A stretch of DNA of 64,000 bases from a virus (lineage: Duplodnaviria; Caudoviricetes), in IMG/VR virus record IMGVR_UViG_3300031555_001562, one strand, 5' to 3'. The translations under genes were made by a program, and so were the position numbers. The notes under the pieces were generated by a model. The model did no database searches. It saw only the letters and a program-made list of their open reading frames with translations, and was not told where the DNA came from. Shown piece after piece: positions 1 through 64,000 of the stretch; positions within the stretch are counted from its first letter, which is position 1; the number at the start of each line of letters is the position of its first letter.

Positions 1-76
1 TACTAATAGTGACATACAAACTTGCGTTTGTCAAACACTTGTTTGATTATGACGAATATTTTGTGCATATAAAACA

Positions 77-106
77 AAAATGCCGCCCGATTAAGGACGA
101 CATTTT
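77..106 (-). terminator. Probable intrinsic terminator downstream of the tRNA-Trp fragment
   Basis: Minus strand AAAAUGUCGUCC-loop-GGGCGGCAUUUU followed by UGUUUU. Confidence 0.6.
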
Positions 107-115
107 GTGCAAAAG

Positions 116-163
116 TGGCAGGGGCACTAGGACTTGAACCCAGAGCCTACGGTTTTGGAGACC
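116..163 (-). mobile_element. att core: 3' half of tRNA-Trp(CCA)
   Basis: Minus strand GGTCTCCAAAACC-GTAGGC-TCTGGGTTCAAGTCCTAG-TGCCCCTGCCA gives anticodon loop, T arm and CCA; the 5' half (D arm) is absent; adjacent to an excisionase-like gene. Confidence 0.85.
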
Positions 164-248
164 TTGGACACATCTCCGATTTCCGTTGTGCTGCAACAAC
201 TTTTTGGAACACTGCACCAGATTTATTACAATCTTATTACAATGTTGC

Positions 249-437
249 TCACAAAATGTATTTTCGTCCGGTATATGTATCAAGCCATTTTTTAAGGTTT
301 TCCTGTGTTACATAGATGCGATTGTTGATTGTAATAGACGGGAAACCAGCCGAATGCATGAGCGCATATGCTTGATTCTTACCTATACTAAATATACACT
401 GAATATCTTTCGGTGTCAATAGCTTCTGGAATTCCAC
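249..437 (-). CDS. Excisionase-family (winged HTH) protein
   Basis: 62 aa, LLTPKDIQ..FSIGKNQAY.L...GFPSITINNRIYV....L..W pattern; AGGAGG RBS; next to att core. Confidence 0.8.
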   Translation of the reverse strand: MEFQKLLTPKDIQCIFSIGKNQAYALMHSAGFPSITINNRIYVTQENLKKWLDTYTGRKYIL

Positions 438-454
438 TTTAACCTCCTAACGCA

Positions 455-487
455 AAATAGGGCGAGTCTGCACCCGCCCCAATTTTT
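455..487. terminator. Hairpin terminator after dut
   Basis: aaaatagggcg...cgccccaatttt inverted repeat flanked by A/T runs. Confidence 0.5.
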
Positions 488-919
488 TTACTGCTTGCCG
501 GTGCTACCAAAGCCACCACGATCAATATCCTTCAGATGGTCAACAGTCGCAAAGGTCAGATCCTGGGGCTGTTTCTTATCGATTCTGAACTGACAAATAC
601 GGTCATTCTTGTGGATGACGGTATCTCTGTGGGCAATCGCATGGAACTTCCACTGGTCGTTGTTGCCGCAGTAGGACTCGTCGATAATGCCCATGTGGTT
701 TGCCTGGGTGATACCGAAATTCTTGAATGTGCTGCTACGGGGAACGACATGAGCCTCATAGCCTTCTGGTAGGATCATACCAACACCGAGATTAATCAGC
801 TTGGACTCACCTTTCTTCAGTTCAACGGTCTCAGCCGCTCTCAGATCAATCCAGTCACCCTTGTCGATCTTCTGTAGCTTGTCAATTTCATTGTCAAAAT
901 ACTTAACCTTGATTTCCAT
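488..919 (-). CDS. dut: dUTPase (trimeric)
   Basis: [30 protein letters not shown] motifs; start moved to ATG 919 (GGAG RBS). Confidence 0.95.
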
Positions 920-1478
920 GTTTCTCTCCATTATGTAGGATAATTCTGTTGTTTGATAATGATGCTCCGCTGTCGATAACTCTCTGGTTAGTGCTTCCTG
1001 CGAAAACGATATTATCATTGTACAGATCTTGCTTGTCTAATTGGAACTTGCCATCAACTACAATATCAGCAAAAACGATTGCACCATATCGGTACAGATT
1101 GCTCAAGTAGTCTCCATTCTCGACTCGTATTGCGTGGCTTTCTTTGACAATCTTTTCCCACTCATAGCCAGTATAGAGCCAGACCTTCTTTTCTGGATAT
1201 CTGCCTTTCAACTGTGCAATCAGATTATACACATCTCTGACATTTTCATCTGCTAGTGGTTCGCCACCAAGAATTGAGATTCTTTTGATATATGGTTTGT
1301 TAGCAAGTTGAATGAATTGTTCTTCAATTTCAGGTGTCCACTCTTTGCCGCCATTGAAATCCCATGTCTCTTGATTGAAACATCCTTTGCAATGGAAGTG
1401 GCAACCCTGAACGAAAAGTGAAATACCAACGCCTTCTCCGTTGGATACATCCATTTTTCTTATTCTTGCGTATCGCAT
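903..1478 (-). CDS. nrdG: Anaerobic RNR activase (radical SAM)
   Basis: [33 protein letters not shown]. Confidence 0.95.
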
Positions 1479-1912
1479 TACTTTCCTCCGACGAGAACTT
1501 CGTGTACGCTGACATAATACTTATCAGGTAAATAATCTGCGTATGCTACCGTTCTCATTTGATGATAGATTTTAATGTCGCTATCATCATTGATTGTCAA
1601 CCAATGATATTTGACGTTCTTACTGTATCTTTCATCATCGATTCTGTATTCCTGACCGGGCTTGACGATAAAGGAATATGGAGAGGTTGAAAACTCTATA
1701 AACGCTCCATAGTCTCCAATTACGATGCGATCATAACCGTCGCAAATAGGAGATCCATTTATGGTAAATAAAGTATCAACCCCTCCATCCACATTTAGCT
1801 CTGTCGGAATATTGTCAAGATAGAATTTGCGATATTTTTCAGATAAGTCACGTTTGAGCGGCCTATACTTGTATTTCTTCGCAAGTGCTGCTTCTATCTT
1901 GAGTGTGTTCAT
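1478..1912 (-). CDS. Hypothetical phage protein
   Basis: 144-aa ORF translationally coupled between nrdD and nrdG. Confidence 0.7.
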   Translation of the reverse strand: MNTLKIEAALAKKYKYRPLKRDLSEKYRKFYLDNIPTELNVDGGVDTLFTINGSPICDGYDRIVIGDYGAFIEFSTSPYSFIVKPGQEYRIDDERYSKNVKYHWLTINDDSDIKIYHQMRTVAYADYLPDKYYVSVHEVLVGGK

Positions 1913-4110
1913 TCAAAGTCCTTATCGTCAATGTGCATGACTCGTTCTTTGATTTCCTGGGTTCTGCCCTGATTCCAGAAATTAGTACCGATGTAGCCGC
2001 AAGTACGTCTTGCAACACTCATCTTGTTCTGATCTCTGTTACCGCACTTAGGACATTCCCAAGCGAACTTGCCAGTCTTTTCGTCGGTGATGATCTGAAT
2101 TTCCTTATCATAACCACAAACCATGCAGTAGTCTGACTTGGTGTTCAACTCAGCATACATGATGTTGTCATAGATAAACTGGATCAACTGAACAACAACG
2201 TCCAGATTATCTGTCATATTAGGAATCTCAACATAGCTGATAGCGCCGCCAGGAGACAGCTTCTGGAATCGTGCTTCGAGTTCCAGCTTATCAAATGCAT
2301 TGATTTCCTCAAAAACAGGAACATGATAGGAATTGGTGATGTAATCACGATCAGTGATACCCTCAACAACACCAAAGCGCTTTTTAAGACACTTTGCAAA
2401 CTTGTAGGTAGTACTCTCAATGGGGCTACCATACAGGCTGTAGTCGATGTGTTCCGCATCTTTCCACTGCTTGCACTTGTCATTCAGTGCTTGCATGACC
2501 TTCAGACCAAAAGGCTCACCGGCTTCGCTGTCAGTATGACTGACACCAGTCATGTACTTGGCGCACTCATAGAGACCAGCGTAACCAAGAGAGATAGTGG
2601 AATAACCATCATGGAGAAGATCATCAATCAGCTCATCTTTACCCAGTCTTGCCAGAGCGCCATGCTGCCACAGGATAGGGGCAACATCAGATGGAGTACC
2701 CTCAAGTCTCTGGTGACGCAGCTGAAGTGCCTTGTGGCACAGTTCAGTTCTTGCCTCAAACAGAGTCCAGAAAGTATCCAGATCTCCGCCGGAAGACAGT
2801 GCGATATCAACCAGATTGATGGTGACAACACCCTGATTGAATCTGCCGTAGTACTTTGGCTGATTGGTTTCAGGATCGACATAGGGAGTCAGGAAAGATC
2901 TGCAACCCATACAGGGATAGCAGTTGCCATTTCCGTTCTTGTCGATCTTGTATTCCAGCATCTTCTTTTCGGAGATGTAGTCGGGAACCATGCGCTTTGC
3001 GGAGCATTCAGCGGCGAGTCTGGTCAGATAGAAGTACTTGCTATCCTCATGGATATTGTCTTCCTCCAGCACGTATAGAAGCTTGGGGAAAGCGGGAGTA
3101 ACCCACACACCCTTTTCATTCTTAACACCCTGAATTCTCTGCTTCAGAACCTCTTCGATAATCAGAGCCAAGTCAGCCTTGGTCTGTTCATCCTTTGCCT
3201 CACCCAGATACATATTGACGGACAGGAAAGGAGCCTGACCGTTAGTGGTCATCAGAGTGACAACCTGATACTGGATTGTCTGAACGCCCTTGTTGATCTC
3301 GTCACGCAGACGCATTTCAACAACCTTGTTGATGGTTTCTTCGCTGGGAGTAATGCCATAAATAGCAAGCTCCTTGTTAACCTTGTTACGAATGCTTTCT
3401 CTGCTGACCTGAACAAAGGGAGCCAGATGAGTCAGAGAAATAGACTGACCACCGTACTGGCTACTTGCAACCTGGGCAATAATCTGAGTTGCGATATTGC
3501 AAGCGGTAGAGAAGCTATGAGGCTTCTCGATCATGGTATTGCTAATAACGGTTCCGTTCTGCAACATGTCTTCCAGATTCACCAGATCACAGTTGTGCAG
3601 AGCATTCTGACCGAAATAGTCAATATCATGGAAGTGGATAATACCGTCTTCATGAGCCTGGATAATATCAGGAGTCAGCAGCATGCGCTTACTGATATCT
3701 TCACTCTGAATACCGGCCATGTAGTCACGCTGGGTGGTTGCCAGCATAGCATTCTTGTTTGAATTCTCATTATTCCAGTAGTCGCTCTTGCCGGACAGAA
3801 GCTCCATGATGGATTCATCGGTGGAGTTCTTGGTATCACGCTGGAATTCACGAACGCTGCGATAGCCCTCATAAGCCTTGGCAGTAAGGGTCTGACCCTT
3901 GCCGATCAGCTTTTCAAAGACCATTGATTCAACACGATGGATATCCAGATCTGCGATGTACTTGGCTTCAGCTTCGATCTCATTTGCGATTTCTCTTGCG
4001 ATCTCAGGCTTGATGATGCCGCTGCCATATGTCATTGCTTTCATAATGGCTTCGTAGATCTTCTCTTTGTTGAATTCAACTTCGGAGCAATCTCTTTTAA
4101 TAATCTGCAT
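1909..4110 (-). CDS. nrdD: Anaerobic ribonucleoside-triphosphate reductase
   Basis: N-terminal ATP cone, C-terminal CxxC..CPKC zinc site and RRTCGYI glycyl-radical motif. Confidence 0.97.
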   Translation of the reverse strand: MQIIKRDCSEVEFNKEKIYEAIMKAMTYGSGIIKPEIAREIANEIEAEAKYIADLDIHRVESMVFEKLIGKGQTLTAKAYEGYRSVREFQRDTKNSTDESIMELLSGKSDYWNNENSNKNAMLATTQRDYMAGIQSEDISKRMLLTPDIIQAHEDGIIHFHDIDYFGQNALHNCDLVNLEDMLQNGTVISNTMIEKPHSFSTACNIATQIIAQVASSQYGGQSISLTHLAPFVQVSRESIRNKVNKELAIYGITPSEETINKVVEMRLRDEINKGVQTIQYQVVTLMTTNGQAPFLSVNMYLGEAKDEQTKADLALIIEEVLKQRIQGVKNEKGVWVTPAFPKLLYVLEEDNIHEDSKYFYLTRLAAECSAKRMVPDYISEKKMLEYKIDKNGNGNCYPCMGCRSFLTPYVDPETNQPKYYGRFNQGVVTINLVDIALSSGGDLDTFWTLFEARTELCHKALQLRHQRLEGTPSDVAPILWQHGALARLGKDELIDDLLHDGYSTISLGYAGLYECAKYMTGVSHTDSEAGEPFGLKVMQALNDKCKQWKDAEHIDYSLYGSPIESTTYKFAKCLKKRFGVVEGITDRDYITNSYHVPVFEEINAFDKLELEARFQKLSPGGAISYVEIPNMTDNLDVVVQLIQFIYDNIMYAELNTKSDYCMVCGYDKEIQIITDEKTGKFAWECPKCGNRDQNKMSVARRTCGYIGTNFWNQGRTQEIKERVMHIDDKDFE

Positions 4111-4134
4111 CGAATAACTCCTTTATGTATGATG

Positions 4135-4590
4135 TCAAACTAACAGGTAGTTGACGATATAATCAGCTGCATCGTCGTAATCAGCCTCACGTCTGTGCAG
4201 AGTATCTTCGATCCAAGGATGAAGAACTTTGTTCTCTCCCCCGATACCGATTACGAAAATGTGCTTATTACCAAAAGAATTGACCGCATCTACCATGCCG
4301 AGTTCATAGTGTGTTCCCGTGCTGGTTTCTACGGTATCCAGGTCAACAATGACAATATCACTGTTTCTGACCTGATTCAGATCCCAGTCCTTTACTTCTC
4401 TTTCAGACTGGAAATACGTTTTGCCATACTGATAGAACATTGGCGGATGAATAAACTTGATCTCTGACTGACTAATGCCAACAATATCTGCGGCACGTCT
4501 TACACTGATTTCGATTCTCTTCCGCCATTCCATCTGGTCGTATGAGCTTAGGCCAGCCATCTTGCCAGCCGTGTAAATTCTGTAACTCAT
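4135..4590 (-). CDS. Nucleoside 2-deoxyribosyltransferase-like protein
   Basis: IYTAG.M, DL..V..SDIVIV, STGT.YELG. Confidence 0.7.
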   Translation of the reverse strand: MSYRIYTAGKMAGLSSYDQMEWRKRIEISVRRAADIVGISQSEIKFIHPPMFYQYGKTYFQSEREVKDWDLNQVRNSDIVIVDLDTVETSTGTHYELGMVDAVNSFGNKHIFVIGIGGENKVLHPWIEDTLHRREADYDDAADYIVNYLLV

Positions 4591-4601
4591 ATTACTTCAC
4601 C

Positions 4602-5135
4602 TTAGTAATATCTTAGAATTGAGCCGGAAACGAAATCGTTCACAAATGATTGTGCCTTTTTTCTGAATGCATCAATGTCACCATCATTGTCGATGATGAT
4701 ATCATACGCATAGTTGAACACTCTGCCGTCAGCCATATTTGATGTAATATGCTTAACGGCATCTCTTTTCACCAGCACTGTCATTGCGCCGAATTCATTC
4801 TTAGCTCTTTCGATTTCTTCTGGTTCTCTGATATGTAAGAATAGCATCAATGCGTCATTATTGTGGAACATATTTACTGTGCTATCCATACTTTTGAATG
4901 GCATATCATTGTACTCAGAACACAGCAGTTTCAAATCAGACAGAAATTTTCTGTCCTTTTCTGTTTTGCCGCCATCCCAACCGATCATCCTTGCAATCTC
5001 CTTGACCTTATCCACAGAAGAGAAATTCATGATGGAAAAGCCAGAGCATTCCGCAATCAGCTCAATCAATGTATCCTTGCCAACTCCACCAGAACCATTG
5101 ATGATAAATACTTGCTTTTTCATGTATGACCTCAA
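4602..5135 (-). CDS. P-loop kinase (dNMP-kinase-like)
   Basis: GSGGVGKDT Walker A, HIREP.E. Confidence 0.7.
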   Translation of the reverse strand: MRSYMKKQVFIINGSGGVGKDTLIELIAECSGFSIMNFSSVDKVKEIARMIGWDGGKTEKDRKFLSDLKLLCSEYNDMPFKSMDSTVNMFHNNDALMLFLHIREPEEIERAKNEFGAMTVLVKRDAVKHITSNMADGRVFNYAYDIIIDNDGDIDAFRKKAQSFVNDFVSGSILRYY

Positions 5136-5380
5136 TCAATCGAATTGTAATCTATCTGCAACACTTCTGCCTTTTCTTTGACAGACAGATCTCCGAAAGA
5201 TTCTGCAAGATATTCTTTTGCACAGTCTTCACAAAGCGCCCTACCATCAAGGAAACAATTGGCTTGATTGTCGCATTCGTCACAAAACTCTACGTAGGTT
5301 TTGCGGTTAGGACAGGAGCTGCCCATACAGGGCAACCCCAAATCCGTACATCCCACGCAGTTGTCAACCAGCTTACGCAT
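5132..5380 (-). CDS. Small Cys-rich protein
   Basis: Several CxxC pairs; overlaps neighbouring genes. Confidence 0.65.
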   Translation of the reverse strand: MRKLVDNCVGCTDLGLPCMGSSCPNRKTYVEFCDECDNQANCFLDGRALCEDCAKEYLAESFGDLSVKEKAEVLQIDYNSID

Positions 5381-6170
5381 TGGCTTTCTTCAGAGCTTCC
5401 AGCTGTACCTTCAGCTCGTCTCTGGTGGGATATGCACCACAACCAGCCTTCTTCTCAGGACACCACAGCAGATGCTGGCACTGAGGAACAAGTTCCTTTG
5501 CGAACTCAGCATTGTACTTCTCGATTTCACTCTTCATGAGTAGAGCAAGCTCACGTACAAACTCCTGAGAACGAACACACTGTCTCTTATGAGAGAAGTG
5601 AATCAGCGCTTCGGGAGTGAAGCCGATCACAAACTCAGTCTCAGTGGCTCTGGGAAGAACGAAGTTTGCGTCCTGGGTAGCACGCTTGGGCTTGATACCA
5701 AATTCCTCCAGAGCGGCCTTGATCTTGCGGCGATAGTCATTAATGAGACCCATCAGCTCGTCATACAGTTCCTTTGCCTTGGGACAGTTCATAATGGTCT
5801 TAGGAGTAGACCACTTGAAGCCATCCTTGTCAATGTACCGGAAAGAAGCCATGTTCTTCACGATCTGATCGGGGCTTACATCCTTAACCAACTCTGAATA
5901 CTCAGAGAAAGTGTAATTGTCCTGCATGTCATGGGGAATTGCGGTGCCGATCTCATGGCGCAGACACTGTTCGGAAGTACCTCTATCCAAGCCGGAGACC
6001 TTGAACTTAATGTACTCACATCTGCTGCCGCTCATATGACCGTCTTCTTCGCAGCTCTTACCAACCTTGTCCGCATACTTGTCAGGAGTGTCATAGCAAA
6101 CACAGGCGAAAGTGCCATGATTGCGGTACAGGTTTTCTACTACTTCGGGATTGATAATTTCTACTTTCAT
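5373..6170 (-). CDS. thyX: FAD-dependent thymidylate synthase
   Basis: Q.LRH...SFRY, A.FVLP, KR.C.RSQ..VRELA pattern. Confidence 0.75.
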   Translation of the reverse strand: MKVEIINPEVVENLYRNHGTFACVCYDTPDKYADKVGKSCEEDGHMSGSRCEYIKFKVSGLDRGTSEQCLRHEIGTAIPHDMQDNYTFSEYSELVKDVSPDQIVKNMASFRYIDKDGFKWSTPKTIMNCPKAKELYDELMGLINDYRRKIKAALEEFGIKPKRATQDANFVLPRATETEFVIGFTPEALIHFSHKRQCVRSQEFVRELALLMKSEIEKYNAEFAKELVPQCQHLLWCPEKKAGCGAYPTRDELKVQLEALKKANA

Positions 6171-6445
6171 TGGCTCTCCATATCGACGTAGGCGCTATTT
6201 TTGACAACAATGCTATTTTCACGCCGGATCATCTTCTTATCGAAAGGATCCCAAATGTCAATAGGACGGCTCATCTTTACCATGACAGGGTTTGGATCGT
6301 GATAAGCCTGTTCCATTAAGGACATGAATTGCTGTTCAAGAACTACTCGTGGAGCTTGCACGGTTTGTCTCTGAATAACGCCATTTGCATTAATCTCAAA
6401 TGAACATACGAAGATGTCCATCTGACTTCTTATGTGTTCATACAT
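6167..6445 (-). CDS. Hypothetical protein
   Basis: 92-aa ORF with RBS, downstream of the promoter at 6550-6578. Confidence 0.6.
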   Translation of the reverse strand: MYEHIRSQMDIFVCSFEINANGVIQRQTVQAPRVVLEQQFMSLMEQAYHDPNPVMVKMSRPIDIWDPFDKKMIRRENSIVVKNSAYVDMESQ

Positions 6446-6549
6446 CTTCTTTCACCTATCATGATGAAATGGTAATTTTATTGCAATTTAACCTTCGAAA
6501 CTTTCGGGGCTTGCGGCTGACGTTATTCGTACTTTGTTGGGTCAACTTA

Positions 6550-6578
6550 ATTGTATCACAACAAAGCACGAAAGTCAA
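6550..6578 (-). promoter_or_regulatory. sigma-A promoter with CAACAAAG boxes
   Basis: TTGACT-17-TACAAT with TG extension; boxes at 6532, 6559 (inverted) and 6582. Confidence 0.75.
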
Positions 6579-6599
6579 CAACTTTATTGCGTTTACTAT

Positions 6600-7814
6600 T
6601 CAATTTTTAAGTTCGATCAGGTACTTGATTGTACACTGATCTTCTTTGTAGACGATAATCTCGTCATTGCGCAGCATACTTCCCTCATGAGCATGCATAC
6701 AATTTGCGCCAGGGCAAGCTCTCTGTAGTGCCTCATAATTGAAGTTGTAATACTTGCTGTCAAACGAGTGGACATCATACGGTTTACCATACGCAACGTC
6801 CATCAGCGCCATAAAGCCAGAGTTAGAGCTGCCTCTTGCCCAATAACTTCCGGACAAACTCGTATAGCCTAGGGATTTCTGTGCCTTTGGAGCATAGTAA
6901 ATACCATAGCCGAACATCTTGCCAGTGATAACAGCATTTGTGGGCTTCAGCACCAGGCCGGTATTGATGATTGACCACCAGTTCTCATTTCTGGAACCGT
7001 GGAATAGCAACTTGGTATTCCGGATGTTGTTTGCGCCGACAAACTCATCAAATCGTTTCTGAGTCTTGAGATTTGTGACTTTCCATGCTTTATGGAATTT
7101 GTCTACACATGATCCAAGAGCCATCTTGATTCTTGCGATATCGTCTGCGGTGCATTCTTCGAATACGAGTCCAAGCTGTTCCAGAATAGTGTTTTCACTC
7201 TTCTGCGTATCGCCTACAGCTTCTTCTGTGACTTGTCTCTGGACAACCTGACCGCTCATAACGTCAAGAAGATCCTGTTCTCTCTTGATGATTTCTGCGG
7301 CATTGTCCATCGTCTTAGCCAGATAGAACTGCACATTTCCCATCTTTCGGGGGATTGTTGTAAATAGTTTCAACAGGACTTCATTGAACTCATCCAGATC
7401 TTTGATGTTCAATAGGCTGGTTAGAATACTCTGAGCCTCGTCAACCATTGCCTGAGTAACCCTATTTGCGGAGATTGTATAGTTCTCGCTAATAGCCTTT
7501 TTAGCCATAGCTTGCAGACGATCAACAATCTCAGCAATAGCCTTATTCTCGATATCTCTGTATTCTGAGGACTTGGGCTTTTCAACCTGAATCAAATCCT
7601 CAACGAGATCAGTCTGGTCAACGTAACCTTTTCGGATCTTCTCATTATACTTTGATTCCCATTGATGAATGGAGTATTGACGGCGCTGAACGCCACCGCC
7701 AACTCTGCCATATTCGGCAGTCCATGTATCGCCATGTGGAATCATTTTGTAGAACTTGTTATTGTTCGCAGAAGCCGTAACCATTACCAAATAACGTGGT
7801 CTGATTTCTGGCAT
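6600..7814 (-). CDS. Poly(ADP-ribose) polymerase-like protein (WGR-like + regulatory + catalytic)
   Basis: NNNKFY..YGRVG..K..KGY (WGR-like); LFHGSR, GKMFGYGIYYA..KSLGY, NDEIIVY form the H-Y-E triad. Confidence 0.9.
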   Translation of the reverse strand: MPEIRPRYLVMVTASANNNKFYKMIPHGDTWTAEYGRVGGGVQRRQYSIHQWESKYNEKIRKGYVDQTDLVEDLIQVEKPKSSEYRDIENKAIAEIVDRLQAMAKKAISENYTISANRVTQAMVDEAQSILTSLLNIKDLDEFNEVLLKLFTTIPRKMGNVQFYLAKTMDNAAEIIKREQDLLDVMSGQVVQRQVTEEAVGDTQKSENTILEQLGLVFEECTADDIARIKMALGSCVDKFHKAWKVTNLKTQKRFDEFVGANNIRNTKLLFHGSRNENWWSIINTGLVLKPTNAVITGKMFGYGIYYAPKAQKSLGYTSLSGSYWARGSSNSGFMALMDVAYGKPYDVHSFDSKYYNFNYEALQRACPGANCMHAHEGSMLRNDEIIVYKEDQCTIKYLIELKN

Positions 7815-7823
7815 ATTGACTCC

Positions 7824-8291
7824 TTACAGCTTGCAGATCAGAATTTCAATGTCTTCGCCAGAGAAAACATCGTCAATCAGATCCATAACCTGATCCCATT
7901 CCAGCTTATCCAGGCCGCAGCCGATCAGGGGCATTGCCAGCTTGGTAATACTCAGATCGATACACTGATCGTGCATGTCACACAGGGTCTCATACAGATC
8001 AGAGTATGTAGGCTTGTGGAAGTATCTGGGCTTGGAAACAAGATTGAACACATTGTCAACAAGCAGTGCCTTGCCAACATTTGCATACTTGCAACCATCG
8101 GGGATGGGATGGAACTTATGCAGCTTAAAGCGCATATTGTAGATCTCGTTAAAGGTCTTTGCAATGCCAGCGCCCAGTGCATAGTCGCCACTGATGCAGT
8201 GTGCCAGGTAATAACCCTGTGGAACCTCAAAGAGATTACCATTGATTTCAGTGATAGTCATAATGACCTCCAAATTATTCTGTTTTGACAC
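7824..8291 (-). CDS. Macrodomain protein (TARG1/DarG-like)
   Basis: GNLF, LAHCISGD.ALGAGIA..F, NLVSK, LAMP.IGCGLDKLEW. Confidence 0.9.
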   Translation of the reverse strand: MSKQNNLEVIMTITEINGNLFEVPQGYYLAHCISGDYALGAGIAKTFNEIYNMRFKLHKFHPIPDGCKYANVGKALLVDNVFNLVSKPRYFHKPTYSDLYETLCDMHDQCIDLSITKLAMPLIGCGLDKLEWDQVMDLIDDVFSGEDIEILICKL

Positions 8292-9215
8292 CTATATATT
8301 CCAATACTTCTTTCATTCCCAGTCCACCGCTTTCCCACGGTTTCATACAGTAATTCCAAAGTTTTGGATGGGTGACTTTTAATTGTTGAAAACGATTTGG
8401 TTCTTTCTCAAGATGACATCCGAATCCACAAAATACACATCCTGTGCGATGGCATCCGGTTGTCTTAAATTTACCATTCTTATCCCGAACAATGTCTCCA
8501 TATACAGATGCATATGGAATATTGAATCTTTTTAAGTATTCAAGGATATCTTGCTCTTTCCAAAAGGATAGAGGCTGAGAATACTGTTCCTTGCCCTTGA
8601 AGACGTTGCAACCGTTATTAAGCCATTTTTGTTTTCTATTCTGGCTTTCGCTTGCCATTGTTCCGAAAATTGGTTTTAGACCAGTTTCTTTCGCAAACTT
8701 TTGATTTGGCTCCTTCTTCATCTTATGACAGCAGTAGTCAGAAGTTTTGAATGGAGCATCGATCAGAAATGCCCATTTGCCATTTCCACCAAACATTGTA
8801 TTCTGGACTTCTCCACGAATATATTTAGCTCGCATGCAATTAGGATTTCTTTTTGCGCTTGAAATATATCCAGCAATTCTCTTGCTAACTATTGGGTATC
8901 CGAACGTCTCAATGACTTTTCTAAAGTTCATACTCGGTTTAAGCCATATTACGTTGTCAATTGTTTTCACAAACTCTCGCAATTCGGGATATTCCAATCC
9001 TGTATCAATGAACACAGCAGGAACGTCTGGATATATTCTACGAACCAGGTCTAAGAGGACTGTAGAATCCTTCCCCCTGAGAAAGACACATAAACCTTGC
9101 CTTGGTTCTTTATATACCATTCCATGATTCTTGTCTGCGTAACTTGAATTTTGCGCTCAAGGCTCCAGGATTGCATTATCCGCAAATCTTCATTTGTGTA
9201 TTTCATTTCTCTCAT
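8275..9215 (-). CDS. PAPS-reductase-family protein, frameshifted at G5 (9073-9077)
   Basis: Upstream frame MREMKY...VYVSFSGG joins downstream KDSTVLL only if G5 becomes G6, restoring the SFSGGKDS PP-loop; CC..MKK and RTGCVFC present. Confidence 0.85.
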
Positions 9216-9260
9216 CTATGTGTCCTTTTACAAATTGATCTGCAAATAACAGGTATACCA

Positions 9261-12200
9261 TTAAAGGTTATCGATTTTCATGTATTTCGTTAGCCACAGC
9301 TCGTCAACACCGGGAACCGGCTCGTAGTCACCGCTCTCAGTTCTTCTTAGCTTTGGCTTTTTGGTTTGAGAATAGATTCTAACAAGGTCTCCCTCAGCCA
9401 ATCTATTCTTACTGAAGGTGCGCTTATCCACCTTGCATTCAACAATTGTACCGTTTTTCAGAGAATGCAGTTTCAGCTTTGGAGCATACTTCGTATCCAC
9501 TGCCAATACAGCTGCCATGCCAGCATATTGCTTCTCGGCAATATCAACATATCCAAGATTCTCGACTTGTGCAGCGATTCTTTCTTTCAGAGTTCTTGGA
9601 TGATATCTCAGTCCATTTGCGATTGAGATCAGCATTTCTCTCATGTTCATTTTGAACATCTTCTCTGTCTCGGTGAATGCGAACGGTCTCACATCTTCTT
9701 CTGTAAGGCCAACCTTTGCCAGACTGTCCTTTTTCAGCTGTACCTTATCTCCAAGAGTGTCATACAGCTCATACTGCCGGAGCAGTAGATTTGCGTCGCC
9801 AAATTCAGAGAAGAAGTCAAGATCGATCAGAATCTTCATCTGTCTGGAATTGATCTTTGTTTTCTCTTTCAGATCATAAACCAATTCCATAAATGACTTA
9901 TACTTGTTGTTTCTCAGAGCATAAATCTCATCAGCAACAGCTGCATTCATATTTTTGATAGACTGGATTCCTTTATAGATACTGTTATCTTCTCTGGAAA
10001 TTGAATAGTCGCTCTTTGAATACCGGAATTTGATAGATTTCAGTGAAATACCAAAGTACTTCAGCTCATTGGTCAACTTGAGCGTTCTTTCACTGTCACC
10101 AACATAATAGTTAAGTGCAACGGTGTAATACTCAAGAGGATAATGAGACTTCAGATATGCACCATACAAGCTGTCATATGCGTATGACAGGGAGTGCGAA
10201 GCATTAAAGGAATACTTTGCGGCCTGTTCAACGACAGTCCATGTCTCAATGAAACCATCTGGTCTTTTGACCTTATCTTCCCAGCCTTTCTGAAGTTTAC
10301 CTTTCAATTCAGCCAACTCAGCGTCTTTGAATTTCTTTTTTGCAATCTTCTTGATGATGTCGTATGATCCTGTTTCTGGGATTCCCAGCCAGATCAAATA
10401 CTTCATAATCAATTCCTGATAAATCATTCGATGGTTGCCTTCTACAAGCAACTCGTCAAGTTCTGTGACTCCGGTTGTATACGGCTTTCGGTTGATGAAG
10501 TCTTGCAACAAACTTGCACATCCTGGGCGGATGATTGCAACGAATGCGGACATTTCTGAAACACTCTTCGGTTGATATGTTTTAACAAGTCCGGTTGCAA
10601 AATCACTATCAGCCTGATTGATCGTACATGTCAGACCGTTTTTGTAGATATCGAATGTCTTTTCATCAAATAGACCATCGATCTCTCTAATTGTTGGAAT
10701 TGGAATTCCTGCAAGATTACAAACATCTCGGATGATTGCCCAGACCGTAACAGTCAGATAGTCATTCTTCAGATATTTGTACTTATCGCAGTTGTATCCA
10801 TCCAGAAGACAACACATCTTACCTTTACTGGTTCTGACAAGTCCAAGCTCTCTTCGAACCGGCTTGTCATACAGCAACATGGAACAAGGAGACTCTGAAA
10901 CACTTTCAACAACACCGATAAAGCGTTTACTTTCTTCAATGATTGACTTCCATTTCTTATCTTCTCTGTAACTATCAAGATCTTTTGCAATATCGTCGTA
11001 CTCAGAGATATGCTTGCCTATACCTTTGCAATACAGGCGGAATGCAGAAGCGTCTTGCAGTGGTTTCCATGCGACCATCCATGCGCAGTTTTCTTTGCCA
11101 AGTAGGTCTTCCGTGGCCTTGATAAAAGGTTCTCTCGCAGTTGTGTTCAGATCGATATCAGGTAGAGATCTTGCGCCAAGAATTCTCTCAACAGACATAA
11201 ATCTGGTTGGGAACAGTGTGATTGGTGCGGCAATTCTGTCAATATCCGTTAGGCCAAGCATCTTAGTGACATAGAAACTTGGCGCAGATCCTCTGCCAGT
11301 ATTTGTGAGTCTGCCGTCATACTTCTCCTGACCATCCTTAGTAACCTTGTAATCGATCAAGAAGTAGTTCTCCATATGAGTCTTCTCGATGATATCTACT
11401 TCATACCGGATAGCATCTAGGTATTCTTGATGGCGTTCTTTGGGAATGTTCTTGCGCTCAACTAACCACTGGGAGTTGATGATATTTCTCAGCTCTTGCT
11501 GCGGATTATCAGACACGGACGGTAGCTTAATGTCATCATTGATAACAGTAATCTCTTCGCATTCATCGAAGATCAGGGTACTTTCAAGTGCTTGTTGCAC
11601 CTGGGCGCTTGTCAGAATGCCCTGTTTTTTGTATCTCCTAAAAATCTCATCTGAGTCCGGATAATCAAGTAGCATTTCACCTTCATCTTCGTAGAACATG
11701 CCCTTTCCTCTGAGGAAAATGTCTCTGTACTGGGCATCTCCTGGATAGATGTAGTGGCTATCATTTGCATGGATAATTGGAATTCCTGCATCTTCACTGA
11801 ACTGAAGTAACTGCCGATTCACTTCCTTTTGTATATCTATATTGTGATCCTGAACTTCAAGGAAAAAGTTACCTCTGAAGCGGTTATTCAGTGCAAGCAT
11901 AAGCTCTGGGTTGTTCCAAATACCAGCGACGCATGCTGTTGTGATGACAAAATTGCCGGGAGTCAGCGACATCAATGACTTCTTATCAATTCGTGGCTTA
12001 TAGTAGAAGCCATTTTCATGAGCCTCCGTCATGATGTCATTCAGCTGCATGACACCCTCATTGTTCTTTGCGATGATTACAAGGTGTCGATTTGATCTGT
12101 CTTTTTCTTGGATATCGTCAACGTAATATGCCTCTGCGCCGTAGCACATCTTCAGGCCGTATTTCTTTGACACATCCATCCAATCGAAGATATTTCCGGT

Positions 12201-12338
12201 AACACCATGATTAGTCGTAAAGACTGTGGTGTGTCCAAGTTCGATTGCACGCTTGCAATATTCTTCTGGTTTTACAATAACGTCAGTAGTCCAAGGGTTT
12301 CCCCAATGATCGTGTTTATGGTAGTTGTGGTAAATCAT
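9261..12338 (-). CDS. dnaE: DNA polymerase III alpha subunit
   Basis: PHP domain (HKHDH, TNHG, NDSHY), GRGSA, LPDID, YSFNASHS; likely start MIYHN. Confidence 0.95.
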   Translation of the reverse strand: MIYHNYHKHDHWGNPWTTDVIVKPEEYCKRAIELGHTTVFTTNHGVTGNIFDWMDVSKKYGLKMCYGAEAYYVDDIQEKDRSNRHLVIIAKNNEGVMQLNDIMTEAHENGFYYKPRIDKKSLMSLTPGNFVITTACVAGIWNNPELMLALNNRFRGNFFLEVQDHNIDIQKEVNRQLLQFSEDAGIPIIHANDSHYIYPGDAQYRDIFLRGKGMFYEDEGEMLLDYPDSDEIFRRYKKQGILTSAQVQQALESTLIFDECEEITVINDDIKLPSVSDNPQQELRNIINSQWLVERKNIPKERHQEYLDAIRYEVDIIEKTHMENYFLIDYKVTKDGQEKYDGRLTNTGRGSAPSFYVTKMLGLTDIDRIAAPITLFPTRFMSVERILGARSLPDIDLNTTAREPFIKATEDLLGKENCAWMVAWKPLQDASAFRLYCKGIGKHISEYDDIAKDLDSYREDKKWKSIIEESKRFIGVVESVSESPCSMLLYDKPVRRELGLVRTSKGKMCCLLDGYNCDKYKYLKNDYLTVTVWAIIRDVCNLAGIPIPTIREIDGLFDEKTFDIYKNGLTCTINQADSDFATGLVKTYQPKSVSEMSAFVAIIRPGCASLLQDFINRKPYTTGVTELDELLVEGNHRMIYQELIMKYLIWLGIPETGSYDIIKKIAKKKFKDAELAELKGKLQKGWEDKVKRPDGFIETWTVVEQAAKYSFNASHSLSYAYDSLYGAYLKSHYPLEYYTVALNYYVGDSERTLKLTNELKYFGISLKSIKFRYSKSDYSISREDNSIYKGIQSIKNMNAAVADEIYALRNNKYKSFMELVYDLKEKTKINSRQMKILIDLDFFSEFGDANLLLRQYELYDTLGDKVQLKKDSLAKVGLTEEDVRPFAFTETEKMFKMNMREMLISIANGLRYHPRTLKERIAAQVENLGYVDIAEKQYAGMAAVLAVDTKYAPKLKLHSLKNGTIVECKVDKRTFSKNRLAEGDLVRIYSQTKKPKLRRTESGDYEPVPGVDELWLTKYMKIDNL

Positions 12339-12346
12339 AGGCAAGA

Positions 12347-13153
12347 TCACTTCCAATCTGCCGTCGCACAATACTCACAACTAGCTCTAAAATTGCAAAG
12401 ATTCTTACAGAAGAAATAATCAAGAGTAGGATCGAAACTTTCTTCAGACTCAATAATGTGGATTGTATCTTCAAGCCATTTCATCGTATCGTCATATTCG
12501 CTCTTCTTGAACGGAATGGTGGCAAATCTGCCCATATCCTTGAAGTGGTTCCATGTAATTTCTTTTGGGAACTCTCCATATTTCTGATAGATGGCATAGC
12601 AGTAAATGTACATTTGCTTCTTGTAGTGATTAAAACTCTTCTCTGAGTTTTTCTTCACTTCTCCGTTCTTCTTGAACGGATATGGTGCGCTCTTATGATC
12701 CAGAACGACTATTCTGCCGTCTTTCTTGTCTCTTAGCAGCAGATCAATATAGCAGACGAATTTGTATCCATTGATCTCAAATTCGATTTCTTGCTCTACT
12801 CCAAGAACCTCATAGTTATCAATCCAGGAGAAGTCTCCACTTCCCAGATAATCGGCGCACAACTCGTATGTTTTCTCCCTTGTCGATGGTTTGACTTCGT
12901 AGAAAACATTCTCGTCAAAATTCTCTATGTAGTATTGCAATGCATCAACCGGACTCATAGATCCGCTGAAGATCATTGCCAGAATTTCGTGCATGAATGA
13001 TCCTGTTTCTGCATAGAAATTACCTTCAGACAAATACTCTTCGTCATTGTTGATGATATAGTTCAAGTAGAAACCATATTTGCACGTGTCAAAATTGCTT
13101 AGTCTTGAGTAAGACCATCGCATTTTGTCAATTTGCTCTTTATATTCGCTCAA
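12347..13153 (-). CDS. PD-(D/E)XK nuclease (AddB/RecB-like)
   Basis: WSYSRL, G.FMHE, YIDLL, VLDHKS, Q..IY, C-terminal C...C.F...C. Confidence 0.85.
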   Translation of the reverse strand: MSEYKEQIDKMRWSYSRLSNFDTCKYGFYLNYIINNDEEYLSEGNFYAETGSFMHEILAMIFSGSMSPVDALQYYIENFDENVFYEVKPSTREKTYELCADYLGSGDFSWIDNYEVLGVEQEIEFEINGYKFVCYIDLLLRDKKDGRIVVLDHKSAPYPFKKNGEVKKNSEKSFNHYKKQMYIYCYAIYQKYGEFPKEITWNHFKDMGRFATIPFKKSEYDDTMKWLEDTIHIIESEESFDPTLDYFFCKNLCNFRASCEYCATADWK

Positions 13154-13173
13154 ATAAATCCTCCCTATTCACC

Positions 13174-14184
13174 CTATACCACCTTTCTTTTCTGGCTGTA
13201 TAATGTCTCCCAAATCTCTTCTCCGCAGTCTACCGGGGCATTCTTTGTCTCTTTGCCGCCCAAAAGCTTCTTTCTATCTTCTATGACAAAAACATTAGTA
13301 ACTCGCTTGAGCTTATCAATGTCTTGCCGGACATCACTACTCCTGTAATCAACATCGCAATCATATGCGAACACGATATTTACCCTGAGCTTAACCAAAA
13401 GATCAATCTGTTCTTTTGTGAGCGTGTGTTTTTCGGCTGAAGCACAGTTTTTATAGCCCCAACCATAGGCTTTCATAACGGACTTTACTGACTCAAAAAT
13501 GATGATCTCATTTGCATCCAGAACATATTTCAGAGTCGTGTTCAATCCCTGAAAGTAATCCATAACTCCAACCTGGAAGTAATTGATATACTTCGGGATC
13601 TTCATCTGTTTGTAATTCTTATATCTTGTTCTTGCTTTGATATTGATTAGATTGCCGCAAATGTCATATACGGGATAAATAATTCTGTTCTGCCATGTAT
13701 CAACTCGGACACCGAATAAGTCCATAACGTCTTGTTCAATGCCTTCGTCTAACCACTCTTTGACTGGTTCAATTTGATACTTATCAAGCTCAGAATCATC
13801 TAGTATGCGATGTTCATATGCGCTCTTTGGTTTCATAGCCAGCGCACGCAGCTTCTTTAGAAACGTGATGGTTTTTGAGTGGCACATTTTGCTAAGATCT
13901 AAGTTTGCAAGCTTTGCGGCCTTTTCAACCGCATCCTCAAACTTCATTTTCTCAAAATCGATCAGATAACCGATTATGCCGCCAGACTTACCACAGGAAA
14001 AGCAGTAGTATGAGTTCTTAGCCGGAGTAAAAGAAAGCGATGGAGTCAGATCGGTATGTAGTGGACAGTGTGCCCAATAGTCATTTCCTTTTTTCTCCAA
14101 CTCCATCGTTTGGCTAACGTAGCCAAATAAGTCGGCATTCTCGTTGATTTGCTGTAACATTTCGTCATCGTAATTGGTATTCAA
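13174..14184 (-). CDS. dnaG: DNA primase
   Basis: CPLH.D.TPS..YYCFSC CHC2 zinc finger; TOPRIM-like IIFES...FAYDCD. Confidence 0.85.
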   Translation of the reverse strand: MNTNYDDEMLQQINENADLFGYVSQTMELEKKGNDYWAHCPLHTDLTPSLSFTPAKNSYYCFSCGKSGGIIGYLIDFEKMKFEDAVEKAAKLANLDLSKMCHSKTITFLKKLRALAMKPKSAYEHRILDDSELDKYQIEPVKEWLDEGIEQDVMDLFGVRVDTWQNRIIYPVYDICGNLINIKARTRYKNYKQMKIPKYINYFQVGVMDYFQGLNTTLKYVLDANEIIIFESVKSVMKAYGWGYKNCASAEKHTLTKEQIDLLVKLRVNIVFAYDCDVDYRSSDVRQDIDKLKRVTNVFVIEDRKKLLGGKETKNAPVDCGEEIWETLYSQKRKVV

Positions 14185-14206
14185 CGATTTTGCCTCCTTT
14201 GCTTAA

Positions 14207-15550
14207 TTAAAAGTCGCTTCTGCGCTCGTGCGGCTGCGCTTCCACAATACTCATTCGATCACCGTCGAACACAAAGTCGATGTAATCACTATCGTCATCT
14301 TCCTGCATCTGCTTTCCTAGTCGGTTGACGTAGATTTTCGCAAATGCATTTCCGCACTGGATTCCATCTCGTGCAATCATTTCTTGAGTCTTATATTCCC
14401 ACTTGATGCCAACGGAGAGGTATCTGTTGATTTTGATACTGTCGGCAACTTCACCGTTTCTGTTAAGCTGGCATGCAGCCAAAACAGCTAGATCAAGCTC
14501 TCCGGCAATATTGTTCTTCAGGAAGTCACACTTTGCGCCCAGAACGTTGTAGTTGTCGCTCGTTGAAGTTTCATTACTCTTTAGATAATCGAACACAACA
14601 AAGACAAGACCCATCTTTCTTTGAAGCATCTTACAAACTGAATACAGCTTTTCGTTTGTAATGTTTGGATCGTAGATATGGACAAATGACTGTTCCTTCA
14701 GCCAAGCAATCCAATATTTGATCTTTTCAGCCTCTTCATCTGAGTAGTTGCCGTTCTTAATGCGCTTCATTTCAATTCCTGTTAGGTGAGAAATCAGGCG
14801 CTCGGTATATAGTCTGGTTGGCATCTCGCTGTCAACAACCAGAGTTGGGACACCATTCTTTAGCTTATGTACAACCTCATTCATCAGAAAAACAGACTTA
14901 CCTTGCTTGTACTTGGCCTGAATAACGACCAATTCGCCAGGTTCATAAGTGTAGTAATCGATGAAAGAGCTGTACTTTGATGGAATACCATACATGCCAT
15001 CTGAAGTTCTACGGTTTACAATTTCACCCCAAATGTCATCAATGTCATTGCCTAAAGTATGAATCTCATTGGATGTGATATACTTTTGGGTCAATGCATC
15101 CAATTCGCTGTAGACATTGTTGTTCAACTTTTCAAGGTCAAACTCAGGATTGAAACAGTTTGCGGACAACTGGTTTAATGTCTTTACGAGATCTCGCTTG
15201 AATGCCAGAGTAACAACATTATCTGCAAGCATCTTGTACTCTTCGATAGTGTGCCGTGCTGTCTCTTTGTACAGCTCCATAAACTCTTGAACAGATGGAA
15301 GATTGTACTTGTCAATCGTTCTCTGTACACCGTTGTGGCTCTGGATTTTGCTTGAAATGTTGTATGCATCAATATTGGTGATTCCACTCTTGTACAGATC
15401 TTGGATCGCCCAGTAGATACAACCATTCTCTACTCCATAGAAGTATCCAGGGAGCAGATAATCAGTGTGCAAAATGAACTCAGGATGGTAGATCAGAGTG
15501 CCGATAATACCGCTTTCTGACTGAATATCTGAAAGTTCTGCAATATCCAT
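14207..15550 (-). CDS. dnaB: Replicative helicase, DnaB-like
   Basis: AKYKQGKS Walker A, DSEM, FDYLK, QLNR. Confidence 0.9.
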   Translation of the reverse strand: MDIAELSDIQSESGIIGTLIYHPEFILHTDYLLPGYFYGVENGCIYWAIQDLYKSGITNIDAYNISSKIQSHNGVQRTIDKYNLPSVQEFMELYKETARHTIEEYKMLADNVVTLAFKRDLVKTLNQLSANCFNPEFDLEKLNNNVYSELDALTQKYITSNEIHTLGNDIDDIWGEIVNRRTSDGMYGIPSKYSSFIDYYTYEPGELVVIQAKYKQGKSVFLMNEVVHKLKNGVPTLVVDSEMPTRLYTERLISHLTGIEMKRIKNGNYSDEEAEKIKYWIAWLKEQSFVHIYDPNITNEKLYSVCKMLQRKMGLVFVVFDYLKSNETSTSDNYNVLGAKCDFLKNNIAGELDLAVLAACQLNRNGEVADSIKINRYLSVGIKWEYKTQEMIARDGIQCGNAFAKIYVNRLGKQMQEDDDSDYIDFVFDGDRMSIVEAQPHERRSDF

Positions 15551-15561
15551 TTTCGCCCTCC

Positions 15562-16044
15562 TTATCTCTTTCCGCCCAGAATGCTATTGAATCCGCTGGG
15601 TTTCTTGTTGATGGAGAACTTAGGCGCAGTATCTTCAGCCTCTTTAACTGTAAAATCTGCCGTCTCAACCACTTTCTTGACCTTGGCTTTTTCGTATGCA
15701 GTTTTGATTTCTGGATAATCAAGGTAATACCGAAACCCAGACGGATAACTCAAATTCTTCTTGTGATCGATCACATACTGAAGTGTAAACAGCATGTAAT
15801 CAGAGGAAACGCCGTTTGAGATTAACTGGGAGAGCATCTTATTGAGCTGAGAATGCACAACGGTTGCGCTGATCTTCTGTACCCAAATATTTCGGAATAG
15901 CTGCAAATCCGACTTCTCCTGATGGCAGTCCTTGTGGAAGTAGTTATTGCCTTCCTTGACAAATTCATCTGAATTAATGTCAATAGATCCATCGTGTTTA
16001 CACTTGCTATACTTGCACTTCTTAATACCAGTATCTCTAGCCAT
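15562..16044 (-). CDS. Hypothetical replication-associated protein
   Basis: CxxxxC..HxxC N-terminus; directly upstream of dnaB. Confidence 0.65.
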   Translation of the reverse strand: MARDTGIKKCKYSKCKHDGSIDINSDEFVKEGNNYFHKDCHQEKSDLQLFRNIWVQKISATVVHSQLNKMLSQLISNGVSSDYMLFTLQYVIDHKKNLSYPSGFRYYLDYPEIKTAYEKAKVKKVVETADFTVKEAEDTAPKFSINKKPSGFNSILGGKR

Positions 16045-16047
16045 GCT

Positions 16048-16674
16048 TCATTCCTCTTCTTCCAATAGGTATGTGGCCTCCATATCGGCCTGATGAACAG
16101 CTAGAATAACCGGGTACTTCTTGATCGCAGTAGTCAGCGTGTTCCAATATTCTTTAGGCTCAGTAAAGCCCATGTGCCATCTGATTGCATAGCGCTCGAT
16201 AGGCTTCAGCTTGATGAATTCCTCGATCATCATCACGGACTTTTCGCCATGACCATAAGGAATCTTGTCATCGGTGCTGTAACCCTTGACGGCTTGCCAA
16301 TCGAATCTGCCGCCCTCGTCTTTCTTAGTGCCAGTGTCGCTGTACACCTTTTTGTTTTTGAACTCAGGAACGTACAGATATGACTTGCACAGATCGTGCA
16401 GTAGAGCAATCAGAATCAGGCTTTCATCATCGACTTCTCTCAGAACCTCTGCCCAAATGGGATTCTGCTTCTTGCTCAGAAGACATTCATAAAGGTTCAT
16501 AGAGTGTTCCAGCAGACCACCATCGTGGCATGAATGGAATCTGGTGCTGGCTGGCGCACGGTAGAAGTCAGACTTCCGGATGTACGCCAGCAGCTTATCA
16601 ATTCCGTCACGTTTCACGCTGGTCAGCAACTGCTCAAACTTTTCAATCAGCTCTTGAATGTTCAGTTCTGCCAT
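16048..16674 (-). CDS. HD-domain hydrolase
   Basis: APASTRFH, GGLLEHS, ALLHDLCK, GHGEKS, AIRWHMG. Confidence 0.9.
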   Translation of the reverse strand: MAELNIQELIEKFEQLLTSVKRDGIDKLLAYIRKSDFYRAPASTRFHSCHDGGLLEHSMNLYECLLSKKQNPIWAEVLREVDDESLILIALLHDLCKSYLYVPEFKNKKVYSDTGTKKDEGGRFDWQAVKGYSTDDKIPYGHGEKSVMMIEEFIKLKPIERYAIRWHMGFTEPKEYWNTLTTAIKKYPVILAVHQADMEATYLLEEEE

Positions 16675-16689
16675 TGTGTTGCCCTCCGA

Positions 16690-17109
16690 TTAGAAGGGCA
16701 GCTGAACATCATCGTCATCCAGCATTGCCACGTCGGATGCAGGAGCTTTCTTCTTACCCTTGGCAGGAGCAGGAGTTGCGGCGGCGGAATTACCGCCATT
16801 ACCGTTGAAGCTTGCGTCTTCCAGGGCGAACACGGCACAGTTCCAGTAGGTAACTTTCTTGTCGCCGTCGTACTTGTTGGTGGTTGCGCAGTTGCCGATC
16901 TTCACGGATGCACCGTTCTTGGGAATCTCGCCCAGACCCTTGACGAACTCATAAGCTTGACCAACAGCACTGACGAACTTGTGCTGGAAGTCGGTCTCAT
17001 AAACGCCGGTGTCCTTGTTCTTTCTGGAGGTACTCAGGTTGATGATGCCGTAAGTACCCTTGTCGGTGAACTCCCAAATCTTTGCGAATGCGCCATTCTG
17101 AAATGCCAT
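16690..17109 (-). CDS. ssb: Single-stranded DNA-binding protein
   Basis: OB-like core with acidic DDDDVQLPF tail; next to recombinase. Confidence 0.8.
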   Translation of the reverse strand: MAFQNGAFAKIWEFTDKGTYGIINLSTSRKNKDTGVYETDFQHKFVSAVGQAYEFVKGLGEIPKNGASVKIGNCATTNKYDGDKKVTYWNCAVFALEDASFNGNGGNSAAATPAPAKGKKKAPASDVAMLDDDDVQLPF

Positions 17110-17122
17110 ATGTAATTACCTC

Positions 17123-17761
17123 TTACTTTCTAACAGCCAACAGCTGCTTCTTCAAATTGCCCAGGATATCGGAATCGTTGATGTTCTTGGGGTTGCCCAG
17201 AATCAGGTCTTCAGCCATATCGGGATTGGCCTGTCTCTCAGCAGCCTTGCACAGTTCCTGAACCTTGGCCTTTGCCTTTTCGGACAGAGAACACTTCTTA
17301 GTGACCAGCGCCATAACTTCGTCCAGCAGCTCGTTCACCTTGGAAGTCTCTTCGGGAAGATCTTCACCCTCGTAGATGTATAGACCCAGACCGTGCATAG
17401 CGATAGCCTTAACCAGACAACGCTTCATGGCCTTGTTTGCATCGACGGAAGTGATCTGATCGGCTGGCATAGACTTGTTCTTGAAGTCCATAATCGCCAG
17501 AACCTCAATGACCTCATTACCGTTGACGGTGACACCGACCTCAACCCAACCAGTCTTACCATCATCATGCCAGAACCGGGTGTTGCCGCCCTCGTCCATG
17601 ATCTGAGGATAAATCTTGAAACTTGCGTCGGGATCAACCTTCTTGACCTCTGCCCATGCGGAGATCCAAGACAGATACTTCAGGCCATTCTTGGTCTTGA
17701 CCTTGTTTGATACGTCTACTGCATTCAACGTATCGAAAACGCTCTTTACAGGTTCGTTCAT
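17123..17761 (-). CDS. Sak (Rad52-like) single-strand annealing protein
   Basis: LKYLSW..AW, NKA..RCLVKAIA.HGLGLYIYEGEDLP. Confidence 0.9.
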   Translation of the reverse strand: MNEPVKSVFDTLNAVDVSNKVKTKNGLKYLSWISAWAEVKKVDPDASFKIYPQIMDEGGNTRFWHDDGKTGWVEVGVTVNGNEVIEVLAIMDFKNKSMPADQITSVDANKAMKRCLVKAIAMHGLGLYIYEGEDLPEETSKVNELLDEVMALVTKKCSLSEKAKAKVQELCKAAERQANPDMAEDLILGNPKNINDSDILGNLKKQLLAVRK

Positions 17762-17848
17762 ATATGCGTCCTTTCGTACTTTGTTGCGTTGCCTATTCCG
17801 GTTAAAAAATAGACAACATCTATATCATCACTCTATAGAGTGTTATTG

Positions 17849-18262
17849 TTATTTGCATGAATCACCATTGGAGATTGACACTTCTGTATGTTTCCAATCA
17901 TCAGTGATCCATTTTTGAATAAGGCTTTCGGCCTTTTGCTTGTGTTGCTGTTTTGCTTCTCTGTCAGAAATGATTCTTGACACAATTGATTGTACGTATT
18001 TATCCATGTTATTCTTCCAGTTTTGATTCAAAGCCTTATCAAATAGTTCAGCTCTTGTTTCTATGCTGAGGCTATGCATAACGCAGATATAACTGTGATA
18101 AATACTTGGGCAACTTAATGCAGCAAAAGCATCCAGACTTTCTTGCCAACATGTCCAAGACCTGTCTCCATTTTTCCTGAATTTTATATACAAAATAGGA
18201 AAGTCACTAGAAAACATATTCAGCTTGCATTTGTATTCAATTTCGTAAATCAAAATTGACAC
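17849..18262 (-). CDS. Hypothetical protein
   Basis: 137-aa AT-rich ORF with GAGG RBS. Confidence 0.5.
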   Translation of the reverse strand: MSILIYEIEYKCKLNMFSSDFPILYIKFRKNGDRSWTCWQESLDAFAALSCPSIYHSYICVMHSLSIETRAELFDKALNQNWKNNMDKYVQSIVSRIISDREAKQQHKQKAESLIQKWITDDWKHTEVSISNGDSCK

Positions 18263-18265
18263 CTC

Positions 18266-19279
18266 TTAGTGTGCAGCTAAGTCTGCCGCATGGAGTTTCA
18301 TGATATCATCGAACATTTCCTGACCGATTGCCTTTACAGCCTTTCGTCTGGATTTCTCTGATTTGTCCCACGACATAAAAGGATGCATGTGGAAATAAAT
18401 CAGATTGGAAATGTAGATCGCATCTCCATCAGATACTCCCATAGCATCTGCATACAGCAGGAAGTCATATGCTCCAACACAGTGGTGCTGGTAGTAATGG
18501 CACTGACCATCCTCTACACCACGAGTATTGAATCTGGTTTTGGTGAAAACCTTACCGTTATCATGGAACAATGCTGCAAGCTGTAGCCGCTTATCATCCG
18601 GATACTTCTGTTTAATGAAGTCTTCAGCTGCTCTGCAATGTGCGCCAAGAGTCAGTCTATGATGACTATTCTCCTGGGACATGAGATCAATTCCATGAGC
18701 TTCATCAAACAGATATGTGTATGTATACTTCATACGGTTAACCTCATCACCGTAATTGTATACAAAACCAATTTCATCGAAGCCTTCAGCATAATCGGGC
18801 GGACACCAGTTCATGTACATGCGCTTAATCACATCGACAGGAACCTTGCGATCTCGGCCTGAATTGAATTCAACACATGTTTCAAACGGTGTTATAAAAA
18901 CAACACACTTTTTATAACAAGGAATGTTGCTCAACTCTGCCAGAAATGCAGTTCTTCTCTTCTTGTTTATGTTGGTTGCATCATAAATGACATTCTTGCC
19001 GTCAATCAGATCTGCCTTAATTCTACTGTGCAGAACCGCAAACAGATCTGTATTGTTGTCCTGGCAGTTTTCATCTCCATACAGCTCTTCACGAAGAGCA
19101 TCTGATGAGTGAATCACATAATTTTTCTGTGTTTTACTGTATGTACTCTTGCCAGAACCCGGCAAACCTACAAGAATTTCAATTATAGGCTTATCTGCTG
19201 ATAAAATTGGTTTTTTATCATCAAATTTGTCTTCGCAAGCATCGAAACTTTCGAAGGTTGCAATTTTCAGTTCTTCCAT
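18266..19279 (-). CDS. Polynucleotide kinase (P-loop) + HD domain, RNA end-healing type
   Basis: GLPGSGKST, SSD..R, DATN...RR; C-terminal HH..TL..H, HDNGK, QHH.VGAY. Confidence 0.85.
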   Translation of the reverse strand: MEELKIATFESFDACEDKFDDKKPILSADKPIIEILVGLPGSGKSTYSKTQKNYVIHSSDALREELYGDENCQDNNTDLFAVLHSRIKADLIDGKNVIYDATNINKKRRTAFLAELSNIPCYKKCVVFITPFETCVEFNSGRDRKVPVDVIKRMYMNWCPPDYAEGFDEIGFVYNYGDEVNRMKYTYTYLFDEAHGIDLMSQENSHHRLTLGAHCRAAEDFIKQKYPDDKRLQLAALFHDNGKVFTKTRFNTRGVEDGQCHYYQHHCVGAYDFLLYADAMGVSDGDAIYISNLIYFHMHPFMSWDKSEKSRRKAVKAIGQEMFDDIMKLHAADLAAH

Positions 19280-19282
19280 ATT

Positions 19283-19762
19283 TCAAGCCTTACCGTGAAT
19301 TGCATCGTTTTTCTTGAGAAGATTATTCAAAACATTGCTTGCAATCTTCATATCGACGTTTTGCTTCTTCAGCACGGGCATAACCAGCTTCATGATCCAG
19401 TTTTTCTGTCCGCTCGTGGCGATCATACCATTGCATGCACAGATGTAGTTAATCATCTTCTCAATTTCGGACTCGTCAGTGATGAGCTGCGGAGCGTATT
19501 CTTTAACAATAGACAATTGCTTCTGATACTCCTCCAGCTTGTCTGTACGATCCGGGGGACAATCATTTACCATTTCCTGAAGATTCTTCTGTTGTTTCTT
19601 CAGAACCTCGTTCACCAGATCTTCAGTAATGTTGTCCTTACATTTCTTGTCGATGGCTGCATTCAGAACAGCTTCGACCATACTGGACAGGACTTGCTTG
19701 CGGAACTTATCTCCGCTCTTCAAGGCCATGACCATATCATTTCTCAGTTTCTCAATCGTCAT
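19283..19762 (-). CDS. GatB/YqeY domain protein
   Basis: L..DM..ALKSGDK.R..VL, Y.PQL pattern. Confidence 0.75.
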   Translation of the reverse strand: MTIEKLRNDMVMALKSGDKFRKQVLSSMVEAVLNAAIDKKCKDNITEDLVNEVLKKQQKNLQEMVNDCPPDRTDKLEEYQKQLSIVKEYAPQLITDESEIEKMINYICACNGMIATSGQKNWIMKLVMPVLKKQNVDMKIASNVLNNLLKKNDAIHGKA

Positions 19763-20042
19763 TTTCTATTTCCTCTATTCCAAGTTCTTCCATGAAATAA
19801 CGAATTAATTGAAATGACCCAGCACGCAGAGAATAAAGATGATCCTTTGCAAGATCAGTTCCGGTATATTTGTCATACCACTTGTCTTCGTTTTTCTTCA
19901 CAAAATCATAGATCTTGCTAAGTTTCTCAACAAGTTTCTTTTTATCTGCAACTGCTTTTGCAAATTCGCATGTGGTATCGCATTCTTCGTTATAGTTCTT
20001 TCCAGACCTGAGATAGCAATGCTCATAGCATGGGTTAAACAT
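19752..20042 (-). CDS. Hypothetical protein
   Basis: Likely start MFNPC; Cys-rich N-terminus. Confidence 0.5.
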   Translation of the reverse strand: MFNPCYEHCYLRSGKNYNEECDTTCEFAKAVADKKKLVEKLSKIYDFVKKNEDKWYDKYTGTDLAKDHLYSLRAGSFQLIRYFMEELGIEEIENDD

Positions 20043-21207
20043 TGTTTGATTCTCCTGAAAGATCAAAATACTGTTGTGCGATATCCGGGAACAGTGCTTC
20101 AACACGTTCCATTTCTCGCCAATCGGATCCTTTGATGCCGATATCTTTCAAATAACCATCAATGTCTCTCTTGTACTTTGTGTATCCATTGCGGCGCATT
20201 CCCTTGCATTTGCAGAACAATCTGAAGGAGAATGTCTTAAACATGTGCGGCTGATTGCACCAGCTTGCCACGGAAGAATAGAACGTCGAGAACTCTGAAT
20301 CATAGACTTTCTCAAAGCGCATAATGTATGGCTTTGCATCAAATCTACTCAGAATTGAAATTCTCTCAAAGAGATTTCGAATATCGTTTTCCCAGAATTC
20401 CATGTCATATTTGCCGTTCTTATCGCAGCCGCAGAATACATAGAACTTCAGCTGACGTTTCCATTCCGGAACTGTTTCTCGGATTAATTGCAATTTAGAT
20501 GTAATCAGCTCTTTGTCTTCAATGTTATCGAATGCAAAGATAACTTCACCGTCATACTTCCAACTTGCAATTTCAAGAATCTTTTCCTTTGTCAACAGTC
20601 TTTCATCAAGACCTTGCTTGAAGTGGAATCGTCTTCCGGTATCTATGACCGGCTGAATTAATTCTCGCCACTTTGGGTATCCAAGGAAGTTATCATCCAG
20701 GAAGCAGATCTTTGGCCTTGTTGGGTCATAGAACTCTGCCAATGGACTTGCTGGTTCCACTTTCTTGTAATTCCTGTTTACGCAGTAATAACAACCACGG
20801 AAGCATTTCCTTGTTAAGTAACCAATTGAGTAATCAAGATAGTATTTGAAGTTGTTCCGATTCTCCCCCCTAGCGAAAATCGCTTCATTAACCCAATCAT
20901 CATATAGGTGATAATCCGGCATAATGTGTTCGATCTCTGGTGGGAGAGGTGGAGCATTATCGTAAAAGAATCCTGTGCCGCCATACGTGACATTTGGCAT
21001 CGCAAGTACATCTTCAGGCACATGCGTCTTCGTGAAAACCTTTGAGATGTAAACTTTGTCAAACGCTTGCAGACCTTCGTAGTCAGTCTTCAACTGGACA
21101 CTATCTCCGTTCTGCTTGTGATATGCGGCAATTTTCATTGAACACAGATTAGGGAATCTGTGTTTGTTTTTGCCGATAATCTCGGCATCGATAATTGCTA
21201 CATTCAT
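20035..21207 (-). CDS. Radical SAM protein
   Basis: TRKCFRGCYYC (CxxxCxxC), LDDNFL, QGLD.RL. Confidence 0.85.
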   Translation of the reverse strand: MNVAIIDAEIIGKNKHRFPNLCSMKIAAYHKQNGDSVQLKTDYEGLQAFDKVYISKVFTKTHVPEDVLAMPNVTYGGTGFFYDNAPPLPPEIEHIMPDYHLYDDWVNEAIFARGENRNNFKYYLDYSIGYLTRKCFRGCYYCVNRNYKKVEPASPLAEFYDPTRPKICFLDDNFLGYPKWRELIQPVIDTGRRFHFKQGLDERLLTKEKILEIASWKYDGEVIFAFDNIEDKELITSKLQLIRETVPEWKRQLKFYVFCGCDKNGKYDMEFWENDIRNLFERISILSRFDAKPYIMRFEKVYDSEFSTFYSSVASWCNQPHMFKTFSFRLFCKCKGMRRNGYTKYKRDIDGYLKDIGIKGSDWREMERVEALFPDIAQQYFDLSGESNNV

Positions 21208-21403
21208 CGTTGTTTCCTAATTCATTTTCAACATCAGATATTTCTAATATCAGATTGTCTTTTTGAACCGTTGTCAGTGCATTGACTAAACCATCGAATC
21301 TAGGTTCAAGTTGTTGCTTTGTAGGTTTCTCCCCCCGGCCACGCATGGCTACGGTTAAACAATTTCGCATTGTCAATTCACTTTCCATTATTGATTTCTT
21401 CAA
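21149..21403 (-). CDS. Stand-alone methyltransferase TRD-like mini-protein (in frame across G6)
   Basis: AMRGR..QQLEPR.DG..N.LTTVQKDNLILE resembles variable-region modules of phage C5-MTases; start uncertain. Confidence 0.6.
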   Translation of the reverse strand: MKKSIMESELTMRNCLTVAMRGRGEKPTKQQLEPRFDGLVNALTTVQKDNLILEISDVENELGNNDECSNYRCRDYRQKQTQIP

Positions 21404-21901
21404 AAATGATCTGCTTCGGGAGAAATTTACTGCAAATATACACGCTGCTAAAAGGTGGGTTTAGAGATGGTTTTTGTTCTTCATAACTCCTGAAGTATGC
21501 AATGCGTTTATTCATATACATAATTTCAAAGTCATTGTTTTTGAAGAGATCGAATCTGTGTCTACTCTCAAACAGGCCAACAACGCCTACCAGCATAGCA
21601 AACGGTTTTCCAATCTCGAACAGCCTCTCCAATACCTTGCCTTTAACTGAGTATGGTGGATTACTGATTATGTAATCGCATTTAGGCGGATCCATTTCAA
21701 AGAAATCCTGACCATTAGCAATGTGCGTCGCAATTACCGTAAATCCAGCCTCCCGGAACAGCTTTACGAATAAGCTTTCTTCTGTGTCAAAAGGACACCA
21801 GATCGTGCCGGGGGTGTAATATATTTCATCACTGGTTCAATTGCATAACCAGGAGTATAGAACTCATCGTTACCGCTTCCGGCAACTTTGTCCATTTTCA
21901 T
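21378..21901 (-). CDS. N6-adenine DNA methyltransferase, frameshifted at C5 (21810-21814)
   Basis: MKMDK..NDEFYTP..ITPP joins GTIWCPFD...SNPPY only with one extra C. Confidence 0.8.
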
Positions 21902-21913
21902 ACTGTACCCTCT

Positions 21914-22696
21914 TTACACTAAGCCCCATTCTGCGAATTTCTCAAATCCGCCCATAGAGCCGATATAGTTTCTAGCAATCTCCACGATCTTATCGTAAGG
22001 GATGCCATTTACGTATTCATCTCCAATTGCGCAAAACAATTCTACTGGCTTTCTTGTTCTCTGAGCCTCAAGCCATGCATAAATGTTGACACTAACATCT
22101 GCTTTGCTGAGATCTTTACCATGCAAACCGCCGCCAGTAACGGAGTCAGCCATATCACTGCCAAGCTTCCGATTCGTTGCGCCACTATCGACATCCGTTC
22201 CGCCAGTCCAATCGCCAAGAGGATTGACAATTGCGTTTGGATATTTGGCCTTCAGATCATCGCTATCTGCGTTGCTCTGGCATATAATGAGTTGGCTTCC
22301 GTTCATGATGTACTTGCCATCATACGGATAGTCAGCATAAATTGCTTTTGCAATATTGGACATGTTGTTTTGTTCAACGGTAACTGGCATACCTTTGAAA
22401 ATGCCATTATCACCGCAACGAATGCATTTTTCCTGATTTCTTGCAAGATGTACATCCTGCGGAATGATCCGAAGATCTACTGCTATATTTCCTGCGATAC
22501 GAGTAATAGCTGCAATTACATAGTCATGGTCTAAGTCCACAGACGTTTCAGCAATGACATGGCATACACCATGACCGATAAGCACTTCTACTGCAATCTT
22601 AGGATTGTCTTGAGCCTTATAAGCAAGATCAACTATTGCACCAGCAATACGATCTGCAATTTTGTCCGGATGAGACGGATTTACTTTTTCAAACAT
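21914..22696 (-). CDS. metK: S-adenosylmethionine synthetase (short phage type)
   Basis: HPDKIAD.I, GDNG, GG...DSGATNRK, GGGLHGKD.SKAD. Confidence 0.9.
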   Translation of the reverse strand: MFEKVNPSHPDKIADRIAGAIVDLAYKAQDNPKIAVEVLIGHGVCHVIAETSVDLDHDYVIAAITRIAGNIAVDLRIIPQDVHLARNQEKCIRCGDNGIFKGMPVTVEQNNMSNIAKAIYADYPYDGKYIMNGSQLIICQSNADSDDLKAKYPNAIVNPLGDWTGGTDVDSGATNRKLGSDMADSVTGGGLHGKDLSKADVSVNIYAWLEAQRTRKPVELFCAIGDEYVNGIPYDKIVEIARNYIGSMGGFEKFAEWGLV

Positions 22697-22707
22697 GGTT
22701 TGTTTCC

Positions 22708-22840
22708 TTATCTTTCGATTAGCTTAAAGGCACTTCGTATTGAACTTGCACCAATATTGGTTGTGAGTGTTCCAATTGTTTCTTGATCTGCTCTAACTCT
22801 ACTATTGTAGTCATCGTAGATAATTACATCACGATTTGAC
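22708..22840 (-). CDS. TRD-like module reachable by -1 shift at C5 (22842-22846)
   Basis: Frame reads DVIIYDDYNSRVRADQETIGTLTTNIGASSIRSAFKLIER*. Confidence 0.55.
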
Positions 22841-23281
22841 CGGGGGTAAATTCAGTCTCAGTACCATCATTTTCGTTCTGGTTTATATCTTCATAGAGTC
22901 TGTCAAGCGCCTTTTCGATTGCGCCAATTCCTGAGAAGTAGCTGCCAACCTTGAGATCTTCAAACAGATACGGCATTGCTTTATACAGTTCTTTGAAGAT
23001 GAAATACGGAACAGAAACAACGATGCTGTTACCGGCTTGCTTGTATAACTGACTATTGCTAATTCCAGCAGCTTGAGCCTTATCGAAATCTTCATCTGTG
23101 AAATCCATCAAACGCCAACATTCTCTTGGTGTCAGCTTTCTAATACGATAACCAGCTGAAGAAGTGTTATTTTCAATCACTCGCTTGTCACCCCCGCATC
23201 GATGGTTCGGATTGCTCCTACGTAATCTCCTGAGAATACTCGCAATCCTTCATCGCATCTGCGTTCACATATTGCTTTCAT
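22824..23281 (-). CDS. C5-methyltransferase small subunit (TRD + motifs IX-X-I), frameshifted at G5 (23191-23195)
   Basis: IRKLTPRECWRLM (IX), LYKQAGNSIVV (X), then KVGSYFSGIGA (motif I) at the C-terminus; N-terminal MKAICERR..RTIDAGG joins with +1 G. Confidence 0.8.
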
Positions 23282-23450
23282 CTAATTCCTCATTCTTACT
23301 TTTGTTTTGGAATTGATCTGCTATCAAAATCCAATACTTAACACCTAAACCAGCCGTTAATGTTGGAGATACCCCCCCGGTCGAATAGACGGTATTGGAT
23401 TGATGCTTACCAGTTCCTTTTTCCAGATAGCCTAATTCTTCAATCTTCAT
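23265..23450 (-). CDS. TRD-like mini-ORF (in frame across G7 23372-23378)
   Basis: HQSNTVYSTGGVSPTLTA. Confidence 0.65.
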   Translation of the reverse strand: MKIEELGYLEKGTGKHQSNTVYSTGGVSPTLTAGLGVKYWILIADQFQNKSKNEELDESNM

Positions 23451-23639
23451 CTTTCTTAATCGGTTCAATAACCAAAATCATAGAGTTTTCAGCCATTAAA
23501 GTAGGACAAATTTGCCCCCGGCCTGAACTCGACCTCTACGGGTTTTTGATTTCGGAAAGCTGAAATCTGCAACTCCTGGTATTTCACATTCAATGTAACC
23601 TTGCTTAGTTGCCTGTTTAATTCTTATTGTCTCCGCCAT
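23440..23639 (-). CDS. TRD-like mini-ORF, frameshifted at G5 (23515-23519)
   Basis: GGAGG RBS; IKQATKQGYIEC..ADFSFPKSKTRRGRVQAGG|QICPTLMA. Confidence 0.65.
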
Positions 23640-23786
23640 GCTTAACCTCCACTAGAGTTTTCGGGGGTCTTTATGGCTGGTTGCAGAGATAGTACAAGAA
23701 ATACCATCAAGTGAATAAACACGTTCTCTTTGATGTTCTTTCCCGGTATTTGAGATTAAACAGCCAACAACGATAATTTCATTCAT
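23617..23786 (-). CDS. TRD-like mini-ORF, frameshifted at C5 (23663-23667)
   Basis: EHQRERVYSLDGISCTISATSHKDP|PKTLVEV. Confidence 0.65.
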
Positions 23787-23934
23787 TGCTTTCTATAACC
23801 CCATTCATAGGTTGATTCCCAAATCCTTTGTAATCTCTGGCAAGTAAGGTATTTGCAACATCAATTTCTCTTTCAAATTTACCGCATTGGTTCGAAAACA
23901 AACCAGCGGTTAACTCTCTTGAATGAGATCCCAT
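23779..23934 (-). CDS. TRD-like mini-ORF
   Basis: DVANTLLARDYKGFGNQPMNGVIE. Confidence 0.65.
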   Translation of the reverse strand: MGSHSRELTAGLFSNQCGKFEREIDVANTLLARDYKGFGNQPMNGVIESNE

Positions 23935-24757
23935 TGATGTTTGTCTACACTGCATCTGCCCCCGTGCGAATTGCATTTGAGACAGTCTTGTTTAGCTTGC
24001 CACTTACAATCAGATCTTCTACAAGTTCTTTTGCCTTCGGAGTATTGATATAGAATGACTCATCTACATCATCTTCCAGAACATCTCTTAGGCGCTTGCC
24101 ATTGTCGAATGGCTCTGGGAATGTAAATTTACCATTGTCAAAACTCTGCAAGATGATAATCAGATATACTCGTTCTCTGTTTTGTGGAACACCGTAATCT
24201 TTTGCATTGAGAACTTTGTAGTATGTGTTGTAGCCGTATTCATGTAGTTCATCAATGAACATATCGAAAGTTTCTTTGAATGACTTGCCGACAATATTCT
24301 TGACATTCTCATAAATACCCCACACGGGTTTGTTTGCACGAATGATCCGAAGCCACTCTACTAGCAGTGAGCTTCTTGTCTTGTCAAGATTCTCACTATT
24401 GCAATTAGGACACTTGTGCCGCTCTGACCAATGGACAGTTAGCGGATTATACTCATGACCACAATCCTTGCACTTCCACTTGCTGCCAGCCTGTTTGCCA
24501 GCAACACTGAAGTCCTGGCATGGGCTGCCGCCGCAGATCATATTGAATGGGTTTAGTTTGGTCTCATCTACTTTTGTGATGTCGCCAAGATTTAGGCTTT
24601 TGTCAACGCCATGCACTGCGCAGTAGCTCGTCTCAGCAAATCTATCAAATTCGCAGAAGTTTACGAGTTCATAGCCGCTATGGGTTGAAGTATTGTTTTT
24701 ATCAGTATTTGACATTACTTTCCTACCATTTTCCTGCGGTTTTATATCGATTTTCAC
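23910..24757 (-). CDS. C5-methyltransferase catalytic subunit (motifs II-VIII, no motif I); terminal TRD frameshifted at G5 (23959-23963)
   Basis: GGSPCQDFS (IV), YENV (VI), PQNRERVY (VIII); CxxC/CxxC insert; stops at 23945 as written, +1 G extends it to RTGGRCSVDKHQWDLI. Confidence 0.85.
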
Positions 24758-24854
24758 CCATTTTCAAGAGAAAAGCATTTAGTTCATCGAATTCCAAACA
24801 TCGAAACTATCGCATGTTCCTCTCGTAAAAAACAGATAAAAACAATATTTGATT

Positions 24855-25418
24855 TCACTTATCTACTTCGTTTCCAAAGGCATCCCAACCAGATCGAGAA
24901 CGTCTAGAATACATTTCTAGTCGCTTCACCCCCGGATATAGCGATTCCATAATTTCGTATGAAATCTCCGGCTTCTGGCTATGTGCCTTTACTTTCTCTG
25001 TGAATACGGTATGAATCTTGCCTCTCATGTCTGTTGCGACAGGCAGAAGCTTGCCCTTGTACATGTAAAGCAAATACTCGTGACCATACCTGACCGTGAA
25101 CGCCGCCGGAATCCCGGTGACTTTGTTCCAGATCATTCTTGCATGCAGCTTGTACCCAAGCTTCTCAGCAATCTCCTGAGCCTCGAACAAGTACTTATCA
25201 ATCGTCCATAGAAATAAGATACTGTTATCTTTCGTGTGTTCAGTTGCGACTCTGAGATGTTCTTCAATCACATCTAAGCTGCATGTTTGGTAGTCTAGAG
25301 GCGTTCCGCTGCTATTCTTACGAACAGACTTCTTTCCGCCCTTAGACTGTTTCCAAGGCGGATCAGCACAAATCAAATCGTACTGATCGCCAATATCGTG
25401 GATATTTTCAAAGATCAT
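24855..25418 (-). CDS. MT-A70 family adenine methyltransferase
   Basis: ADPPW, LFLWT, HSQKP, LEMYSR..GWDAFGNE. Confidence 0.9.
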   Translation of the reverse strand: MIFENIHDIGDQYDLICADPPWKQSKGGKKSVRKNSSGTPLDYQTCSLDVIEEHLRVATEHTKDNSILFLWTIDKYLFEAQEIAEKLGYKLHARMIWNKVTGIPAAFTVRYGHEYLLYMYKGKLLPVATDMRGKIHTVFTEKVKAHSQKPEISYEIMESLYPGVKRLEMYSRRSRSGWDAFGNEVDK

Positions 25419-26728
25419 TCTGAATCCTCTGAAATCAGAGACTCTGCCTCTTCCATGTCGGGTGCATCAGAGTTGTCCTTGATAATTCCCTCCAGAACCT
25501 TGAAGCAGAAGCCCTTTGCCTTGAAAGCAGTGAACTTGCTCCGGTTATCGATTCTGACAACTACACCTTCAGCGATGTGGGTTCCGTTTGCCAGAGGTTC
25601 AGGGATATCCAGCCACTTCTCGACACGCTCATTCAGGTCTTCCCAAGTGGTGTACAGGAATTTATCAACCAGAGGAACATACTCACATCCGAGCCGTTCA
25701 CACCACTTCATAGTCTCTTCAGTGGGCAGCTCAACGGTAATACCGTCCTCATTAGTCATAGTGATCCGGTACAGATAGCACTTGTTCTCGCCAGGAGCGC
25801 AGCCATATGTAAACACGGTTTCAGAACCGTACTGCTTGCTGAAAGCTTTGTCCTTCAGCTTGGAATTACTGCATCTGGGCATGATCGGGGTGGACTCATT
25901 GACCCAGCCAACAATCTCGCCGTATACAGTCATTCCCTTTGGTAGCTTTCCAATGAAGAAGTCATTGTACTTCTTGCGGAATTCGTTGGAGCCGTAGAAA
26001 CCTCCATCAAAGGATCTCAGGACAACTCTTCGAGTACCGCTTACAATCTCATACTTCTTGGAAACTCTGTCAGGAACATGGAATACTTTCTTGATGAACC
26101 AGTGCGGCTTTTTGGTAGTAACCTCAAGGCAGTTGGATACACGGAAAGACGTTCCATGAAGCTTACGGGTCAGATAGATGATATCACCCTCTCTGAATTC
26201 CCTCTGGTTATATGCAAGCTGTTCGGTGTCGATATGTTCTGTAAAGAACGGATAGGCAATCTTCTGATTCTCTTCCTTCTTGTTCTTGGATGGCTTTACA
26301 CTGGTATTGGTTCTTCTCTGCGTAGTACGAGGAATGTACTTTTTGCAGATTTCATGACCATCTAGTTCTGTAATCTGTTCACCATCTCTAAGCTGGTCAA
26401 CATCTGTGTACTTGGAAAGAACTGCGATTGGCAGAACCAGGCCGTCAGACTTCTCTCCACGAAGCATGAGTGCCTTAATGTTTCTCTTATCGGGATCAAG
26501 ATAACCACCGACGTTATTACCATTCTCGTCCTTTTTACGAACCAGATTGTTGTCATTTGCAAATTCAACGCTCAACTGACCATCCACAGGGAAATAGATT
26601 ACTCGATCCCCCGCAGCGTAGGACATGTCAACGATTACATTGCTTCCAAAAATGGTTGCACACTGAAGGCGATCAGCATTGCTATGCTTGCGAAGTTCTT
26701 TGATTGTAGTGATATATGCGCAATACAT
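25415..26728 (-). CDS. RNA ligase (Rnl2-like) with N-terminal OB/tRNA-binding domain
   Basis: HSNADRL...LRGEKSDG N-terminus; RKLHGT (I), YGEI (III), EGVV (IV), FKAK (V). Confidence 0.85.
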   Translation of the reverse strand: MYCAYITTIKELRKHSNADRLQCATIFGSNVIVDMSYAAGDRVIYFPVDGQLSVEFANDNNLVRKKDENGNNVGGYLDPDKRNIKALMLRGEKSDGLVLPIAVLSKYTDVDQLRDGEQITELDGHEICKKYIPRTTQRRTNTSVKPSKNKKEENQKIAYPFFTEHIDTEQLAYNQREFREGDIIYLTRKLHGTSFRVSNCLEVTTKKPHWFIKKVFHVPDRVSKKYEIVSGTRRVVLRSFDGGFYGSNEFRKKYNDFFIGKLPKGMTVYGEIVGWVNESTPIMPRCSNSKLKDKAFSKQYGSETVFTYGCAPGENKCYLYRITMTNEDGITVELPTEETMKWCERLGCEYVPLVDKFLYTTWEDLNERVEKWLDIPEPLANGTHIAEGVVVRIDNRSKFTAFKAKGFCFKVLEGIIKDNSDAPDMEEAESLISEDSE

Positions 26729-26964
26729 TATCTCTTCTTTGCCTTCTTTCTCTTAGGGTGGTTCACCTTTGGCTTGGGAACCGCCGCTTTCTTTGGTTTT
26801 ACTTGTTCTTTTCTACTTTGTTGCGTCGTCTTTTCGTCTTCAAAATAAAGAGGGGCAGGACGTGTTTCATGATAACACTTCGGGCATCTACGCAGCCGGA
26901 ATGCCTTGCCATCCTCAAATCTCATGACGTATCTCATCAACACTCTGCAATTACTGCAAATCAT
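26728..26964 (-). CDS. Small zinc-ribbon protein with basic tail
   Basis: CxxC...CPKC and Lys-rich C-terminus; coupled to both neighbours. Confidence 0.6.
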   Translation of the reverse strand: MICSNCRVLMRYVMRFEDGKAFRLRRCPKCYHETRPAPLYFEDEKTTQQSRKEQVKPKKAAVPKPKVNHPKRKKAKKR

Positions 26965-28238
26965 ATCAGATACTCCTTTATGGATTTTGCAACTTGTATT
27001 AACTTGTCACGGTCATTCGGTACTGTCTGCCTCATAACCATATCCAAAAGCGTATTGAGTACATTCCCAATTTCTTTTCCGTTATATCCGAGCGAAATAA
27101 GATCATTGCCTTTAACCTGAAGATCAGCCAGCCGGTACGGGATTTCACAGCGAATTGTCTTCAAGAACAATGCTCTTAGTATATCCTGGTTGTCATTATC
27201 GTCTTTATCAAAGAAAGAATAGGTATAGAGAATTGACCATGTTGACAGCTTATGCCCAATGTCGTGGAGCAATCTCACTTCATAATAGTCCGTTTTATCG
27301 TACTCATTACAAGATATACTTTCCTTGACGATTTCCAACTGATTCCGATCATTCATTATACGGCGACCATATTTGACGATTGTTGTAACTGATTTGAAGA
27401 GATAGTTTGAGAAGCGCAGCCTATACAGCACATTCTCAATATCATTATCATCAAAATCAAACAACAGCGCCAATCGCACTTCAATATCACTGATAGATCT
27501 GAGCAACCGAACACTAATTTTCTGAATGTCGCAGCCGCCGAATTCGGGAACTACTTCAGTCAGCAATGTCATCATATCAACCAAAAGGCCGACATTGGTT
27601 TCAAACGTTATATGCTGTAACGTTTTTGTAAGCTCAGAATTGATTCTTTCGGCAGAGATATTGCGAAGCAATGACTGGTGAGTGAACAAAGATTTTCGTG
27701 TTTCCTGTTCAATCTCGAAACCAAATCTTGTTGCAAATCTGATCGCACGCATAATACGAAGTGCATCTTCAGAAAACCGATCATTCGGATTCCCAACACA
27801 TCGAATTACTTTGTTATGTATGTCCTCGACACCGTTGAAGTAGTCAATGATTCCCGACTTGTGATTGTATGCCAAGGCATTGATCGTAAAATCTCGCCGC
27901 ATCAGATCAAGTTTCAGGTCTTTAACAAACTCAACTGCTTCTGGATGACGATTGTCAGAATATTCGCCATCGATCCTATACGTAGTGATTTCGTATTCAT
28001 CACCGTAAAGGACTACGGTCACTGTACCATGTTTCAGGCCAGTAGGTATCACCTTCAGGTCTGAAAACACTTCAATAATCTGTTCCGGAAGAGCCGATGT
28101 GCAAATATCCCAGTCGTGCGGCGGTATGCCCATGATGCTATCACGGACACAACCACCAACGACGTAGGCTTCAAAGCCACGTTCCTCTAACCGACTGATT
28201 ATCAGCTCGGCAGCATTTGGTATTGTTATTCTTTCCAC
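26961..28238 (-). CDS. cca: CCA-adding tRNA nucleotidyltransferase (class II)
   Basis: VGGCVRD, DWDICT, EITTYR, RRDFTINA, RFSEDALRIMRA. Confidence 0.92.
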   Translation of the reverse strand: MERITIPNAAELIISRLEERGFEAYVVGGCVRDSIMGIPPHDWDICTSALPEQIIEVFSDLKVIPTGLKHGTVTVVLYGDEYEITTYRIDGEYSDNRHPEAVEFVKDLKLDLMRRDFTINALAYNHKSGIIDYFNGVEDIHNKVIRCVGNPNDRFSEDALRIMRAIRFATRFGFEIEQETRKSLFTHQSLLRNISAERINSELTKTLQHITFETNVGLLVDMMTLLTEVVPEFGGCDIQKISVRLLRSISDIEVRLALLFDFDDNDIENVLYRLRFSNYLFKSVTTIVKYGRRIMNDRNQLEIVKESISCNEYDKTDYYEVRLLHDIGHKLSTWSILYTYSFFDKDDNDNQDILRALFLKTIRCEIPYRLADLQVKGNDLISLGYNGKEIGNVLNTLLDMVMRQTVPNDRDKLIQVAKSIKEYLI

Positions 28239-29164
28239 GGGTTTTCAATCGCCTCCAGGTAAGTAGCAAGCTTACCATCATGGAAGAAAACAAGATCATC
28301 CTTGGTAACTGGTTCGCCAAAGTAGTACTTGATAACCTGATGAATCGTATCTCCATCCAGACACTTGAACTCAATGTTGTCATCGTAATGATGCTTCATC
28401 CAACCCTGAGTGCCGGAAATCTTTGACAGATTGAACATCTCAACTCTAACCAGATTGCCAATATAATCGGGGCAGTTCTTGACGATTTCTTTCAGCTCAT
28501 TCAGTGAGAAACCACTGTTGGGTTCAACCGCAAGCAGTATCTCATCTTCACCAAGACTGAACACGGATATGCCGGAGCAGTTGGCTACAACATGATTGAT
28601 TAGCTGTGCCATCAGGTAGCGCTCATACTGGATATGACGGTTCGGGTTACATGCACCCAGAACAACTTGTCTTATGTATTTGCTTTCAATGATGTGCTGG
28701 CTGTCTGTAAACTGACCAACAAACTCTTCCCAGGTATCGCAGAAATCGAAGATCTCAGGATCATAGAACCGGAGTGCGGAGAAGTTTGCCTTTTTCATAT
28801 CGATAGAGATAAATGCCTTGCCATCGTTATCCTCGATGTAAAGATTTCTCTTACTGTATGGAGTAACAGTCTTGAATGTTTCTGCATTGAATCTTTGGTA
28901 GGCCGCATTGCCCTTAATTGCATCAATGATCTGATCCTTGACTGCATTGTAGTGGCTCAGGTATTCCTGCTCGTTTGCACACTGTTCCATTTCGTCACAA
29001 AATGCCTCGAACTTCTTGATTCCATGATAGATGGGATCTAGGGCGCAAAGCCGCTGGTAGAAATATGGATTATCGAAAACGGAAATAGGAATTCTGCAAT
29101 CTTTGCAAAATCGCTTTTTCAGAATGATGGATTGTAAAATTTTTTCCCTGTTCATCTCAAACAC
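28226..29164 (-). CDS. Hypothetical protein (possible palm-type polymerase-like motifs)
   Basis: 312 aa; ISIDMKKANF and GEDEI acidic motifs; function not established. Confidence 0.6.
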   Translation of the reverse strand: MFEMNREKILQSIILKKRFCKDCRIPISVFDNPYFYQRLCALDPIYHGIKKFEAFCDEMEQCANEQEYLSHYNAVKDQIIDAIKGNAAYQRFNAETFKTVTPYSKRNLYIEDNDGKAFISIDMKKANFSALRFYDPEIFDFCDTWEEFVGQFTDSQHIIESKYIRQVVLGACNPNRHIQYERYLMAQLINHVVANCSGISVFSLGEDEILLAVEPNSGFSLNELKEIVKNCPDYIGNLVRVEMFNLSKISGTQGWMKHHYDDNIEFKCLDGDTIHQVIKYYFGEPVTKDDLVFFHDGKLATYLEAIENPWKE

Positions 29165-29182
29165 CTCTTAACTCTGCATGCT

Positions 29183-30205
29183 TTACGCTGCACATACTCC
29201 GCTGTTTACATACATTCTGAAGTCATTAACTTCATCCATGTTGACGTTATCTGGCAGATTTGTCTTTTGTGCCAAATAAATCAAGTGGTTTTCAAGTCGT
29301 TCAACAATTTCATAGAACTCAGGGATAGGCTGTTTGTTTTCGTCTAGGTATTTGCCAAAACGAATATCCATCAAGAACTCATGATCTTTCTCACGATATG
29401 TAACGATTTCGCCATATTCGAGAATATCAAAACACATGAGATACAGTCTGACCAGATGAGCCATATGCTTGCCCAACTTGTCGTGAGCAACCGCCTTTGC
29501 GTTTCGCCCACCAAATTTGTTGTATGCCTTAACGATAGCATTCATTTCATTCCAAAGACTGCGATAGTCTCTCAGTGGATAATGCGAAAGCGAAATATCC
29601 ATGAAGATCTCACTATCCAAATCAGGATTGAAGGCTTCGTCTACATACAATTTGATTGAATCTTCCGGGAAATAGAAGTACTTTGCCTTGAAGTCAACCG
29701 ATGCATGATCGATGCTTCTCAGGATGTTCTCTTCCATTTTTGTCTGACTAACGCACCTGGCAGCTTTATTCTCCATGCGTCGAAGCTGGGAATTCGCATA
29801 GCCGCCGAATGAGTGAATGGCACGTTTAGAAAGAAACATGTGTCGATTTTCTACAAGCGCTCTGCCTTCGGGGGAAAGATACAAATAATGTTCTGGTTTC
29901 AGTCCTAGCATCTCAATAGTGTTTGGGTTGCAGGAACACAAAAGATTAATGATCTTGTCAAAGGAGTAGATTGTAGTGTCAGTGTTTACTTCAACTACTT
30001 GCTCGAAGTCCTGCCCGATCAGGATGTTTCTCTTGGAATTGGTTGCAATTCCTCGCACATCTAGATCACTGGTTTCGGTGTTCATGCCGTATGCATGGCT
30101 ACCACCTAGGCCAAGCAAGATGATATTTGAGCCTAAGTTCTTGTCCGTTCGTAGAAAATCATATTCCTCAGTCAGAAGTTTTTCTCTAATTTCTGGAAGC
30201 TCCAT
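29183..30205 (-). CDS. Pol-beta nucleotidyltransferase (RlaP/YcgL-like)
   Basis: GGSHAYG...SDLDVRG, NPN.IE.L, F.GYA..Q, K.M.HL.RL. Confidence 0.85.
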   Translation of the reverse strand: MELPEIREKLLTEEYDFLRTDKNLGSNIILLGLGGSHAYGMNTETSDLDVRGIATNSKRNILIGQDFEQVVEVNTDTTIYSFDKIINLLCSCNPNTIEMLGLKPEHYLYLSPEGRALVENRHMFLSKRAIHSFGGYANSQLRRMENKAARCVSQTKMEENILRSIDHASVDFKAKYFYFPEDSIKLYVDEAFNPDLDSEIFMDISLSHYPLRDYRSLWNEMNAIVKAYNKFGGRNAKAVAHDKLGKHMAHLVRLYLMCFDILEYGEIVTYREKDHEFLMDIRFGKYLDENKQPIPEFYEIVERLENHLIYLAQKTNLPDNVNMDEVNDFRMYVNSGVCAA

Positions 30206-30236
30206 AAGATCACCTCCAAATATTTAGATGCAAACC

Positions 30237-30354
30237 TTGACAATTCGGAAAATTTGACCTATAATACTTTTGCAAGTGGTCATATTTTCTTTACGTTCAT
30301 TATCTTAGCAGATTATTTGACCGTTGTCAAGCTTAATTTCGGAATATTTTACCG
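30237..30354. promoter_or_regulatory. Face-to-face promoter pair with four operator-like repeats
   Basis: Plus TTGACA(30237)-17-TATAAT; minus TTGACA(30330)-17-TAAGAT; repeats at 30246, 30278, 30309, 30340. Confidence 0.8.
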
Positions 30355-30370
30355 TTAAGAGGTGCGCATT

Positions 30371-30730
30371 ATGGCTAACACTTTATATGAGAGAATCAAA
30401 TCTTTGTGTTACAGAAAGGGGGTTACTATATCTCAGTTAGAGTCTGAACTGGGATTTGGCAGCTCTTCCATCAAAAAGTGGGAGAAGACCAGCTCTCCGT
30501 CTGTAGATAAGATCGTCAAAGTGGCTAGTTACTTTGATGTTTCACTAGACTACCTTATGGGGCGCACCGATATTGAAAGTTCGGTATCTGAGATTTTAGG
30601 TGATGATGACGTTATCTCTTTCCAAAGAGCCAGAAGAAAAATGACTCCAAAAGATAGGGATAAGTCTATGCAAATGCTGAAACTCGGATTCGAATATGCA
30701 TTTGCTGACGAGGATGGTGATGATGATTGA
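30371..30730 (+). CDS. XRE-family HTH repressor (ImmR-like)
   Basis: ERIKSLC..TISQLE.ELG..IKKWE..PS..KVA.YFDVSLDYL.GR. Confidence 0.9.
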   Translation: MANTLYERIKSLCYRKGVTISQLESELGFGSSSIKKWEKTSSPSVDKIVKVASYFDVSLDYLMGRTDIESSVSEILGDDDVISFQRARRKMTPKDRDKSMQMLKLGFEYAFADEDGDDD

Positions 30731-31341
30731 TTAGACGTGCTTATATCAACCACCAGGTATTAAGCATCTATAACAACCTTGAGTCTCTGGTTTTCCCTCT
30801 TGATCCAAAAGAAGTAATTAGGCTCATGCCTGATTGCAGATATATGTCTTATCAAAAAATGGCGAAGATCAGCAACTCTTCCGTAGAAGATGTCATTGAG
30901 TTGTGTGAAAGCAAGTCTGGATGTACACATTATGATATATCGAATAAACGATATCTCATCCTTTGTAACCAGTCTTACGATGAAAACAACAATGCTGGGC
31001 GGCAACGTTGGACATGCAGCCACGAGATAGGCCACATCATATGTAACCATCACGTTTTGTCTGCATATGATAAGCTTGCCGAAAACAGCTTATTGCAGAT
31101 CTCGAATCCGGAGTATGAGGCGGAAGCAGATTTCTTCGCCGGTTCTCTGCTTGCCCCATTCCCATTGTTCGATCAACTCCATATCGCATCTCCGATTGAC
31201 GTACAGAATACTTTCGGCCTGTCCAGCGAGGCTTCACTTTATCGCTTCAAGCAATATTTGAGATGGAAGTCCACTAGAGTTAAGACGGCCTGGGAGAATG
31301 ATATGATTCGGGTCTTCAAACAAAAGAACATTTCAGCTTAA
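30727..31341 (+). CDS. ImmA/IrrE metallopeptidase
   Basis: RQRWT..HEIGH, EAEAD.FAG.LLAP. Confidence 0.9.
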   Translation: MIRRAYINHQVLSIYNNLESLVFPLDPKEVIRLMPDCRYMSYQKMAKISNSSVEDVIELCESKSGCTHYDISNKRYLILCNQSYDENNNAGRQRWTCSHEIGHIICNHHVLSAYDKLAENSLLQISNPEYEAEADFFAGSLLAPFPLFDQLHIASPIDVQNTFGLSSEASLYRFKQYLRWKSTRVKTAWENDMIRVFKQKNISA

Positions 31342-31346
31342 TACAT

Positions 31347-31385
31347 AATCATCTCACGGGAATACTACCCGTGGGGTGATTTTTT
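31347..31385 (+). terminator. Intrinsic terminator
   Basis: aatcatctcacggg/cccgtggggtgatt stem followed by a T run. Confidence 0.75.
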
Positions 31386-31823
31386 ATGACCAAACAAGAG
31401 TATATTCATATCAGAAATCTCGCATGGGATCTTTTGATAGATGCGAAGATCTCTTCTCTTCCGGTCAATGTGGATAGAATAGAGGCTGTGTATTCATTGC
31501 CACATAGAACTGATTGCGCCACACGATATGATCGTATGTTGATTGCGGCAGATCAGATATTAACCATATATGGCCTGAATAATAAACCTGACAACGCAAA
31601 GCATCTTGCGGTAAGGGTTCTTGCTCCGATGATCGTTATAGATCATATTGGAATAAGCTCTTATGATGAACTTATGTATTACACCGATCTTCCTGTTTAT
31701 CTTGCTAGGCAGCGCTTTAACCGTCTAATCGAGTTGAGGCAAAGAGGGAAGTTCGAGGAATCGTATTTAGAAACCCAAGTGCTGAAACAGTTTTCTATCT
31801 GGATCAATCATATTCGTCACTAG
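31386..31823 (+). CDS. Degenerate ImmA-like protein lacking HExxH
   Basis: AWDLL...ISSLPV, LAVRVLAP, A..R..RL.EL..R.KF resemble ImmA-like N- and C-termini; no RBS seen. Confidence 0.5.
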   Translation: MTKQEYIHIRNLAWDLLIDAKISSLPVNVDRIEAVYSLPHRTDCATRYDRMLIAADQILTIYGLNNKPDNAKHLAVRVLAPMIVIDHIGISSYDELMYYTDLPVYLARQRFNRLIELRQRGKFEESYLETQVLKQFSIWINHIRH

Positions 31824-31844
31824 CTTTGTTGCGTCGTTTTTCTT

Positions 31845-31873
31845 ATATTACCACATAATTCTATATTTGTCAA
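31845..31873 (-). promoter_or_regulatory. sigma-A promoter flanked by ACGCAACAAAG boxes
   Basis: TTGACA-17-TAATAT; boxes at 31824 and 31877. Confidence 0.7.
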
Positions 31874-31892
31874 GCACTTTGTTGCGTTTACT

Positions 31893-32678
31893 TTAGATCT
31901 TTTTGTATACGATCTCAAGTAACTCTCTTGGAAGATACTTCTCCAACAGCACCCGATCATCTAAGCCGGTTCCGCCAAACAACTCTTCAGCTACACTTCC
32001 GCCGATTGCGCACAGAGTATCCATGTCGCAGTCCAGGCTGAACACATTTCTAATGAAGCCAATATAACTGTCGGCCTCATATACGCAACGCATGGCTACA
32101 GGAACGCTATCCTGGCAAGTGCCGCTCCATGTGTAAGTGTCACGGATATCGTCAAGAGATCGCTCAGAGCTGAAGGTATACTCACTTCTCGGATACATGG
32201 TATTGACGAATGCAAGCATATTATCCTTGTTCCATCCATGCTTTACCATGAATGCGCAGACTGCGGTGACTACGGCTCCTTTGATTCCCTCTGGATCATT
32301 GTGGCTACAAGCTGCGGACATCTTTGCATATAGCTTAACATCTTCGATGTTGTCAAAATGATCTGCAACATATGACACTCTCATTGCGGAGCCATTGCCA
32401 AAACTGCCATAAGGCTGAGGATCTTCGTCGAAAATCCATCCATAGAACAGTCCACCATATCCTGCATCTGGGTATTCTCTTCCGAATTTCTGATACATTT
32501 CAGTAAATGACTTACCATCAATGAGTGCAGCTTTGGTTGCGATTGTCATTACGGTATCATCTGTGTATCTCGAATGTTCGGTGAACAGCTCCATAGTAGC
32601 TGGATCACGATCAGGAGACATGCCAAATTCATATTGGGATCCGGCAATATCGCCTAGGATTGCACCGATGATAGACAT
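31893..32678 (-). CDS. ADP-ribosylglycohydrolase (DraG/ARH family)
   Basis: GAILGDIAGS.YE, YTDDT, GNGSAMR, D.DT..AI.G. Confidence 0.92.
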   Translation of the reverse strand: MSIIGAILGDIAGSQYEFGMSPDRDPATMELFTEHSRYTDDTVMTIATKAALIDGKSFTEMYQKFGREYPDAGYGGLFYGWIFDEDPQPYGSFGNGSAMRVSYVADHFDNIEDVKLYAKMSAACSHNDPEGIKGAVVTAVCAFMVKHGWNKDNMLAFVNTMYPRSEYTFSSERSLDDIRDTYTWSGTCQDSVPVAMRCVYEADSYIGFIRNVFSLDCDMDTLCAIGGSVAEELFGGTGLDDRVLLEKYLPRELLEIVYKKI

Positions 32679-32899
32679 TACTCTTCACCGACCTTTGCCA
32701 GCATGGTCTGAAAATACTTGAGACCAGCCCGGTAGAAGGCACGCTGATTATTCATATCTTCTTCAGTGATATCGGACAGCTGCCCAAGCTGTGCTTTGAA
32801 TAGCTGATCTTGTCTACGCAGCTGAATCGTGTTCTGAATCAAGCGAATAACCTGAGTTAAAATCAGAACAGTGATACAAATAGCCAAATATGTATCCAT
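32678..32899 (-). CDS. Small membrane-anchored protein
   Basis: N-terminal hydrophobic helix; GGAGG RBS. Confidence 0.6.
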   Translation of the reverse strand: MDTYLAICITVLILTQVIRLIQNTIQLRRQDQLFKAQLGQLSDITEEDMNNQRAFYRAGLKYFQTMLAKVGEE

Positions 32900-32901
32900 G
32901 T

Positions 32902-33096
32902 TTATCCTCCAATTGCTTCTCTGACCTGTCGATCAGAATAGTTTCTCATAGCAAGTGCCATATGGCATTTCACATAATCCATGACGAATACCAAGTGATA
33001 ATAGTCTGGACATCTACTATCCTTTTCACCACTATGGTATAATTCCATGCACTTAGAAAATGACTCACATTTGGCACATCTTCCTTCATTCATCAT
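32902..33096 (-). CDS. Hypothetical Cys-rich protein
   Basis: Short coupled ORF. Confidence 0.5.
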   Translation of the reverse strand: MMNEGRCAKCESFSKCMELYHSGEKDSRCPDYYHLVFVMDYVKCHMALAMRNYSDRQVREAIGG

Positions 33097-33271
33097 AGCG
33101 CTTACTTTTGTTTATGAGGTCTCGCTTTTTTGGAATGCGAGTCTTTCCCTCTTCTCGATTTGCCTTACACTGATTGCAGTTTCTTCTGCTTTTACAGAAC
33201 CAGCACCCATCTCTATCGAGATAAATCCAATGCGGCATAGCTGGGCGTGGTTTACGTTTTCCTTTGCTCAA
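33086..33271 (-). CDS. Hypothetical basic Cys-rich protein
   Basis: CWFC...CNQC. Confidence 0.5.
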   Translation of the reverse strand: MSKGKRKPRPAMPHWIYLDRDGCWFCKSRRNCNQCKANREEGKTRIPKKRDLINKSKRYDE

Positions 33272-33328
33272 TTGGCGCTCTCCAACCTTCGAAAGTTTCG
33301 ATGTTTACATTTCAATAAAACACCGTTT

Positions 33329-33580
33329 TTATAACCATTCAGGCTTTTGGAATCGCTCTGTGTATCGAATTTCCGATCTTTCCTCGGAATCAATGTCATA
33401 AGCATCGTTCCAGTACTTGAATAGGTCTTCGCCCTTGGGCAAGTAGCATACGATGATAGCATAACTGTCGTCCATTGCATATCCGGTACACCACCAGGGC
33501 ATCTGAATCGACTTCATATCGATCAATGGTCTGCAATCATCGACTGCTTTTGTTTTGAATCTATACCAGATCAAATCCAT
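33329..33580 (-). CDS. Hypothetical phage protein
   Basis: 83 aa, PWWCTGY motif, GAGG RBS. Confidence 0.65.
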   Translation of the reverse strand: MDLIWYRFKTKAVDDCRPLIDMKSIQMPWWCTGYAMDDSYAIIVCYLPKGEDLFKYWNDAYDIDSEERSEIRYTERFQKPEWL

Positions 33581-33593
33581 CTGTTTACCTCAT

Positions 33594-34262
33594 TTATGAC
33601 ATTTTGCACTTTACGTGGAACTCAAATGCCTGATCTGGTTCTGACAAAACAACATGACATGTTTCTCCACGGTAGATCTGGCCTTTTGTATGATCGCAAT
33701 CAAATCCACCATATTCCTCTTCGCAGATAGAGCAATAGGATTTACGCATTGAAAGGCCAACATGTACTTCTGTCTTAATGCCGAATGAAACCAGTTTCAA
33801 AACCTCTTCTGTTACGCTATTGCGATAGACAAAGATGTATGCCCTCACTTTTGCTACACCGTCTTTGATAACAGTCTCTGCATCAAAAATGGCTGCATTC
33901 GTCCCGGTACACAACTCTTTATTGCCGACAATGCCCTTAACTCCGATGAACTTTTCTGCGATTTCCGGCAGACTATCTCTGTCAAATCGCTCAAAATCAG
34001 AGTCAACCTGATCGTTGCACAGTTCGGCTTGCAGCACAAACACATCTGACGGTTTTGCGTTGCTGCCTAGACTTGCCATCTTTTTAATCATTTCCCACTG
34101 CGCAGGAGTAGGATTATAGTCAAGCGTCTTCATACCGGAAGCAGATCCGATCTTTACAGCTTCTCCGTTTCGTTTATCCTTTAGCAGAATATTGCCATTG
34201 AACACAGAAACCTCAAGATCGCCCTTATTGATTAGAGTTTTTACCTCAATAATGTCGATCAT
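33594..34262 (-). CDS. Protein with prohead-protease-like C-terminal domain (degenerate)
   Basis: LCND.VD.DFERF, CSIC..CDH.KG..Y.G..C pattern. Confidence 0.5.
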   Translation of the reverse strand: MIDIIEVKTLINKGDLEVSVFNGNILLKDKRNGEAVKIGSASGMKTLDYNPTPAQWEMIKKMASLGSNAKPSDVFVLQAELCNDQVDSDFERFDRDSLPEIAEKFIGVKGIVGNKELCTGTNAAIFDAETVIKDGVAKVRAYIFVYRNSVTEEVLKLVSFGIKTEVHVGLSMRKSYCSICEEEYGGFDCDHTKGQIYRGETCHVVLSEPDQAFEFHVKCKMS

Positions 34263-34657
34263 TTCGATTCCTCCTGTTTGATAGGCGGCTCAGGCATTGG
34301 TTTCCAATGTGTGACACAGCAACTACCGATCTTTGACCAGTACCAGCCGTAGTCATCGCCGCCGTATTTTCGCTGTCTAAACTGAGAAACCAGCTTACCA
34401 TTCTTATATGGTGGGTGCGCCACAATGCAATTAATTACTTTCTTGCCCTTGTTTTCAGGCATGTCCTCCGGTAACATCTCAGATATCGGAATCCACCGCT
34501 CAATGGTTACGCCTTTTGAAATAAGGTGGTCGGCAACTTCTTCATTCCACACTTCATCGTCAAGCCGTATCCCATGTCGCTCATGCTCTGTATATCCAGC
34601 GCCGTGTCTTTGAACATCGTTCAAAATTTCAATTAGTTGTTCTCTTATTTTATCCAT
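34259..34657 (-). CDS. DUF551-like phage protein
   Basis: WIPISE.LPE ... VTHW.PMPEPP. Confidence 0.75.
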   Translation of the reverse strand: MDKIREQLIEILNDVQRHGAGYTEHERHGIRLDDEVWNEEVADHLISKGVTIERWIPISEMLPEDMPENKGKKVINCIVAHPPYKNGKLVSQFRQRKYGGDDYGWYWSKIGSCCVTHWKPMPEPPIKQEESK

Positions 34658-35220
34658 TGTTCCTCGGATGGTTTTTCAAGAGGACGATAGTATGTACCAA
34701 CAGTACCATCCCATGCAGACCATATTACTTCCATTGTTGGGCTACCGGATTTCTGACCATACAGAAAATCAGGTCTCCATGTAAGCGGTAACACATAGGA
34801 CGGTGCATCATTTCGGAACATATTGATTCTGGATTTTGCATGCCAGAATTGGGATTTCAGCAGGAATGCGCAATTTGTGTTGAGATCACGTGCATGCTGA
34901 ATAAACTCCGCCGCCTTTGAAAACGGAGGATTAGTAATGATCCAGTCACAATCTCTTTGAGATTCAAGAAAATCTACACCAGATTCACCATAACCAAAGT
35001 CATTGAGATCTGTACAGATTACTTCATAACCTCGTCTCTTCAGCACTTCTGCAAGCTTGCCAGCTCCGCATGCAGGTTCCCATACCTTTGCTCCCGGATG
35101 TAGTGAACCATTCGCCTCTAGAAAATCAATTAATGCTACAGTCGCCAGGGGGGGTGTCTCATAGAAATCCACCTGGTTACGATCCTTGGCTGATCTGTTA
35201 GCCAAAATATTGCCGTTCAT
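34645..35220 (-). CDS. N6-adenine/N4-cytosine DNA methyltransferase (in frame across C7)
   Basis: DFYETPP, WEPACGAG, IITNPPF. Confidence 0.85.
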   Translation of the reverse strand: MNGNILANRSAKDRNQVDFYETPPLATVALIDFLEANGSLHPGAKVWEPACGAGKLAEVLKRRGYEVICTDLNDFGYGESGVDFLESQRDCDWIITNPPFSKAAEFIQHARDLNTNCAFLLKSQFWHAKSRINMFRNDAPSYVLPLTWRPDFLYGQKSGSPTMEVIWSAWDGTVGTYYRPLEKPSEEQWIK

Positions 35221-35963
35221 CTTCTTTTGTCCTCTAACCATTTGTTATCGATGTAGTAGAATCCAGCCACCAAGCAGCCGGTAAAGAACACCCAGAACAC
35301 CCAGAAGATAGCGACAGAACCATCGGTCAATTTAGACTCAAGTGTTTCTGCAATCGTCATATAATCATACATGTTTGTCGCAGTAATAGTATTGTCTCCT
35401 AGCTTCGTATAAATCGTGCCAACGCTATAGGTTGGCGCTCCGTTATACACATATCTGACCTTACTGGATTCTTTGATTGTCGCAATATGGCTCTTATACG
35501 GAAAATCGATCATGCCATAGTCGAACTCAACGTCCAAGAAAGTAATTTTCTCAGAATGCTTCTTCCACGAATCGGCATAATCCCAAGAGTAATATACTTC
35601 CTCTTCTGTGTATGTTACGGTTTTACCGTCTACAGTTTTTGTCTTTGTAACAGTTCTGGTGTGCCTCGTATACTTTTCTTTGATTTTCTCGACATACGAA
35701 TACTCTCCGCCGATTTCATCAAATGTAACAGTATCGACTGCCTTCAACTCACCGTATACGAAAGCATTACCAACATTCGTTTTCATACCGTATTCAAACA
35801 GATCTTTGTCATTATCAATCTTGACTGCGGTATTAAACTCTTGTTGCCGTTCCATAACTGTATCATTGATCCCGTCTGCAATGATTACTCCAAACAGGAT
35901 CATGACACATACAATGACAATACTGACCAAAACTTCCCGTTTGGTGATTGTCATATCATACAT
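35217..35963 (-). CDS. Two-TM membrane protein
   Basis: Hydrophobic helices at both ends; paired with LemA. Confidence 0.7.
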   Translation of the reverse strand: MYDMTITKREVLVSIVIVCVMILFGVIIADGINDTVMERQQEFNTAVKIDNDKDLFEYGMKTNVGNAFVYGELKAVDTVTFDEIGGEYSYVEKIKEKYTRHTRTVTKTKTVDGKTVTYTEEEVYYSWDYADSWKKHSEKITFLDVEFDYGMIDFPYKSHIATIKESSKVRYVYNGAPTYSVGTIYTKLGDNTITATNMYDYMTIAETLESKLTDGSVAIFWVFWVFFTGCLVAGFYYIDNKWLEDKRR

Positions 35964-35966
35964 CGC

Positions 35967-36542
35967 TTAGTCCTCGAAGAGATTCGTTGGAGCATCCTGA
36001 TATTCGTCACCAAATTCAAGATACTCAAAGTCCACAACTTCATAGCCCAGGCTCTCAAGGATGGCTGCATTAGGGAACTTTCTAACGTACTGCTTGTACT
36101 TTTTGACCCAAGTATTATAGTTTCCTCTGTGATCTGCGATCAGGTTCTCAGTGATTGCAAGCTCCTTCATGAGTTCCTTATAGTTCTCATCACTCTTCAG
36201 CTCAGGATAAGCTTCTGCAACCGCATTAATCATAGTCTGGATTTCGCCGGAAACAGCGTCGGAAGAACTGCCTCTGGCCTCAATGACTGCCATCAGAGTA
36301 TTGTACTCGTGTTCGTCATAAGCCTTCACGCAGTCAACCAGATTAGGAATAAGATCTGCTCTCCGCTTTTCCTGAACGCTAATATCAGACTTAGCCGTTC
36401 CGATCTGCTCTTCCAGAGAAATAGCCTTATTCTGTACCCCCTGAACGATAAAAGTCCAGAGCAGTGCAACTGCGAGAATGATTGCAACGACGATCAGGAT
36501 AAGCTTGATACTTACTTTGTTCATTTCATTCACTCTCCACAA
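35967..36542 (-). CDS. LemA family protein
   Basis: N-terminal TM, RRADLIPNLV..VK.Y..HE, AEAYPELKS. Confidence 0.9.
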   Translation of the reverse strand: MWRVNEMNKVSIKLILIVVAIILAVALLWTFIVQGVQNKAISLEEQIGTAKSDISVQEKRRADLIPNLVDCVKAYDEHEYNTLMAVIEARGSSSDAVSGEIQTMINAVAEAYPELKSDENYKELMKELAITENLIADHRGNYNTWVKKYKQYVRKFPNAAILESLGYEVVDFEYLEFGDEYQDAPTNLFED

Positions 36543-36918
36543 ATTTCAGATAGATTGGTTTTGGGTTCAACATTGCCCCTGTTTCAGTTTCATACTGAAT
36601 GATCTTTGGTGCGATTTCAGCGTCTAACTCTTTTCTGCTCATTCTCTGATCGACAATAATAACGTGCGATTCTTTGCCCTTGGGTCTGTCTGCAATGAAT
36701 TCAAACACGCTACCATTGTTGAAAAGGAACTTCAGACTTGTCTCTGCATTAACCCATTCCGCAAGAATAAGATAGCTTTGCAGTTCATCAATGGAATTGC
36801 GAACAGCTTCGCAGCTCTTTTTATCTTTGAGGTACACCGTGACGATGTACCCCGGAAGATTAATGCATCGCTTCAGAAAACGTGAAATCTTGCTGCTGGT
36901 TTCTTCGTTCATCAGCAC
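36526..36918 (-). CDS. Hypothetical protein
   Basis: 130-aa coupled ORF. Confidence 0.55.
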   Translation of the reverse strand: MLMNEETSSKISRFLKRCINLPGYIVTVYLKDKKSCEAVRNSIDELQSYLILAEWVNAETSLKFLFNNGSVFEFIADRPKGKESHVIIVDQRMSRKELDAEIAPKIIQYETETGAMLNPKPIYLKFVESE

Positions 36919-37556
36919 AGGCTGTCGAATGAGGCGACATCAACAACACCGCTGGCCTTGTAGTCAGAGGTGATCTTAGACATAGTGGAATACACGGAAC
37001 CGATGCCTCTGGAATTTGCGCTGTAGGACTTTGCATAATCCAGGTTGATGCCGATGCCACCGGCAACTTCCTCAACGTCGATATTTGCGCCCAGGAAGAT
37101 AAACTGCCAGCTGTACTTGTTGGTCTGATGCTCGATCATTTCCTTTACCTTGCGCTGGCTGTACTCTCGGCTGGCGTTCTCCATGCCATCAGTGGTAATG
37201 ACAAAAATGATCTTGGAAGGTCTTTCATCTTCAGCAGTGTTGCTCAGTCTATGACCAACATCATTGATGGTCTTGCCGATTGCGTCATACAGTGCGGTGC
37301 AACCACGAGGCCAATAGTCCTTGGTGGTCATGGGAGCAACATCATGAACGTTCACGCCATTGTGCAGGATCTCGTATTCATGGTCAAACAGAACAGTGGT
37401 CAGTTTGGTCTCGCCAGGATCCTTTTTCTGTTCCTCGATGAAGGCATTGTAACCGCCGATAGTATCGTTGGTCAGACCAGCCATAGAGCCGCTTCTGTCG
37501 AGAATGAAAATGACTTCGCTTAGATTGGGATTCATTATCTTATTTCCTTTCTTCAT
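36912..37556 (-). CDS. von Willebrand factor A domain protein
   Basis: ILDRSGSM MIDAS, TALYDAIG, ITTDG.ENAS. Confidence 0.9.
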   Translation of the reverse strand: MKKGNKIMNPNLSEVIFILDRSGSMAGLTNDTIGGYNAFIEEQKKDPGETKLTTVLFDHEYEILHNGVNVHDVAPMTTKDYWPRGCTALYDAIGKTINDVGHRLSNTAEDERPSKIIFVITTDGMENASREYSQRKVKEMIEHQTNKYSWQFIFLGANIDVEEVAGGIGINLDYAKSYSANSRGIGSVYSTMSKITSDYKASGVVDVASFDSLC

Positions 37557-38860
37557 ATCTCACTTTGTTGGGTTGCTTTTATACTGTTTAATAAATGGGA
37601 GATTACAGATACCGTCCATCCATTTCCGAGCATCTTATATGCTTGTGTGTCTGAGACAGGGAACTCGTACCATTCAGGGACAGTCTGGAGGCGCATGCAC
37701 TCGCTGACAGTCAGCTTTCGGATGATATAGTGTCCATCTTCCAACTTAATGGGATACTGCTTATTATTAATGGTGATTTCACCATCTTTGACTTTGTAAA
37801 CGGAGTATGCCTTTCCGTCAGTATCGCATACCGAATCGGCTGGAACTCCGTCTGTAAATTCTACCGGGACAGCATAGAGACCAGTTTTAGCACCCATGCC
37901 ACCACCGTTGCCGCAAAGAGTGTCACGCTTTGCGGCAACGGAATAGATTCTGTATTGCTGCGAATCGTGCGCCTGATTTTTCGCCTTGTTAGGCCAAGTG
38001 CCTACTCGCACAGGTTCTGCAACTCCGCTTTGAGGGTAATGGCCTCCGCCATTCACAAAATTCGCAAATGCAGACTTATAATAATTTGCTTTGATCGCAA
38101 AACTCTTATCTCCGTCTACAACATTTACGGGAGCTGCCGCCATTGTTCTATTCGATCTCGCATGTCCCTTTTCCAGAAATGTTTCCGGTGATCCTGGCGT
38201 CTTCCAGTAATTTGCGTCCAAACAATAACTTTTGTCTTCAGCTGTATTACTGTAGCCGAATGCGCTGTCAAGCACATCTTGAAGTAGGATACCACGATCA
38301 TTTGGTAATTGAACATCTACTTTGCTATACGTTCCATCTTCGTTGCGCTTTCCAACCCAGTACAATCTCTGTCTGTGCTGTGCGGAAACCAAAGAGGAAT
38401 TTATACAAATAGGTTCGAAACCAAAGGTTTGATTAATACTCCCCCGGATAGCTCTGGACATAGATTTGTTATTTTCATAGATGAAGTACTTAGGCTGCGC
38501 TTCATCTAATGCCTTCACATAGCGGCAGAACAGTTCCCAGCCCATGCCACTTGCTTCGGTCTCTCTGTTGCTCTTCTGAGCAATAGACCAGTATGTACAA
38601 GGAGATCCGCCCATCAGAATATCGAATCCTTTATACTGTGCAAAGTCAGCTTCGAACACATCTCCCATATGCTCGATGAACGGGAAGTTGTGGGAAGTAG
38701 TCTGCACAGCATATTTATCGATCTCATATGCGACGTATCTGCCTACTTTGATCCCAGCCTCGATCAGTGCCAGCATTGCACAGGCCATACCGTCAAAGAG
38801 GCTGAGGATCTTTAAGCCGTCCGGAGTTAAAAGAACTTTTTTATTGCTGTTGCAATTCAT
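37553..38860 (-). CDS. C5-cytosine DNA methyltransferase, single chain, several TRD-like repeats
   Basis: LSLFDG (I), GGSPC (IV), YEN (VI), Q.R.R (VIII), RKLT..ECMRLQ (IX), GNGW (X). Confidence 0.92.
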   Translation of the reverse strand: MNCNSNKKVLLTPDGLKILSLFDGMACAMLALIEAGIKVGRYVAYEIDKYAVQTTSHNFPFIEHMGDVFEADFAQYKGFDILMGGSPCTYWSIAQKSNRETEASGMGWELFCRYVKALDEAQPKYFIYENNKSMSRAIRGSINQTFGFEPICINSSLVSAQHRQRLYWVGKRNEDGTYSKVDVQLPNDRGILLQDVLDSAFGYSNTAEDKSYCLDANYWKTPGSPETFLEKGHARSNRTMAAAPVNVVDGDKSFAIKANYYKSAFANFVNGGGHYPQSGVAEPVRVGTWPNKAKNQAHDSQQYRIYSVAAKRDTLCGNGGGMGAKTGLYAVPVEFTDGVPADSVCDTDGKAYSVYKVKDGEITINNKQYPIKLEDGHYIIRKLTVSECMRLQTVPEWYEFPVSDTQAYKMLGNGWTVSVISHLLNSIKATQQSEI

Positions 38861-38880
38861 GTATCTCTTACTTCTCCTTA

Positions 38881-38909
38881 ATTATAGCACACATTAGCTG
38901 TTTTGTCAA
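38881..38909 (-). promoter_or_regulatory. sigma-A promoter
   Basis: TTGACA-17-TATAAT with TG extension; CGCAACAAAA box at 38916. Confidence 0.85.
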
Positions 38910-40972
38910 CAACTATTTTGTTGCGATTTCTTTTGGGTTAAACAAAGTGCAATAAAGTCACTCTCAGACAAGATCTGAGTGCCATACTTCATTGCTTTCT
39001 GATTCTTACTGCTGCCGGAGTCCTTATCATTGGTAATAAGGTAGCTCGTTTTAGCTGTCACGCTGGACACGATCTTGCCGCCATACTTCTCGATCTCCGC
39101 CACCAGCTCTCCACGGTTAGCGAATACTTCCAGCTTGCCAGTGATACAGAATGACTTACCACCGAAAATATTGTTCAGCACTGCGGATTCGTCATGCTCA
39201 ATGTTCAGGACATTGCACAAAGGCTTGATTTCATAAACATGATCCTGGATATACTTGTTGATTCCGGCGCTTGTAGTCTCACCAAAGTCCTCCAGACAAG
39301 TCCAGTCATAGTTGTTCATGCCATAGTAGATCAGCAGTTCCAGAAGATTCTCACCGTTGACAGCCTTTGACTCGCAGTGTCGTGCGATGGTTTTTGCGCT
39401 GGATTTACCGATGCCTGGAATGCCAATAGCGACAATGACATTTTCAAGCTTTCTGTTCTTGCTCTGCTCAATAGATTCAAGCAACTTTGCAACTCTGACC
39501 TTGCCGAAACCACTGGACTGCTCAAGGTTGTCCTTAAACAAACGAATATCATAGATATCCTTGAAGTCACGGATATAGCCAACAGTCACAAGATTGTCAA
39601 CAGTTTCGCTTGACAGGCCGACAATATCCATTCCAGTCTTGCCGCAGAAGTTGACTAACTTATCAACAATCCGTTCATGGCACTGATCGTTGGTGCAGTA
39701 TAGCATCTCTCGTCCATTGTCATTCTTGATCGTAACGGGAGAACCGCAACACGGACATGCGGTTGGAATGTCGTATGTATCACTCTTTGTCAGGTTTGCT
39801 GTGATCTGTGGAATGATCTGATTGGCTTTAATCAAGGTCACAGTGTCGCCAATACCAAGCTTCAGCTCACGGATGACGCTAACATTACTAAGAGTAGCAC
39901 GAGCTACAGTAGTACCGTCAATCTCAACGGGATCCAAGATAGCAACAGGGTTTACCAGTCCAGTTCTGCTAACAGACCATTCAATATCCAGCAGCGTAGT
40001 CTCATTCGGTTCCTGATAAAATTTGAACGCCAGTGAATGTTTTGGATGATGGCTCGTAGAACCAAGGCTCTGACCATAAGTTACATCATCAAAAGAACCA
40101 ACCAAACCGTCAATAGGCCAGCCAACAGTTGCGCAGTAATCCTTGATCGTGTCAAAGAATCCATAGCAGTTCATTGGGTCTTCAATGTGATATGGCACAA
40201 TAGTAAAGCCGAGCGCCCAGAGAAAATCAAAGCTTTGATGGAATGTGTATCCACTGTGGCGCAAACCGTCCTTGCCAATAGCTGAATGCAACTTCCAGGC
40301 AACAAATTTCACGTTTCTCTGTGCTGCAATCTCGCTGTTCAGCTGACGCATAGTGCCGCTTGCAAGATTTCTGGGATTTGCGTAAGAATGCTCACGCACA
40401 TAATCCTTGAACTCCTTACCCTCAAGACCTTTTTCCTTTGCTTCTCTTTCAGCCTTTTCGATCAGAGGCTTGTTGATAGCATCGAAAGTTTCGGAGTCAA
40501 TGATGCATTCACCGTCGATAATTAATTCACCGTCAAAAGGAATAACCTTCGGCAGATTGGAGATAACCAACGCATTGTGGGTGATATCTTCTCCAACGTC
40601 GCCGTTGCCACGGCTCTCTGCAAGAACCAGTCTACCATTCCGGTATGTAATGGAGCAAGTCAGACCGTCCATCTTCGCCATCAGAACAATCTTCTTACCA
40701 CCAAAATAGTTGATAAACTCGTCTGGATCTGTTGTCTTACCGAGTGATAGCAACTGATGGTTGTGTTTCACCTTTTTCAGCTTGCTAATGACTTCATAGC
40801 CAACAGTCTGCGTGGGAGAATTGGGGTAGATAATACCAGTCTGATCCTCCAGCAATCGCAGCCGGTCAAACAATGTGTCATATTCCTTGTCTGAAACAAG
40901 GCTCCTATTATCATTGTAATAGGCGTTTCTGTATCTGTTGAGTTCTTCAACAAGATTTTTCATCTCAAGCAT
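38906..40972 (-). CDS. ligA: NAD-dependent DNA ligase
   Basis: KMDG, SRGNG..GEDIT, NPRN.ASG, zinc finger, HhH, BRCT. Confidence 0.97.
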   Translation of the reverse strand: MLEMKNLVEELNRYRNAYYNDNRSLVSDKEYDTLFDRLRLLEDQTGIIYPNSPTQTVGYEVISKLKKVKHNHQLLSLGKTTDPDEFINYFGGKKIVLMAKMDGLTCSITYRNGRLVLAESRGNGDVGEDITHNALVISNLPKVIPFDGELIIDGECIIDSETFDAINKPLIEKAEREAKEKGLEGKEFKDYVREHSYANPRNLASGTMRQLNSEIAAQRNVKFVAWKLHSAIGKDGLRHSGYTFHQSFDFLWALGFTIVPYHIEDPMNCYGFFDTIKDYCATVGWPIDGLVGSFDDVTYGQSLGSTSHHPKHSLAFKFYQEPNETTLLDIEWSVSRTGLVNPVAILDPVEIDGTTVARATLSNVSVIRELKLGIGDTVTLIKANQIIPQITANLTKSDTYDIPTACPCCGSPVTIKNDNGREMLYCTNDQCHERIVDKLVNFCGKTGMDIVGLSSETVDNLVTVGYIRDFKDIYDIRLFKDNLEQSSGFGKVRVAKLLESIEQSKNRKLENVIVAIGIPGIGKSSAKTIARHCESKAVNGENLLELLIYYGMNNYDWTCLEDFGETTSAGINKYIQDHVYEIKPLCNVLNIEHDESAVLNNIFGGKSFCITGKLEVFANRGELVAEIEKYGGKIVSSVTAKTSYLITNDKDSGSSKNQKAMKYGTQILSESDFIALCLTQKKSQQNSC

Positions 40973-41549
40973 AAAGCAGTTCCTTGTATCCTTTATATCC
41001 TTCCAGAATATCTTTTGCAGTTCTGGGTGTATAACACATGTATGGCATCATGCAACCGACATTAATCATGTCGCACTGTTTACCGTACAGAGTAGTCATC
41101 TCATACTGCATGCGCTCCATCATGTTCCACTCGAAACTGACATGTACATGACCATAGAAATGAATCCAGCCATAGAAGTGGTCTCTGTAACAAGGAATCG
41201 GATAGTGGCACAAAACAATGTTATAGCCATCAATCTGAAGTTCCTTGTAATCGCAGACTTCGTTGAACAAGCTGCGGACACGCTTATCTCTCAGCAACTT
41301 ATGATCGTGGTTGCCAATGCAGAGGTTCTTCTTACCGTTCAAACGGCTGAAAATCTCAATCGTCTTTGTGGATCCATACCAACTGAAATCGCCCAGGATC
41401 CAAACTTCATCATCCTCACCGACAACTGAATTCCAGTTATTGATAAGTGCCTCGTCATGTTCTTCGATAGTTCTAAACGGACGATTATCAAATGTTAGAA
41501 TATTTCTGTGTCCAAAATGAGGATCGGAAATGAAAAATGTCTTTCTCAT
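40965..41549 (-). CDS. Calcineurin-like metallophosphoesterase
   Basis: SDPHFGH, LGD, GNHD, HYP, GHVH. Confidence 0.9.
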   Translation of the reverse strand: MRKTFFISDPHFGHRNILTFDNRPFRTIEEHDEALINNWNSVVGEDDEVWILGDFSWYGSTKTIEIFSRLNGKKNLCIGNHDHKLLRDKRVRSLFNEVCDYKELQIDGYNIVLCHYPIPCYRDHFYGWIHFYGHVHVSFEWNMMERMQYEMTTLYGKQCDMINVGCMMPYMCYTPRTAKDILEGYKGYKELLYA

Positions 41550-41560
41550 ATTTGATTCGT

Positions 41561-42055
41561 TTACCTTTTACTCATAATCCACCAGAGATCAGATTTGTGG
41601 AAATCTCTACCATACCAATAGATAAACGCATGACCATCTTTCTTGAAAGAAATATACAGCCGATCTGTCATATCCACGTCATATGTAAGAATCTCTTCCA
41701 TGTTCTCAATGGAGATCTTATCGACTTCTTCCTGGTTCATGCCCCATATACCTTTGGCAAACGGGTCAATCCAGTTATTAAATTCAATTCTTCTTGGTTC
41801 ATACTCTTCAACAAGCTTCTTCCAGACTTCTTTGAATTCAGGATCGTCCCATTCATCTCCGTCTTGATCCCACTCATCTGGTACATCCGGTTCATCATCA
41901 TAGAAATGAATAGAAAACTCTTCTGTTTTGTATTTTGCAAACAGCCAATCGATAAACCGCTGGCTAAGTGCAAATTTCTTGAATGTCAATCCATTTGTGC
42001 ATCCACTTTGAAGCTGCTTTTCAATCAGATCAACTCTAATGTTAATCAAGATCAT
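41561..42055 (-). CDS. Hypothetical acidic protein
   Basis: Likely start MILIN; start uncertain. Confidence 0.5.
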   Translation of the reverse strand: MILINIRVDLIEKQLQSGCTNGLTFKKFALSQRFIDWLFAKYKTEEFSIHFYDDEPDVPDEWDQDGDEWDDPEFKEVWKKLVEEYEPRRIEFNNWIDPFAKGIWGMNQEEVDKISIENMEEILTYDVDMTDRLYISFKKDGHAFIYWYGRDFHKSDLWWIMSKR

Positions 42056-42422
42056 CAACTTCTTTTGATAGGGATTGACCACAATTTGTGCAATACTTCG
42101 CACTCTTTGTGATACGTCTTTCACAGTTCGGACAATGCAAAATATTGTGCCACAGAATTTTCTTTTTCTGAACATCTCTTGATCTTTCTTCGGAAACCAG
42201 TCTTCTAGTTGGTCTAACTAGAATTCTACCATTGTCCCAGTCAAATCCGGAGAAAACAGATTCAATACCGGCGCTTGCATGTGCGCCGATACTCTTATCT
42301 GCCAAGACAATAACAACCTCATCATTTGCATGCCCAAGTTTACAAAGTGTATCTAATTTGTATTTCAGATCTTTGCACGTCATATAGATTGCTCCTTCAG
42401 AACATCTGTATATGTGGCGCAT
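42042..42422 (-). CDS. Hypothetical protein with C-terminal zinc ribbon
   Basis: CPNC...YCTNCGQ. Confidence 0.65.
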   Translation of the reverse strand: MRHIYRCSEGAIYMTCKDLKYKLDTLCKLGHANDEVVIVLADKSIGAHASAGIESVFSGFDWDNGRILVRPTRRLVSEERSRDVQKKKILWHNILHCPNCERRITKSAKYCTNCGQSLSKEVDDLD

Positions 42423-42703
42423 TTCACATCACAATGCAAATACTCGTTCAATGCTGCGCCAAGAATGCTCTCCACTTCGTCGATAAGCACAGTGTCATAC
42501 AGACGCATGCCTCTGCATTTCCAGTTCCGTAGCTCATAGAATGTTACAGGAGTTGGAATAGTGCATCCCATCTCTGCGGCTTTGTCTTTGATTGACTTTG
42601 CCATGCATTCATTCGCCGTTGCGATAGGATATCCGGTTGCTTCGCTTGCATATATCAGGCCAGTTGTTTTACCAGACTGACGTTTCTTAATCAGTAGCCG
42701 CAT
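42380..42703 (-). CDS. Small P-loop-like protein
   Basis: RQSGKTT and VLIDE. Confidence 0.65.
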   Translation of the reverse strand: MRLLIKKRQSGKTTGLIYASEATGYPIATANECMAKSIKDKAAEMGCTIPTPVTFYELRNWKCRGMRLYDTVLIDEVESILGAALNEYLHCDVKCATYTDVLKEQSI

Positions 42704-43052
42704 CTTGTACCTCCTTACCGATCATATCGGACTTTGCAGATTCAATCATACGCCGAAGATTATCGATACGTCGCTGAACAAGATCGTTGTACATTTCGAC
42801 TGCCTCTTCATATGTATCCGCATACATTCTTGAATCTCTTCTGACGGAACCAGATCCACGCTTTACTTTTGTTCCTTTCTTATACGGAACAAAGTGTAAT
42901 GAATTATATCTCAATCCATTATTAACGATCTCGCCCAATACTGGTTCGCATTTCAGATCGTGCCGTTCGGTATCATCATTGATATCATAGGCCAATCCCC
43001 AAATTGGTTTGCCAATTGGAGCTTTACTTCTATCACCGTAGTAGTATTTCAT
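42687..43052 (-). CDS. Hypothetical protein
   Basis: 121-aa coupled ORF. Confidence 0.6.
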   Translation of the reverse strand: MKYYYGDRSKAPIGKPIWGLAYDINDDTERHDLKCEPVLGEIVNNGLRYNSLHFVPYKKGTKVKRGSGSVRRDSRMYADTYEEAVEMYNDLVQRRIDNLRRMIESAKSDMIGKEVQDAATD

Positions 43053-43846
43053 TTTTCAAACCAATGCTTTCCTTTGAATTTGTAATCCTTACAAGTATCT
43101 GCTGTTTTGTCTGGATGCCGCTCTTTCTGATCGCAATCCAAAGAACCATGAATTATACATGAATGCGAAATATATCCGCAAAAATGGTCTTCCATACAAT
43201 TCTCGCAGTCATAACACCATCTTTTGCCTTTCTCGGCAGCATTTCGTAAACGCTGAAGAAAATCCAAATATGGTTTATCATGATCTTCATCATAGATCTC
43301 TTCAACAACATAGCACATTGGGACTTCCTCAATGCACCATACATCATTATCTGAACAACCAAATACGTATCCAGTCTCACACATATCATGCGCAGAGACC
43401 TTCAATACAACAGGAGTCTTGTTCCAGCGCTTCGCAGACTTCCATGCCATAGACTCATCTGCCGTCAGATGCACAGCATGGCGGCTCATTTTGCTGATAT
43501 GACCACTCTTCTGAATCTTTCTATATGCCTCCAGAGTAGTTCCGTGATACAGGAAATCAGGCGGAGTCCGATAATCAAGCTCAGGCTCAACCCAGGGGAT
43601 AGAGTGGCCTTGACATGCCTTAATCCTGGAACCGTCTGTATTGAACCGATATCTGCCCTTGTTATCGTTTGCTACTATGTCCTTCAGCTGGCTCAATGTG
43701 ACAGAATAGCTACTGTTTGAATTAATCTTATCAATCAGCTGCGCAACATCCACCCAACCATGTTTATCCATAGACAAGCCAATATCATCCGGTTTGTGCC
43801 GGAGAATGTATGACAGATAGATTGAAATGTCTTTCTTCTTTGCCAT
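43049..43846 (-). CDS. kptA: RNA 2'-phosphotransferase (Tpt1/KptA) with Cys-rich C-terminal extension
   Basis: LSYILRH.P, KGRY, IKACQGHS, LYHGT, R.AVHL; start MAKKK with GAGG RBS. Confidence 0.92.
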   Translation of the reverse strand: MAKKKDISIYLSYILRHKPDDIGLSMDKHGWVDVAQLIDKINSNSSYSVTLSQLKDIVANDNKGRYRFNTDGSRIKACQGHSIPWVEPELDYRTPPDFLYHGTTLEAYRKIQKSGHISKMSRHAVHLTADESMAWKSAKRWNKTPVVLKVSAHDMCETGYVFGCSDNDVWCIEEVPMCYVVEEIYDEDHDKPYLDFLQRLRNAAEKGKRWCYDCENCMEDHFCGYISHSCIIHGSLDCDQKERHPDKTADTCKDYKFKGKHWFEK

Positions 43847-43847
43847 G

Positions 43848-46800
43848 TTATACACCTCTTGGTATATGTATCTTATAATTTCTTGGATGGTAATGAGGAT
43901 AACGGCTGGCGTTGCGCCACATCCATTCATGCGCTGATCTTGAATACAGAGTTTCTTCATCGTACTTCAAGTATTTTTCACCATCACAATATTGCTCATA
44001 TACCGTCCTGGCATCTTTGAACCGTTCTCGCAATGGATCTGAATCGCTTATTTCTGATATCACAAATTTGTGGTCTTCACCAATAATAAACGCAAATGGA
44101 TCATCAAAATCTCTGCGAACAAGATTAATCACCTTCATGGTGTGTACCTCTTCGCAAATTTGTCGAACCAGTCATCACAGTACCATTTCTCAAGAGAATC
44201 CTTATCTTTGATAACTTTATCTTTTACATGGTACGGCGGAACAGGATTCTCAGCATCAACCAGTTCATATCTGGATTCATCTCTGTATCCGACTCTACCG
44301 CAGATCACGCAAACCTTAGTTGCAGACACATTGTAACTTTTGGTTTTGCTGTCAAATAAGCTTCCAAAGTTCCGGTGCAAAAGAACGGTTTCATATTCAT
44401 GCTTATGATCGGCACGAGGCTGACCCTTCTTCTTTGATTTCTTTCTGTGTTTCGGTTCCTCTTTTTCAAGAGGAAAACGTCTTTCGTTCATAATTCCTAC
44501 GTCCTCGCAAACTCAGTTATTACCATATAACTGGCTATAACTTTTCAGTTCCTCACAAGAAATAATCTGAAAATTAGAATATCCATTGTTTTGAAACTGT
44601 TTAATAGCGTACTCTCTTGCCATTTCTTTTGTGTTAGCTTTGACAAGAGTTTTCATTCTTTTCTTATATGTTCTGTCTTTGCACGTTACAACCCAGGATT
44701 TGACCATAAACAAATATCTCCGATTCCGGCAATAAACATTGGCATGATAATAGTTCTGAACCACTCGCTATCACAAACTTCTTTTGTTGTGTAAACATAG
44801 TTCAAACGCCAACCAAGAAAATTCACAGCTCCTGTCTTTATCCAGTCAATGCGCAAAACATTTGTCTCAACAGAATATTCACCAATACCACACTTTATTT
44901 TCAAAGCATCAGGAGCTAACTTACTTATGAAATCTTGCGCTTCTTGCAATGTGTCACAGATAACAGCAACCCGAATTTTCTGTATCACTTTGTAGCTTCC
45001 TTTTTCTTGTCTTCTCCGAAGATCCATCTCCATTTTCTATTGTGCATTTCCGTCAACAGTAATAGTAATTGGGCAAATGGCGGAATCTTTTTGTATCCCA
45101 TTTTTATCACGTCTTTCTTCAAGTAACTTGATCCGACAATCAATTATATGTCTAAGTTCTTCTTCAGTAGATTCAGCCGTACAGGACATATGCACAATGA
45201 ATTCTCCGTCTTTAGTAATGATTATGTGGTAGCAATATGGATCCATAACAGCGGTATATCCTCTGTGATTAACTACCAAAGATGGTTTATAGAGTCTGTC
45301 ATCCTCTACGCCAAATCCATGAAATTTTTCAAATTCACTGCCTTCAATACACTCCCAACACGGGATGTTATTGCCAATTGCATAGTTGTATGAACAATCG
45401 CAACACAACTTTTTTCGCCAAGTGAGTTTCCAAATAACCTTTTTAATACCATCAATTATTTTCATTGTTCCACCATTGTTGCCCTGGATGTTGACCGATC
45501 ATTCTTGCACCGCAGCTTGAGCAATAATGAAGCCCAAGATCATCGATTGGATCATAGTCGTCACAGCATTCAGCGTGACCGCAAGCTCCACATTTCCATT
45601 CGTCTGAATCATCGGTCTGATACCATTCAGCTTCAATTAGCGGAACAAGCTTTGTATTTGCTGCTTTATTGAGCATATCTTCAAAAGAATACTCATTGCC
45701 ATTATGTAGAAACGCAAGTCGATCTTTATAGATAATCAGCGCATTCTTATCGTCACCAATAACAAATGCGTCTCTTTCTTCATCGACACAGATATTGCCG
45801 ATTCTCATATCAGATGATACCCTCTCTTTTCATAAGATTCTCTTGGGCGGACAACACATTGCGCAAAGCTTCATGTATCAGATCGACGGTTCCATCGTCC
45901 TCTTCATACCTGAAATTATTGCACATGTCACTGAATACTCTTGACAACACTTCATGCGCAACTTTGACCCTTACCAATCGTTCTGCATTATTCACCTGAG
46001 CGCCCTCTTGATTCTTTCGAGTAACCGGTACTCAAACTTCTTGCAAGGGCATCCACCACCTAAATTCCTCATAGATCCATCCAGGGAGCAGATTACCTTA
46101 TCTGAAAATTGGGTACATTTGCTGTAGTATTTGCATTTATCGGGGTCTGGATAGTAAACTCTTCGTACACTCTTACCCATAAAATTCCTCTTTCTTTATT
46201 CGAACAGATCTTCCGATTCACGATAAAATCATTCTTTCATTCTCGTTGTCTGATTCTCAAGAATTAATTTCTTCTTTGTGCCATCGTTGTAACAGACAAA
46301 GATTTGAGTATCCGGATCATCGAGATATACATTGAACAGATAATAGACATCATCTTTATCCTGGGTATCCACCTCGATAATTCGTTTTGGTGAATTTGTT
46401 CCATGATAGTTTTCTGGAACATGCAACTCATAGTGCGTTCTAACTCTCATTGCATCCTCCCGAAAAATCCCACTCATAGCTTCCGCATATATCTGCCATG
46501 CAGCCATCTTGAATGATGTTACAAAGTGTTCTAACCGAGCATTGCTTCTCATTGACATATGAGAATACATCTGGATTCTTCTTACACACATTTGTGTTTA
46601 GAAGTCTTGATTTGATAGAATCAAATTCAGATACAAAACGCTCATAGTTTACCTTGATTCTATAGTGATTATTGATACAATAGCATCCGGCAACAGTAGG
46701 GATCCTTTGTACTTCCTTTTCAATTACCAGGCCGCAAGTATCTTCCAATATTTTCTTGAATGGCTTCTTAGACTGAAACCATTCCCAGTCATACGTAGGT

Positions 46801-49031
46801 TTCTTCATAACTCACCCATAGAAATTACATTTGCCTTTGTCTCCGCCACATGAACATAATTCTCGTTCTTTGGTTCCATAGCAAACGGTCTTTCCATATT
46901 CCTCATGAAAACAGTCGCATTTCTTATTAACCGGGGACACAATAGCCAACGCTACCTCCAGAATCTCCGGTTCCAGATCTGCATACTGTTCGACGATTTC
47001 CTGTGCAAATTTCAGCGAATGATAGATCTTCGCTTTACGCAGCTGTTTATCAAAATACTTGTAACCACACCAGAACAAACCGTTACTGGTTCTGATTACG
47101 TACATTTTCTTATCAGCCATTTTCACACTTCCTTACAATCCTGGGCAAAGCAACAAATGATGCAATCACATCAGACAGCTTATAGTCCATCGTATCGATC
47201 TGAAGGATTTCAAAACCGACTGTGTTCATAAGCTCTTTGATGTTTTCTTCGTATCTGTCTTTTGCGTTCATCATTGCCTTGTAGTCTTTTACCAGCCCGG
47301 TATCCTGATAGCGCTTTTCCAGCTTTTCAATCCACTGATCCTTCAGCCTAGGACTAGGGCAAACGATCACTAATCTGGCCTGATCTGCATGGAAAGACAG
47401 ATAGTTTCTTACACACTCATGTGATGACACAAACACGGTGTAGCCCTGTTCAGACAAATTCATTGCGATATTGCAATAGGGAATATACCAATCATTCTGG
47501 CGAACACCATTGACAAAGAAATTACTGCTTTCCAGATCAATGAATCCGTTTCCGTTCTTTGCCAGAGTAGACTTACCGATTCCCTGGTAGCCAACAATAA
47601 TCATTGTTATACCTCTCAATCAACTTGGCAAAAGCATGTATCAAAGTCGCCAGCATCATCTCTAAGCTTTTCAATGGCGACGATCAACATGGTATCCATT
47701 CCTGCATTGCCGGAATCAAGAACCTCATCTCTTGCTGCTTTGAATCTTTCTTCCCCAAGCGCCTTCTTAATACCCTCATATAAGTGAGTATAGTAGCCCT
47801 GATAGTTCACCGACGTTTCAATGAACTTAATTGCTGCTTCAAACGGCTTTCTGCATGCTTCCCACTGCCCAGTTGACAGCATTGAAGTCATAATTTTTGA
47901 AGCATCCTTCAACATAGTTTCGTTATGTATCATTTGAATCTTTTTCCTCTATGTAAAAGATATTTGCATCTTCACGATTACAAATTAAGAACAAGATCAT
48001 GCTCTCAAGATCTCCATCTGGATCGCCCCAATCAAAACAACCATCATGTTCTTTAACAAAATCGATCATATCCTCAACAAGACCAGAGAAATGTTCGCAC
48101 TCTTCTGCACCAGTTGCTTGCGATACCCACAAATCATAACTGTGTGCTTCCTGTCTTAGTCTCGGTTCCAACTCTGTACGAATACGGAAATCAAGGGATG
48201 AATTTTCGTCCTTCGCCTTGTCTAGCTGTAATTCCAGGTTTGCACAACGCATACGAGATTGTTCAAGTTTCCACTTTAGATCTTCTATGTAGCTTTCATC
48301 AACTTCAATCATTCTTCCCGCGGTTGCATCATCCTCGTTCCGTTTTCTCTTACTTTCTTGTGAAAGATAATCATGTCCGCAAGCTTGATTGCAGTCTGAA
48401 TAGCCTTTCTTTGGTTTTCGTTTTTTGCCATACTCAGGAGATGACTATCTGGATCAAACATCCATAATGCCGTATTTTTGTCTTGATTCTTCATGTAGTA
48501 ACATTGCGGCTTCCAGTTGGTCTTTTGTGACCAGATTCTCTAGCGGTATACTATTGAACTTATCGATAGCTCTTTCCATCCAATCGTGTTCACAGTCTAT
48601 CTCTTTGATAAACATCTTATATGCAGCCAACATATCATCGGCGCAGATCATCCAATTCCAACCATTATACTCAGCGCAAAAACTGAAACCATTGTGCTTT
48701 CTCTTCAAGTTATTCTCTCTAAGCTCTTTCTTAGAGAAAACCATCTTCTCTTCTCTTAGGATAGCTCCACGGCGCAATACCTCTCTGCGCCATCTCATTG
48801 CAATTTTCTTTCTCATTTTCAATCCCTATACCACAAACCGTCAAATGAATCATCGACACACTGTTTCTTCAGGCAACAAGGACAAATCAAGTAATCGACT
48901 GCCCTTCGCTTCCTGCCAGTCCTGACCATGATTCCGCCGGAAGTCACATATTCTTCTTCTGTGAACCAGACAGGTTCATATTCGACTCCACATTCGTCGC
49001 ATATGCCATAGTCATTCGATTTCATCAACAT
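43848..49031 (-). other. Tightly packed run of about 17 small hypothetical phage ORFs (60-170 aa)
   Basis: Overlapping starts/stops, several Cys-rich or zinc-ribbon ORFs (e.g. 45452-45808, 48819-49031); no function recognised except 47113-47619. Confidence 0.6.
47113..47619 (-). CDS. P-loop kinase-like protein
   Basis: GYQGIGKST, IDLESS.F. Confidence 0.7.
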   Translation of the reverse strand: MRGITMIIVGYQGIGKSTLAKNGNGFIDLESSNFFVNGVRQNDWYIPYCNIAMNLSEQGYTVFVSSHECVRNYLSFHADQARLVIVCPSPRLKDQWIEKLEKRYQDTGLVKDYKAMMNAKDRYEENIKELMNTVGFEILQIDTMDYKLSDVIASFVALPRIVRKCENG

Positions 49032-50158
49032 AACTCACCCGGAAACAAATCCCTGATATCGATCTCTTCTCTTGCCAAGCAAGTGTCCTTGATAAAGACA
49101 GTCTCGTTTTCGTATTCCGTGTACTCTGTTGCCAGATACCGGGTGAACACAAAACCATTGTTGACCAAATCAATAGCATCCTTTACAGAATACCAGTGCA
49201 TCAGGTCTTCCTTATGGGAGCAAGAGCTGAACCAATTTCTGCCGCCAGCATGATATCTGGGATCATAATCCATAGGAAGATCTTTGGTCTCACACTCAGG
49301 CAGCTTGCCGATTCCCCAAACCAGCTTATTGTCTGCGTTATACCACAGGCCATTGTCCGGAGACTTGCTTTCCAGTCTGTACAGCCACTTTAGTGTACGA
49401 TTCACATCGAACTCAACACGGCTAAATACTTCACCCATCTCTTCATGGAATACCAAACTTGCATAGCTATCCATAGAAGTCGTATCTCTGTTCACAATGA
49501 CGAGTTTTCTGGGTGGAACATAGCTAATCATTCCGGCGGCAGGCCATACACTTAATGAAGTGCCGCACACAATTACCAGATCCGCATTGCGCAGATGATC
49601 GGTTGCATTGTTCCATGCTTGCCAGGGAAGATTTTCTCCATAAAGAGTAACGTCAGGACGAATCTTGCCGCCACATTCACAACGAGGAATAGATTCACCG
49701 GATTCAAAGATATGATTTGAATCGTATTCTTTCATGCAGTCTTCACAATAATTCTTCCTTGTGGTTCCATGAATTTCATCAACGACTGTACTTCCGGCCT
49801 TTCCATGCAGATCATCAATATTCTGCGTGACAACTGAAACGACCTTGCCGTGCCGTTCCAACTCTGCCATCAGATAATGTGCAATGTTGGGATTAACAGT
49901 GCGACAATCCAACTTCTGCCGATAGAATTCATAAAATACGTTTGGATTATTTTGCAGACATTCTCTGCTCAAAAGATACTCAGGAGAAAATGCTTCAAAC
50001 TGGATATCATTCTGATTGTATAGGCCGTCTTTGCTGCGGAAATCAGGAATGCCACTTTCGGTTGACACACCGGCTCCGCTGAAGAACACAATCCTTTTGC
50101 TGGCAGCTACCAGCTTATTCAGTTCTTCGATTCTCTTTTCAAATGATTCTCGATTCAT
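49025..50158 (-). CDS. Sir2/CobB sirtuin with extra C-terminal domain
   Basis: GAGVSTESGIPDFR, TQNID.LH, EIHG, GTSL.V.PA; about 125 aa extension; start MNRES. Confidence 0.9.
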   Translation of the reverse strand: MNRESFEKRIEELNKLVAASKRIVFFSGAGVSTESGIPDFRSKDGLYNQNDIQFEAFSPEYLLSRECLQNNPNVFYEFYRQKLDCRTVNPNIAHYLMAELERHGKVVSVVTQNIDDLHGKAGSTVVDEIHGTTRKNYCEDCMKEYDSNHIFESGESIPRCECGGKIRPDVTLYGENLPWQAWNNATDHLRNADLVIVCGTSLSVWPAAGMISYVPPRKLVIVNRDTTSMDSYASLVFHEEMGEVFSRVEFDVNRTLKWLYRLESKSPDNGLWYNADNKLVWGIGKLPECETKDLPMDYDPRYHAGGRNWFSSCSHKEDLMHWYSVKDAIDLVNNGFVFTRYLATEYTEYENETVFIKDTCLAREEIDIRDLFPGELC

Positions 50159-50160
50159 AA

Positions 50161-50925
50161 TCAAACAATCCTCACAATACTTTCGTACAGAATATTGAAC
50201 TTGCCCATAATCTGCGTGTTTAAGTGGTAATGTCCACAATACCACTTTGTAAACTTCAAACCATTGCGCAACAGTGTATTGAAGAATAACGTGATCGTGT
50301 CTGGTTCCCTGAAACCAAGCATAGAGCATACTTCCTGCGGAAGACAATGAGTGATTACATAGTCAACTTTGTACCCACGTTCACTCAAGGTCTTCAACCC
50401 GAAGTCCATCTCTTCTTGACTAGGTAGTTCTTCCTTCCACCAGGAAATGTGGTTGATCCTGAACATTCGCCGCCACCACTGATAGATCTTTATGATCTTC
50501 TTGAACTCTTTGTCGGTCTGATAGTCGTCACGATCCAGAATACCATCTTTGATATCGTGACAACTTGCGCCCCCGAAAGCAAAGAACTTCTTACCTTCGA
50601 AATTGAATACATAGCCACGCATAAGATGGTAGATATTGTCTCTGATCTTGTGTGCCTTGCCACCGTGGAAGTCAACAATCTCAAACTCGTTATAGAGTCT
50701 ATCGAAGTTTTCGTGATTGCCATCCACAAAACAGATCGTGAAGCTCTTCTGTGATAGCCAGTTCAGCCAATACCGTTCTTCTTCAGTATCAGCCCAAACT
50801 CCGCCGAAGTCTCCGCAAATGATAACTATGTCATCTCTGGTTAGTTTCTTTTGAAGAGGAAACCGTTTTCTATTGAAACGGTGAAAGTCTGCATGGCAAT
50901 CGCCTGTAACGAACACCATAGTCAT
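50161..50925 (-). CDS. Metallophosphoesterase
   Basis: GDCH, CGDFG, DGNHEN, ITH, GHYH. Confidence 0.9.
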   Translation of the reverse strand: MTMVFVTGDCHADFHRFNRKRFPLQKKLTRDDIVIICGDFGGVWADTEEERYWLNWLSQKSFTICFVDGNHENFDRLYNEFEIVDFHGGKAHKIRDNIYHLMRGYVFNFEGKKFFAFGGASCHDIKDGILDRDDYQTDKEFKKIIKIYQWWRRMFRINHISWWKEELPSQEEMDFGLKTLSERGYKVDYVITHCLPQEVCSMLGFREPDTITLFFNTLLRNGLKFTKWYCGHYHLNTQIMGKFNILYESIVRIV

Positions 50926-50929
50926 ACAC

Positions 50930-51424
50930 CTACTTTCTTACCAGTTCAGCCGGACAGAAGATGACTTCTTTGCCGATAGACTTCGCATACTGAATTGTCT
51001 TATAGACTCCTCCAGCGTTGATTCCATCGAAGATTGCAATCAGCTTGTCGCAATTGTCAACCATGTATCTATCACGATCATCGTCGCACGTAGAACACCA
51101 GTTCTCATGCATGAAGATTCTTTCATCAGATGCATCGATGATTTCTCTTCTCCATAACAAATAACGTTTGTCTTTTGATTTGCTACCATATCCGTTGCAC
51201 GGGAAAACAAGGCGCAAATCCATATTGATGCCGCTTTCTTTGATCTCTTTGACAGCCAGAGCAAACAGCATATCACTTCCGCTTGCCATTCCGGAATAGG
51301 CAACTGTGCAGCCATTTTGCACCAGAGTGGTCTTAATCCACTCAGAGATCTTCTGCCATTTACCATTCTTTAGATTGTTGCCAAATAGTCTTTGCGGTCT
51401 ATGTCCAGTTAGTGCAATTTTCAT
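50930..51424 (-). CDS. SLOG family (YspA/DUF1273-like) protein
   Basis: TGHRP, SGMA.G.D, RDRYMVD, GG...TI.YA. Confidence 0.85.
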   Translation of the reverse strand: MKIALTGHRPQRLFGNNLKNGKWQKISEWIKTTLVQNGCTVAYSGMASGSDMLFALAVKEIKESGINMDLRLVFPCNGYGSKSKDKRYLLWRREIIDASDERIFMHENWCSTCDDDRDRYMVDNCDKLIAIFDGINAGGVYKTIQYAKSIGKEVIFCPAELVRK

Positions 51425-51750
51425 AACTTTCCCATCATAACTGCGTATGCCATTGCAAGTTTCATCCTGCGCAGATCCACATCTTCTGGATCACTCATGA
51501 ACACTTGGGATGTACCCATATCAATGGTCATATAGCATACTTCGTTTTCACCAAGCAACTTGGCGACTCGCAGCTTTTCACCGTAGTCGGTATATTTCAG
51601 ATCCCAAAGACAGCCTTCCTGCTTAGGAGGGCTATTTTGATTCAATTCAACAGCTAGAATCTTCGCAAGATTATTCATTTGCTCTAATACAGCCTCTTCG
51701 GAATCCGCATCCATCATTCCCAAGATTGCTTCCAACTTCTTATCTTTCAT
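51421..51750 (-). CDS. Hypothetical protein
   Basis: 109 aa with GAGG RBS. Confidence 0.6.
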   Translation of the reverse strand: MKDKKLEAILGMMDADSEEAVLEQMNNLAKILAVELNQNSPPKQEGCLWDLKYTDYGEKLRVAKLLGENEVCYMTIDMGTSQVFMSDPEDVDLRRMKLAMAYAVMMGKL

Positions 51751-51770
51751 TGATTACCTCTAACACAAAA

Positions 51771-51796
51771 ATAGGGAGTAGTTTCCCACTCCCTAT
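51771..51796 (-). terminator. Intrinsic terminator
   Basis: atagggagt/actccctat stem with U run on the minus strand. Confidence 0.75.
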
Positions 51797-51808
51797 CGTG
51801 TAAACATA

Positions 51809-52531
51809 TTAGCCTACCGCTTCATCGGAAGTTCCGTTGATATTGCTGAATGCACGCTGGATAGCGGCAGATAGGATGTTGATCTGATCTTCACGCTTTG
51901 CGGCAGCACGCTTGGCGCTCTTCTCACGCTTCTTTGCAAGCTTGCGCTCACGTCTTGCTTTCTCTTCCGCTGCTTCACGAGCCTTAGTCTCTTCAGCCTT
52001 GATACGGTTCTTATAGACCTTCAGGCCACGATCAATGACCTTGTTGTACAGAGAGCTGCCGTGTCCGGTTCCGTGATCCAGCAGATGCTTAGTAACGCAG
52101 ACGGAAATACCCTGTTCCAGAGAGAATTCATCGTTGTCGCACAGGACTGCTTTCTGCGTAGAACCGTCTCCAAATGTAACGACAACAACCTTTTTCTCGC
52201 CGCCGTTCTCAATGACGGAAACATCTACGATATCGTTCATCAGGAACTTGACTTCTCCGACATAACCCTTGCCATCTGCAATATCGGCATACAGATTGAT
52301 TTTGCCGCCAATTCCAGTAGATGATCTTACAACGGTCTTTGCCTTGCGTGGCATTTCTCTCTTTTCCCGCTGACCAAAAACCATAGGGAAAATGCCATTT
52401 GATCTCAGCGCATCCAGATCAATTTCTGCTCCGCTGGCGAAATGAAGTACTTCTCCGACTGGCGCAGGGCAACCATAAGCCTTATTCTCGCCGGAAACAA
52501 CGTCTGCCTTAACAGAAAAAGTTTCGCTCAT
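51809..52531 (-). CDS. Hypothetical phage protein with basic coiled tail
   Basis: 240 aa, GAGG RBS. Confidence 0.7.
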   Translation of the reverse strand: MSETFSVKADVVSGENKAYGCPAPVGEVLHFASGAEIDLDALRSNGIFPMVFGQREKREMPRKAKTVVRSSTGIGGKINLYADIADGKGYVGEVKFLMNDIVDVSVIENGGEKKVVVVTFGDGSTQKAVLCDNDEFSLEQGISVCVTKHLLDHGTGHGSSLYNKVIDRGLKVYKNRIKAEETKAREAAEEKARRERKLAKKREKSAKRAAAKREDQINILSAAIQRAFSNINGTSDEAVG

Positions 52532-52623
52532 TTTGATTTACCTCGTATGTAGCTTTTATATATCATCAAGATATGCATTCGGCGGATCCCTTAGCTGTGA
52601 CCGTTTGCATATCTTGTTGTTTT

Positions 52624-52710
52624 TGGTACTGGCGATGGGACTTGAACCCATAATGTGCTAACACCAGTGGTACTTGAGGCCACCGTGTATACCAATTCCA
52701 CCACGCCAGC
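52624..52710 (-). tRNA. tRNA-Leu(CAA)
   Basis: Cloverleaf, long variable arm, GGTTCAAGTCC, encoded CCA. Confidence 0.9.
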
Positions 52711-52718
52711 ATATTTGT

Positions 52719-52865
52719 TTATTCGTTCTTATTGGTAGGACATTCATTCCTGCCAATGGTTTCATCGTCAGTAGAAACCGTATGAGTCGGCAAGTCGATT
52801 TCACCACGCTCATAAGCTAATGCTTCTTCTAACGCTTGTTTTAGTTCATCAAAGAATTTACTCAT
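52719..52865 (-). CDS. 48-aa peptide resembling the N-terminal toxin-binding segment of HigA-type antitoxins
   Basis: MSKFFDELKQALEEALAYERGEIDLPTHTV..., no HTH; below the ORF-track cutoff. Confidence 0.6.
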   Translation of the reverse strand: MSKFFDELKQALEEALAYERGEIDLPTHTVSTDDETIGRNECPTNKNE

Positions 52866-52890
52866 ACTTTTGATTCATGAAATAGTTGTT

Positions 52891-53061
52891 TTATTGCACC
52901 TCTGTGCAAGAGATCGGACGCACATTAAAGTAACCATCATCACTCAGCTGGCGAATTGCTCCACGGATTGCATTGCCAGACTTGTTAGATTCGATAATCA
53001 CTTCTCTGATCTCTTCCGCACGCATATTAACTTCGCAGTGAACTCTGAATAGTTTTCTCAT
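52891..53061 (-). CDS. Small hypothetical protein
   Basis: GGAGG RBS before MRKLF. Confidence 0.55.
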   Translation of the reverse strand: MRKLFRVHCEVNMRAEEIREVIIESNKSGNAIRGAIRQLSDDGYFNVRPISCTEVQ

Positions 53062-53084
53062 AGTTGCCTCCGATCTTTGTTTGA

Positions 53085-53555
53085 AACAACCTCTACTCCA
53101 AACCAGTAGCAATCAACTCTACTCTATACCTGACACCGTTGGTTGGTCATCATAGCCACTCCGCATCCTTTTTCCCTCGAATGAGAACCCTTAGCCGAAG
53201 TAGAGGTTGCCGTACACGCATTTCCGATATTCACCTTGTAGCTTGCTCACTGACGCACAATGTCAGCTACCGGATCAGCTAATGTACTATCTTTGTTCAA
53301 CATGCCACAATCTTCTATTCCGCCCACCATTGTGCTTACATCCGATTTAACGTATCGGTAGGGCTATAACGCTGTATGAACATCTGATACGTATCAGCAC
53401 GGGCAGCGGATATATCATTTCACCGATTGCCAGGTTTGGCTTCCCTTATTCATACAGAGCATTGTAAGAAACCTTCAGCCATAGGAGCAGTTTCCGTGTG
53501 TCGGACTAACGACATGTGTCCTTGTTGGTTCGCCGCCTATATTCACATCTACAAC
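53085..53555 (-). ncRNA. Candidate large structured RNA
   Basis: No credible ORF; long-range helices 53197-53210/53086-53099 and 53449-53457/53372-53380; follows tRNA-Gly. Confidence 0.5.
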
Positions 53556-53561
53556 ACTTCA

Positions 53562-53636
53562 TGGAGTGGCATACGAGACTCGAACTCGCAACATCCAGAG
53601 TGGAGGTCTGGCGCTCTACCATTGAACTAATGCCAC
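53562..53636 (-). tRNA. tRNA-Gly(TCC)
   Basis: Cloverleaf, U73, CCA; loop CC-TCC-AC (C33). Confidence 0.85.
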
Positions 53637-53731
53637 GTATTGCCCGACCAGTTTGGGCTGGACGCATAAGCGTTGCACATTACGGGCTGTGCGTTAAAAA
53701 GGAGCAAACAAAATGAAAATTCCCAAGCGGG

Positions 53732-53807
53732 TGGTCTGAGTAGCCGGACTTGAACCGGCAGCCTCATGAACCCAAATCATGCCGTCTACCAATTGACCTA
53801 TACCCAG
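53732..53807 (-). tRNA. tRNA-Pro(TGG)
   Basis: Cloverleaf, CATGA-TTTGGGT-TCATG, CCA. Confidence 0.92.
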
Positions 53808-53848
53808 ATGAAATGGGGATATGTTTCAATCCCCAATATTCATTTGTT

Positions 53849-54244
53849 TTAGTCCAGGCTGTTGCGCATTGCCAGCAGCTCTTCGACGCTCATGTTCTGA
53901 AGCGCCTCATCCTGCTTTGCGGCGATGATCTCATCGATTCTGCGCTGCTGTTCCTTGTTGGCGGCGGCAGTAGCCTTCTGCTTTGCCTCTTCCTGCTTGA
54001 CCGCAACGATGTACTTGATGATCTCGATCTTGGCTTCCAGCTCTGCATCTGCGGCGGACTTGGTTGCCAGCAGACTCTCTTCCTTGGCCTGTTTTGCCTC
54101 TGCGTTCAGTGCCTTGAAGATAGTGTCCAGATTCTTGACGGACAGATCCCACAGATCTTCAACGGAAATCTGACCCTTGAAGGGGAATCTGAACTTGCAA
54201 CGGGTAGCCATTACGAACAAAGTGTTCATATCCATATCTTTCAT
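53849..54244 (-). CDS. Conserved-looking phage coiled-coil protein
   Basis: RFPFKGQISVEDLWDL; strong codon bias. Confidence 0.8.
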   Translation of the reverse strand: MKDMDMNTLFVMATRCKFRFPFKGQISVEDLWDLSVKNLDTIFKALNAEAKQAKEESLLATKSAADAELEAKIEIIKYIVAVKQEEAKQKATAAANKEQQRRIDEIIAAKQDEALQNMSVEELLAMRNSLD

Positions 54245-54249
54245 TCTCC

Positions 54250-56361
54250 TTAGAACTTGATTCTCATAATTCTTTCGGTCTGACCCTTAACCTTAACGAC
54301 CAGATCGTTTCTCTTAGTGGAGCTGAAGCCTAGGCCGGACAGCTGATCTTCGACAGATTCAACAGCCATCTTACCGCCCAGAGCCTCAAAGACTCTCTTG
54401 TGCTGAACCAGCTCATTCTTCAGGAACTCGTTATAGAATCCGTTGGGATTTTCGGGATTCACGCAATCCTTCAGCATGAACATGTAGTGCTTGTGACCGA
54501 TGCCAGTCTGTTCATCCCAGTAGTTAGGAGAGAACATGACGACGGACACAGGGACGAACTGGTTGGTTTTCAGATTCCAGATATCAATGGGAGTCGTGTC
54601 ACATTCCATCATTTCCAGAATCTTGAACACGCCGTTCTTCAGTTCCAGCTTTGCAACAGTGACCCACTCCTTGTTTGCAAGGGGCTTTTCACGAACAAAC
54701 TGATAAACCTCACCGTTAAAGGCAAGCTCTGCCTTGAAACCACCATTGGTAGGAGTACGATGCCGCCAGTTATGAATCTTGAATGTGTAAATGCCATCTC
54801 TCAGCTTATCCATAGAGGGGAACGTAGTGTTCTCAACGGGAATGTAGCCAGCAGGAGCGGCAGCGGTATAGTCAACGTCCTGAATGCCACCAGAAGAAAC
54901 GTGTCTTCTGTGGTTCCAACCGACACGCTCACCGTTACCATAGTTATCATGAATCTCTCTGCCAGACTTATCATGACATTCAGGCTGATTGGAACCAGGC
55001 ATGAACACATGCAGATCCATAAGGGAAGCGTTACGCATACCGTCATAGTTCCAGCTGTGGGAGAATCTGAGTACACCATCTGTTCTGCCACCAGCTGCCT
55101 GTACTCTCTGGGTAATATCGCTGTCAGTGATGTTGCCAGAGTATGCCCAGGAGAAACCGTTATCCCACTTGAACATAGTAGGAGCGTCGGGATTCTTAGG
55201 AGCAATCAGAGAAACCATATTGGAAGCATGTCTGTTTTCCAGATATACTTCAACAGTCTTTGCGCTCGGCAAGACATCAGAAACGAACTTCTCAATGGAG
55301 ATTTCTTCGACTCGGCTGAACTTCTTTGCGGAGCTGGAAACCTGAGAAAGCATTTCATCGAACACGTCCATTCCTCCAGTAATCCGCTTTGCGGCATCTC
55401 TGTTAGAGAAAAGGATGTTGTTTACGTTGATGTCGTTCAGGGTTGCGAAACGTCTGCCAAGAGATTCCATGTAACCCAGAGCAGAGATGGTCTTCTTTGC
55501 ATCCTCCAGCATCTTCTTGGTGAAGATTGCCTTGGGACGCTTGTAGTTGGCAGGAGCAACGATCTTTTCATACTTCTTCACCGCAATATCCAGGTCTTCA
55601 CCATTGCTGATATCGATCAGCAGAGTACCGATACTGTGATTGCGGATTTTACCGATTGCCTCGCCAGCTGCCTTTGCATTCTCCCATGCGAAGTTGCTCT
55701 TTTCTTCATCGGGGAGCTTGTCGAAAGCACGCTTGTACTGGAGGAACTTGGTCAGAACTGCTTTCCATTCGGAGCCACGATACAGGGTGTTGGAAGCAAT
55801 CAGTTCCAGGACAGTCATGACCGCATCCTCGGTAATCTCGGTCAGTGAACGGTTGAACACGTTTCTCACATCTCTGAGAGAACCCTGGATATCACCGATA
55901 GATCTGCCGGAACGATCAACGAACTTGTCAGGAATGTTCAGGTAGAAATGATCCCACTTGATAGACTTAACGCCATCGATTCGCTCCCAGTTGGAGTCAA
56001 CGCCGACGTAATTCTCCTTGATGACGAAGAAATCCTTGACTGCTCGTTCTTTCAGGTAGGCATCCAGAGCATTGATAACAGTCTGGTAGGTTTCATCCCC
56101 CGTAGTGAAGTCCCACATGGTACGAACCTTATTGCCGCTGATAACAACAACATGACCGATGGCCTTGATGAAGTGTCTGCAACAGCTGCAATCATGTTCT
56201 CTGCGCTCCCGGAAGACTTCGTTGGTTCCACTGGGGAAGCTGTCGAGATACAGGTTCCAGAACTCGTCCTTATCGACAGTGACTTCAAACAGAGAATCGG
56301 CATTCTTTACCATCTCTGCGAAGTTTCTCTGGAACACCGCCTTGAATTCAGAAAAATTCAT
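54250..56361 (-). CDS. Large hypothetical phage protein
   Basis: 703 aa; HDCSCCR; C-terminal DLHV..DVD..PVEN beta domain; strong codon bias. Confidence 0.8.
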   Translation of the reverse strand: MNFSEFKAVFQRNFAEMVKNADSLFEVTVDKDEFWNLYLDSFPSGTNEVFRERREHDCSCCRHFIKAIGHVVVISGNKVRTMWDFTTGDETYQTVINALDAYLKERAVKDFFVIKENYVGVDSNWERIDGVKSIKWDHFYLNIPDKFVDRSGRSIGDIQGSLRDVRNVFNRSLTEITEDAVMTVLELIASNTLYRGSEWKAVLTKFLQYKRAFDKLPDEEKSNFAWENAKAAGEAIGKIRNHSIGTLLIDISNGEDLDIAVKKYEKIVAPANYKRPKAIFTKKMLEDAKKTISALGYMESLGRRFATLNDINVNNILFSNRDAAKRITGGMDVFDEMLSQVSSSAKKFSRVEEISIEKFVSDVLPSAKTVEVYLENRHASNMVSLIAPKNPDAPTMFKWDNGFSWAYSGNITDSDITQRVQAAGGRTDGVLRFSHSWNYDGMRNASLMDLHVFMPGSNQPECHDKSGREIHDNYGNGERVGWNHRRHVSSGGIQDVDYTAAAPAGYIPVENTTFPSMDKLRDGIYTFKIHNWRHRTPTNGGFKAELAFNGEVYQFVREKPLANKEWVTVAKLELKNGVFKILEMMECDTTPIDIWNLKTNQFVPVSVVMFSPNYWDEQTGIGHKHYMFMLKDCVNPENPNGFYNEFLKNELVQHKRVFEALGGKMAVESVEDQLSGLGFSSTKRNDLVVKVKGQTERIMRIKF

Positions 56362-56381
56362 ATTGTTTGCACTTCCTTGTT

Positions 56382-56564
56382 TTACTTCTTTTTTATCTTA
56401 GAGCGAATGAAATCGTAGATGATTACGATTGCAACCGCCATAATGATGAATGCCAGAATCGTACTGACCTTATAGAGCGAAATCATGATTGCACGAATCA
56501 TAATCAGTACCAGCGTTACCACGGCAACGATCAGCACAAATTTCAGTATTTTCTTGAAATCCAT
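56382..56564 (-). CDS. Small two-TM membrane protein
   Basis: Start MDFKK, two hydrophobic segments. Confidence 0.6.
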   Translation of the reverse strand: MDFKKILKFVLIVAVVTLVLIMIRAIMISLYKVSTILAFIIMAVAIVIIYDFIRSKIKKK

Positions 56565-56586
56565 TTGGATCCCTCTTTCTTGTTGA

Positions 56587-56674
56587 TGGTGTGGCTGACG
56601 GGACTTGAACCCGTATGGTGTCAACCACCGGCAGATTTTAAGTCTGCTGCCTCTACCGATTTGACCACAGCCAC
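56587..56674 (-). tRNA. tRNA-Leu(TAA)
   Basis: GCAGA-CTTAAAA-TCTGC, long variable arm, CCA. Confidence 0.92.
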
Positions 56675-56677
56675 ATA

Positions 56678-56754
56678 TGGTGGTTCCGTTCAGACTCGAA
56701 CTAAAGACTTTCCGGTTATGAGCCGGAGGCTCTAACCAACTGAGCTACGGAACC
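56678..56754 (-). tRNA. tRNA-CAT (Ile2 or elongator Met)
   Basis: TCCGG-CTCATAA-CCGGA, G1-C72 paired, CCA. Confidence 0.85.
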
Positions 56755-56912
56755 GTGTTTTGTGCAGTTCCCGATTAATTATCACATCATAGCTACAGAT
56801 TCAACCAATCCAGTACGATCAGCATCTTTTCACCATGCAGTTTTCATCGGGCATTGTCATTTTTTGTGAGGTGTCCTGCTCTCGCTCACATAGCAAGGTG
56901 CGACCTTGCCTC

Positions 56913-56989
56913 TGGTATGGGTGAAGGGACTCGAACCCCTGACCTATGACTTAGAAGGACATTGCTCTATCCATCTGAGCTACACCCAC
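56913..56989 (-). tRNA. tRNA-Arg(TCT)
   Basis: ATGTC-CTTCTAA-GTCAT (one T-T mismatch), CCA. Confidence 0.9.
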
Positions 56990-56992
56990 ATA

Positions 56993-57076
56993 TGGTGCCG
57001 GTGAGGGGACTCGAACCCCTATGCTGTTGGCAGCGGAACCTAAATCCGCCGAGTCTACCAATTCCACCACACCGGC
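56993..57076 (-). tRNA. tRNA-Leu(TAG)
   Basis: GCGGA-TTTAGGT-TCCGC, CCA. Confidence 0.92.
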
Positions 57077-57232
57077 CTATATAAACTGCAAAGACCTTTG
57101 CGAATTAACTTTGCAGATGGTTTTAATCGACACTAAAAAGAAAGGAGGTAAACAAGAAAAGATCGGTATGCAATATAGGAGGTGAAAACATGGAAGAAAA
57201 AGAGGGGTGTGTCGATAAGGTTTTGGTTGGAA

Positions 57233-57418
57233 TCAATTTGAATTACTCTTCCCGTAGAAGCCATCACACTTCACAACGAAGTTGCAGCTAAATCCTTCGG
57301 GATCTCTGACTAACTCTTCACCGCAGTCACATTTGTGGCCTTTCGCTGTGTACTCAGAGATTCGCATTGAGATTTCATGCTTCTTCCCACACTTGGGACA
57401 GATAAACTTGTATGTCAT
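57233..57418 (-). CDS. FmdB-like zinc-ribbon protein
   Basis: MTYKFICPKCG...C.CG...GFY. Confidence 0.75.
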   Translation of the reverse strand: MTYKFICPKCGKKHEISMRISEYTAKGHKCDCGEELVRDPEGFSCNFVVKCDGFYGKSNSN

Positions 57419-57464
57419 GCGTTTTATCTTTCTTTGTTGGGTTGTCTTTGGTCTTGAAATGAAT

Positions 57465-57540
57465 GTCGGAAATCCAGGATTCTAAAAACAAATTTTCATC
57501 TTTTACATATGTAGTAGAAGGATGAATCCTGATAGCCGAC
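57465..57540 (-). ncRNA. Y-RNA-like scaffold, copy 1
   Basis: GUCGG-CUAU-CAGGAUUC-AUCCUUCUA-[32 nt]-GAAUCCUG-GAUUU-CCGAC. Confidence 0.7.
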
Positions 57541-57557
57541 TATATGAATGGGCATGA

Positions 57558-57700
57558 TCCGGAAATTGAAGTTTCTGTTCTTGTGTGATGCTCTACCAAT
57601 TGAGCTAAACGACAGGCGGCTATGCCGTAGCTGCCGTTGGTGGACTCGAACCACCGACACTCGCATTGCTTAACTAGAAGGATGAAACTTATAGGCCGGA
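57558..57700 (-). ncRNA. Y-RNA-like scaffold, copy 2, containing a circularly permuted tRNA mimic (YrlA-like architecture)
   Basis: Same scaffold; insert order is T arm (GGUGG UUCGAGU CCACC), loop-closed acceptor stem (AACGGCAG/CUGUCGUU), D arm (UAGCUC AAUUGGUA GAGC). Confidence 0.8.
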
Positions 57701-57703
57701 ACA

Positions 57704-57780
57704 TGGCGGAAATTAAGAACTCGATCAACACTACAAATCCAAATTGTTTTTAATAGAAGGATGAGTTCTTATAGCCGCCA
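57704..57780 (-). ncRNA. Y-RNA-like scaffold, copy 3
   Basis: UGGCGG-CUA-UAAGAACUC-AUCCUUCUA-[31 nt]-GAGUUCUUA-AUUU-CCGCCA. Confidence 0.7.
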
Positions 57781-57801
57781 GTAGCTCCAAATCACGTTGT
57801 T

Positions 57802-57830
57802 ATTATAGCATACGCTTTGCTGTTTGTCAA
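57802..57830 (-). promoter_or_regulatory. Consensus sigma-A promoter driving RNA copies 3-2-1 and downstream tRNAs
   Basis: TTGACA-17-TATAAT with TG extension; ACGCAACAAAG box at 57834. Confidence 0.88.
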
Positions 57831-57860
57831 GCACTTTGTTGCGTTTTCTTTGGATTATTT

Positions 57861-60092
57861 TTAGATCAACTGACCCATGAAATAGTCGCAGTCAAGCGCA
57901 GTAACGATCTGACAATCCTTCGGCAGCTCAACGGTATGTTTATGCCCGGTAGCCTGATCCTGAATCTCAACATCGACAATCGGCTTCTCCGTGTCGTTGC
58001 TGAAGATTACATCAGCCTCTTCTCTGCTGGATACGATATTGCCTCTGGCCTTAGCGTTCAGCATAATCAGATCATACAGGTTGGGCTTATTCAGGTTCAC
58101 CATCGCATAACAAGTTGCGATAACGTTGTTCATGTTACTTTCCAGATTGATACCACCATAATGGCTACCAACGGAATTCATGGACAGATTCATATCGCAC
58201 CAGACGAACTTGCGCTCGTAGATATCGAAGATCACGGGGATCGCAACGGTGCTTTCTGCGTTCAGATCGATCTTCATCTCCACAGTGGAAGGTTCGAAGA
58301 TCTCGCCGGAGTTGACATCCTCACGCTCCATCCAACCAAAGCGGCAGTTTGGTATCTTGCCGAAATTGATATCACAGTAGCTATACACCTGGAACACAAT
58401 GTATCTTGCATCCAGATCATTTGCACGTTCGATGTCGATATCGATAAATTCAGCAGCACCAGCACCATCAGGTATTCCACCGTTTACAATGTCACCAGAA
58501 TGACACATATTAAACTTGTGGGAGCGCAGATTAGTATAGGAAACATGTTCCATATATCCCCAGTTTGCATCAAAGACGGTTGCGGACAAATCAATGTCTA
58601 CACTATCAGTCCAATCGTCTTCGCCAACATTCGTCCACCAGATAAATGCACGAACTGCGGTTGCGGCATCATTGACGGGAAGCTTGCTTCCACGAACAAC
58701 GATCTTGTTGGACTTGCTTGTGCTTCTCTGGCTGAAAGGCACGAGATAGTTCTTCATGCACTCGTCAATATAGACGTTGCCCATGAACTCACGTTCCTTA
58801 TACTGGCTCATCAGAGCATTGTCGCAGATCTTAACGATAGCATCACAATACTTCTGGTCAATGCCAGGAAGCTCGTTTTTCACATGCATAGCACGTGCCA
58901 GATTGCCCTTGGGGAAGAACACTCTGATAGGCGGCAGATTGTTGCGGTGGATGAAATGCTGTCTGACTTGCAAAAGAACATTGGTGGAAACATTTTCAGC
59001 GATGTTGTTGAAGCAGTTCACCACATAATTCTTGTTGTCAGAATCACGCAGAACCTTATCCAGCTGCCGTGCGAAGTCGCCAGGTCTGTACATCAGCAGA
59101 TCAGAAGCCAGCTTCATGTCGCCTCTCTTGATTGCACTCTGGATCTGTCCAGGCAAGAACATGGGCTTAGTGCCGTTGCGGAGATTGTCAAATGCCTTAT
59201 TGACATTTACATATCTCTTGCTCTTGTAAGTACCAGGATGCACAATCTCACCCACACGAATCCACTCGTACTGATAACGATACATATCCTCTAGGATATC
59301 ACCGCAGCCAGCAAGCAGATCCATTACCATGCGGCGCTCACAGCGTCTCATATGCTTGAATTGTGTTGTGCTTGCCAGACTGATATCGCCGCCGGAAATA
59401 GCCACAACGAATCTCAAAACATCAGTTGCAGTCTTGAAGTACTTCTGGATTGCCCCCGAATTCTTGATCGCTGCCTTATTTGCGATGATCTTTGCGACCA
59501 AAGCCACATTTTCCTTCAGAGGAATCTCATCTGGCAGATAATTGTAGAAATCTGCGTAGTTTTCTACGATTTTCTCAACGTCCTCCCGATCCTGGGGTGA
59601 AATAGACGTTTTGCTGCCCAAAATGTTCTGGAAAATGCCGAAAACATCGGTAACTTGCCCCAAAGATAAAACAGTCATTTTATCGGCATCAAACAGGGGC
59701 ATGCGCAGATCTTTTTCGTACTCAGGCATCAGAGTGCCGGAAGTTACGTAATGCACGATGGCATTGAAGAACAGCTCAATGTCGGATGCTTCCATGACTT
59801 GCTGAGGGAAGTTGGGATACATAGGATTGTACTCAACATCTGCTCCGACGAGCGCCTTCAGCTTAGGCAGAAGATCCTTGTAGAACTCTTCGATGTCAGG
59901 CTTGGTATATGTAAACAGAACATCCAAAACGTCACTGGAAAACACGAATCCAAGGGATGCAATGTTCTTCATCATGGCGGCGATCATGGCCTTTTCAGTT
60001 CTGCCCACTGCATTTTCATTCTGGTTCTTTGCGATGGTCAGCTTATGCTTTCTACGCAGCAGAACCTCGTCGATAGTATTGGTATAAGACAT
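57861..60092 (-). CDS. Large helical protein with C-terminal TerD domain (candidate Ro/TROVE-like RNA-binding protein)
   Basis: C-terminal DIDLSA, HSGDI, GAAEFIDI are TerD motifs; N-terminal about 450 aa looks helical; Ro-likeness is inferred from context. Confidence 0.75.
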   Translation of the reverse strand: MSYTNTIDEVLLRRKHKLTIAKNQNENAVGRTEKAMIAAMMKNIASLGFVFSSDVLDVLFTYTKPDIEEFYKDLLPKLKALVGADVEYNPMYPNFPQQVMEASDIELFFNAIVHYVTSGTLMPEYEKDLRMPLFDADKMTVLSLGQVTDVFGIFQNILGSKTSISPQDREDVEKIVENYADFYNYLPDEIPLKENVALVAKIIANKAAIKNSGAIQKYFKTATDVLRFVVAISGGDISLASTTQFKHMRRCERRMVMDLLAGCGDILEDMYRYQYEWIRVGEIVHPGTYKSKRYVNVNKAFDNLRNGTKPMFLPGQIQSAIKRGDMKLASDLLMYRPGDFARQLDKVLRDSDNKNYVVNCFNNIAENVSTNVLLQVRQHFIHRNNLPPIRVFFPKGNLARAMHVKNELPGIDQKYCDAIVKICDNALMSQYKEREFMGNVYIDECMKNYLVPFSQRSTSKSNKIVVRGSKLPVNDAATAVRAFIWWTNVGEDDWTDSVDIDLSATVFDANWGYMEHVSYTNLRSHKFNMCHSGDIVNGGIPDGAGAAEFIDIDIERANDLDARYIVFQVYSYCDINFGKIPNCRFGWMEREDVNSGEIFEPSTVEMKIDLNAESTVAIPVIFDIYERKFVWCDMNLSMNSVGSHYGGINLESNMNNVIATCYAMVNLNKPNLYDLIMLNAKARGNIVSSREEADVIFSNDTEKPIVDVEIQDQATGHKHTVELPKDCQIVTALDCDYFMGQLI

Positions 60093-60112
60093 AGTAACTC
60101 TCCTTGTCTGTC

Positions 60113-60183
60113 CCGGAAATTATGGCAGCTGTAACCAAGTCATATTTTATATATAGAATAGAAGGATGCTGCCATATAGCCGG
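60113..60183 (-). ncRNA. Y-RNA-like scaffold, copy 4
   Basis: CCGG-CUA-UAUGGCAGC-AUCCUUCUA-[29 nt]-GCUGCCAUA-AUUU-CCGG. Confidence 0.7.
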
Positions 60184-60189
60184 TTGATT

Positions 60190-60268
60190 GCGGAAACTTT
60201 GAAATCGAAAAACAATCCACGTTTAATAGGAGTCGAACCTAAATAGAAGGATGATTTCAAATAGCCGC
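60190..60268 (-). ncRNA. Y-RNA-like scaffold, copy 5, with T-arm hairpin
   Basis: GCGG-CUA-UUUGAAAUC-AUCCUUCUA-[insert with UAGG UUCGACU CCUA]-GAUUUCAAA-GUUU-CCGC. Confidence 0.7.
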
Positions 60269-60495
60269 TATACTAATTTACTTGTGATTGTTAGCTCGTA
60301 TCCAAACTCAAGCTTCTTCACGGTTATACTCAAGTCAGATATTAGGTCAAAAAGGTTGTTCAGCAAACGATGCAGATTTACATCCTAGCTTACACCATAC
60401 GTGATGGTCATTTCATCTGTTTCAATAGGTGTAGTACGTTCTTGATCTACGATCTTCTGATAGATCTTTCCAGTTGTAAAATCTGTCTTGTCCAT
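60268..60495 (-). pseudogene. 76-codon ORF with in-frame TAG at 60385-60387
   Basis: MDKTDF...YGVS*DVNLHR...SKLV*; the frame stays open after the TAG. Confidence 0.4.
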
Positions 60496-60496
60496 A

Positions 60497-61363
60497 CTAA
60501 ACTTCCTTTCCGGTGATAAAGTCAATCATTTCTGTGTTGATCGATTGCGCTTCTTTTGTTTCCGGATAAAGCGCATTGAAAGCATGTTCAAACCCATCAT
60601 CGTCAAGATAAACGATGTCAAACGGATTTATGAACAAACCGTTGAAAAACATGTCTCTTGTATACTTATATTTGAAGTCATCTTTGGATGTAGAAAGAAT
60701 GCACCTTGGCATCAGGGAAATAACCATCTCCGGATGACTCAAATACCGATACAAATACTTGTATTTCTTCTTGCAGTCTTTGCCGTAGAAGAGACGGCTC
60801 ATAAACAGGCCAACATCATCAAATCTGGTTGTGTAGAACATTCCGCTCTGAAATGCAACACCCAGAATTTCTGGATCATCCGCCGATTGTTGAACTCCGA
60901 ATAATCTTGCGATACGCTCACTCTTTTGGCAAGCGATTGCATACATTGCCAGCAAAGCTCCGGCGCTGTCAGCCATTATGTAGAATTTCTTGTTTGATGG
61001 AACACGTCTTGAGACCTCACGCATGCCATTGACAACATCATGAACCTGATCCATCATAAGAACCTCTGGAACAAGACGATATTCAATTGCGCATACATCA
61101 AACCCCTGTTTTGCTACCCAGGCATTCAGCCATTGATTTTGTGCATTATCTCCCATAATAAGACCGCCACCATGAATATTAATCATTACACGGTCTGTCT
61201 CTGTTGGACATGCGAATTTATCAACAAACTGTCTTGGATGTTTGCCATAAGCAAATCGCCAAATGTCGATGTCAGTAACTTCTCCAAGTTCCTGAATACG
61301 CTTTGCGGTCTGCTTATCCAGTTCTTCTCTCTTTTGTGCTACGATTTTGTCTGCGAAACCCAT
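60497..61363 (-). CDS. Alpha/beta hydrolase (HSL-like esterase)
   Basis: IHGGG, EYRL.PE, ADSAG nucleophile elbow, EHAF. Confidence 0.85.
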   Translation of the reverse strand: MGFADKIVAQKREELDKQTAKRIQELGEVTDIDIWRFAYGKHPRQFVDKFACPTETDRVMINIHGGGLIMGDNAQNQWLNAWVAKQGFDVCAIEYRLVPEVLMMDQVHDVVNGMREVSRRVPSNKKFYIMADSAGALLAMYAIACQKSERIARLFGVQQSADDPEILGVAFQSGMFYTTRFDDVGLFMSRLFYGKDCKKKYKYLYRYLSHPEMVISLMPRCILSTSKDDFKYKYTRDMFFNGLFINPFDIVYLDDDGFEHAFNALYPETKEAQSINTEMIDFITGKEV

Positions 61364-61389
61364 AGATATGCTTCCTTATGTAAAATGTG

Positions 61390-61465
61390 TGGTGCGCCAG
61401 AAGGGATTCGAACCCCCGACCCACGCCTTAAAAGGGCGCTGCTCTACCAACTGAGCTACTGGCGC
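61390..61465 (-). tRNA. tRNA-Lys(TTT)
   Basis: GCGCC-CTTTTAA-GGCGT, CCA. Confidence 0.95.
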
Positions 61466-61469
61466 ATAT

Positions 61470-61697
61470 TTAGTTCTTGTAATCAATGATCTTATCAAAA
61501 TCCAGTGGATTATCTGCGACAGATAATTTCTCATATCCACCTGACACAACTAGCCAAAGAGTGAACTTCTCTTTGATTGGATTGTTTGTTATCAGATATT
61601 CTTTTCCGGACTTCGTTTTACAACCCGTTCTAGCTCCCGTCTCAGATGACGGAATAGATTTTACGATTGTTGACTTATCTGATTTCTTCTTTGCCAA
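61470..61697 (-). CDS. Hypothetical protein
   Basis: 75 aa, TTG start with GGGAG RBS. Confidence 0.6.
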   Translation of the reverse strand: MAKKKSDKSTIVKSIPSSETGARTGCKTKSGKEYLITNNPIKEKFTLWLVVSGGYEKLSVADNPLDFDKIIDYKN

Positions 61698-61719
61698 TTG
61701 AATTTCTCCCGTATCTATG

Positions 61720-62415
61720 TAAAGGAACCTAACAGCGCAATCTACTGCCTTACACAGTTGCTTTTGCCCAATAGTGTTTTCAGTGCGTCGGACTCATTCG
61801 ACTGTACCCAGCTATCGCCAACAGCCAGCTATAGCCCCAAATATCTAACTTATTGGTCTCATGGTTACTGGTTTGTTCCACTCGCTTACTGGAAACCATT
61901 TTTCAGCTTGTGCCGGAGTCAGATCCGGCCTCGCTTACGCACATGGGCGAACCAACGAGCGTAGTCCAATATGTACGATCTCTCGCAATACTGCCTATGC
62001 GACGGCCTAGCTATCACCGCCATGTGGACTGTCCGCACGAGCATTTCGTCTACTTCGGGATGTCTCCCTCACGTCTAATACTCTAATCCCTTTGTGCAGC
62101 ACTATACTAAGATCGGATATGCTGCCGTTACCGAAATAGCTTTTCGGGCATCCCCAGGTAATTTCTAACCTTTTTTGGAATCTTTCACTCTTCCATCAGC
62201 ACGGTTTACCAACCCTGACAGACTCGCCATCTGCCGTACTCACATCTATGGGCGTAATCGATATATCCTATAAACATGATCCAATACGCACGATTTCTCG
62301 CAGTATTGCCTTTGCAAGCTCATGCACCTAGCGCTCGGCATCAGAACTTGTACCCTCGTCACCATCGACCTTTCGGTATGGCGCTCTCAGGAGGCTACCC
62401 TTTTGAGGCATGATT
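61720..62415 (-). ncRNA. Candidate large structured RNA (about 700 nt)
   Basis: No minus-strand ORF of 60 aa or more; several GNRA hairpins; duplicated 31-nt hairpin with compensatory changes; follows tRNA-Tyr. Confidence 0.6.
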
Positions 62416-62430
62416 TAATCTTCACTTATT

Positions 62431-62536
62431 TGGTGAGACAGGATAGGATTCGAACCTACGAAGCGTCTAACTACCTAGGATCCTGTGCGACGCACGGTTT
62501 TACAGACCGCCCGTTTGACCACTTCGGCACTGTCTC
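62431..62536 (-). tRNA. tRNA-Tyr(GTA) with oversized variable arm
   Basis: GCGGT-CTGTAAA-ACCGT; 106 nt; CCA. Confidence 0.85.
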
Positions 62537-62540
62537 ATAT

Positions 62541-62616
62541 TGGCAGGAGAGGAAGGATTCGAACCCTCGTTGATGATTTTGGAGACCATAGTCCTAGGCC
62601 ACTAAACGACTCTCCT
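62541..62616 (-). tRNA. tRNA-Trp(CCA)
   Basis: ATGGT-CTCCAAA-ATCAT, CCA. Confidence 0.92.
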
Positions 62617-62620
62617 GTAT

Positions 62621-62706
62621 TGGCGGAACGCAGTGGACTCGAACCACATACCTTTCAGTACCAACCGATTAGCAGTCGGAGCCAGTACCTCACTGGTTTA
62701 CGTTCC
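62621..62706 (-). tRNA. tRNA-Ser(GCT), 8/4 cloverleaf
   Basis: 8-bp acceptor GGAACGTA/TGCGTTCC, 4-bp T stem, 5-bp D stem, G73, CCA. Confidence 0.85.
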
Positions 62707-62709
62707 ATA

Positions 62710-62784
62710 TGGCTGCCCCGGCTGGTTTCGAACCAGCGAATACGAGAGTCAAAGTCTCGTGCCTTACCGCTTGGCTACGGGGCA
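62710..62784 (-). tRNA. tRNA-Gln(TTG)
   Basis: CGAGA-CTTTGAC-TCTCG, CCA. Confidence 0.95.
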
Positions 62785-62832
62785 ATATATACATTGCACC
62801 TACCCTCCCGATTCTCCAAGTAGGACATCCAC

Positions 62833-63474
62833 TCACGGCAGTCCGTTATATCTGCCGTCGTTAAGGAATCGCAAGAACGTGGACATGGCTAATCCCTTTA
62901 TTGCGTTTGTTTCTTCTACAACTGCAACATATGTCCATCCGATTCCGTACATCATTAGGATTGCGTTCATGATGGATGGCAATGCGGCAGGAAGCAGTAT
63001 CTCGAAAATGATCTCATGTTTTTTCATTCCGATTGATCTGCCAGTATCGATCAGGTCTTGTGGTACTTCCTGAAGACAATTGACCGTAGATGGCAAAACA
63101 TATACGAATGTTGCGATGAACAGGAACGAGATCTTCATTGTTTCATCAATGCCGAACCAGAGGATCAGCAGCGGTGAAAAAGCTGTTACAGGGATATACC
63201 GCATGGCAGAAACAATCGGAGAAATCATATCGTTCAGTGTTTTGCTTGAGCATATCAGCAATGCCAGCGGAACTGCAATTCCGGTTGCCAGCAGAGTGGC
63301 GGTCGAAATTCTGTTGAAAGAATAGATCAGACCTGGGATCAGCTGATCCGTTTCGATCAGGCCAATCAATGCTTCCCATACAGACGCTGGTGACGGAACA
63401 AACAGCGGAGTTGTCATCGTTGAACCGATTTGCCATACGATCAGTAGGATCAAGACTCCTAATACCTTCTTCAC
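62833..63474 (-). CDS. ABC transporter permease (NitT/TauT type), probably C-terminally truncated
   Basis: PSP..V, RYIP.TA..PLLILWFGI.E..K, EAA-like loop, LPAALP.I; GTG start with GGAGG; lacks the last TM segment. Confidence 0.8.
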   Translation of the reverse strand: MKKVLGVLILLIVWQIGSTMTTPLFVPSPASVWEALIGLIETDQLIPGLIYSFNRISTATLLATGIAVPLALLICSSKTLNDMISPIVSAMRYIPVTAFSPLLILWFGIDETMKISFLFIATFVYVLPSTVNCLQEVPQDLIDTGRSIGMKKHEIIFEILLPAALPSIMNAILMMYGIGWTYVAVVEETNAIKGLAMSTFLRFLNDGRYNGLP

Positions 63475-63501
63475 TTTTTCACCTCCGTGTTTAGTTTTGT
63501 T

Positions 63502-63592
63502 TGGCGGACGGGGTGGGATTCGAACCCACGGTGGAGCAAGCCCCATCACTGGTTTTCAAGACCAGCTCCATAAACCGCTCGGACACCCGTCC
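63502..63592 (-). tRNA. tRNA-Ser(TGA)
   Basis: CTGGT-CTTGAAA-ACCAG, long variable arm, CCA. Confidence 0.95.
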
Positions 63593-63625
63593 GTGTTATA
63601 TTCCGATTTGTTGGGTCTACTTTTG

Positions 63626-63972
63626 AATCAAGCTGTTGAGCCATAGGTCTCACACCTATGGGAGTGATGGTTGGATTTGGCTGCGCAAACCTTACCAACG
63701 GTCTTTTCACCTTCGATGACCAATCTTTTAACCTTTGTTTACATCACTTTTTCACACAGATCACTTTTAAGAGACTTTCTTTTTGTTCACACTCAGAAGA
63801 TTCGAACTCCAACCGCCCAATACCCTTTGGGCAGCTCTGCCCCTTGAGACTTATCGTTGTGCTAATCTCTGCCACACCGGACTGATCGTTGTACATCCGA
63901 TGCTTTGTCCGGCCTGTACATTGTGGCATAATCTGTGAGGATCTTTACTCACCACTCAACCGCTCCTTGATT
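63626..63972 (-). ncRNA. Candidate structured RNA (about 350 nt) with paired ends
   Basis: Starts just after TG-a-TATAAT (63981-63986); 5' AAUCAAG..GUUGAG pairs with 3' CUCAAC..CUUGAUU; internal T-loop hairpin. Confidence 0.5.
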
Positions 63973-64000
63973 ACAAGAGGATTATATCACATTTATCTCC

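Follow-up and report, generated by a model that had tools for sequence, protein, structure and literature searches.

G/C homopolymer tracts of variable length as probable phase-variation switches in modification-type genes of a human-gut phage

To our knowledge, the phage contingency loci that have been shown experimentally are few, namely the receptor-binding genes of Campylobacter phages and loci of T2/T4. It is established that in bacterial phase-variable methylases, which are encoded by cellular Type I/III restriction-modification genes and have regulatory roles, simple-sequence repeats within the genes switch methylation on and off. Multispecific C5-methylases with tandem target-recognising domains are known from the Bacillus phages SPR, phi3T and rho11s, and M.AquI and M.EcoHK31I are two-subunit C5-methylases, for which we know of no free-standing recognition modules or hypermutable tracts. 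Hypermutable polyG tracts were described in Campylobacter Fletchervirus phages (Sorensen et al. 2021, Cell Rep 35:109214, as cited in PMC11868660 and PMC12823448); intragenic G tracts there reportedly change length by slippage, switch expression and give mixed progeny. In the contingency locus of the T2 agt glucosyltransferase (Gomez, Barrick and Waters, bioRxiv 10.1101/2025.10.21.683753) a homopolymer frameshifts a phage DNA-modification gene reversibly, and the payoff is a trade between a modification-attacking nuclease and nucleases attacking unmodified DNA. Homopolymer-bearing methylase genes of Helicobacter, Neisseria and Haemophilus form phasevarions (reviewed in PMC12707154 and PMC11868660).

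The window, a stretch of 64,000 nucleotides from a ~164-kb human-gut phage (IMG/VR record IMGVR_UViG_3300031555_001562), carries 20 G5/C5 runs, two C6, one C7 and one G7. Thirteen of the 24 G/C runs of at least five bases are located within 7.3 kb of modification-type genes (binomial P = 4e-7), a clustering that exceeds chance, and the tract-bearing genes are on the minus strand throughout. Eleven of the G/C runs, each 5-7 bases long, are located within ORFs; a change in tract length shifts the frame and alters the product, and both long and short products exist in nature. The genome is a snapshot in which seven tracts are out of frame and four in frame. An earlier note on this DNA had placed seven G5/C5 runs, at 9073, 21810, 22842, 23191, 23515, 23663 and 23959, in DNA-modification genes, each breaking the frame and each repaired by one added nucleotide. 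The run count recovered all seven and the frame is broken or truncated at every one; the repair held at 9073, 21810, 23191, 23515 and 23663, but at 22842 the core is intact as it stands and at 23959 one added base opens 16 codons only, and for the PAPS-reductase-like gene a role in DNA modification is an assumption. The claim that the longer runs at 20865, 21331, 23372 and 35148 are in frame was confirmed, and the frame is kept in the window at all C6, C7 and G7 runs, at the other 13 runs of G5/C5 and at every A/T run. The G/C runs are probably hypermutable contingency tracts that undergo slipped-strand phase variation.

The comparison of tract lengths among related phages that the earlier note had proposed was carried out on 26 relatives, 93-98% identical, for the seven named tracts and those at 20865, 21331 and 23372. 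Every compared tract was found in two to five lengths, ranging from 5 to 9 bases, while the three control G/C runs, from the genes for MT-A70, RNA ligase and YqeY, showed no length variation and none of 20 coding A/T runs of at least five bases (19.3-29.2 kb), including A5 in the same methylase genes, varied. L277 and L278, which are assemblies of one strain from two runs of one study, had no mismatches in 7,459 aligned bases and differed by six indels, all of them at tracts (23959, 23372, 22842, 21810, 21331 and 20865). Similarly, L289 and L285 were identical over 2,020 bases except that the PAPS tract was G8 in the former and G7 in the latter. The tree constructed from flanking sequence required 5-8 independent changes per tract, with in-frame and out-of-frame states interspersed. 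Comparison of indels with substitutions, the tree and the controls all indicated that the tracts mutate much faster than the surrounding sequence. These length differences between otherwise identical genomes support the first option of the earlier note, individual slipped-strand ON/OFF switches that decide which modification activities and specificities are expressed, as do the natural in-frame variants with the predicted junctions and the downstream purifying selection described below.

About one third of all tract states were in frame, and steps of three that keep the frame occur (G6 vs G9 at 20865). A single out-of-frame length was dominant at 21810 (C5 in 17 of 25 relatives) and at 23191 (G5 in 9 of 16), which suggests that such alleles may be fairly stable. 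The same sites carried C7-C10 or G8-G10 in relatives of 65-76% identity, and in C5-methylase genes of other gut contigs as many as nine G7-G11 tracts were counted per 6.6 kb. For slippage to be efficient, 5-6 bases is a short tract.

The PAPS-reductase-like PP-loop gene (8275..9215, minus strand; phrog_424; Pfam PF01507, E 2.6e-17) is split into 54-aa and 281-aa pieces in the window and is unsplit, coding for 313 aa, in close relatives L253-L255. An out-of-frame tract (9073..9077, minus strand; G5 in mRNA sense) splits the PP-loop motif within SGGKDS, and the loop is complete with G6 only, which gives SFSGGKDS as in the 313-aa relatives. This tract is the sole indel in 9.6 kb relative to 97% identical relatives; the site was G6 (in frame), GGGGGA, G7 or G8 in relatives. 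Since all NCBIfam CysH models scored below their own cut-offs, the product is not a bona fide CysH. The radical SAM gene (20035..21207, minus strand; phrog_9298, E 7e-51) codes for 390 aa with the CX3CX2C cluster motif, which reads CFRGCYYC, and had no Pfam match at E 0.01. Its G6 tract (20865..20870, minus strand) is in frame in the window, whereas relatives carried G5 (five), G6 (15), G7 (four) or G9 (one), and the gene is split in carriers of G5 and G7.

The N6-adenine DNA methylase gene (21381..21901, minus strand; phrog_799 and a weak match to Pfam Dam) consists of 29 codons followed by 143 codons. The out-of-frame C5 tract between KYITPP and GTIW (21810..21814, minus strand) splits this methylase of 172-174 aa, C6 gives KYITPPGTIWCPFD, and P0296 and P0303 (172/174 aa) are unsplit natural forms. 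Close relatives had C5 (17), C6 (one), C7 (four) or an interrupted run (three) and more distant relatives C7-C10, of which C9 is in frame. The gene of a second, paralogous N6-methylase (34648..35244, minus strand; phrog_799) has an in-frame C7 tract at 35148-35154 (FYETPPL), and distant relatives encode TPP at this site without a run.

The C5-cytosine methylase locus (22711..24757, minus strand) was identified from its ORF layout, from PF00145 at both ends (E 2e-44 on the N-part and 3.5e-11 on the C-part) and from TIGR00675, above the cut-off. In the clade of the window it is composed of an N-part, small module ORFs and a C-part, while the unsplit single-chain homologues have 556-596 aa. The catalytic motifs PCQ, ENV, QNRER, IX, X and FxGxG are present, several recognition modules are found, and the locus is circularly permuted with motif I last, which is C-terminal likewise in the unsplit homologues. 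A single polypeptide with all C5 motifs was not obtained even with every tract in frame; the five +1 repairs combined left separate ORFs, each with its own start, and no single long C5-methylase. The C5-methylase and metK are missing in L261-L270, and modules c and d in the L259 group.

The G5 tract at the end of the catalytic N-part (23959..23963, minus strand) leads to a stop after 256 aa, G6 adds 16 codons only (module a; RTGGRCSVDKHQWDLIQES, then stop; 268 aa) and G7 opens a different 59-codon module b (..TLLARDYKG..; 312 aa). Since +1 and +2 open different extensions, this site is read as a three-way switch; relatives had G5 (four), G6 (seven) or G7 (five). In the module-c mini-ORF a C5 tract (23663..23667, minus strand) cuts the product at KDPRKL and C6 gives KDPPKTLVEVKHGGDNKN; the natural form has 56 aa (P0325), and relatives had C5 (three) or C7 (three). 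The module-d mini-ORF has its own GGAGG ribosome-binding site and an ATG at 23639, and its G5 tract (23515..23519, minus strand) ends the product ahead of the PTL core, which the natural 71-aa forms P0275 and P0277 reach through QAGGQICPTL; the site was G5, G7 or an interrupted GGAGG in relatives. The G7 tract in module e (STGGVSPTLTAG; 23372..23378, minus strand) is in frame in the window, and relatives carried G6-G9 or GGTGGG, most of them without one preceding C and out of frame.

Within the C-part, an out-of-frame G5 tract (23191..23195, minus strand) separates the start (ATG 23281, module f) from motifs IX, X and I. Members of the clade had G5-G9 at this site and distant relatives G8-G10, and G9 in relatives gives a 152-aa ORF, MKAICE..IDAGGGDKRVIE... 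At the C-terminus of the C-part a C5 tract (22842..22846, minus strand) leaves the catalytic core unbroken and determines whether the 39-residue module g (DVIIYDDYNS..TIGTLTTN..), added by C6, is present; its natural forms have 157 aa, and relatives had C5 (seven), C6 (three), C7 (three) or C8 (one). A free-standing ORF (21152..21460, minus strand; VAMRGRGEKP...NALTTVQKDNLILE) resembles a C5-methylase target-recognition module by tblastn to the C-terminus of the unsplit homologue P0046, and its G6 tract (21331..21336, minus strand) was G5 in eight relatives and G6 in three.

The junction peptides predicted for one added base exist in natural relatives in exactly the +1 forms, as SFSGGKDS, ITPPGTIWCPFD, QAGGQICPTL, KDPPKTLV, RTGGRCSVD and DAGG(G)DKRVIE; at 23191, 23515 and 23663 the addition gives DAGGDKRVIE, QAGGQICPTL and KDPPKTLV, respectively. 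Short and long forms fell within the same 90% clusters (281 vs 313 aa, 256/268/312 aa, 105 vs 172/174 aa, 47 vs 71 aa and 44 vs 56 aa), and by exact-sequence look-up the same truncated proteins as in the window were recovered from up to 22 further contigs (JGI, ENA and Logan).

Segregating codons downstream of the breaks were counted in carriers of out-of-frame lengths only. The ratios of synonymous to non-synonymous changes were 50/10 for the N6 C-part, 22/3 for the C5 C-part, 9/0 for module g, 11/3 for module b and 80/20 for the radical SAM gene, and the synonymous excess was reversed when wrong frames were read; the downstream segments are kept by purifying selection even in out-of-frame carriers. 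The tracts use GGG, the rarest Gly codon (5.6% of Gly codons), the GGGGGN spelling occurs in 3 of 144 Gly-Gly pairs of long ORFs, and relatives of the PAPS enzyme and of the second N6-methylase spell the same residues without runs; codon choice creates the tracts. Both results stand against the view that the tracts are mutational hot spots in dispensable genes, with recurrent loss-of-function indels and no evolved reversible switching or bet-hedging, and so do the retention of tracts at the same sites at 65-76% identity, the frame-keeping three-base changes and the interspersed states on the tree. We regard this view as unlikely, even though it would fit the predominance of out-of-frame lengths at several sites, the in-frame share of about one third, as length drift without frame selection would give, and the loss of entire cassettes (C5-methylase with metK; modules c and d).

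Selection downstream of out-of-frame tracts would also be expected if a full-length product were made from out-of-frame DNA by transcriptional slippage or ribosomal frameshifting, and tract length would then matter little and drift because the product is made regardless of frame. As read from the sequence, a P-site tRNA-Pro slip from CCG to CCC at 21810 yields exactly the C6 product, and the G9-G11 runs of relatives are in the range on which RNA polymerases are known to slip. However, such recoding is quite improbable, since opposite shifts would be needed at one site (G5 vs G7 at 23515, C5 vs C7 at 21810), polymerase slippage is inefficient on runs of five and length change at the DNA level was directly observed in the pairs L277/L278 and L289/L285. 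No X XXY YYZ slippery heptamer lies in the zero frame at any of the sites, where the preceding base differs and the codon phase of the run varies; the 69-nt stretches downstream of the seven sites are no more stably folded than shuffled sequences (z -1.14 to +1.06); and site and shift direction are not conserved, lengths of 5-9 placing relatives in all three frames. Without heptamer, downstream structure or conserved tract length, the programmed -1 frameshifting offered in the earlier note is not borne out; there is no sign of programmed ribosomal frameshifting, and transcriptional slippage may be a minor additional route. Under-calling of true G6/C6 homopolymers in this contig, which would agree with all seven sites being one base short of the in-frame length and with the run at 9073 being the only indel in 9.6 kb, is very improbable and is excluded as the main cause by the recurrence of the exact truncated proteins in up to 22 contigs of independent assemblies and by the finding of lengths 5, 6, 7, 8 and 9, while the remaining runs of the window are in frame and short-read assemblies do not mistake G5 for G9.

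If the runs are contingency tracts, DNA-polymerase slippage during phage replication would gain or lose G:C pairs and so shift the downstream part of a gene or module into or out of frame; every site would switch reversibly and independently of the others. At least 11 tracts would thereby control the PP-loop enzyme, the radical SAM enzyme, one and probably two N6-adenine methylases and the pieces of the C5-methylase, with one tract as a selector between two modules or a stop. We infer slippage as the mutational mechanism, and the differences between samples suggest that switching may occur within one phage population. Reversible switching is hinted at indirectly by the interspersed states on the tree and by the purifying selection in out-of-frame carriers. 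The payoff is probably, as a conjecture, bet-hedging against host restriction systems, in which modification would block the restriction enzymes of some hosts and trigger the modification-dependent nucleases of others.

The gene arrangement of the C5 locus allows the tentative proposal that it is a combinatorial specificity generator, in which the two catalytic half-enzymes would pair with recognition modules a to g, whether these are free-standing or fused to a terminus, with each module under its own slippage tract and one tract selecting between two modules; the small module ORFs would act jointly with the two halves. If true, the progeny of a single strain would continuously carry many cytosine-methylation patterns on top of the independent switches of adenine methylation, the radical SAM enzyme and the PP-loop enzyme, a slippage-driven phage counterpart of shufflon-type specificity switching, and this would be the first C5-methylase known to take recognition domains in trans. 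About a dozen independent switches would turn one strain into a mixed population of epigenetic coats, which would help to explain the persistence of large gut phages across hosts with differing restriction and modification-dependent systems. The results suggest that the same contingency device is in wide use in the human gut and that a phage can direct it at its own DNA-modification toolkit. Annotation routinely treats such genes as pseudogenes or puts them down to assembly errors, and strain tracking could be confounded by tract states.

As in M.AquI and M.EcoHK31I, the catalytic motifs are predicted here to be distributed over two polypeptides, split in the variable region. As in the SPR, phi3T and rho11s enzymes, several recognition modules lie between motifs VIII and IX, each expected to recognise one target sequence; those enzymes are one polypeptide with normal motif order, whereas here motif I is C-terminal, the ORFs are separate and the modules have their own slippage tracts. 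The methylases described here, unlike those of phasevarions, are encoded by a phage as orphans, and no partner nuclease was seen. The T2 agt locus, for which the same logic is proposed here, has A runs (A9) in one gene and was shown experimentally, while the present case, known from comparative genomics only, has G/C runs in many genes and module-level switching in one methylase locus. The Fletchervirus tracts are reportedly longer and, being placed in receptor-binding protein genes, act on adsorption, whereas the at least 11 tracts of 5-9 bases found here would act on restriction evasion since they are placed in DNA-modification genes. Phage poly-G and homopolymer switches are already known from Campylobacter phages and T2 agt; what is new is the density of the switches, their concentration in modification genes and the module-by-module switching.

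Analysis of the window identified 20 G5/C5 runs, two C6 runs and one each of C7 and G7, and 13 of the 24 G/C runs of at least five bases fell within 7.3 kb of modification-type genes (P = 4e-7), a concentration that is not due to chance. All genes discussed are located on the minus strand, and the PAPS-reductase-like and radical SAM enzymes are assumed, from their neighbours, to act in DNA modification. The seven G5/C5 runs named in the earlier note (9073, 21810, 22842, 23191, 23515, 23663 and 23959) were confirmed, and every one coincides with a change of open frame. At 9073, within the PAPS-like gene (8275..9215), the mRNA reads TCA GGG GGA AGG; the upstream frame ends with ...VYVSFSGG and a stop, ...KDSTVLLD lies one base out, and with G6 the PP-loop motif of PF01507, SGGKDS, is whole again. 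The C5 at 21810 splits MKMDKVAGSGNDEFYTPGYAIEPVMKYIT from TIWCPFD...NPPY... in the N6-methylase gene (21381..21901, phrog_799), and the remaining five runs lie within the C5-methylase locus (22711..24757). The proposal that one added base repairs all seven sites was upheld in part: the in-frame junctions were restored, but lengthening 23959 by one base gave only RTGGRCSVDKHQWDLIQES and then a stop, a different module (…FEREIDVANTLLARDYKG…) being opened by two bases, and at 22842 the C5 keeps the catalytic core whole while C6 appends a further 39-residue module. In the window as assembled seven switches are out of frame and four are in frame. A genome-wide scan for homopolymers whose 1-nt change merges two ORFs was dominated by ordinary gene junctions, and comparison with close relatives was used instead.

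The comparison covered 26 loci, each from a different sample and sharing 93-98% identity with the window, and revealed that lengths vary at the tabulated tracts and are constant at control runs. In the C5-methylase locus the relatives carried G5 (four), G6 (seven) or G7 (five) at 23959, C5 (three) or C7 (three) at 23663, G5 (two), G7 (one) or an interrupted GGAGG (three) at 23515, G6 to G9 at 23372, G5 (nine), G6, G7, G8 or G9 (four) at 23191, and C5 (seven), C6 (three), C7 (three) or C8 at 22842. The N6-methylase tract at 21810 was C5 in 17 loci, C6 in one, C7 in four and interrupted in three; G5 (eight) and G6 (three) were found at 21331, and G5 (five), G6 (15), G7 (four) and G9 at 20865 in the radical SAM gene (20035..21207). 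The tract at 9073 was G6 (two), GGGGGA, G7 (six) or G8 (six). The control G/C runs, located in genes for MT-A70, RNA ligase and YqeY, were constant; from 19.3 to 29.2 kb so were 20 of 20 coding A/T runs of at least five bases, some of them A5 runs within the methylase genes themselves. The only A/T run seen to vary was an intergenic T6/T5 pair (24827-24842), which differed by one base in one relative and lies upstream of where the C5-methylase starts, in what may be a promoter or leader.

Alignment of L277 and L278, loci from two runs of one study, showed no mismatches over 7,459 bases and six indels, all at tracts, and relatives L289 and L285 were identical over 2,020 bases except for a PAPS-like tract of G8 and G7, respectively. 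Placed on a tree of the flanking sequences, the lengths implied five to eight independent changes per tract. In phages only 65-76% identical, corresponding sites carried C7-C10 (N6-methylase) and G8-G10 (C-part of the C5-methylase), in-frame and out-of-frame lengths occurring side by side. The C5-methylase genes of other gut contigs contained up to nine G7-G11 tracts per 6.6 kb, and near-identical pairs among them differed only in tract lengths; judging from these contigs, methylase genes rich in poly-G are widespread. Among metagenome relatives of the C-part, identity did not exceed 74%. The relatives of a second N6-methylase gene (34648..35244, with C7 at 35148) were distant and encoded the same residues without runs.

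Truncated products were searched by exact-sequence look-up, and exact-cluster look-ups were needed to find the close clade. The 281-aa PAPS-like piece was found in 7 other contigs, the 47-aa module d piece in 22, the 118-aa C-part in 16, the 105-aa N6-methylase piece in 10 and its 45-aa leader in 21. Homopolymer under-calling, which the earlier note had left standing, was thus not borne out, since these products recur in many independent assemblies from other groups and pipelines. The in-frame forms share 90% clusters with the truncated forms, and the predicted junctions were present in natural proteins: SFSGGKDS in a 313-aa form, KYITPPGTIWCPFD of the N6-methylase in a 174-aa form, QAGGQICPTL (71 aa), KDPPKTLV (56 aa), RTGGRCSVD (268 aa) and the C-part junction IDAGGGDKRVIE (152 aa).

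In comparisons with four relatives, nearly all differences in the pieces that follow the breaks are synonymous, with synonymous/non-synonymous counts of 15/0 for the C-part, 13/0-1 for module b, 6/0 for module g and 21-25/4-9 for the N6-methylase C-part. A second count, limited to genomes with out-of-frame lengths and scoring segregating codons, gave 50/10 for the N6-methylase C-part, 22/3 for the C5-methylase C-part, 9/0 for module g, 11/3 for module b and 80/20 for the radical SAM gene; in both wrong frames the ratio was reversed. The out-of-frame states are therefore short-lived on the substitution time scale, or the product is made anyway, and the codon pattern indicates that the tract-bearing genes are not decaying. 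GGG is the rarest Gly codon (5.6%), GGGGGN encodes just 3 of the 144 Gly-Gly pairs found in long ORFs, and PAPS-like relatives in IMG/VR (at most 69% identical) have no tract and write the identical residues without runs. From this codon choice the tracts look selected and not accidental.

Recurrent knock-outs of dispensable genes, with no evolved switching, are possible for individual sites, one out-of-frame length being dominant at some of them (C5 at 21810), but this reading leaves the purifying selection, the codon choice and the conservation of tracts across distant relatives unexplained. Transcriptional slippage may make a minor contribution, above all where relatives have G9-G11 tracts, although the length change is seen directly in the DNA. 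The programmed -1 frameshifting offered in the earlier note fails its defining tests, as the tracts have no X XXY YYZ context, downstream RNA structure is not outstanding (z from -1.1 to +1.1) and relatives need opposite shift directions at one site. Slipped-strand ON/OFF switching, its other option, is favoured by the tract indels between otherwise identical genomes, the natural in-frame variants and the purifying selection.

The first piece of the C5-methylase locus carries PCQ, ENV and QNRER, and the last carries motifs IX, X and, unusually, motif I. Intact bacterial homologues (556-596 aa) show the same permutation of motifs, with three to five tandem recognition modules. A single long methylase hidden by five breaks was rejected: when all five runs are lengthened by one base the stops between modules persist and the ORFs stay separate, several with their own Shine-Dalgarno and ATG. 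Stop-codon reassignment, considered for an in-frame TAG between modules c and d, was set aside because the standard code leaves the window's long genes open and module d is equipped with a separate GGAGG and ATG. Module c (23670-23786) is replaced in relative L023 by a divergent version differing in about half of its bases, with both flanks 95-100% identical, which suggests cassette exchange of recognition modules and is a sign that the locus works and is diversifying. In close relatives the N-part is interrupted beside the PCQ motif by an intein with Hint and intein-splicing domains and, in some of them, LAGLIDADG (L023:10191-11198; 590-aa product P0001); it is absent from the window, where the corresponding site is 24518-24520. 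Modules c and d are wholly missing in L259/L260 and related loci, and the C5-methylase and metK block is entirely missing in L261-L270. A stand-alone ORF (21152-21460) with its own variable G5/G6 tract, beyond the N6-methylase gene and detached from the rest of the locus, matches the C-terminal recognition-type module of the intact 596-aa methylase P0046.

The simplest account would be that G/C runs undergo slipped-strand mispairing as the phage DNA is replicated, producing reversible frameshifts and making the tracts a set of contingency loci. The tract at 9073 would gate the PP-loop enzyme, 20865 the radical SAM enzyme, 21810 the N6-methylase and 23191 the C-part with motifs IX, X and I; with the C-part off, cytosine methylation is expected to be off unless an internal GTG at 23180 is used. 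The tract at 23959 would determine whether the catalytic N-part ends in a stop, module a or module b, 23663, 23515 and 23372 would gate modules c, d and e, respectively, and 22842 module g; the small module ORFs may act together with both catalytic halves. If T2 agt (bioRxiv 10.1101/2025.10.21.683753) is a guide, the benefit is likely bet-hedging, in which each modification would block some restriction enzymes and make the DNA a target for modification-dependent nucleases.

In reverse complement, the window corresponds to the final 64 kb of an IMG/VR virus record of 163,674 bp that is rated complete; positions 1-236, which contain no N, fell outside the record in the genome search. Megablast of 5 kb of the window gave no match in the phage GenBank collection. 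Almost all relatives come from human-gut metagenomes, and Coprococcus and Anaerobutyricum carry intact C5-methylase homologues; a gut Firmicute is therefore the probable host. Genes nearby encode a DnaE-type polymerase, DnaB, primase, RNA ligase, a CCA-adding-type enzyme and other replication and RNA-repair functions. In relative L256 (2590-4361, against window 24855-26752) the RNA ligase and MT-A70 genes were called as 403 vs 437 aa and 138 vs 187 aa with no indel, probably because a start or stop codon was substituted. Positions 6603-8260, directly downstream of the PAPS-like gene, contain a conserved 145-aa ORF and a gene with a PARP domain (ADP-ribosyltransferase-like), and both stay linked to the PAPS-like gene in every close relative. 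A SAM-synthetase-like gene (21917-22696), of which Pfam detects the N-terminal domain only, separates the C5-methylase from the N6-methylase gene and may provide the methyl donor.

As cited in PMC11868660, credit for phage phase variation goes to Sorensen et al. 2021, for Campylobacter phage receptor-binding proteins, and a 2025 preprint (bioRxiv 10.1101/2025.10.21.683753) showed contingency loci in T2 and T4, among them agt, a DNA-glucosylation gene. The literature searched contained no account of G/C-tract switching in phage methylases or of module-level switching in a multi-module C5-methylase. The T2 and T4 loci are A runs, whereas those of the present phage are G/C runs, and the phage is distinguished by how many switches its one genome carries, by how strongly they are concentrated in DNA-modification genes, by the three-way selector and by comparative evidence that is unusually clean.

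What the first reader, a model, noticed from the sequence alone, without database searches (positions are those of the whole stretch)
22708..24757. Split, circularly permuted C5-methyltransferase with a cassette of free-standing target-recognition mini-genes
Seen: 24757-23945 has motifs II-VIII (PCQ, ENV, QNRER) but no motif I. 23180-22824 has IX, X and then motif I (YFSGIGA) at its C-terminus. Between and after them lie short ORFs with overlapping start/stops (23779-23934, 23617-23786, 23440-23639, 23265-23450, 23191-23281, 22708-22840; one more at 21149-21403). Most carry a TL/TI core typical of C5-MTase target recognition domains (NTLLARDYKG, CTISAT, CPTLMA, SPTLTA, GTLTTN, NALTTVQKDN). Established: multispecific Bacillus phage MTases string several TRDs between motifs VIII and IX in one chain, and two-subunit and permuted C5-MTases exist. 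The intact MTase at 37553-38860 shows the fused layout. Inference: here the TRDs are separate 45-65 aa peptides that could plug in trans into a two-chain catalytic core, giving a mix-and-match anti-restriction methylome.
Basis: partly seen in the sequence, partly recalled or inferred. Interest (0 to 1): 0.88.

Follow-up and report, generated by a model that had tools for sequence, protein, structure and literature searches.

The report
Poly-G-switched modular phage cytosine methyltransferase
A 164-kb gut-type phage encodes its DNA cytosine methyltransferase as separate pieces: two catalytic chains plus several tiny genes for DNA-recognition modules. Slippery runs of G or C probably decide which modules are made, and so which DNA sequences the phage methylates.

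Summary
The sequence facts hold. 24715-23945(-) has C5-MTase motifs II-VIII plus a Zn ribbon but no motif I. 23180-22824(-) has motifs IX, X and then I. TRD-like short frames lie between and after them.

- The II..X,I order is family-wide and also occurs in single-chain relatives.
- Five breaks sit at G5/C5 runs. Their lengths vary (G5-G9) among 93-98% identical phages from independent metagenomes. Adding one base at two runs gives a 191-aa chain identical to a natural protein (P0131).
- With every run in frame, alpha, beta and three mini-ORFs (56, 66, 61 aa) still remain separate.

Evidence on the mini-ORFs:
- ORF5 keeps its ATG, its G-run and dN/dS 0.03-0.22 in lineages with saturated synonymous sites.
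- The ORF4 module is fused to beta in another phage.
- A structure model docks ORF5 at the canonical TRD site (0.82; best control 0.00). This may only reflect likeness to solved one-chain enzymes.

Best reading: a multi-chain, phase-variable, multispecific MTase, mostly switched off in this genome. Action of the free TRDs in trans is inferred, not shown.

This scan has already noted the same system in other genomes. I found no published description in the searched library.

The parts
23945..24715 (-). alpha chain: motifs II-VIII with a Zn ribbon and no motif I. In this phase it ends ..NAIRTGADAV* with no TRD attached. An upstream in-frame GTG lies at 24757.
   Evidence: PF00145 E 1.8e-44. 69-77% identical to relatives. 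Coordinates.
23959..23963 (-). Switch T1 (G5). G5 gives a stop; G6 fuses TRD-a (..GGR.SVDKHQWD..); G7 fuses TRD-b through a dual-coded linker.
   Evidence: Simulated edits. The orthologous run is G5, G6 or G7 in 93-97% identical loci. The same three outcomes occur in other lineages.
23910..23960 (-). TRD-a frame (GRCSVDKHQWDLIQES*), read only with G6.
   Evidence: The alpha ORF carries this module in 15 related loci.
23779..23934 (-). TRD-b module (..ANTLLARDYKGFGNQ..). It is fused to alpha with G7, or open from the ATG at 23934.
   Evidence: Core peptide LLARDYKGFGNQ is identical in all lineages. pN/pS 0.14-0.21 in its own frame. Fused to alpha in 5 loci.
23652..23786 (-). ORF3, a TRD mini-gene (..GISCTISA..). 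Its ATG overlaps the preceding stop (ATGAATGA). The C5 run at 23663-23667 cuts off the last strand; C6 extends it to 23617.
23440..23639 (-). ORF4, a TRD mini-gene (MAETIRIKQATKQGY..TRRGRVQAGG | QICPTLMA..). It has a strong SD (GGAGG) and is broken at the G5 run 23515-23519. G6 gives 66 aa.
   Evidence: The run is G7 in L001. The same module is fused to beta in L032 and free-standing in L031. phrog_16427 E 5.6e-6.
23265..23450 (-). ORF5, an intact 61-aa TRD mini-gene (..GKHQSNTVYSTGGVSPTLTAG..WILI..) with an in-frame G7 run at 23372-23378.
   Evidence: Stand-alone homologs exist with the same start. dN/dS 0.03-0.22. Weak match to the M.MpeI TRD, residues 306-329. Docks between alpha and beta in the model.
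23177..23281 (-). Start of beta with TRD-c (MKAICERRCDEGLR..TIDAG). SD is GAGG. It is cut at the G5 run 23191-23195.
   Evidence: The run is G6 in L034/L035 and G9 in L001.
22824..23180 (-). Beta core: motifs IX, X and then motif I. Its GTG start overlaps the TGA of the cut upstream frame (GTGA).
   Evidence: PF00145 E 6e-11. Relatives L004, L007 and L008 have an ATG with AAGGAG at this same position. At least 7863 clusters of stand-alone beta-like chains exist.
22708..22846 (-). Tail TRD (..IIYDDYN..TIGTLTTNIG..) behind the C5 run 22842-22846. C6 fuses it to beta.
   Evidence: C6 in all eight near relatives. With +1 at both runs, beta equals natural protein P0131, 191/191 residues.
21149..21370 (-). 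Outlying TRD-like mini-ORF (..RFDGLVNALTTVQKDNLILE..) with a G6 run at 21331-21336. It lies beyond the SAM synthetase and N6-MTase genes.
   Evidence: Matches the C-terminal tail of single-chain P0046, E 2e-9. Coordinates.

Best explanation
This is a multi-cistronic, phase-variable, multispecific C5 cytosine methyltransferase of a large phage.

Two chains carry the catalytic fold. Alpha has motifs II-VIII. Beta has motifs IX, X and the AdoMet-binding motif I, which has moved to the C-terminus. They must assemble, as in two-subunit M.AquI.

DNA specificity comes from about eight short TRD modules:
- TRD-a or TRD-b can be fused to the end of alpha.
- TRD-c, and a tail module, can be fused to beta.
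- ORF3, ORF4, ORF5 and the outlying 21149-21370 ORF are separate mini-genes.

Runs of G or C, placed at Gly-Gly or Pro-Pro codons of the modules, change length by slipped-strand mispairing. Each run shifts its module into or out of frame. The first run chooses between TRD-a, TRD-b or none. A phage population would therefore carry many different methylation repertoires, which hedges against host restriction systems.

What is shown:
- the architecture;
- its conservation;
- the run-length polymorphism;
- purifying selection on the modules.

What is inferred:
- that the mini-genes are translated;
- that a free TRD fills the vacant TRD site between alpha and beta in trans;
- that each module gives a different target sequence.

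In this genome five of the six runs in the locus are one base short. Only ORF5 is a complete module, so the locus is largely off, or reduced to one specificity.
For: Architecture is conserved.
- Of 26 related loci, all but L026 have the gene in several frames (L017 is cut off by its contig end).
- L032 has a 350-aa SAM synthetase gene between alpha and beta, so these two must be separate chains.
- Stand-alone beta-like chains form at least 7863 clusters.

The runs are hypermutable.
- In nine genomes with 156 substitution columns over 2078 aligned columns, four poly-G runs vary: G5-7, G5-7, G6-9 and G7-9.
- Genome pairs 97.5-99.2% identical differ at these runs.
- Among 93-97% identical loci the window's own runs read G5/6/7, G5/7, G5/6/7, G5/6/9, C5/C6 and C5/C7.
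- Adding one base at two runs gives exactly natural protein P0131.

The runs are not a by-product of coding.
- G/C runs of 5 or more occur at 2.12 per kb inside the locus and 0.18 per kb in the flanks.
- GGG is 5% of Gly codons. Only 2 of 116 Gly-Gly pairs in long ORFs give a run of 5 or more G.
- The single-chain relatives have no such run.
- ORF5 keeps its G7/G8 run in lineages where pS is 0.56-0.76.

The modules are under selection.
- pN/pS is 0.03-0.21 in each module's own frame, with no stops.
- ORF5 has dN/dS 0.03-0.22.

The mini-genes look like separate cistrons.
- With all runs set in frame, ORF3, ORF4 and ORF5 remain separate.
- They have an ATG and usually an SD site.
- ORF5 homologs start at the same Met.
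- The ORF4 module is free-standing here and in L031, but fused to beta in L032.
- Some beta chains start at motif IX with their own SD and ATG and carry no TRD.

Docking model.
- Alpha + beta core + ORF5 scored 0.82, best of 3 controls 0.00. This mark was reached by 58 of 80 solved complexes and 2 of 110 mismatched pairs.
- The runs agree in at least 81% of contacts, and partner pLDDT is at least 68.
- The SPTL loop touches QNRER (motif VIII). The WILI strand pairs with the motif IX strand.
Against: - There are no expression, protein or methylome data.
- No C5-MTase with free TRD subunits is known; TRDs are normally joined covalently on both sides.
- The docking pass may come from the model's memory of one-chain MTase structures. 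The job also used my own alignments and three chains, unlike the calibration set.
- SD sites before ORF3 and ORF5 are weak.
- Reinitiation of beta at GTG 23180 is only inferred.
This could instead mean decay towards stable G5 states.
- I have no structural explanation for how modules placed after motif I would reach the TRD site.
Confidence: 0.6

Rival explanations
1. It is a two-subunit enzyme only. Alpha and beta assemble and use just the TRDs fused to them in cis, chosen by the G runs. The free mini-ORFs between and after them are not used as proteins. They are spare modules kept by recombination with other phages, or recently detached.
For: - M.AquI is a precedent for two chains (PMC5944983).
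- TRD-a/b sit on alpha and TRD-c on beta.
- Module content differs strongly between close relatives, which fits frequent module exchange.
- SD sites are weak before ORF3 and ORF5.
Against: - ORF5 keeps the same start codon, its stand-alone status and dN/dS 0.03-0.22 across lineages with saturated synonymous sites.
- The mini-ORFs carry their own G runs near functional motifs, and strong SD sites occur before ORF4 and the L019 delta ORF.
- Some beta chains have no cis TRD.
Confidence: 0.2
2. In this particular genome the locus is a decaying or silenced gene. The G6/C6 runs have contracted to the more stable G5/C5, and the methyltransferase, the N6-MTase and the PAPS-reductase-like gene are simply off or being lost.
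For: - Seven G5/C5 runs in modification genes all need +1 (note e1-5761130).
- T1 is also G5 in L001 and L040.
- The window is the only one of nine loci with C5 at 22846.
Against: - No stop or indel lies outside the runs within modules.
- The modules are identical or near identical to in-frame natural variants.
- The family-wide pattern is switching, not loss.
- 'Off in this genome' is compatible with the main explanation.
Confidence: 0.12
3. A single long chain, like the bacterial relatives, is made from this DNA by programmed ribosomal frameshifting or transcriptional slippage at the G/C runs and at the overlapping stop/start sites.
For: - All breaks at runs need the same +1 nt correction in this genome.
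- One-chain relatives exist.
Against: - Run lengths are not conserved, and in-frame genotypes exist.
- After correcting every run, five separate ORFs remain.
- The non-run junctions have no slippery motif that I could recognise (my reading).
- L032 has a whole SAM synthetase gene between alpha and beta.
Confidence: 0.04
4. The frameshifts are homopolymer errors of sequencing or assembly.
For: All are at G/C runs and all are one base short.
Against: - Long ORFs elsewhere are intact despite 59 A/T runs of 6-7 bases.
- The longer G6, G7 and C7 runs are in frame.
- The same polymorphism recurs in dozens of independent metagenome assemblies (Logan, ENA, JGI, IMG/VR).
- Three junctions are not at runs at all.
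Confidence: 0.04

Closest known systems
Multispecific C5-MTases of Bacillus phages (M.SPRI, M.Phi3TI and relatives)
   Same: They are phage enzymes with one catalytic core and several short, independent TRD modules in a row, each giving one target. The phi3T MTase is among the best matches in the phage database, at about 35% identity.
   Different: - Those are single chains with canonical motif order I-X and no repeat switches.
- Here the core is split in two and motif I is at the C-terminus.
- Modules lie in different frames or in separate cistrons, and G/C runs gate them.
M.AquI, a natural two-subunit C5-MTase
   Same: The catalytic fold is divided in the variable region between motif VIII and motif IX into two polypeptides that must assemble (PMC5944983).
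   Different: M.AquI has two chains, canonical motif order, one specificity and no switches. Here there are extra TRD-only cistrons, a permuted motif I and phase-variable runs.
Natural circularly permuted C5-MTases (M.BssHII, M.Alw26I, M2.Eco31I, M.Esp3I, M2.BsaI)
   Same: The motif order differs from I-X by a circular shift.
   Different: Those are all permuted in the variable region, with IX and X before I-VIII. A 2018 REBASE survey found no other natural topology (PMC5944983). Here the break lies between motifs I and II, giving the order II..X, I.
Simple-sequence-repeat contingency loci in restriction-modification genes (phase-variable Type III mod genes; hsdS genes with homopolymer runs)
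   Same: Homopolymer runs inside the coding sequence change length and shift the frame. This switches the methyltransferase on or off, or changes its specificity.
   Different: Those are bacterial, mostly N6-adenine enzymes, with one repeat per gene. Here a phage C5-MTase locus carries four to eight runs, and one run selects between two overlapping TRD frames.
Type I HsdS specificity subunits
   Same: This is a functional analogy only: specificity resides in a separate, exchangeable polypeptide.
   Different: There is no sequence or fold relation. The analogy depends on the unproven trans action of the TRD mini-proteins.

Membership tests
DNA (cytosine-5) methyltransferase, PF00145 | Catalytic motifs IV (PCQ), VI (ENV) and VIII (QxRxR) | tested here: met
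   GGSPCQDFS, YENVKN and PQNRER in 24715-23945(-). PF00145 E 1.8e-44.
DNA (cytosine-5) methyltransferase, PF00145 | Motifs IX and X, and AdoMet-binding motif I (FxGxG) | tested here: met
   RKLTPRE, GNSIVV and YFSGIGA in 23180-22824(-), on a second chain and in the order IX, X, I.
DNA (cytosine-5) methyltransferase, PF00145 | Methyl transfer to C5 of cytosine | not testable with these tools
   No biochemical or methylome data.
Type H circularly permuted C5-MTases (M.BssHII group) | New N-terminus in the variable region; motifs IX-X precede I-VIII | tested here: not met
   The order is II-VIII, TRDs, IX, X, I in the window and in single-chain relatives P0061, P0093 and P0046.
Two-subunit C5-MTase (M.AquI type) | Core split between motif VIII and motif IX into two separately encoded chains | tested here: met
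   Alpha and beta are separate ORFs in all but one of 26 loci. An unrelated gene lies between them in L032.
Two-subunit C5-MTase (M.AquI type) | The two chains assemble into an active enzyme | not testable with these tools
   Only the TRD partner was scored in the complex job. Alpha and beta folded with pLDDT 82.
Multispecific phage C5-MTases | Several TRD modules in tandem between motifs VIII and IX | tested here: met
   About six modules lie between VIII and IX, with two more after motif I. They are homologous to the modules of one-chain P0093 and P0046.
Multispecific phage C5-MTases | All modules in one polypeptide with the core | tested here: not met
   Five separate ORFs remain even with all runs in frame.
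SSR contingency (phase-variable) locus | A repeat tract inside the ORF whose length sets the reading frame | tested here: met
SSR contingency (phase-variable) locus | Tract length polymorphic among otherwise near-identical genomes | tested here: met
SSR contingency (phase-variable) locus | Reversible high-frequency switching within a clonal population | not testable with these tools

The most novel reading that the evidence does not exclude
This is a C5 cytosine methyltransferase built like a Type I system. A two-chain catalytic core accepts any one of several free-standing 45-70-aa specificity subunits in trans. Each subunit has its own translation start and its own poly-G on/off switch. A single phage genotype would then generate a combinatorial set of methylomes.
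Probability: 0.45. Interest if true: 0.85.

Novelty: new variant of a known kind. Interest (0 to 1): 0.72.

Why it matters
- **Phage counter-defence.** Phase variation of methylation specificity is known from bacterial pathogens as a way to vary defence and gene regulation. Here the same trick appears on the phage side, as a counter-defence device. It is common in gut metagenomes, with thousands of beta-chain clusters.
- **Enzyme architecture.** If the free TRD modules work in trans, this would be the first C5-MTase with exchangeable specificity subunits.
- **Engineering.** It would offer a compact natural scaffold for programmable cytosine methylation.
- **Annotation.** These loci look like pseudogenes to gene callers. 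Their fragments are scattered over many 'hypothetical protein' clusters.

Tried and rejected
- **AlphaFold2 of single-chain relative P0061.** I ran it with a 30-row alignment to check the permuted fold. It gave pLDDT 44 and pTM 0.31, which is unusable, so I made no fold search.
- **Phage collection searches.** Megablast of 20000-26000 against the phage collection found nothing. The protein search found only canonical MTases below 45% identity.
- **Family searches on the mini-ORFs.** Pfam finds nothing in them. PHROGs matches only ORF4. The PDB profile search with ORF5 gave only a weak hit (E 0.17) to the M.MpeI TRD.
- **Stop-codon reassignment.** I considered and dropped this, because the breaks are frameshifts, not in-frame stops.
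- **Split intein.** I considered and dropped this. The relatives' intein is a complete insertion at the catalytic Cys, and the window has none.
- **Introns.** I considered and dropped these, because the coding pieces abut or overlap without gaps.
- **Literature.** Searches for a phase-variable phage C5-MTase, for a II..X,I permutation and for an MTase intein found no description in the held library. This is not proof that none exists.
Full report
**1. What is in the sequence**

All parts are on the minus strand.
- ORF 24757/24715-23945 carries C5-MTase motifs II-VIII: PCQ, ENV and QNRER. A four-cysteine zinc ribbon is inserted after PCQ, and there is no motif I (PF00145 E 1.8e-44).
- ORF 23180-22824 carries motifs IX and X, and then ..VGSYFSGIGA.. 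(motif I) near its C-terminus.
- Between them, and after the second ORF, lie short frames. tblastn with full-length relatives matches these piece by piece in changing frames.
- 37553-38860(-) is an ordinary one-chain C5-MTase.
- The window lies on a single 163,674-bp contig.
- Neighbouring genes are MT-A70, RNA ligase, a CCA-adding enzyme, a SAM synthetase-like gene, an N6-MTase, a radical SAM protein and a PAPS-reductase-like gene. Together they look like the modification island of a large phage.

**2. The permutation is a family trait**

The database holds thousands of relatives.
- Single-chain members have the same order in one polypeptide: II-VIII, several TRD modules, IX, X, I. Examples are P0061 (486 aa), P0093 (576 aa, labelled Coprococcus) and P0046 (596 aa).
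- A 2018 survey of REBASE found natural permuted C5-MTases only with the break in the variable region (PMC5944983). The break here, between motifs I and II, is therefore a different natural topology.
- I could not confirm the fold by modelling, because AlphaFold2 gave pLDDT 44.

**3. The split is conserved**

- Of 26 related loci from Logan, ENA, JGI and IMG/VR (core 64-98% identical), all but L026 have the gene in several frames (L017 is cut off by its contig end).
- In L032 a complete SAM synthetase gene lies between alpha and beta. The two core parts must therefore be separate proteins.
- Stand-alone beta-like chains of 64-207 aa form at least 7863 clusters at 90% identity.

**4. Half of the breaks are hypermutable G/C runs**

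- The genome has 38 G/C runs of 5 or more bases. Six of them lie in the 1.12 kb from 23963 to 22842.
- Over 26 loci the density is 2.12 per kb inside the MTase locus and 0.18 per kb in the flanks. The runs reach G12.
- In nine closely related genomes, four poly-G runs vary by 1-3 bases.
- Pairs 97.5-99.2% identical over 7-14 kb differ at these runs.
- For the window's own runs, nine loci 93-97% identical read as follows:
  - 23963: G5, G6 or G7
  - 23519: G5 or G7
  - 23378: G5, G6 or G7
  - 23195: G5, G6 or G9
  - 22846: C5 in the window only, C6 in eight others
  - 21814 (N6-MTase): C5 or C7
- Adding one base at 23195 and at 22846 turns the window's two beta pieces and the tail module into a 191-aa protein. 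This protein is identical, 191 of 191 residues, to P0131, which is encoded on four metagenome contigs.
- The runs are not forced by coding:
  - GGG is 5% of Gly codons.
  - Only 2 of 116 Gly-Gly pairs in long ORFs give a run of 5 or more G.
  - The single-chain relatives have no such run.

**5. What the switches do**

- Run T1 sits in the Gly-Gly of ..IRTGGRGS.. at the end of alpha.
  - With G5, alpha stops at once.
  - With G6, it gains TRD-a (..DKHQWD..).
  - With G7, it reads the same DNA in another frame as a linker and gains TRD-b (..LLARDYKGFGNQ..).
- All three outcomes occur in nature. Alpha carries TRD-a in 15 loci, TRD-b in 5, and neither in 6 counting the window.
- Other runs complete or truncate ORF3 and ORF4, join TRD-c to beta, and join the tail module to beta.
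- In this genome every G5/C5 run in the locus is one base short; only the G7 run in ORF5 is in frame. The same is true of the N6-MTase (21810-21814) and the PAPS-reductase-like gene (9073-9077).

**6. Some modules are truly separate genes**

- With every run set in frame, the locus still encodes five separate products: alpha, ORF3 (56 aa), ORF4 (66 aa), ORF5 (61 aa) and beta (191 aa).
- Their starts overlap the preceding stops. ORF4 and beta have good Shine-Dalgarno sites (GGAGG and GAGG), while those of ORF3 and ORF5 are weak. Mini-ORFs in other lineages mostly have clear sites.
- ORF5 homologs stand alone with the same initiator Met down to 57% identity.
- In four lineages, synonymous sites of ORF5 are saturated (pS 0.56-0.76), yet dN/dS is 0.03-0.22 and the G7/G8 run is kept.
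- In group B, each module has pN/pS 0.03-0.21 in its own frame.
- The ORF4-type module is free-standing here and in L031, but fused to the N-terminus of beta in L032.
- In L004, L007 and L008, beta starts with AAGGAG plus ATG exactly where the window has GTG 23180, and it carries no TRD.

**7. Docking test**

I folded three of the window's own chains, each with an alignment: alpha (256 aa), beta core (118 aa) and ORF5 (61 aa).
- The partner scored 0.82, against 0.00 for the best of 3 controls. This mark was reached by 58 of 80 solved complexes and 2 of 110 mismatched pairs.
- The runs agree in at least 81% of contacts, and partner pLDDT is at least 68.
- ORF5 residues 21-37 (..VYSTGGVSPTLTAG..) touch alpha residues 177-181 (PQNRE, motif VIII). 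Residues 39-45 (YWILIAD) touch beta residues 10-16 (GYRIRKL, motif IX). This is the canonical TRD position.
- The result may reflect likeness to solved one-chain MTases. It does not show binding.
- A weak profile match (E 0.17) to the M.MpeI TRD, residues 306-329, points the same way.

**8. Reading**

The best-supported model is a multi-chain, multispecific C5-MTase whose set of recognition modules is set stochastically by slipped-strand changes in G/C runs.
- It is incomplete, because the phase switches and the cis-fused modules were missed.
- It is also unproven, because nothing shows expression, binding or specificity.
- The main rival is that only the cis-fused modules act.
- In this genome the locus is mostly in the off setting. 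This may be a transient phase, or the start of decay.

**9. Novelty**

- I found no description of this system in the library of papers I could search.
- The closest isolated-phage enzymes are canonical MTases below 45% identity, including phi3T.
- The scan has noted the same system repeatedly in other genomes. Those are unchecked AI notes. I did not count them as evidence, and they agree with what I measured here.

Noticed in passing
L001:6001-7773 (P0001); also P0003 and P0006: The closest relatives of alpha (76-98% identical) carry an intein of about 330 aa, some with a LAGLIDADG domain, inserted exactly at the catalytic Cys of the PCQ motif (..GGSP|C..intein..N|CQDFS). The window has the intein-free allele.
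   Followed up: partly
window 21378-21901 (-), run at 21810-21814: An N6-adenine MTase (DEFYTP..NPPY) is split at a C5 run. C6 restores a 175-aa ORF. Relatives have C5 or C7, so this looks like another switch.
   Followed up: partly
window 8275-9120 (-) and upstream, run at 9073-9077: A PAPS-reductase-like gene is broken in its SFSGGKDS motif at a G5 run. The ortholog in L001 is intact at 354 aa.
   Followed up: partly
window 34645-35241 (-), run at 35148-35154: A further DNA methyltransferase-like gene (phrog_799, E 9e-51) carries an in-frame C7 run in ..DFYETPP.., the longest C run in the genome. It is a possible additional phase switch.
   Followed up: no
window 20865-20870 in 20035-21207 (-): The radical SAM domain protein (phrog_9298, E 6.7e-51) has a G6 run that is G9 in L001. 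Both lengths are in frame, a difference of one Gly.
   Followed up: no
window 21914-22696 (-): The SAM synthetase-like gene is only 260 aa and matches only the N-terminal Pfam domain. L032 has a full three-domain 350-aa version in the same neighbourhood.
   Followed up: no
window 24420-24500 (-), alpha residues 82-105: A four-cysteine zinc ribbon (CKDC..CPNC) is inserted between motifs IV and VI. Its cysteines are invariant in all 23 aligned family members. Its function is unknown.
   Followed up: no
L030:2690-4060: A related locus carries about eight TRD modules in a row, each with a G7-G10 run. It is the most extreme version of the architecture I saw.
   Followed up: partly

Follow-up and report, generated by a model that had tools for sequence, protein, structure and literature searches.

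Does the gene-free stretch of about 700 nt in the tRNA island of this phage encode one large structured RNA and, if so, of which class? Phage tRNA islands are already known to hide the large RNAs GOLLD and ROOL, and the earlier note had read the stretch as a structured RNA candidate of about 700 nt that might be one of these or a new class. The window, i.e., the whole 64,000-nt stretch of DNA that was analysed, is the terminal part of a 163,674-bp IMG/VR virus record, and its minus strand is the plus strand of the contig. A minus-strand island with 12 tRNAs (ARAGORN) extends over 52.6-63.6 kb of the window and also contains small ORFs and further non-coding pieces between the tRNAs.

A non-coding stretch within a tRNA island

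The stretch lies on the minus strand at 61700-62432 (733 nt; RNA position 1 is window position 62432), between a tRNA-Tyr-like gene and a small ORF (ORF75). Six-frame translation of 61690-62440 gave 5-17 stops per frame, and as every frame was full of all three kinds of stop, no single stop-codon reassignment opens a frame. The longest minus-strand ORF in the stretch was 41 aa, which agrees with the earlier note's statement that no minus-strand ORF of 60 aa or more occurs between tRNA-Tyr and the gene at 61697. The short ORFs of the stretch had no match in Pfam or PHROGs. On these grounds coding under another genetic code and a decayed gene were both rejected; the stretch is non-coding and lies on the tRNA strand. 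Its G+C content is about 0.50 throughout, like that of the adjacent tRNAs, while the flanking genes have 0.42-0.45.

The upstream neighbour (62435-62536, minus strand) is 102 nt long with an oversized variable arm. The GUA anticodon behind its earlier naming as tRNA-Tyr is present as read from the sequence, but the gene was missed by ARAGORN and reached only 34.4 bits on the Rfam tRNA-Sec model, below the gathering score. Downstream, a Shine-Dalgarno sequence GGGAG (61706-61710, minus strand) precedes ORF75 (61470-61697, minus strand; 75 aa, TTG start at 61697), which belongs to no family, and the next gene in the same-strand array is tRNA-Lys(UUU) at 61390-61465 (minus strand). No sigma-70-like promoter was found on the minus strand across 61300-64000; the stretch is therefore probably transcribed with the upstream tRNAs.

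Comparison with Rfam, which the earlier note had proposed for GOLLD, ROOL, OLE and the introns, gave no strong match. Using cmscan with all 4227 Rfam 15 families, no match in the stretch reached its gathering score, and the matches in the window were tRNAs only. At E<=10 the stretch had only chance-level matches of about 15 bits, to the snoRNA sR38 and the lncRNA TCL6_1, which are archaeal or eukaryotic families. Covariance models of OLE, group I and group II introns, RNase P, tmRNA, 6S and HEARO had no match in 61700-62432. When the entire genome of the phage was searched at E<=10 with the GOLLD model RF02032 (conserved 3' domain, gathering score 150 bits), 18 candidates were scored and none matched, and the ROOL model RF03087 (574 positions, gathering score 99.1 bits) had no match either; the ROOL search stands without a positive control, since the control genomes gave no match either. 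The suggestion of GOLLD or ROOL was thus not borne out in the region or in the genome. The group-II-D1D4-1 model RF01998 had only chance matches, elsewhere in the phage genome. A template array of a UG27-type reverse transcriptase (10.64898/2026.09.22.753630) was also considered but is not supported for this stretch, since the distances to the two reverse-transcriptase genes of the phage are about 6 kb and about 98 kb.

The stretch as a whole was likewise missing from related phages. A blastn search against 50,697 GenBank phages (INPHARED) gave no match. Relatives were fetched via a 743-aa protein (62% identity in L013 and 54% in L014), via ORF75 (58% identity in L012) and via an esterase, and the loci around these homologues contained no sequence homologous to the stretch by nhmmer or blastn; at the ORF75 homologue the pseudoknot RNA described below is missing upstream. 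The interval from tRNA-Ser(GCU) to tRNA-Lys measures 73 nt in L013 (array order tRNA-Gln, tRNA-Ser(GCU), tRNA-Lys, 743-aa gene), about 200 nt in L014, where it includes a tRNA-Ile, and 1.15 kb in this phage, where it includes tRNA-Trp, the tRNA-Tyr-like gene, the 733-nt stretch and ORF75. In the whole genomes of the relatives, blastn matched the pseudoknot block alone. Matches of 21 nt in G004 and G005 lay within apparent coding sequence and were rejected as chance.

Taken with the Rfam result, the absence of the stretch from the closest relatives leaves no support for one 700-nt RNA of a known or shared class. Only the 3' 190 nt have homologues, and elsewhere these occur as a lone unit of about 105 nt, which argues for an autonomous module and not for a domain of a shared large RNA. 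Of the proposed 700-nt RNA, the non-coding character, the tRNA strand and helices with compensatory changes stood, and the single known or shared RNA did not: several folded RNA pieces make up the stretch as a patchwork, in place of one giant RNA of a known kind.

A family of pseudoknotted RNAs

The first lead to the 3' module was a blastn match of RNA positions 529-577 to an intergenic site elsewhere in the genome of the closest relative (L027; E 3e-8). Two conserved blocks adjoin at the L027 site and are split in the window by an expansion of about 77 nt in hairpin P3. Using a pattern from the first block, relatives were collected in IMG/VR, JGI/ENA metagenomes and GTDB genomes, and true relatives were recognised by an independent CUGUUAG box and a complement to the variable 7-mer, both located downstream. 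Two covariance-model searches of GTDB genomes added four distinct members, namely three second copies in Verrucomicrobia and one divergent sequence in a Clostridia MAG (L090). L082, also recovered by a covariance-model search, was identical to L041.

In total, the family, whose unit is about 105 nt long, was assembled from 26 distinct sequences of phages, prophage-like contigs and a narrow clade of Verrucomicrobia. It is not in Rfam: at gathering scores and at E<=10 no Rfam family matched the window stretch, L017, L066, the isolated motif of L048 or L090. In the literature searched, no paper contained the core sequence, and descriptors of the motif led to no account of it.

Three helices (P0, P1 and P2) define the fold. 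Across the 26 sequences their 14 pairs were formed in 96.9% of cells, and 12 of the 14 were changed on both sides, so that the covariation among homologues called for in the earlier note was found for this module. None of 500 shuffles was as good, and sliding the partners by 1-3 columns reduced pairing to 31-56%. P0 consists of 2-3 bp closing an 18-nt loop (consensus GAAAAAGGGUUUCCAGUA): 2-3 nt before GAAAAA pair with 2-3 nt after CCAGUA as GC, CG, UA or AU, with 100% pairing across the family and a closing pair of GC in 17 members, CG in 8 and UA in 1. In P1, GGGUU of this loop pairs with AACCC after the linker AAACCAGU. P1 is also 100% paired and three of its five pairs change on both sides; its first pair is U-A in the window copy and in L039 and G-C in the others, and in L090 the helix reads GGGGCA/UGCCCC, with two further pairs changed on both sides. 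P2 is a long-range helix of 7 bp whose 3' strand directly follows the invariant CUGUUAG. Its sequence differs in almost every member, all seven pairs covary, and 94% are formed.

Peripheral hairpins vary more. P4 (pentaloop GUAAG) and P5b covary in the phage subtype, where five pairs change on both sides and 94% are paired. P3 is a short variable hairpin in members other than the window copy and is absent in L034 and L060. These two minimal members (L034, 78 nt) are without the P3-P5 architecture, L060 retaining one variable hairpin, which reduces the essential core to the loop, the linker AAACCAGUAACCC, CUGUUAG and P0/P1/P2. As P1 crosses both P0 and P2, this core is a double pseudoknot.

Roughly 40 loop bases are near-invariant in the family. 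The search pattern fixes 22 core bases, and the conservation of those bases is thus partly ascertainment; only L090 and the second Verrucomicrobia copies escaped it. The family alignment (A6) was fitted to P0 and P2, with P1 outside the model, and the E-values of the covariance models R1 and R2 used here are rough. A scan with P1 left free returned only the known members and three coding false positives. On this comparative evidence the pseudoknot fold and the membership of the window copy in the family are established. We consider the family new as such, and its general type, the conserved pseudoknotted phage RNA motif, familiar.

The window copy occupies 61719-61907 (minus strand) and matched model positions 1-108 of R1 with 70.4 bits (E 7e-15), a score that is partly by construction because the window sequence is in the R1 seed. 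The genome of this phage contains no second copy; the runner-up site in a phage genome reached 12 bits. All elements lie on the minus strand. P0 (61884-61907) is formed by GCU (61905-61907) with AGC (61884-61886) around the 18-nt loop GAAAAAUGGUUUCCAGUA (61887-61904), which includes the P1 5' strand UGGUU (61894-61898). The P2 5' strand GUGGAAC (61875-61881) is followed by the conserved linker (61867-61874) and by the P1 3' strand AACCA (61862-61866), which carries the compensatory change to U-A. The P3 closing stem CCAAUA/UAUUGG (61851-61856 with 61768-61773; element 61768-61856) surrounds a lineage-specific, branched insertion of 77 nt. P5a (AAAG/CUGU), P5b (CA/UG) and P4 (ACUGU/GCAGU) lie within 61729-61764, with the pentaloop of P4 at 61749-61753. 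The invariant CUGUUAG (61729-61735) directly precedes the P2 3' strand GUUCCUU (61722-61728), which forms six of the seven P2 pairs. This copy is thus peculiar in that P1 has its U-A pair, P2 a U-U mismatch and P3 the expansion. From the end of P2 it is 11 nt to the Shine-Dalgarno sequence and 24 nt to the start codon of ORF75; within the window copy no obvious pairing hiding the Shine-Dalgarno sequence was seen, and no alternative pairing with the ribosome-binding site or a terminator was established.

Genomic positions and proposed working of the pseudoknot

Where the family is present, each phage genome carries one copy (present in G000 and G002; absent from G001 and G003). The unit of about 105 nt was found alone in L027, L033, L034, L047, L048 and others. 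In most phage members the core is followed within 12-45 nt by the start of an ORF on the same strand (L027, L034, L039, L040/46, L047, L055 and the window copy), and these downstream ORFs are mutually unrelated: DUF5662, DUF6934, Thg1-like, crAss001_48-like and unknowns. L034 and the window copy lie inside tRNA arrays, and three members (L048, L055 and L039) have a tRNA or tmRNA as direct neighbour. Synteny with L039 was rejected, as the proteins encoded next to its module are unrelated to those around the window copy.

The five Verrucomicrobia MAGs that were checked contained two copies each. The family was carried by one of 151 phylum-sampled and two of 121 order-sampled Verrucomicrobia genomes, and is thus not a housekeeping RNA of that phylum. 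In Clostridia, two of 151 sampled genomes carried it.

Our first, still tentative, choice is a composite non-coding spacer or leader, co-transcribed in the tRNA operon, in which the autonomous pseudoknot acts in cis on ORF75 and the upstream part, with its duplicated hairpins H1 and H2 (see below), is lineage-specific. The stretch would be transcribed with the minus-strand tRNA array, and its 5' end would be freed by 3' processing of the tRNA-Tyr-like gene. As the covariation shows, P0 closes the 18-nt loop, five bases of this loop pair downstream as P1, and P2 closes the rest with the variable hairpins P3-P5. The approximately 40 near-invariant unpaired bases would point to a specific ligand, a partner or a catalytic core. 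Acting on the ORF75 mRNA, the pseudoknot may be a riboswitch-like sensor of such a ligand or partner; its cis role may alternatively be that of a compact 5' structure shielding the processed ORF75 transcript from decay. The upstream part may serve as scaffolding or in protein binding. Several points count against this model. The downstream ORFs are unrelated, unlike a metabolite riboswitch regulon, the Shine-Dalgarno sequence is not concealed by any obvious pairing, and the folding energies are unexceptional. As phage genomes are so densely packed that any intergenic element lies near the next ORF, proximity to an ORF is weak evidence. Since the 5' 520 nt have no homologue, it is also conceivable that they form a functional unit with the pseudoknot.

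The pseudoknot could instead be a stand-alone stable small RNA, putatively one that acts in trans, interacts with the tRNA machinery or is a small ribozyme that cleaves itself. RNase P, RNase Z or the RNA itself would excise it from the tRNA-array transcript, and the closeness of ORF75 would reflect tight packing. We regard this as possible without being probable, and weight it nearly like the leader because of four occurrences. L048 lies in an island of tRNAs and tmRNA, just after tRNA-Asp and with only 4 nt separating it from tRNA-Met; in L055 a gap of 2 nt separates the module from a preceding tmRNA, and the Thg1-like gene lies downstream. Copy 1 of the Verrucomicrobia is a unit of about 230 nt with its own intrinsic terminator, facing a convergent downstream gene. 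L048, with tRNAs on both sides, and this terminated copy fit a stand-alone RNA, as does the heterogeneity of the downstream ORFs. The fourth, L090, is prophage-like, with ParB and crAss001_48-like genes. By eye its flanks resemble, on one side, an acceptor strand and D arm of the tRNA-Leu type and, on the other, a T-arm-like hairpin with a complementary acceptor strand; as a lead only, the module seems to stand where a scaffold resembling tRNA-Leu would have its anticodon and variable arms.

Against a stand-alone RNA, these flanks of L090 were recognised by neither ARAGORN nor Rfam, and two members occupy classic 5'-UTR positions. In L027 a consensus promoter (TTGACA-17-TATAAT) lies about 70 nt upstream and the ribosome-binding site and ATG of the DUF5662 gene follow just after the module; copy 2 of the Verrucomicrobia is followed after 57 nt by the ATG of a gene for a small secreted protein. 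Furthermore, no Rfam ribozyme matched the motif, and neither a cleavage-site signature nor a conserved 3' end could be made out.

The upstream part and comparison with known RNAs

Upstream of the pseudoknot, the stretch contains one direct repeat of 36 nt (61965-62000 and 62280-62315; 83% identical, spacing 315 nt), which was also its sole internal blastn match (E 1.9e-4, with the 164-kb genome as database). Read as minus strand, the two copies fold into the same hairpin, H1, which has 11 bp, a single bulged C and GAAA or GAGA as its loop. The stems differ at four places and each difference preserves pairing: a double change of C-G to U-A, A-U to G-U, and U-G to U-A. The duplicated GNRA hairpin with pair-preserving changes that the earlier note had pointed out was thus confirmed. 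The G-U pairs exist only on the minus strand, as their complements are C-A mismatches, and this ties the fold to the strand of the tRNAs.

By nhmmer the duplication is longer, with RNA positions 45-209 matching 363-514 (E 1.5e-7 within the region, 3.5e-5 genome-wide). Directly after H1 both copies share a second hairpin, H2, with three compensatory pairs (RNAalifold, two copies). Copy A (62241-62308, minus strand) combines H1a (62282-62308, GAAA loop) and H2a (62241-62278), and copy B (61936-61993, minus strand) combines H1b (61967-61993, GAGA loop) and H2b (61936-61963); they scored 100.1 and 85.4 bits, respectively, on covariance model R2. The consensus fold of H1+H2 had z = -4.46, and no column shuffle out of 300 did as well. 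Upstream of H1 the copies had no structure in common (z +0.49), and outside H1+H2 the two halves were not significantly similar (z 2.1 and 0.65). A further GAAA hairpin named in the earlier note, CCAU-ACC-GAAA-GGU-CG-AUGG, was located at 62362-62381 (minus strand); it is a single-sequence prediction without comparative support.

Two further candidates were rejected. A third H1-like copy at about 42915-42943 of the window lies inside an ORF and is a chance match. For a tandem duplication of the whole unit, with a degenerate first pseudoknot, the similarity was not significant, and R1 finds one copy only. Folding energies of the whole region and of sliding windows were no better than those of shuffles. 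Thermodynamic z-scores are uninformative here, as even the tRNAs do not stand out.

The upstream part had no counterpart in any collection searched. The H1 pattern, strict or with a free lower stem, had zero matches in IMG/VR each time; R2 found only the two local copies in this genome and none in four related genomes or 27 loci; and nhmmer with RNA positions 1-525 against all fetched loci returned nothing. No match to the upstream part was found in INPHARED, by IMG/VR patterns, in the whole genomes of the relatives or in the 27 loci. The best explanation, held tentatively as a whole, is that the upstream 520 nt or so are a lineage-specific addition whose H1+H2 copies appear to be under selection to stay folded.

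A less likely account is that only the pseudoknot is functional and that the 5' 520 nt or so are debris from a local duplication and a decayed former gene or RNA genes that the transcript merely carries along. It would explain why this part is missing from all relatives and why, outside H1+H2, the halves share neither significant similarity nor structure. H1 and H2, however, still fold in both copies although their flanks have diverged beyond recognition, every stem substitution preserves pairing, and four changes are double and compensatory; that both folds are maintained argues that the upstream part is not simply debris. The tRNA-level G+C content throughout and the absence of a protein-family trace in any frame also speak against decay.

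It is improbable that a single large, ornate RNA, of a new class functionally akin to GOLLD and ROOL, takes up the whole stretch of about 730 nt, with the pseudoknot as conserved 3' domain and a fast-evolving 5' part. The uniform tRNA-like G+C content, the purine-rich minus strand, the lack of an ORF, the many GNRA-capped hairpins and the duplicated covarying module would suit such an RNA. There is also a general likeness to GOLLD and ROOL, which are phage-borne, lie on the tRNA strand in or next to tRNA islands and extend over several hundred nt that contain no ORF. In GOLLD the 3' region is conserved and the 5' region variable (10.1101/2024.12.08.627333). Here, however, the conserved unit measures about 105 nt, against 400-600 nt in those classes, the 5' part is without any homologue, and both covariance models find nothing. 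None of the 25 other family members has a comparable 5' extension, L039, the closest relative with the module, has only 30 nt between its tRNA-Gly and the module, and the minimum free energy of the region is no better than that of shuffles. A single large RNA is possible only as a lineage-specific construction.

With the tentative composite leader as the working model, one mysterious 700-nt RNA is replaced in this window by a dissected, testable architecture. The family adds a small, sharply defined pseudoknot to the neighbourhood of phage tRNA islands, with conservation of riboswitch or ribozyme grade and near-identical cores from Clostridia-associated gut phages to freshwater and marine Verrucomicrobia. 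Should it bind a ligand, self-cleave or dock on the apparatus of tRNA processing or translation, a new class of regulatory or catalytic RNA would be at hand, and with it a way to learn what phages do with their tRNA islands. A bolder proposal, which we consider doubtful as a whole, is that the pseudoknot of about 105 nt is a new functional class (a universal-ligand riboswitch, a small ribozyme or a tRNA/translation module) that phages carry in tRNA islands, of which one Verrucomicrobia clade adopted two chromosomal copies and which was here built with H1+H2 into a lineage-specific RNA of about 730 nt. A covariance model is ready and test constructs are clear, including the minimal 78-nt member L034.

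Among known RNAs, the preQ1-II and SAM-II riboswitches are H-type pseudoknot aptamers with hairpins embedded in loop 3. They share with the family a compact pseudoknot, invariant junction bases, an A-rich strand, a 5'-UTR position near the ribosome-binding site and peripheral hairpins of variable length. The family has aptamer-like conservation and several 5'-UTR positions, but it has no sequence or covariance-model similarity to any Rfam riboswitch, its downstream genes share no function, and some members lie outside 5' UTRs.

The leader of T4 gene 32 (discussed in PMC10690425) likewise places a pseudoknot immediately upstream of a phage ORF. Operators of that type belong to one gene family and one phage-encoded protein, whereas the motif described here stands upstream of unrelated genes, and its copies are near-identical over a range that extends from phages of Clostridia to the chromosomes of Verrucomicrobia. 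A likeness to tmRNA and tRNA chimeras is suggested by the motif's positions in tRNA arrays and directly after a tmRNA (L055), and L090 recalls the layout of tmRNA, in which the top half of a tRNA encloses an insert with pseudoknots. In contrast to these, no tRNA or tmRNA model matched the motif or L090, no tag reading frame was found, and the window copy is without tRNA-like flanks.

The closest parallel in kind is a set of viral csRNAs, 10,006 unnamed motifs from IMG/VR supported by covariation, many of which lie upstream of genes or are tRNA-like (Fremin et al., 2023; PMC10690425). The pseudoknot family is the same kind of object, and the motif could be among them.

Pseudoknot modules beside and apparently within tRNA-like sequences

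A divergent member of the pseudoknot family was located on the minus strand of L090 (positions 1440-1640), a locus on Clostridia MAG contig G361:C40. The 5′ flank of the module reads UAUAUGG-UG-GCGGAAUAGGUAGACGC-A and, judged by sequence, appears to comprise an acceptor strand of the tRNA-Leu type and a D arm. The 3′ flank consists of a 6-bp hairpin with the loop UGCAAAU, followed by CUGUAUA, which is complementary to the 5′ acceptor strand. Altogether, the L090 module appears to be embedded in a tRNA-like scaffold, in which the pseudoknot would stand where a tRNA has its anticodon arm and variable arm. Such a layout would resemble the plan of a tmRNA. Neither ARAGORN nor Rfam called the scaffold.

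A tmRNA was found next to the module in L055, a human gut metagenome locus (positions 128-1421). There, the pseudoknot module began 2 nt after a phage-type tmRNA (98.9 bits), and a gene for a Thg1-like tRNA-His guanylyltransferase came next downstream. The Clostridia MAG locus L068 contained the same sequence as L055.

Two chromosomal copies of the pseudoknot occurred in MAGs of a narrow Verrucomicrobia clade (L066:2860-3110; L079, L080 and L081:1501-1594). One copy was an approximately 230-nt unit with its own terminator and additional flanking helices; the other, with the loop variants GAAUAA and AUACCAGU, was part of the 5′ UTR preceding the coding sequence for a small secreted protein.

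Unusual tRNAs and protein genes in and beside the tRNA island

The variable arm of the window's minus-strand tRNA-Tyr(GUA)-like gene (62435-62536; 102 nt) is unusually long. The gene was missed by ARAGORN and fell below threshold on the Rfam tRNA models, scoring 34 bits with tRNA-Sec; the best Rfam score of the adjoining tRNA-Ser(GCU) was likewise with the tRNA-Sec model (39 bits).

Inside the island, a minus-strand ORF of 238 aa (62833-63549; phrog_6743) encoded a permease domain of the ABC-transporter type (BPD_transp_1, 62 bits). At its 5′ end this ORF overlaps tRNA-Ser(UGA) (63502-63592) and must therefore either begin farther downstream or be a remnant. Adjoining the island is a minus-strand SIR2-family protein gene (49025-50347; 440 aa, 182 bits).

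Reverse transcriptases of the phage genome

The phage genome, G000, encoded two reverse transcriptases (RVT_1), both outside the window: G000:C1:2731-3378 (minus strand, 67 bits) and G000:C1:94937-95431 (plus strand, 53 bits), the latter probably a DGR enzyme. For phage UG27 reverse-transcriptase systems, a 2026 preprint (10.64898/2026.09.22.753630) reports variable arrays of ncRNA units that differ in sequence but conserve their structure. The 743-aa gene, within window 57465-60268 (minus strand), had no Pfam match and was assigned to phrog_33734; neither RVT_1 gene adjoins the region around it.
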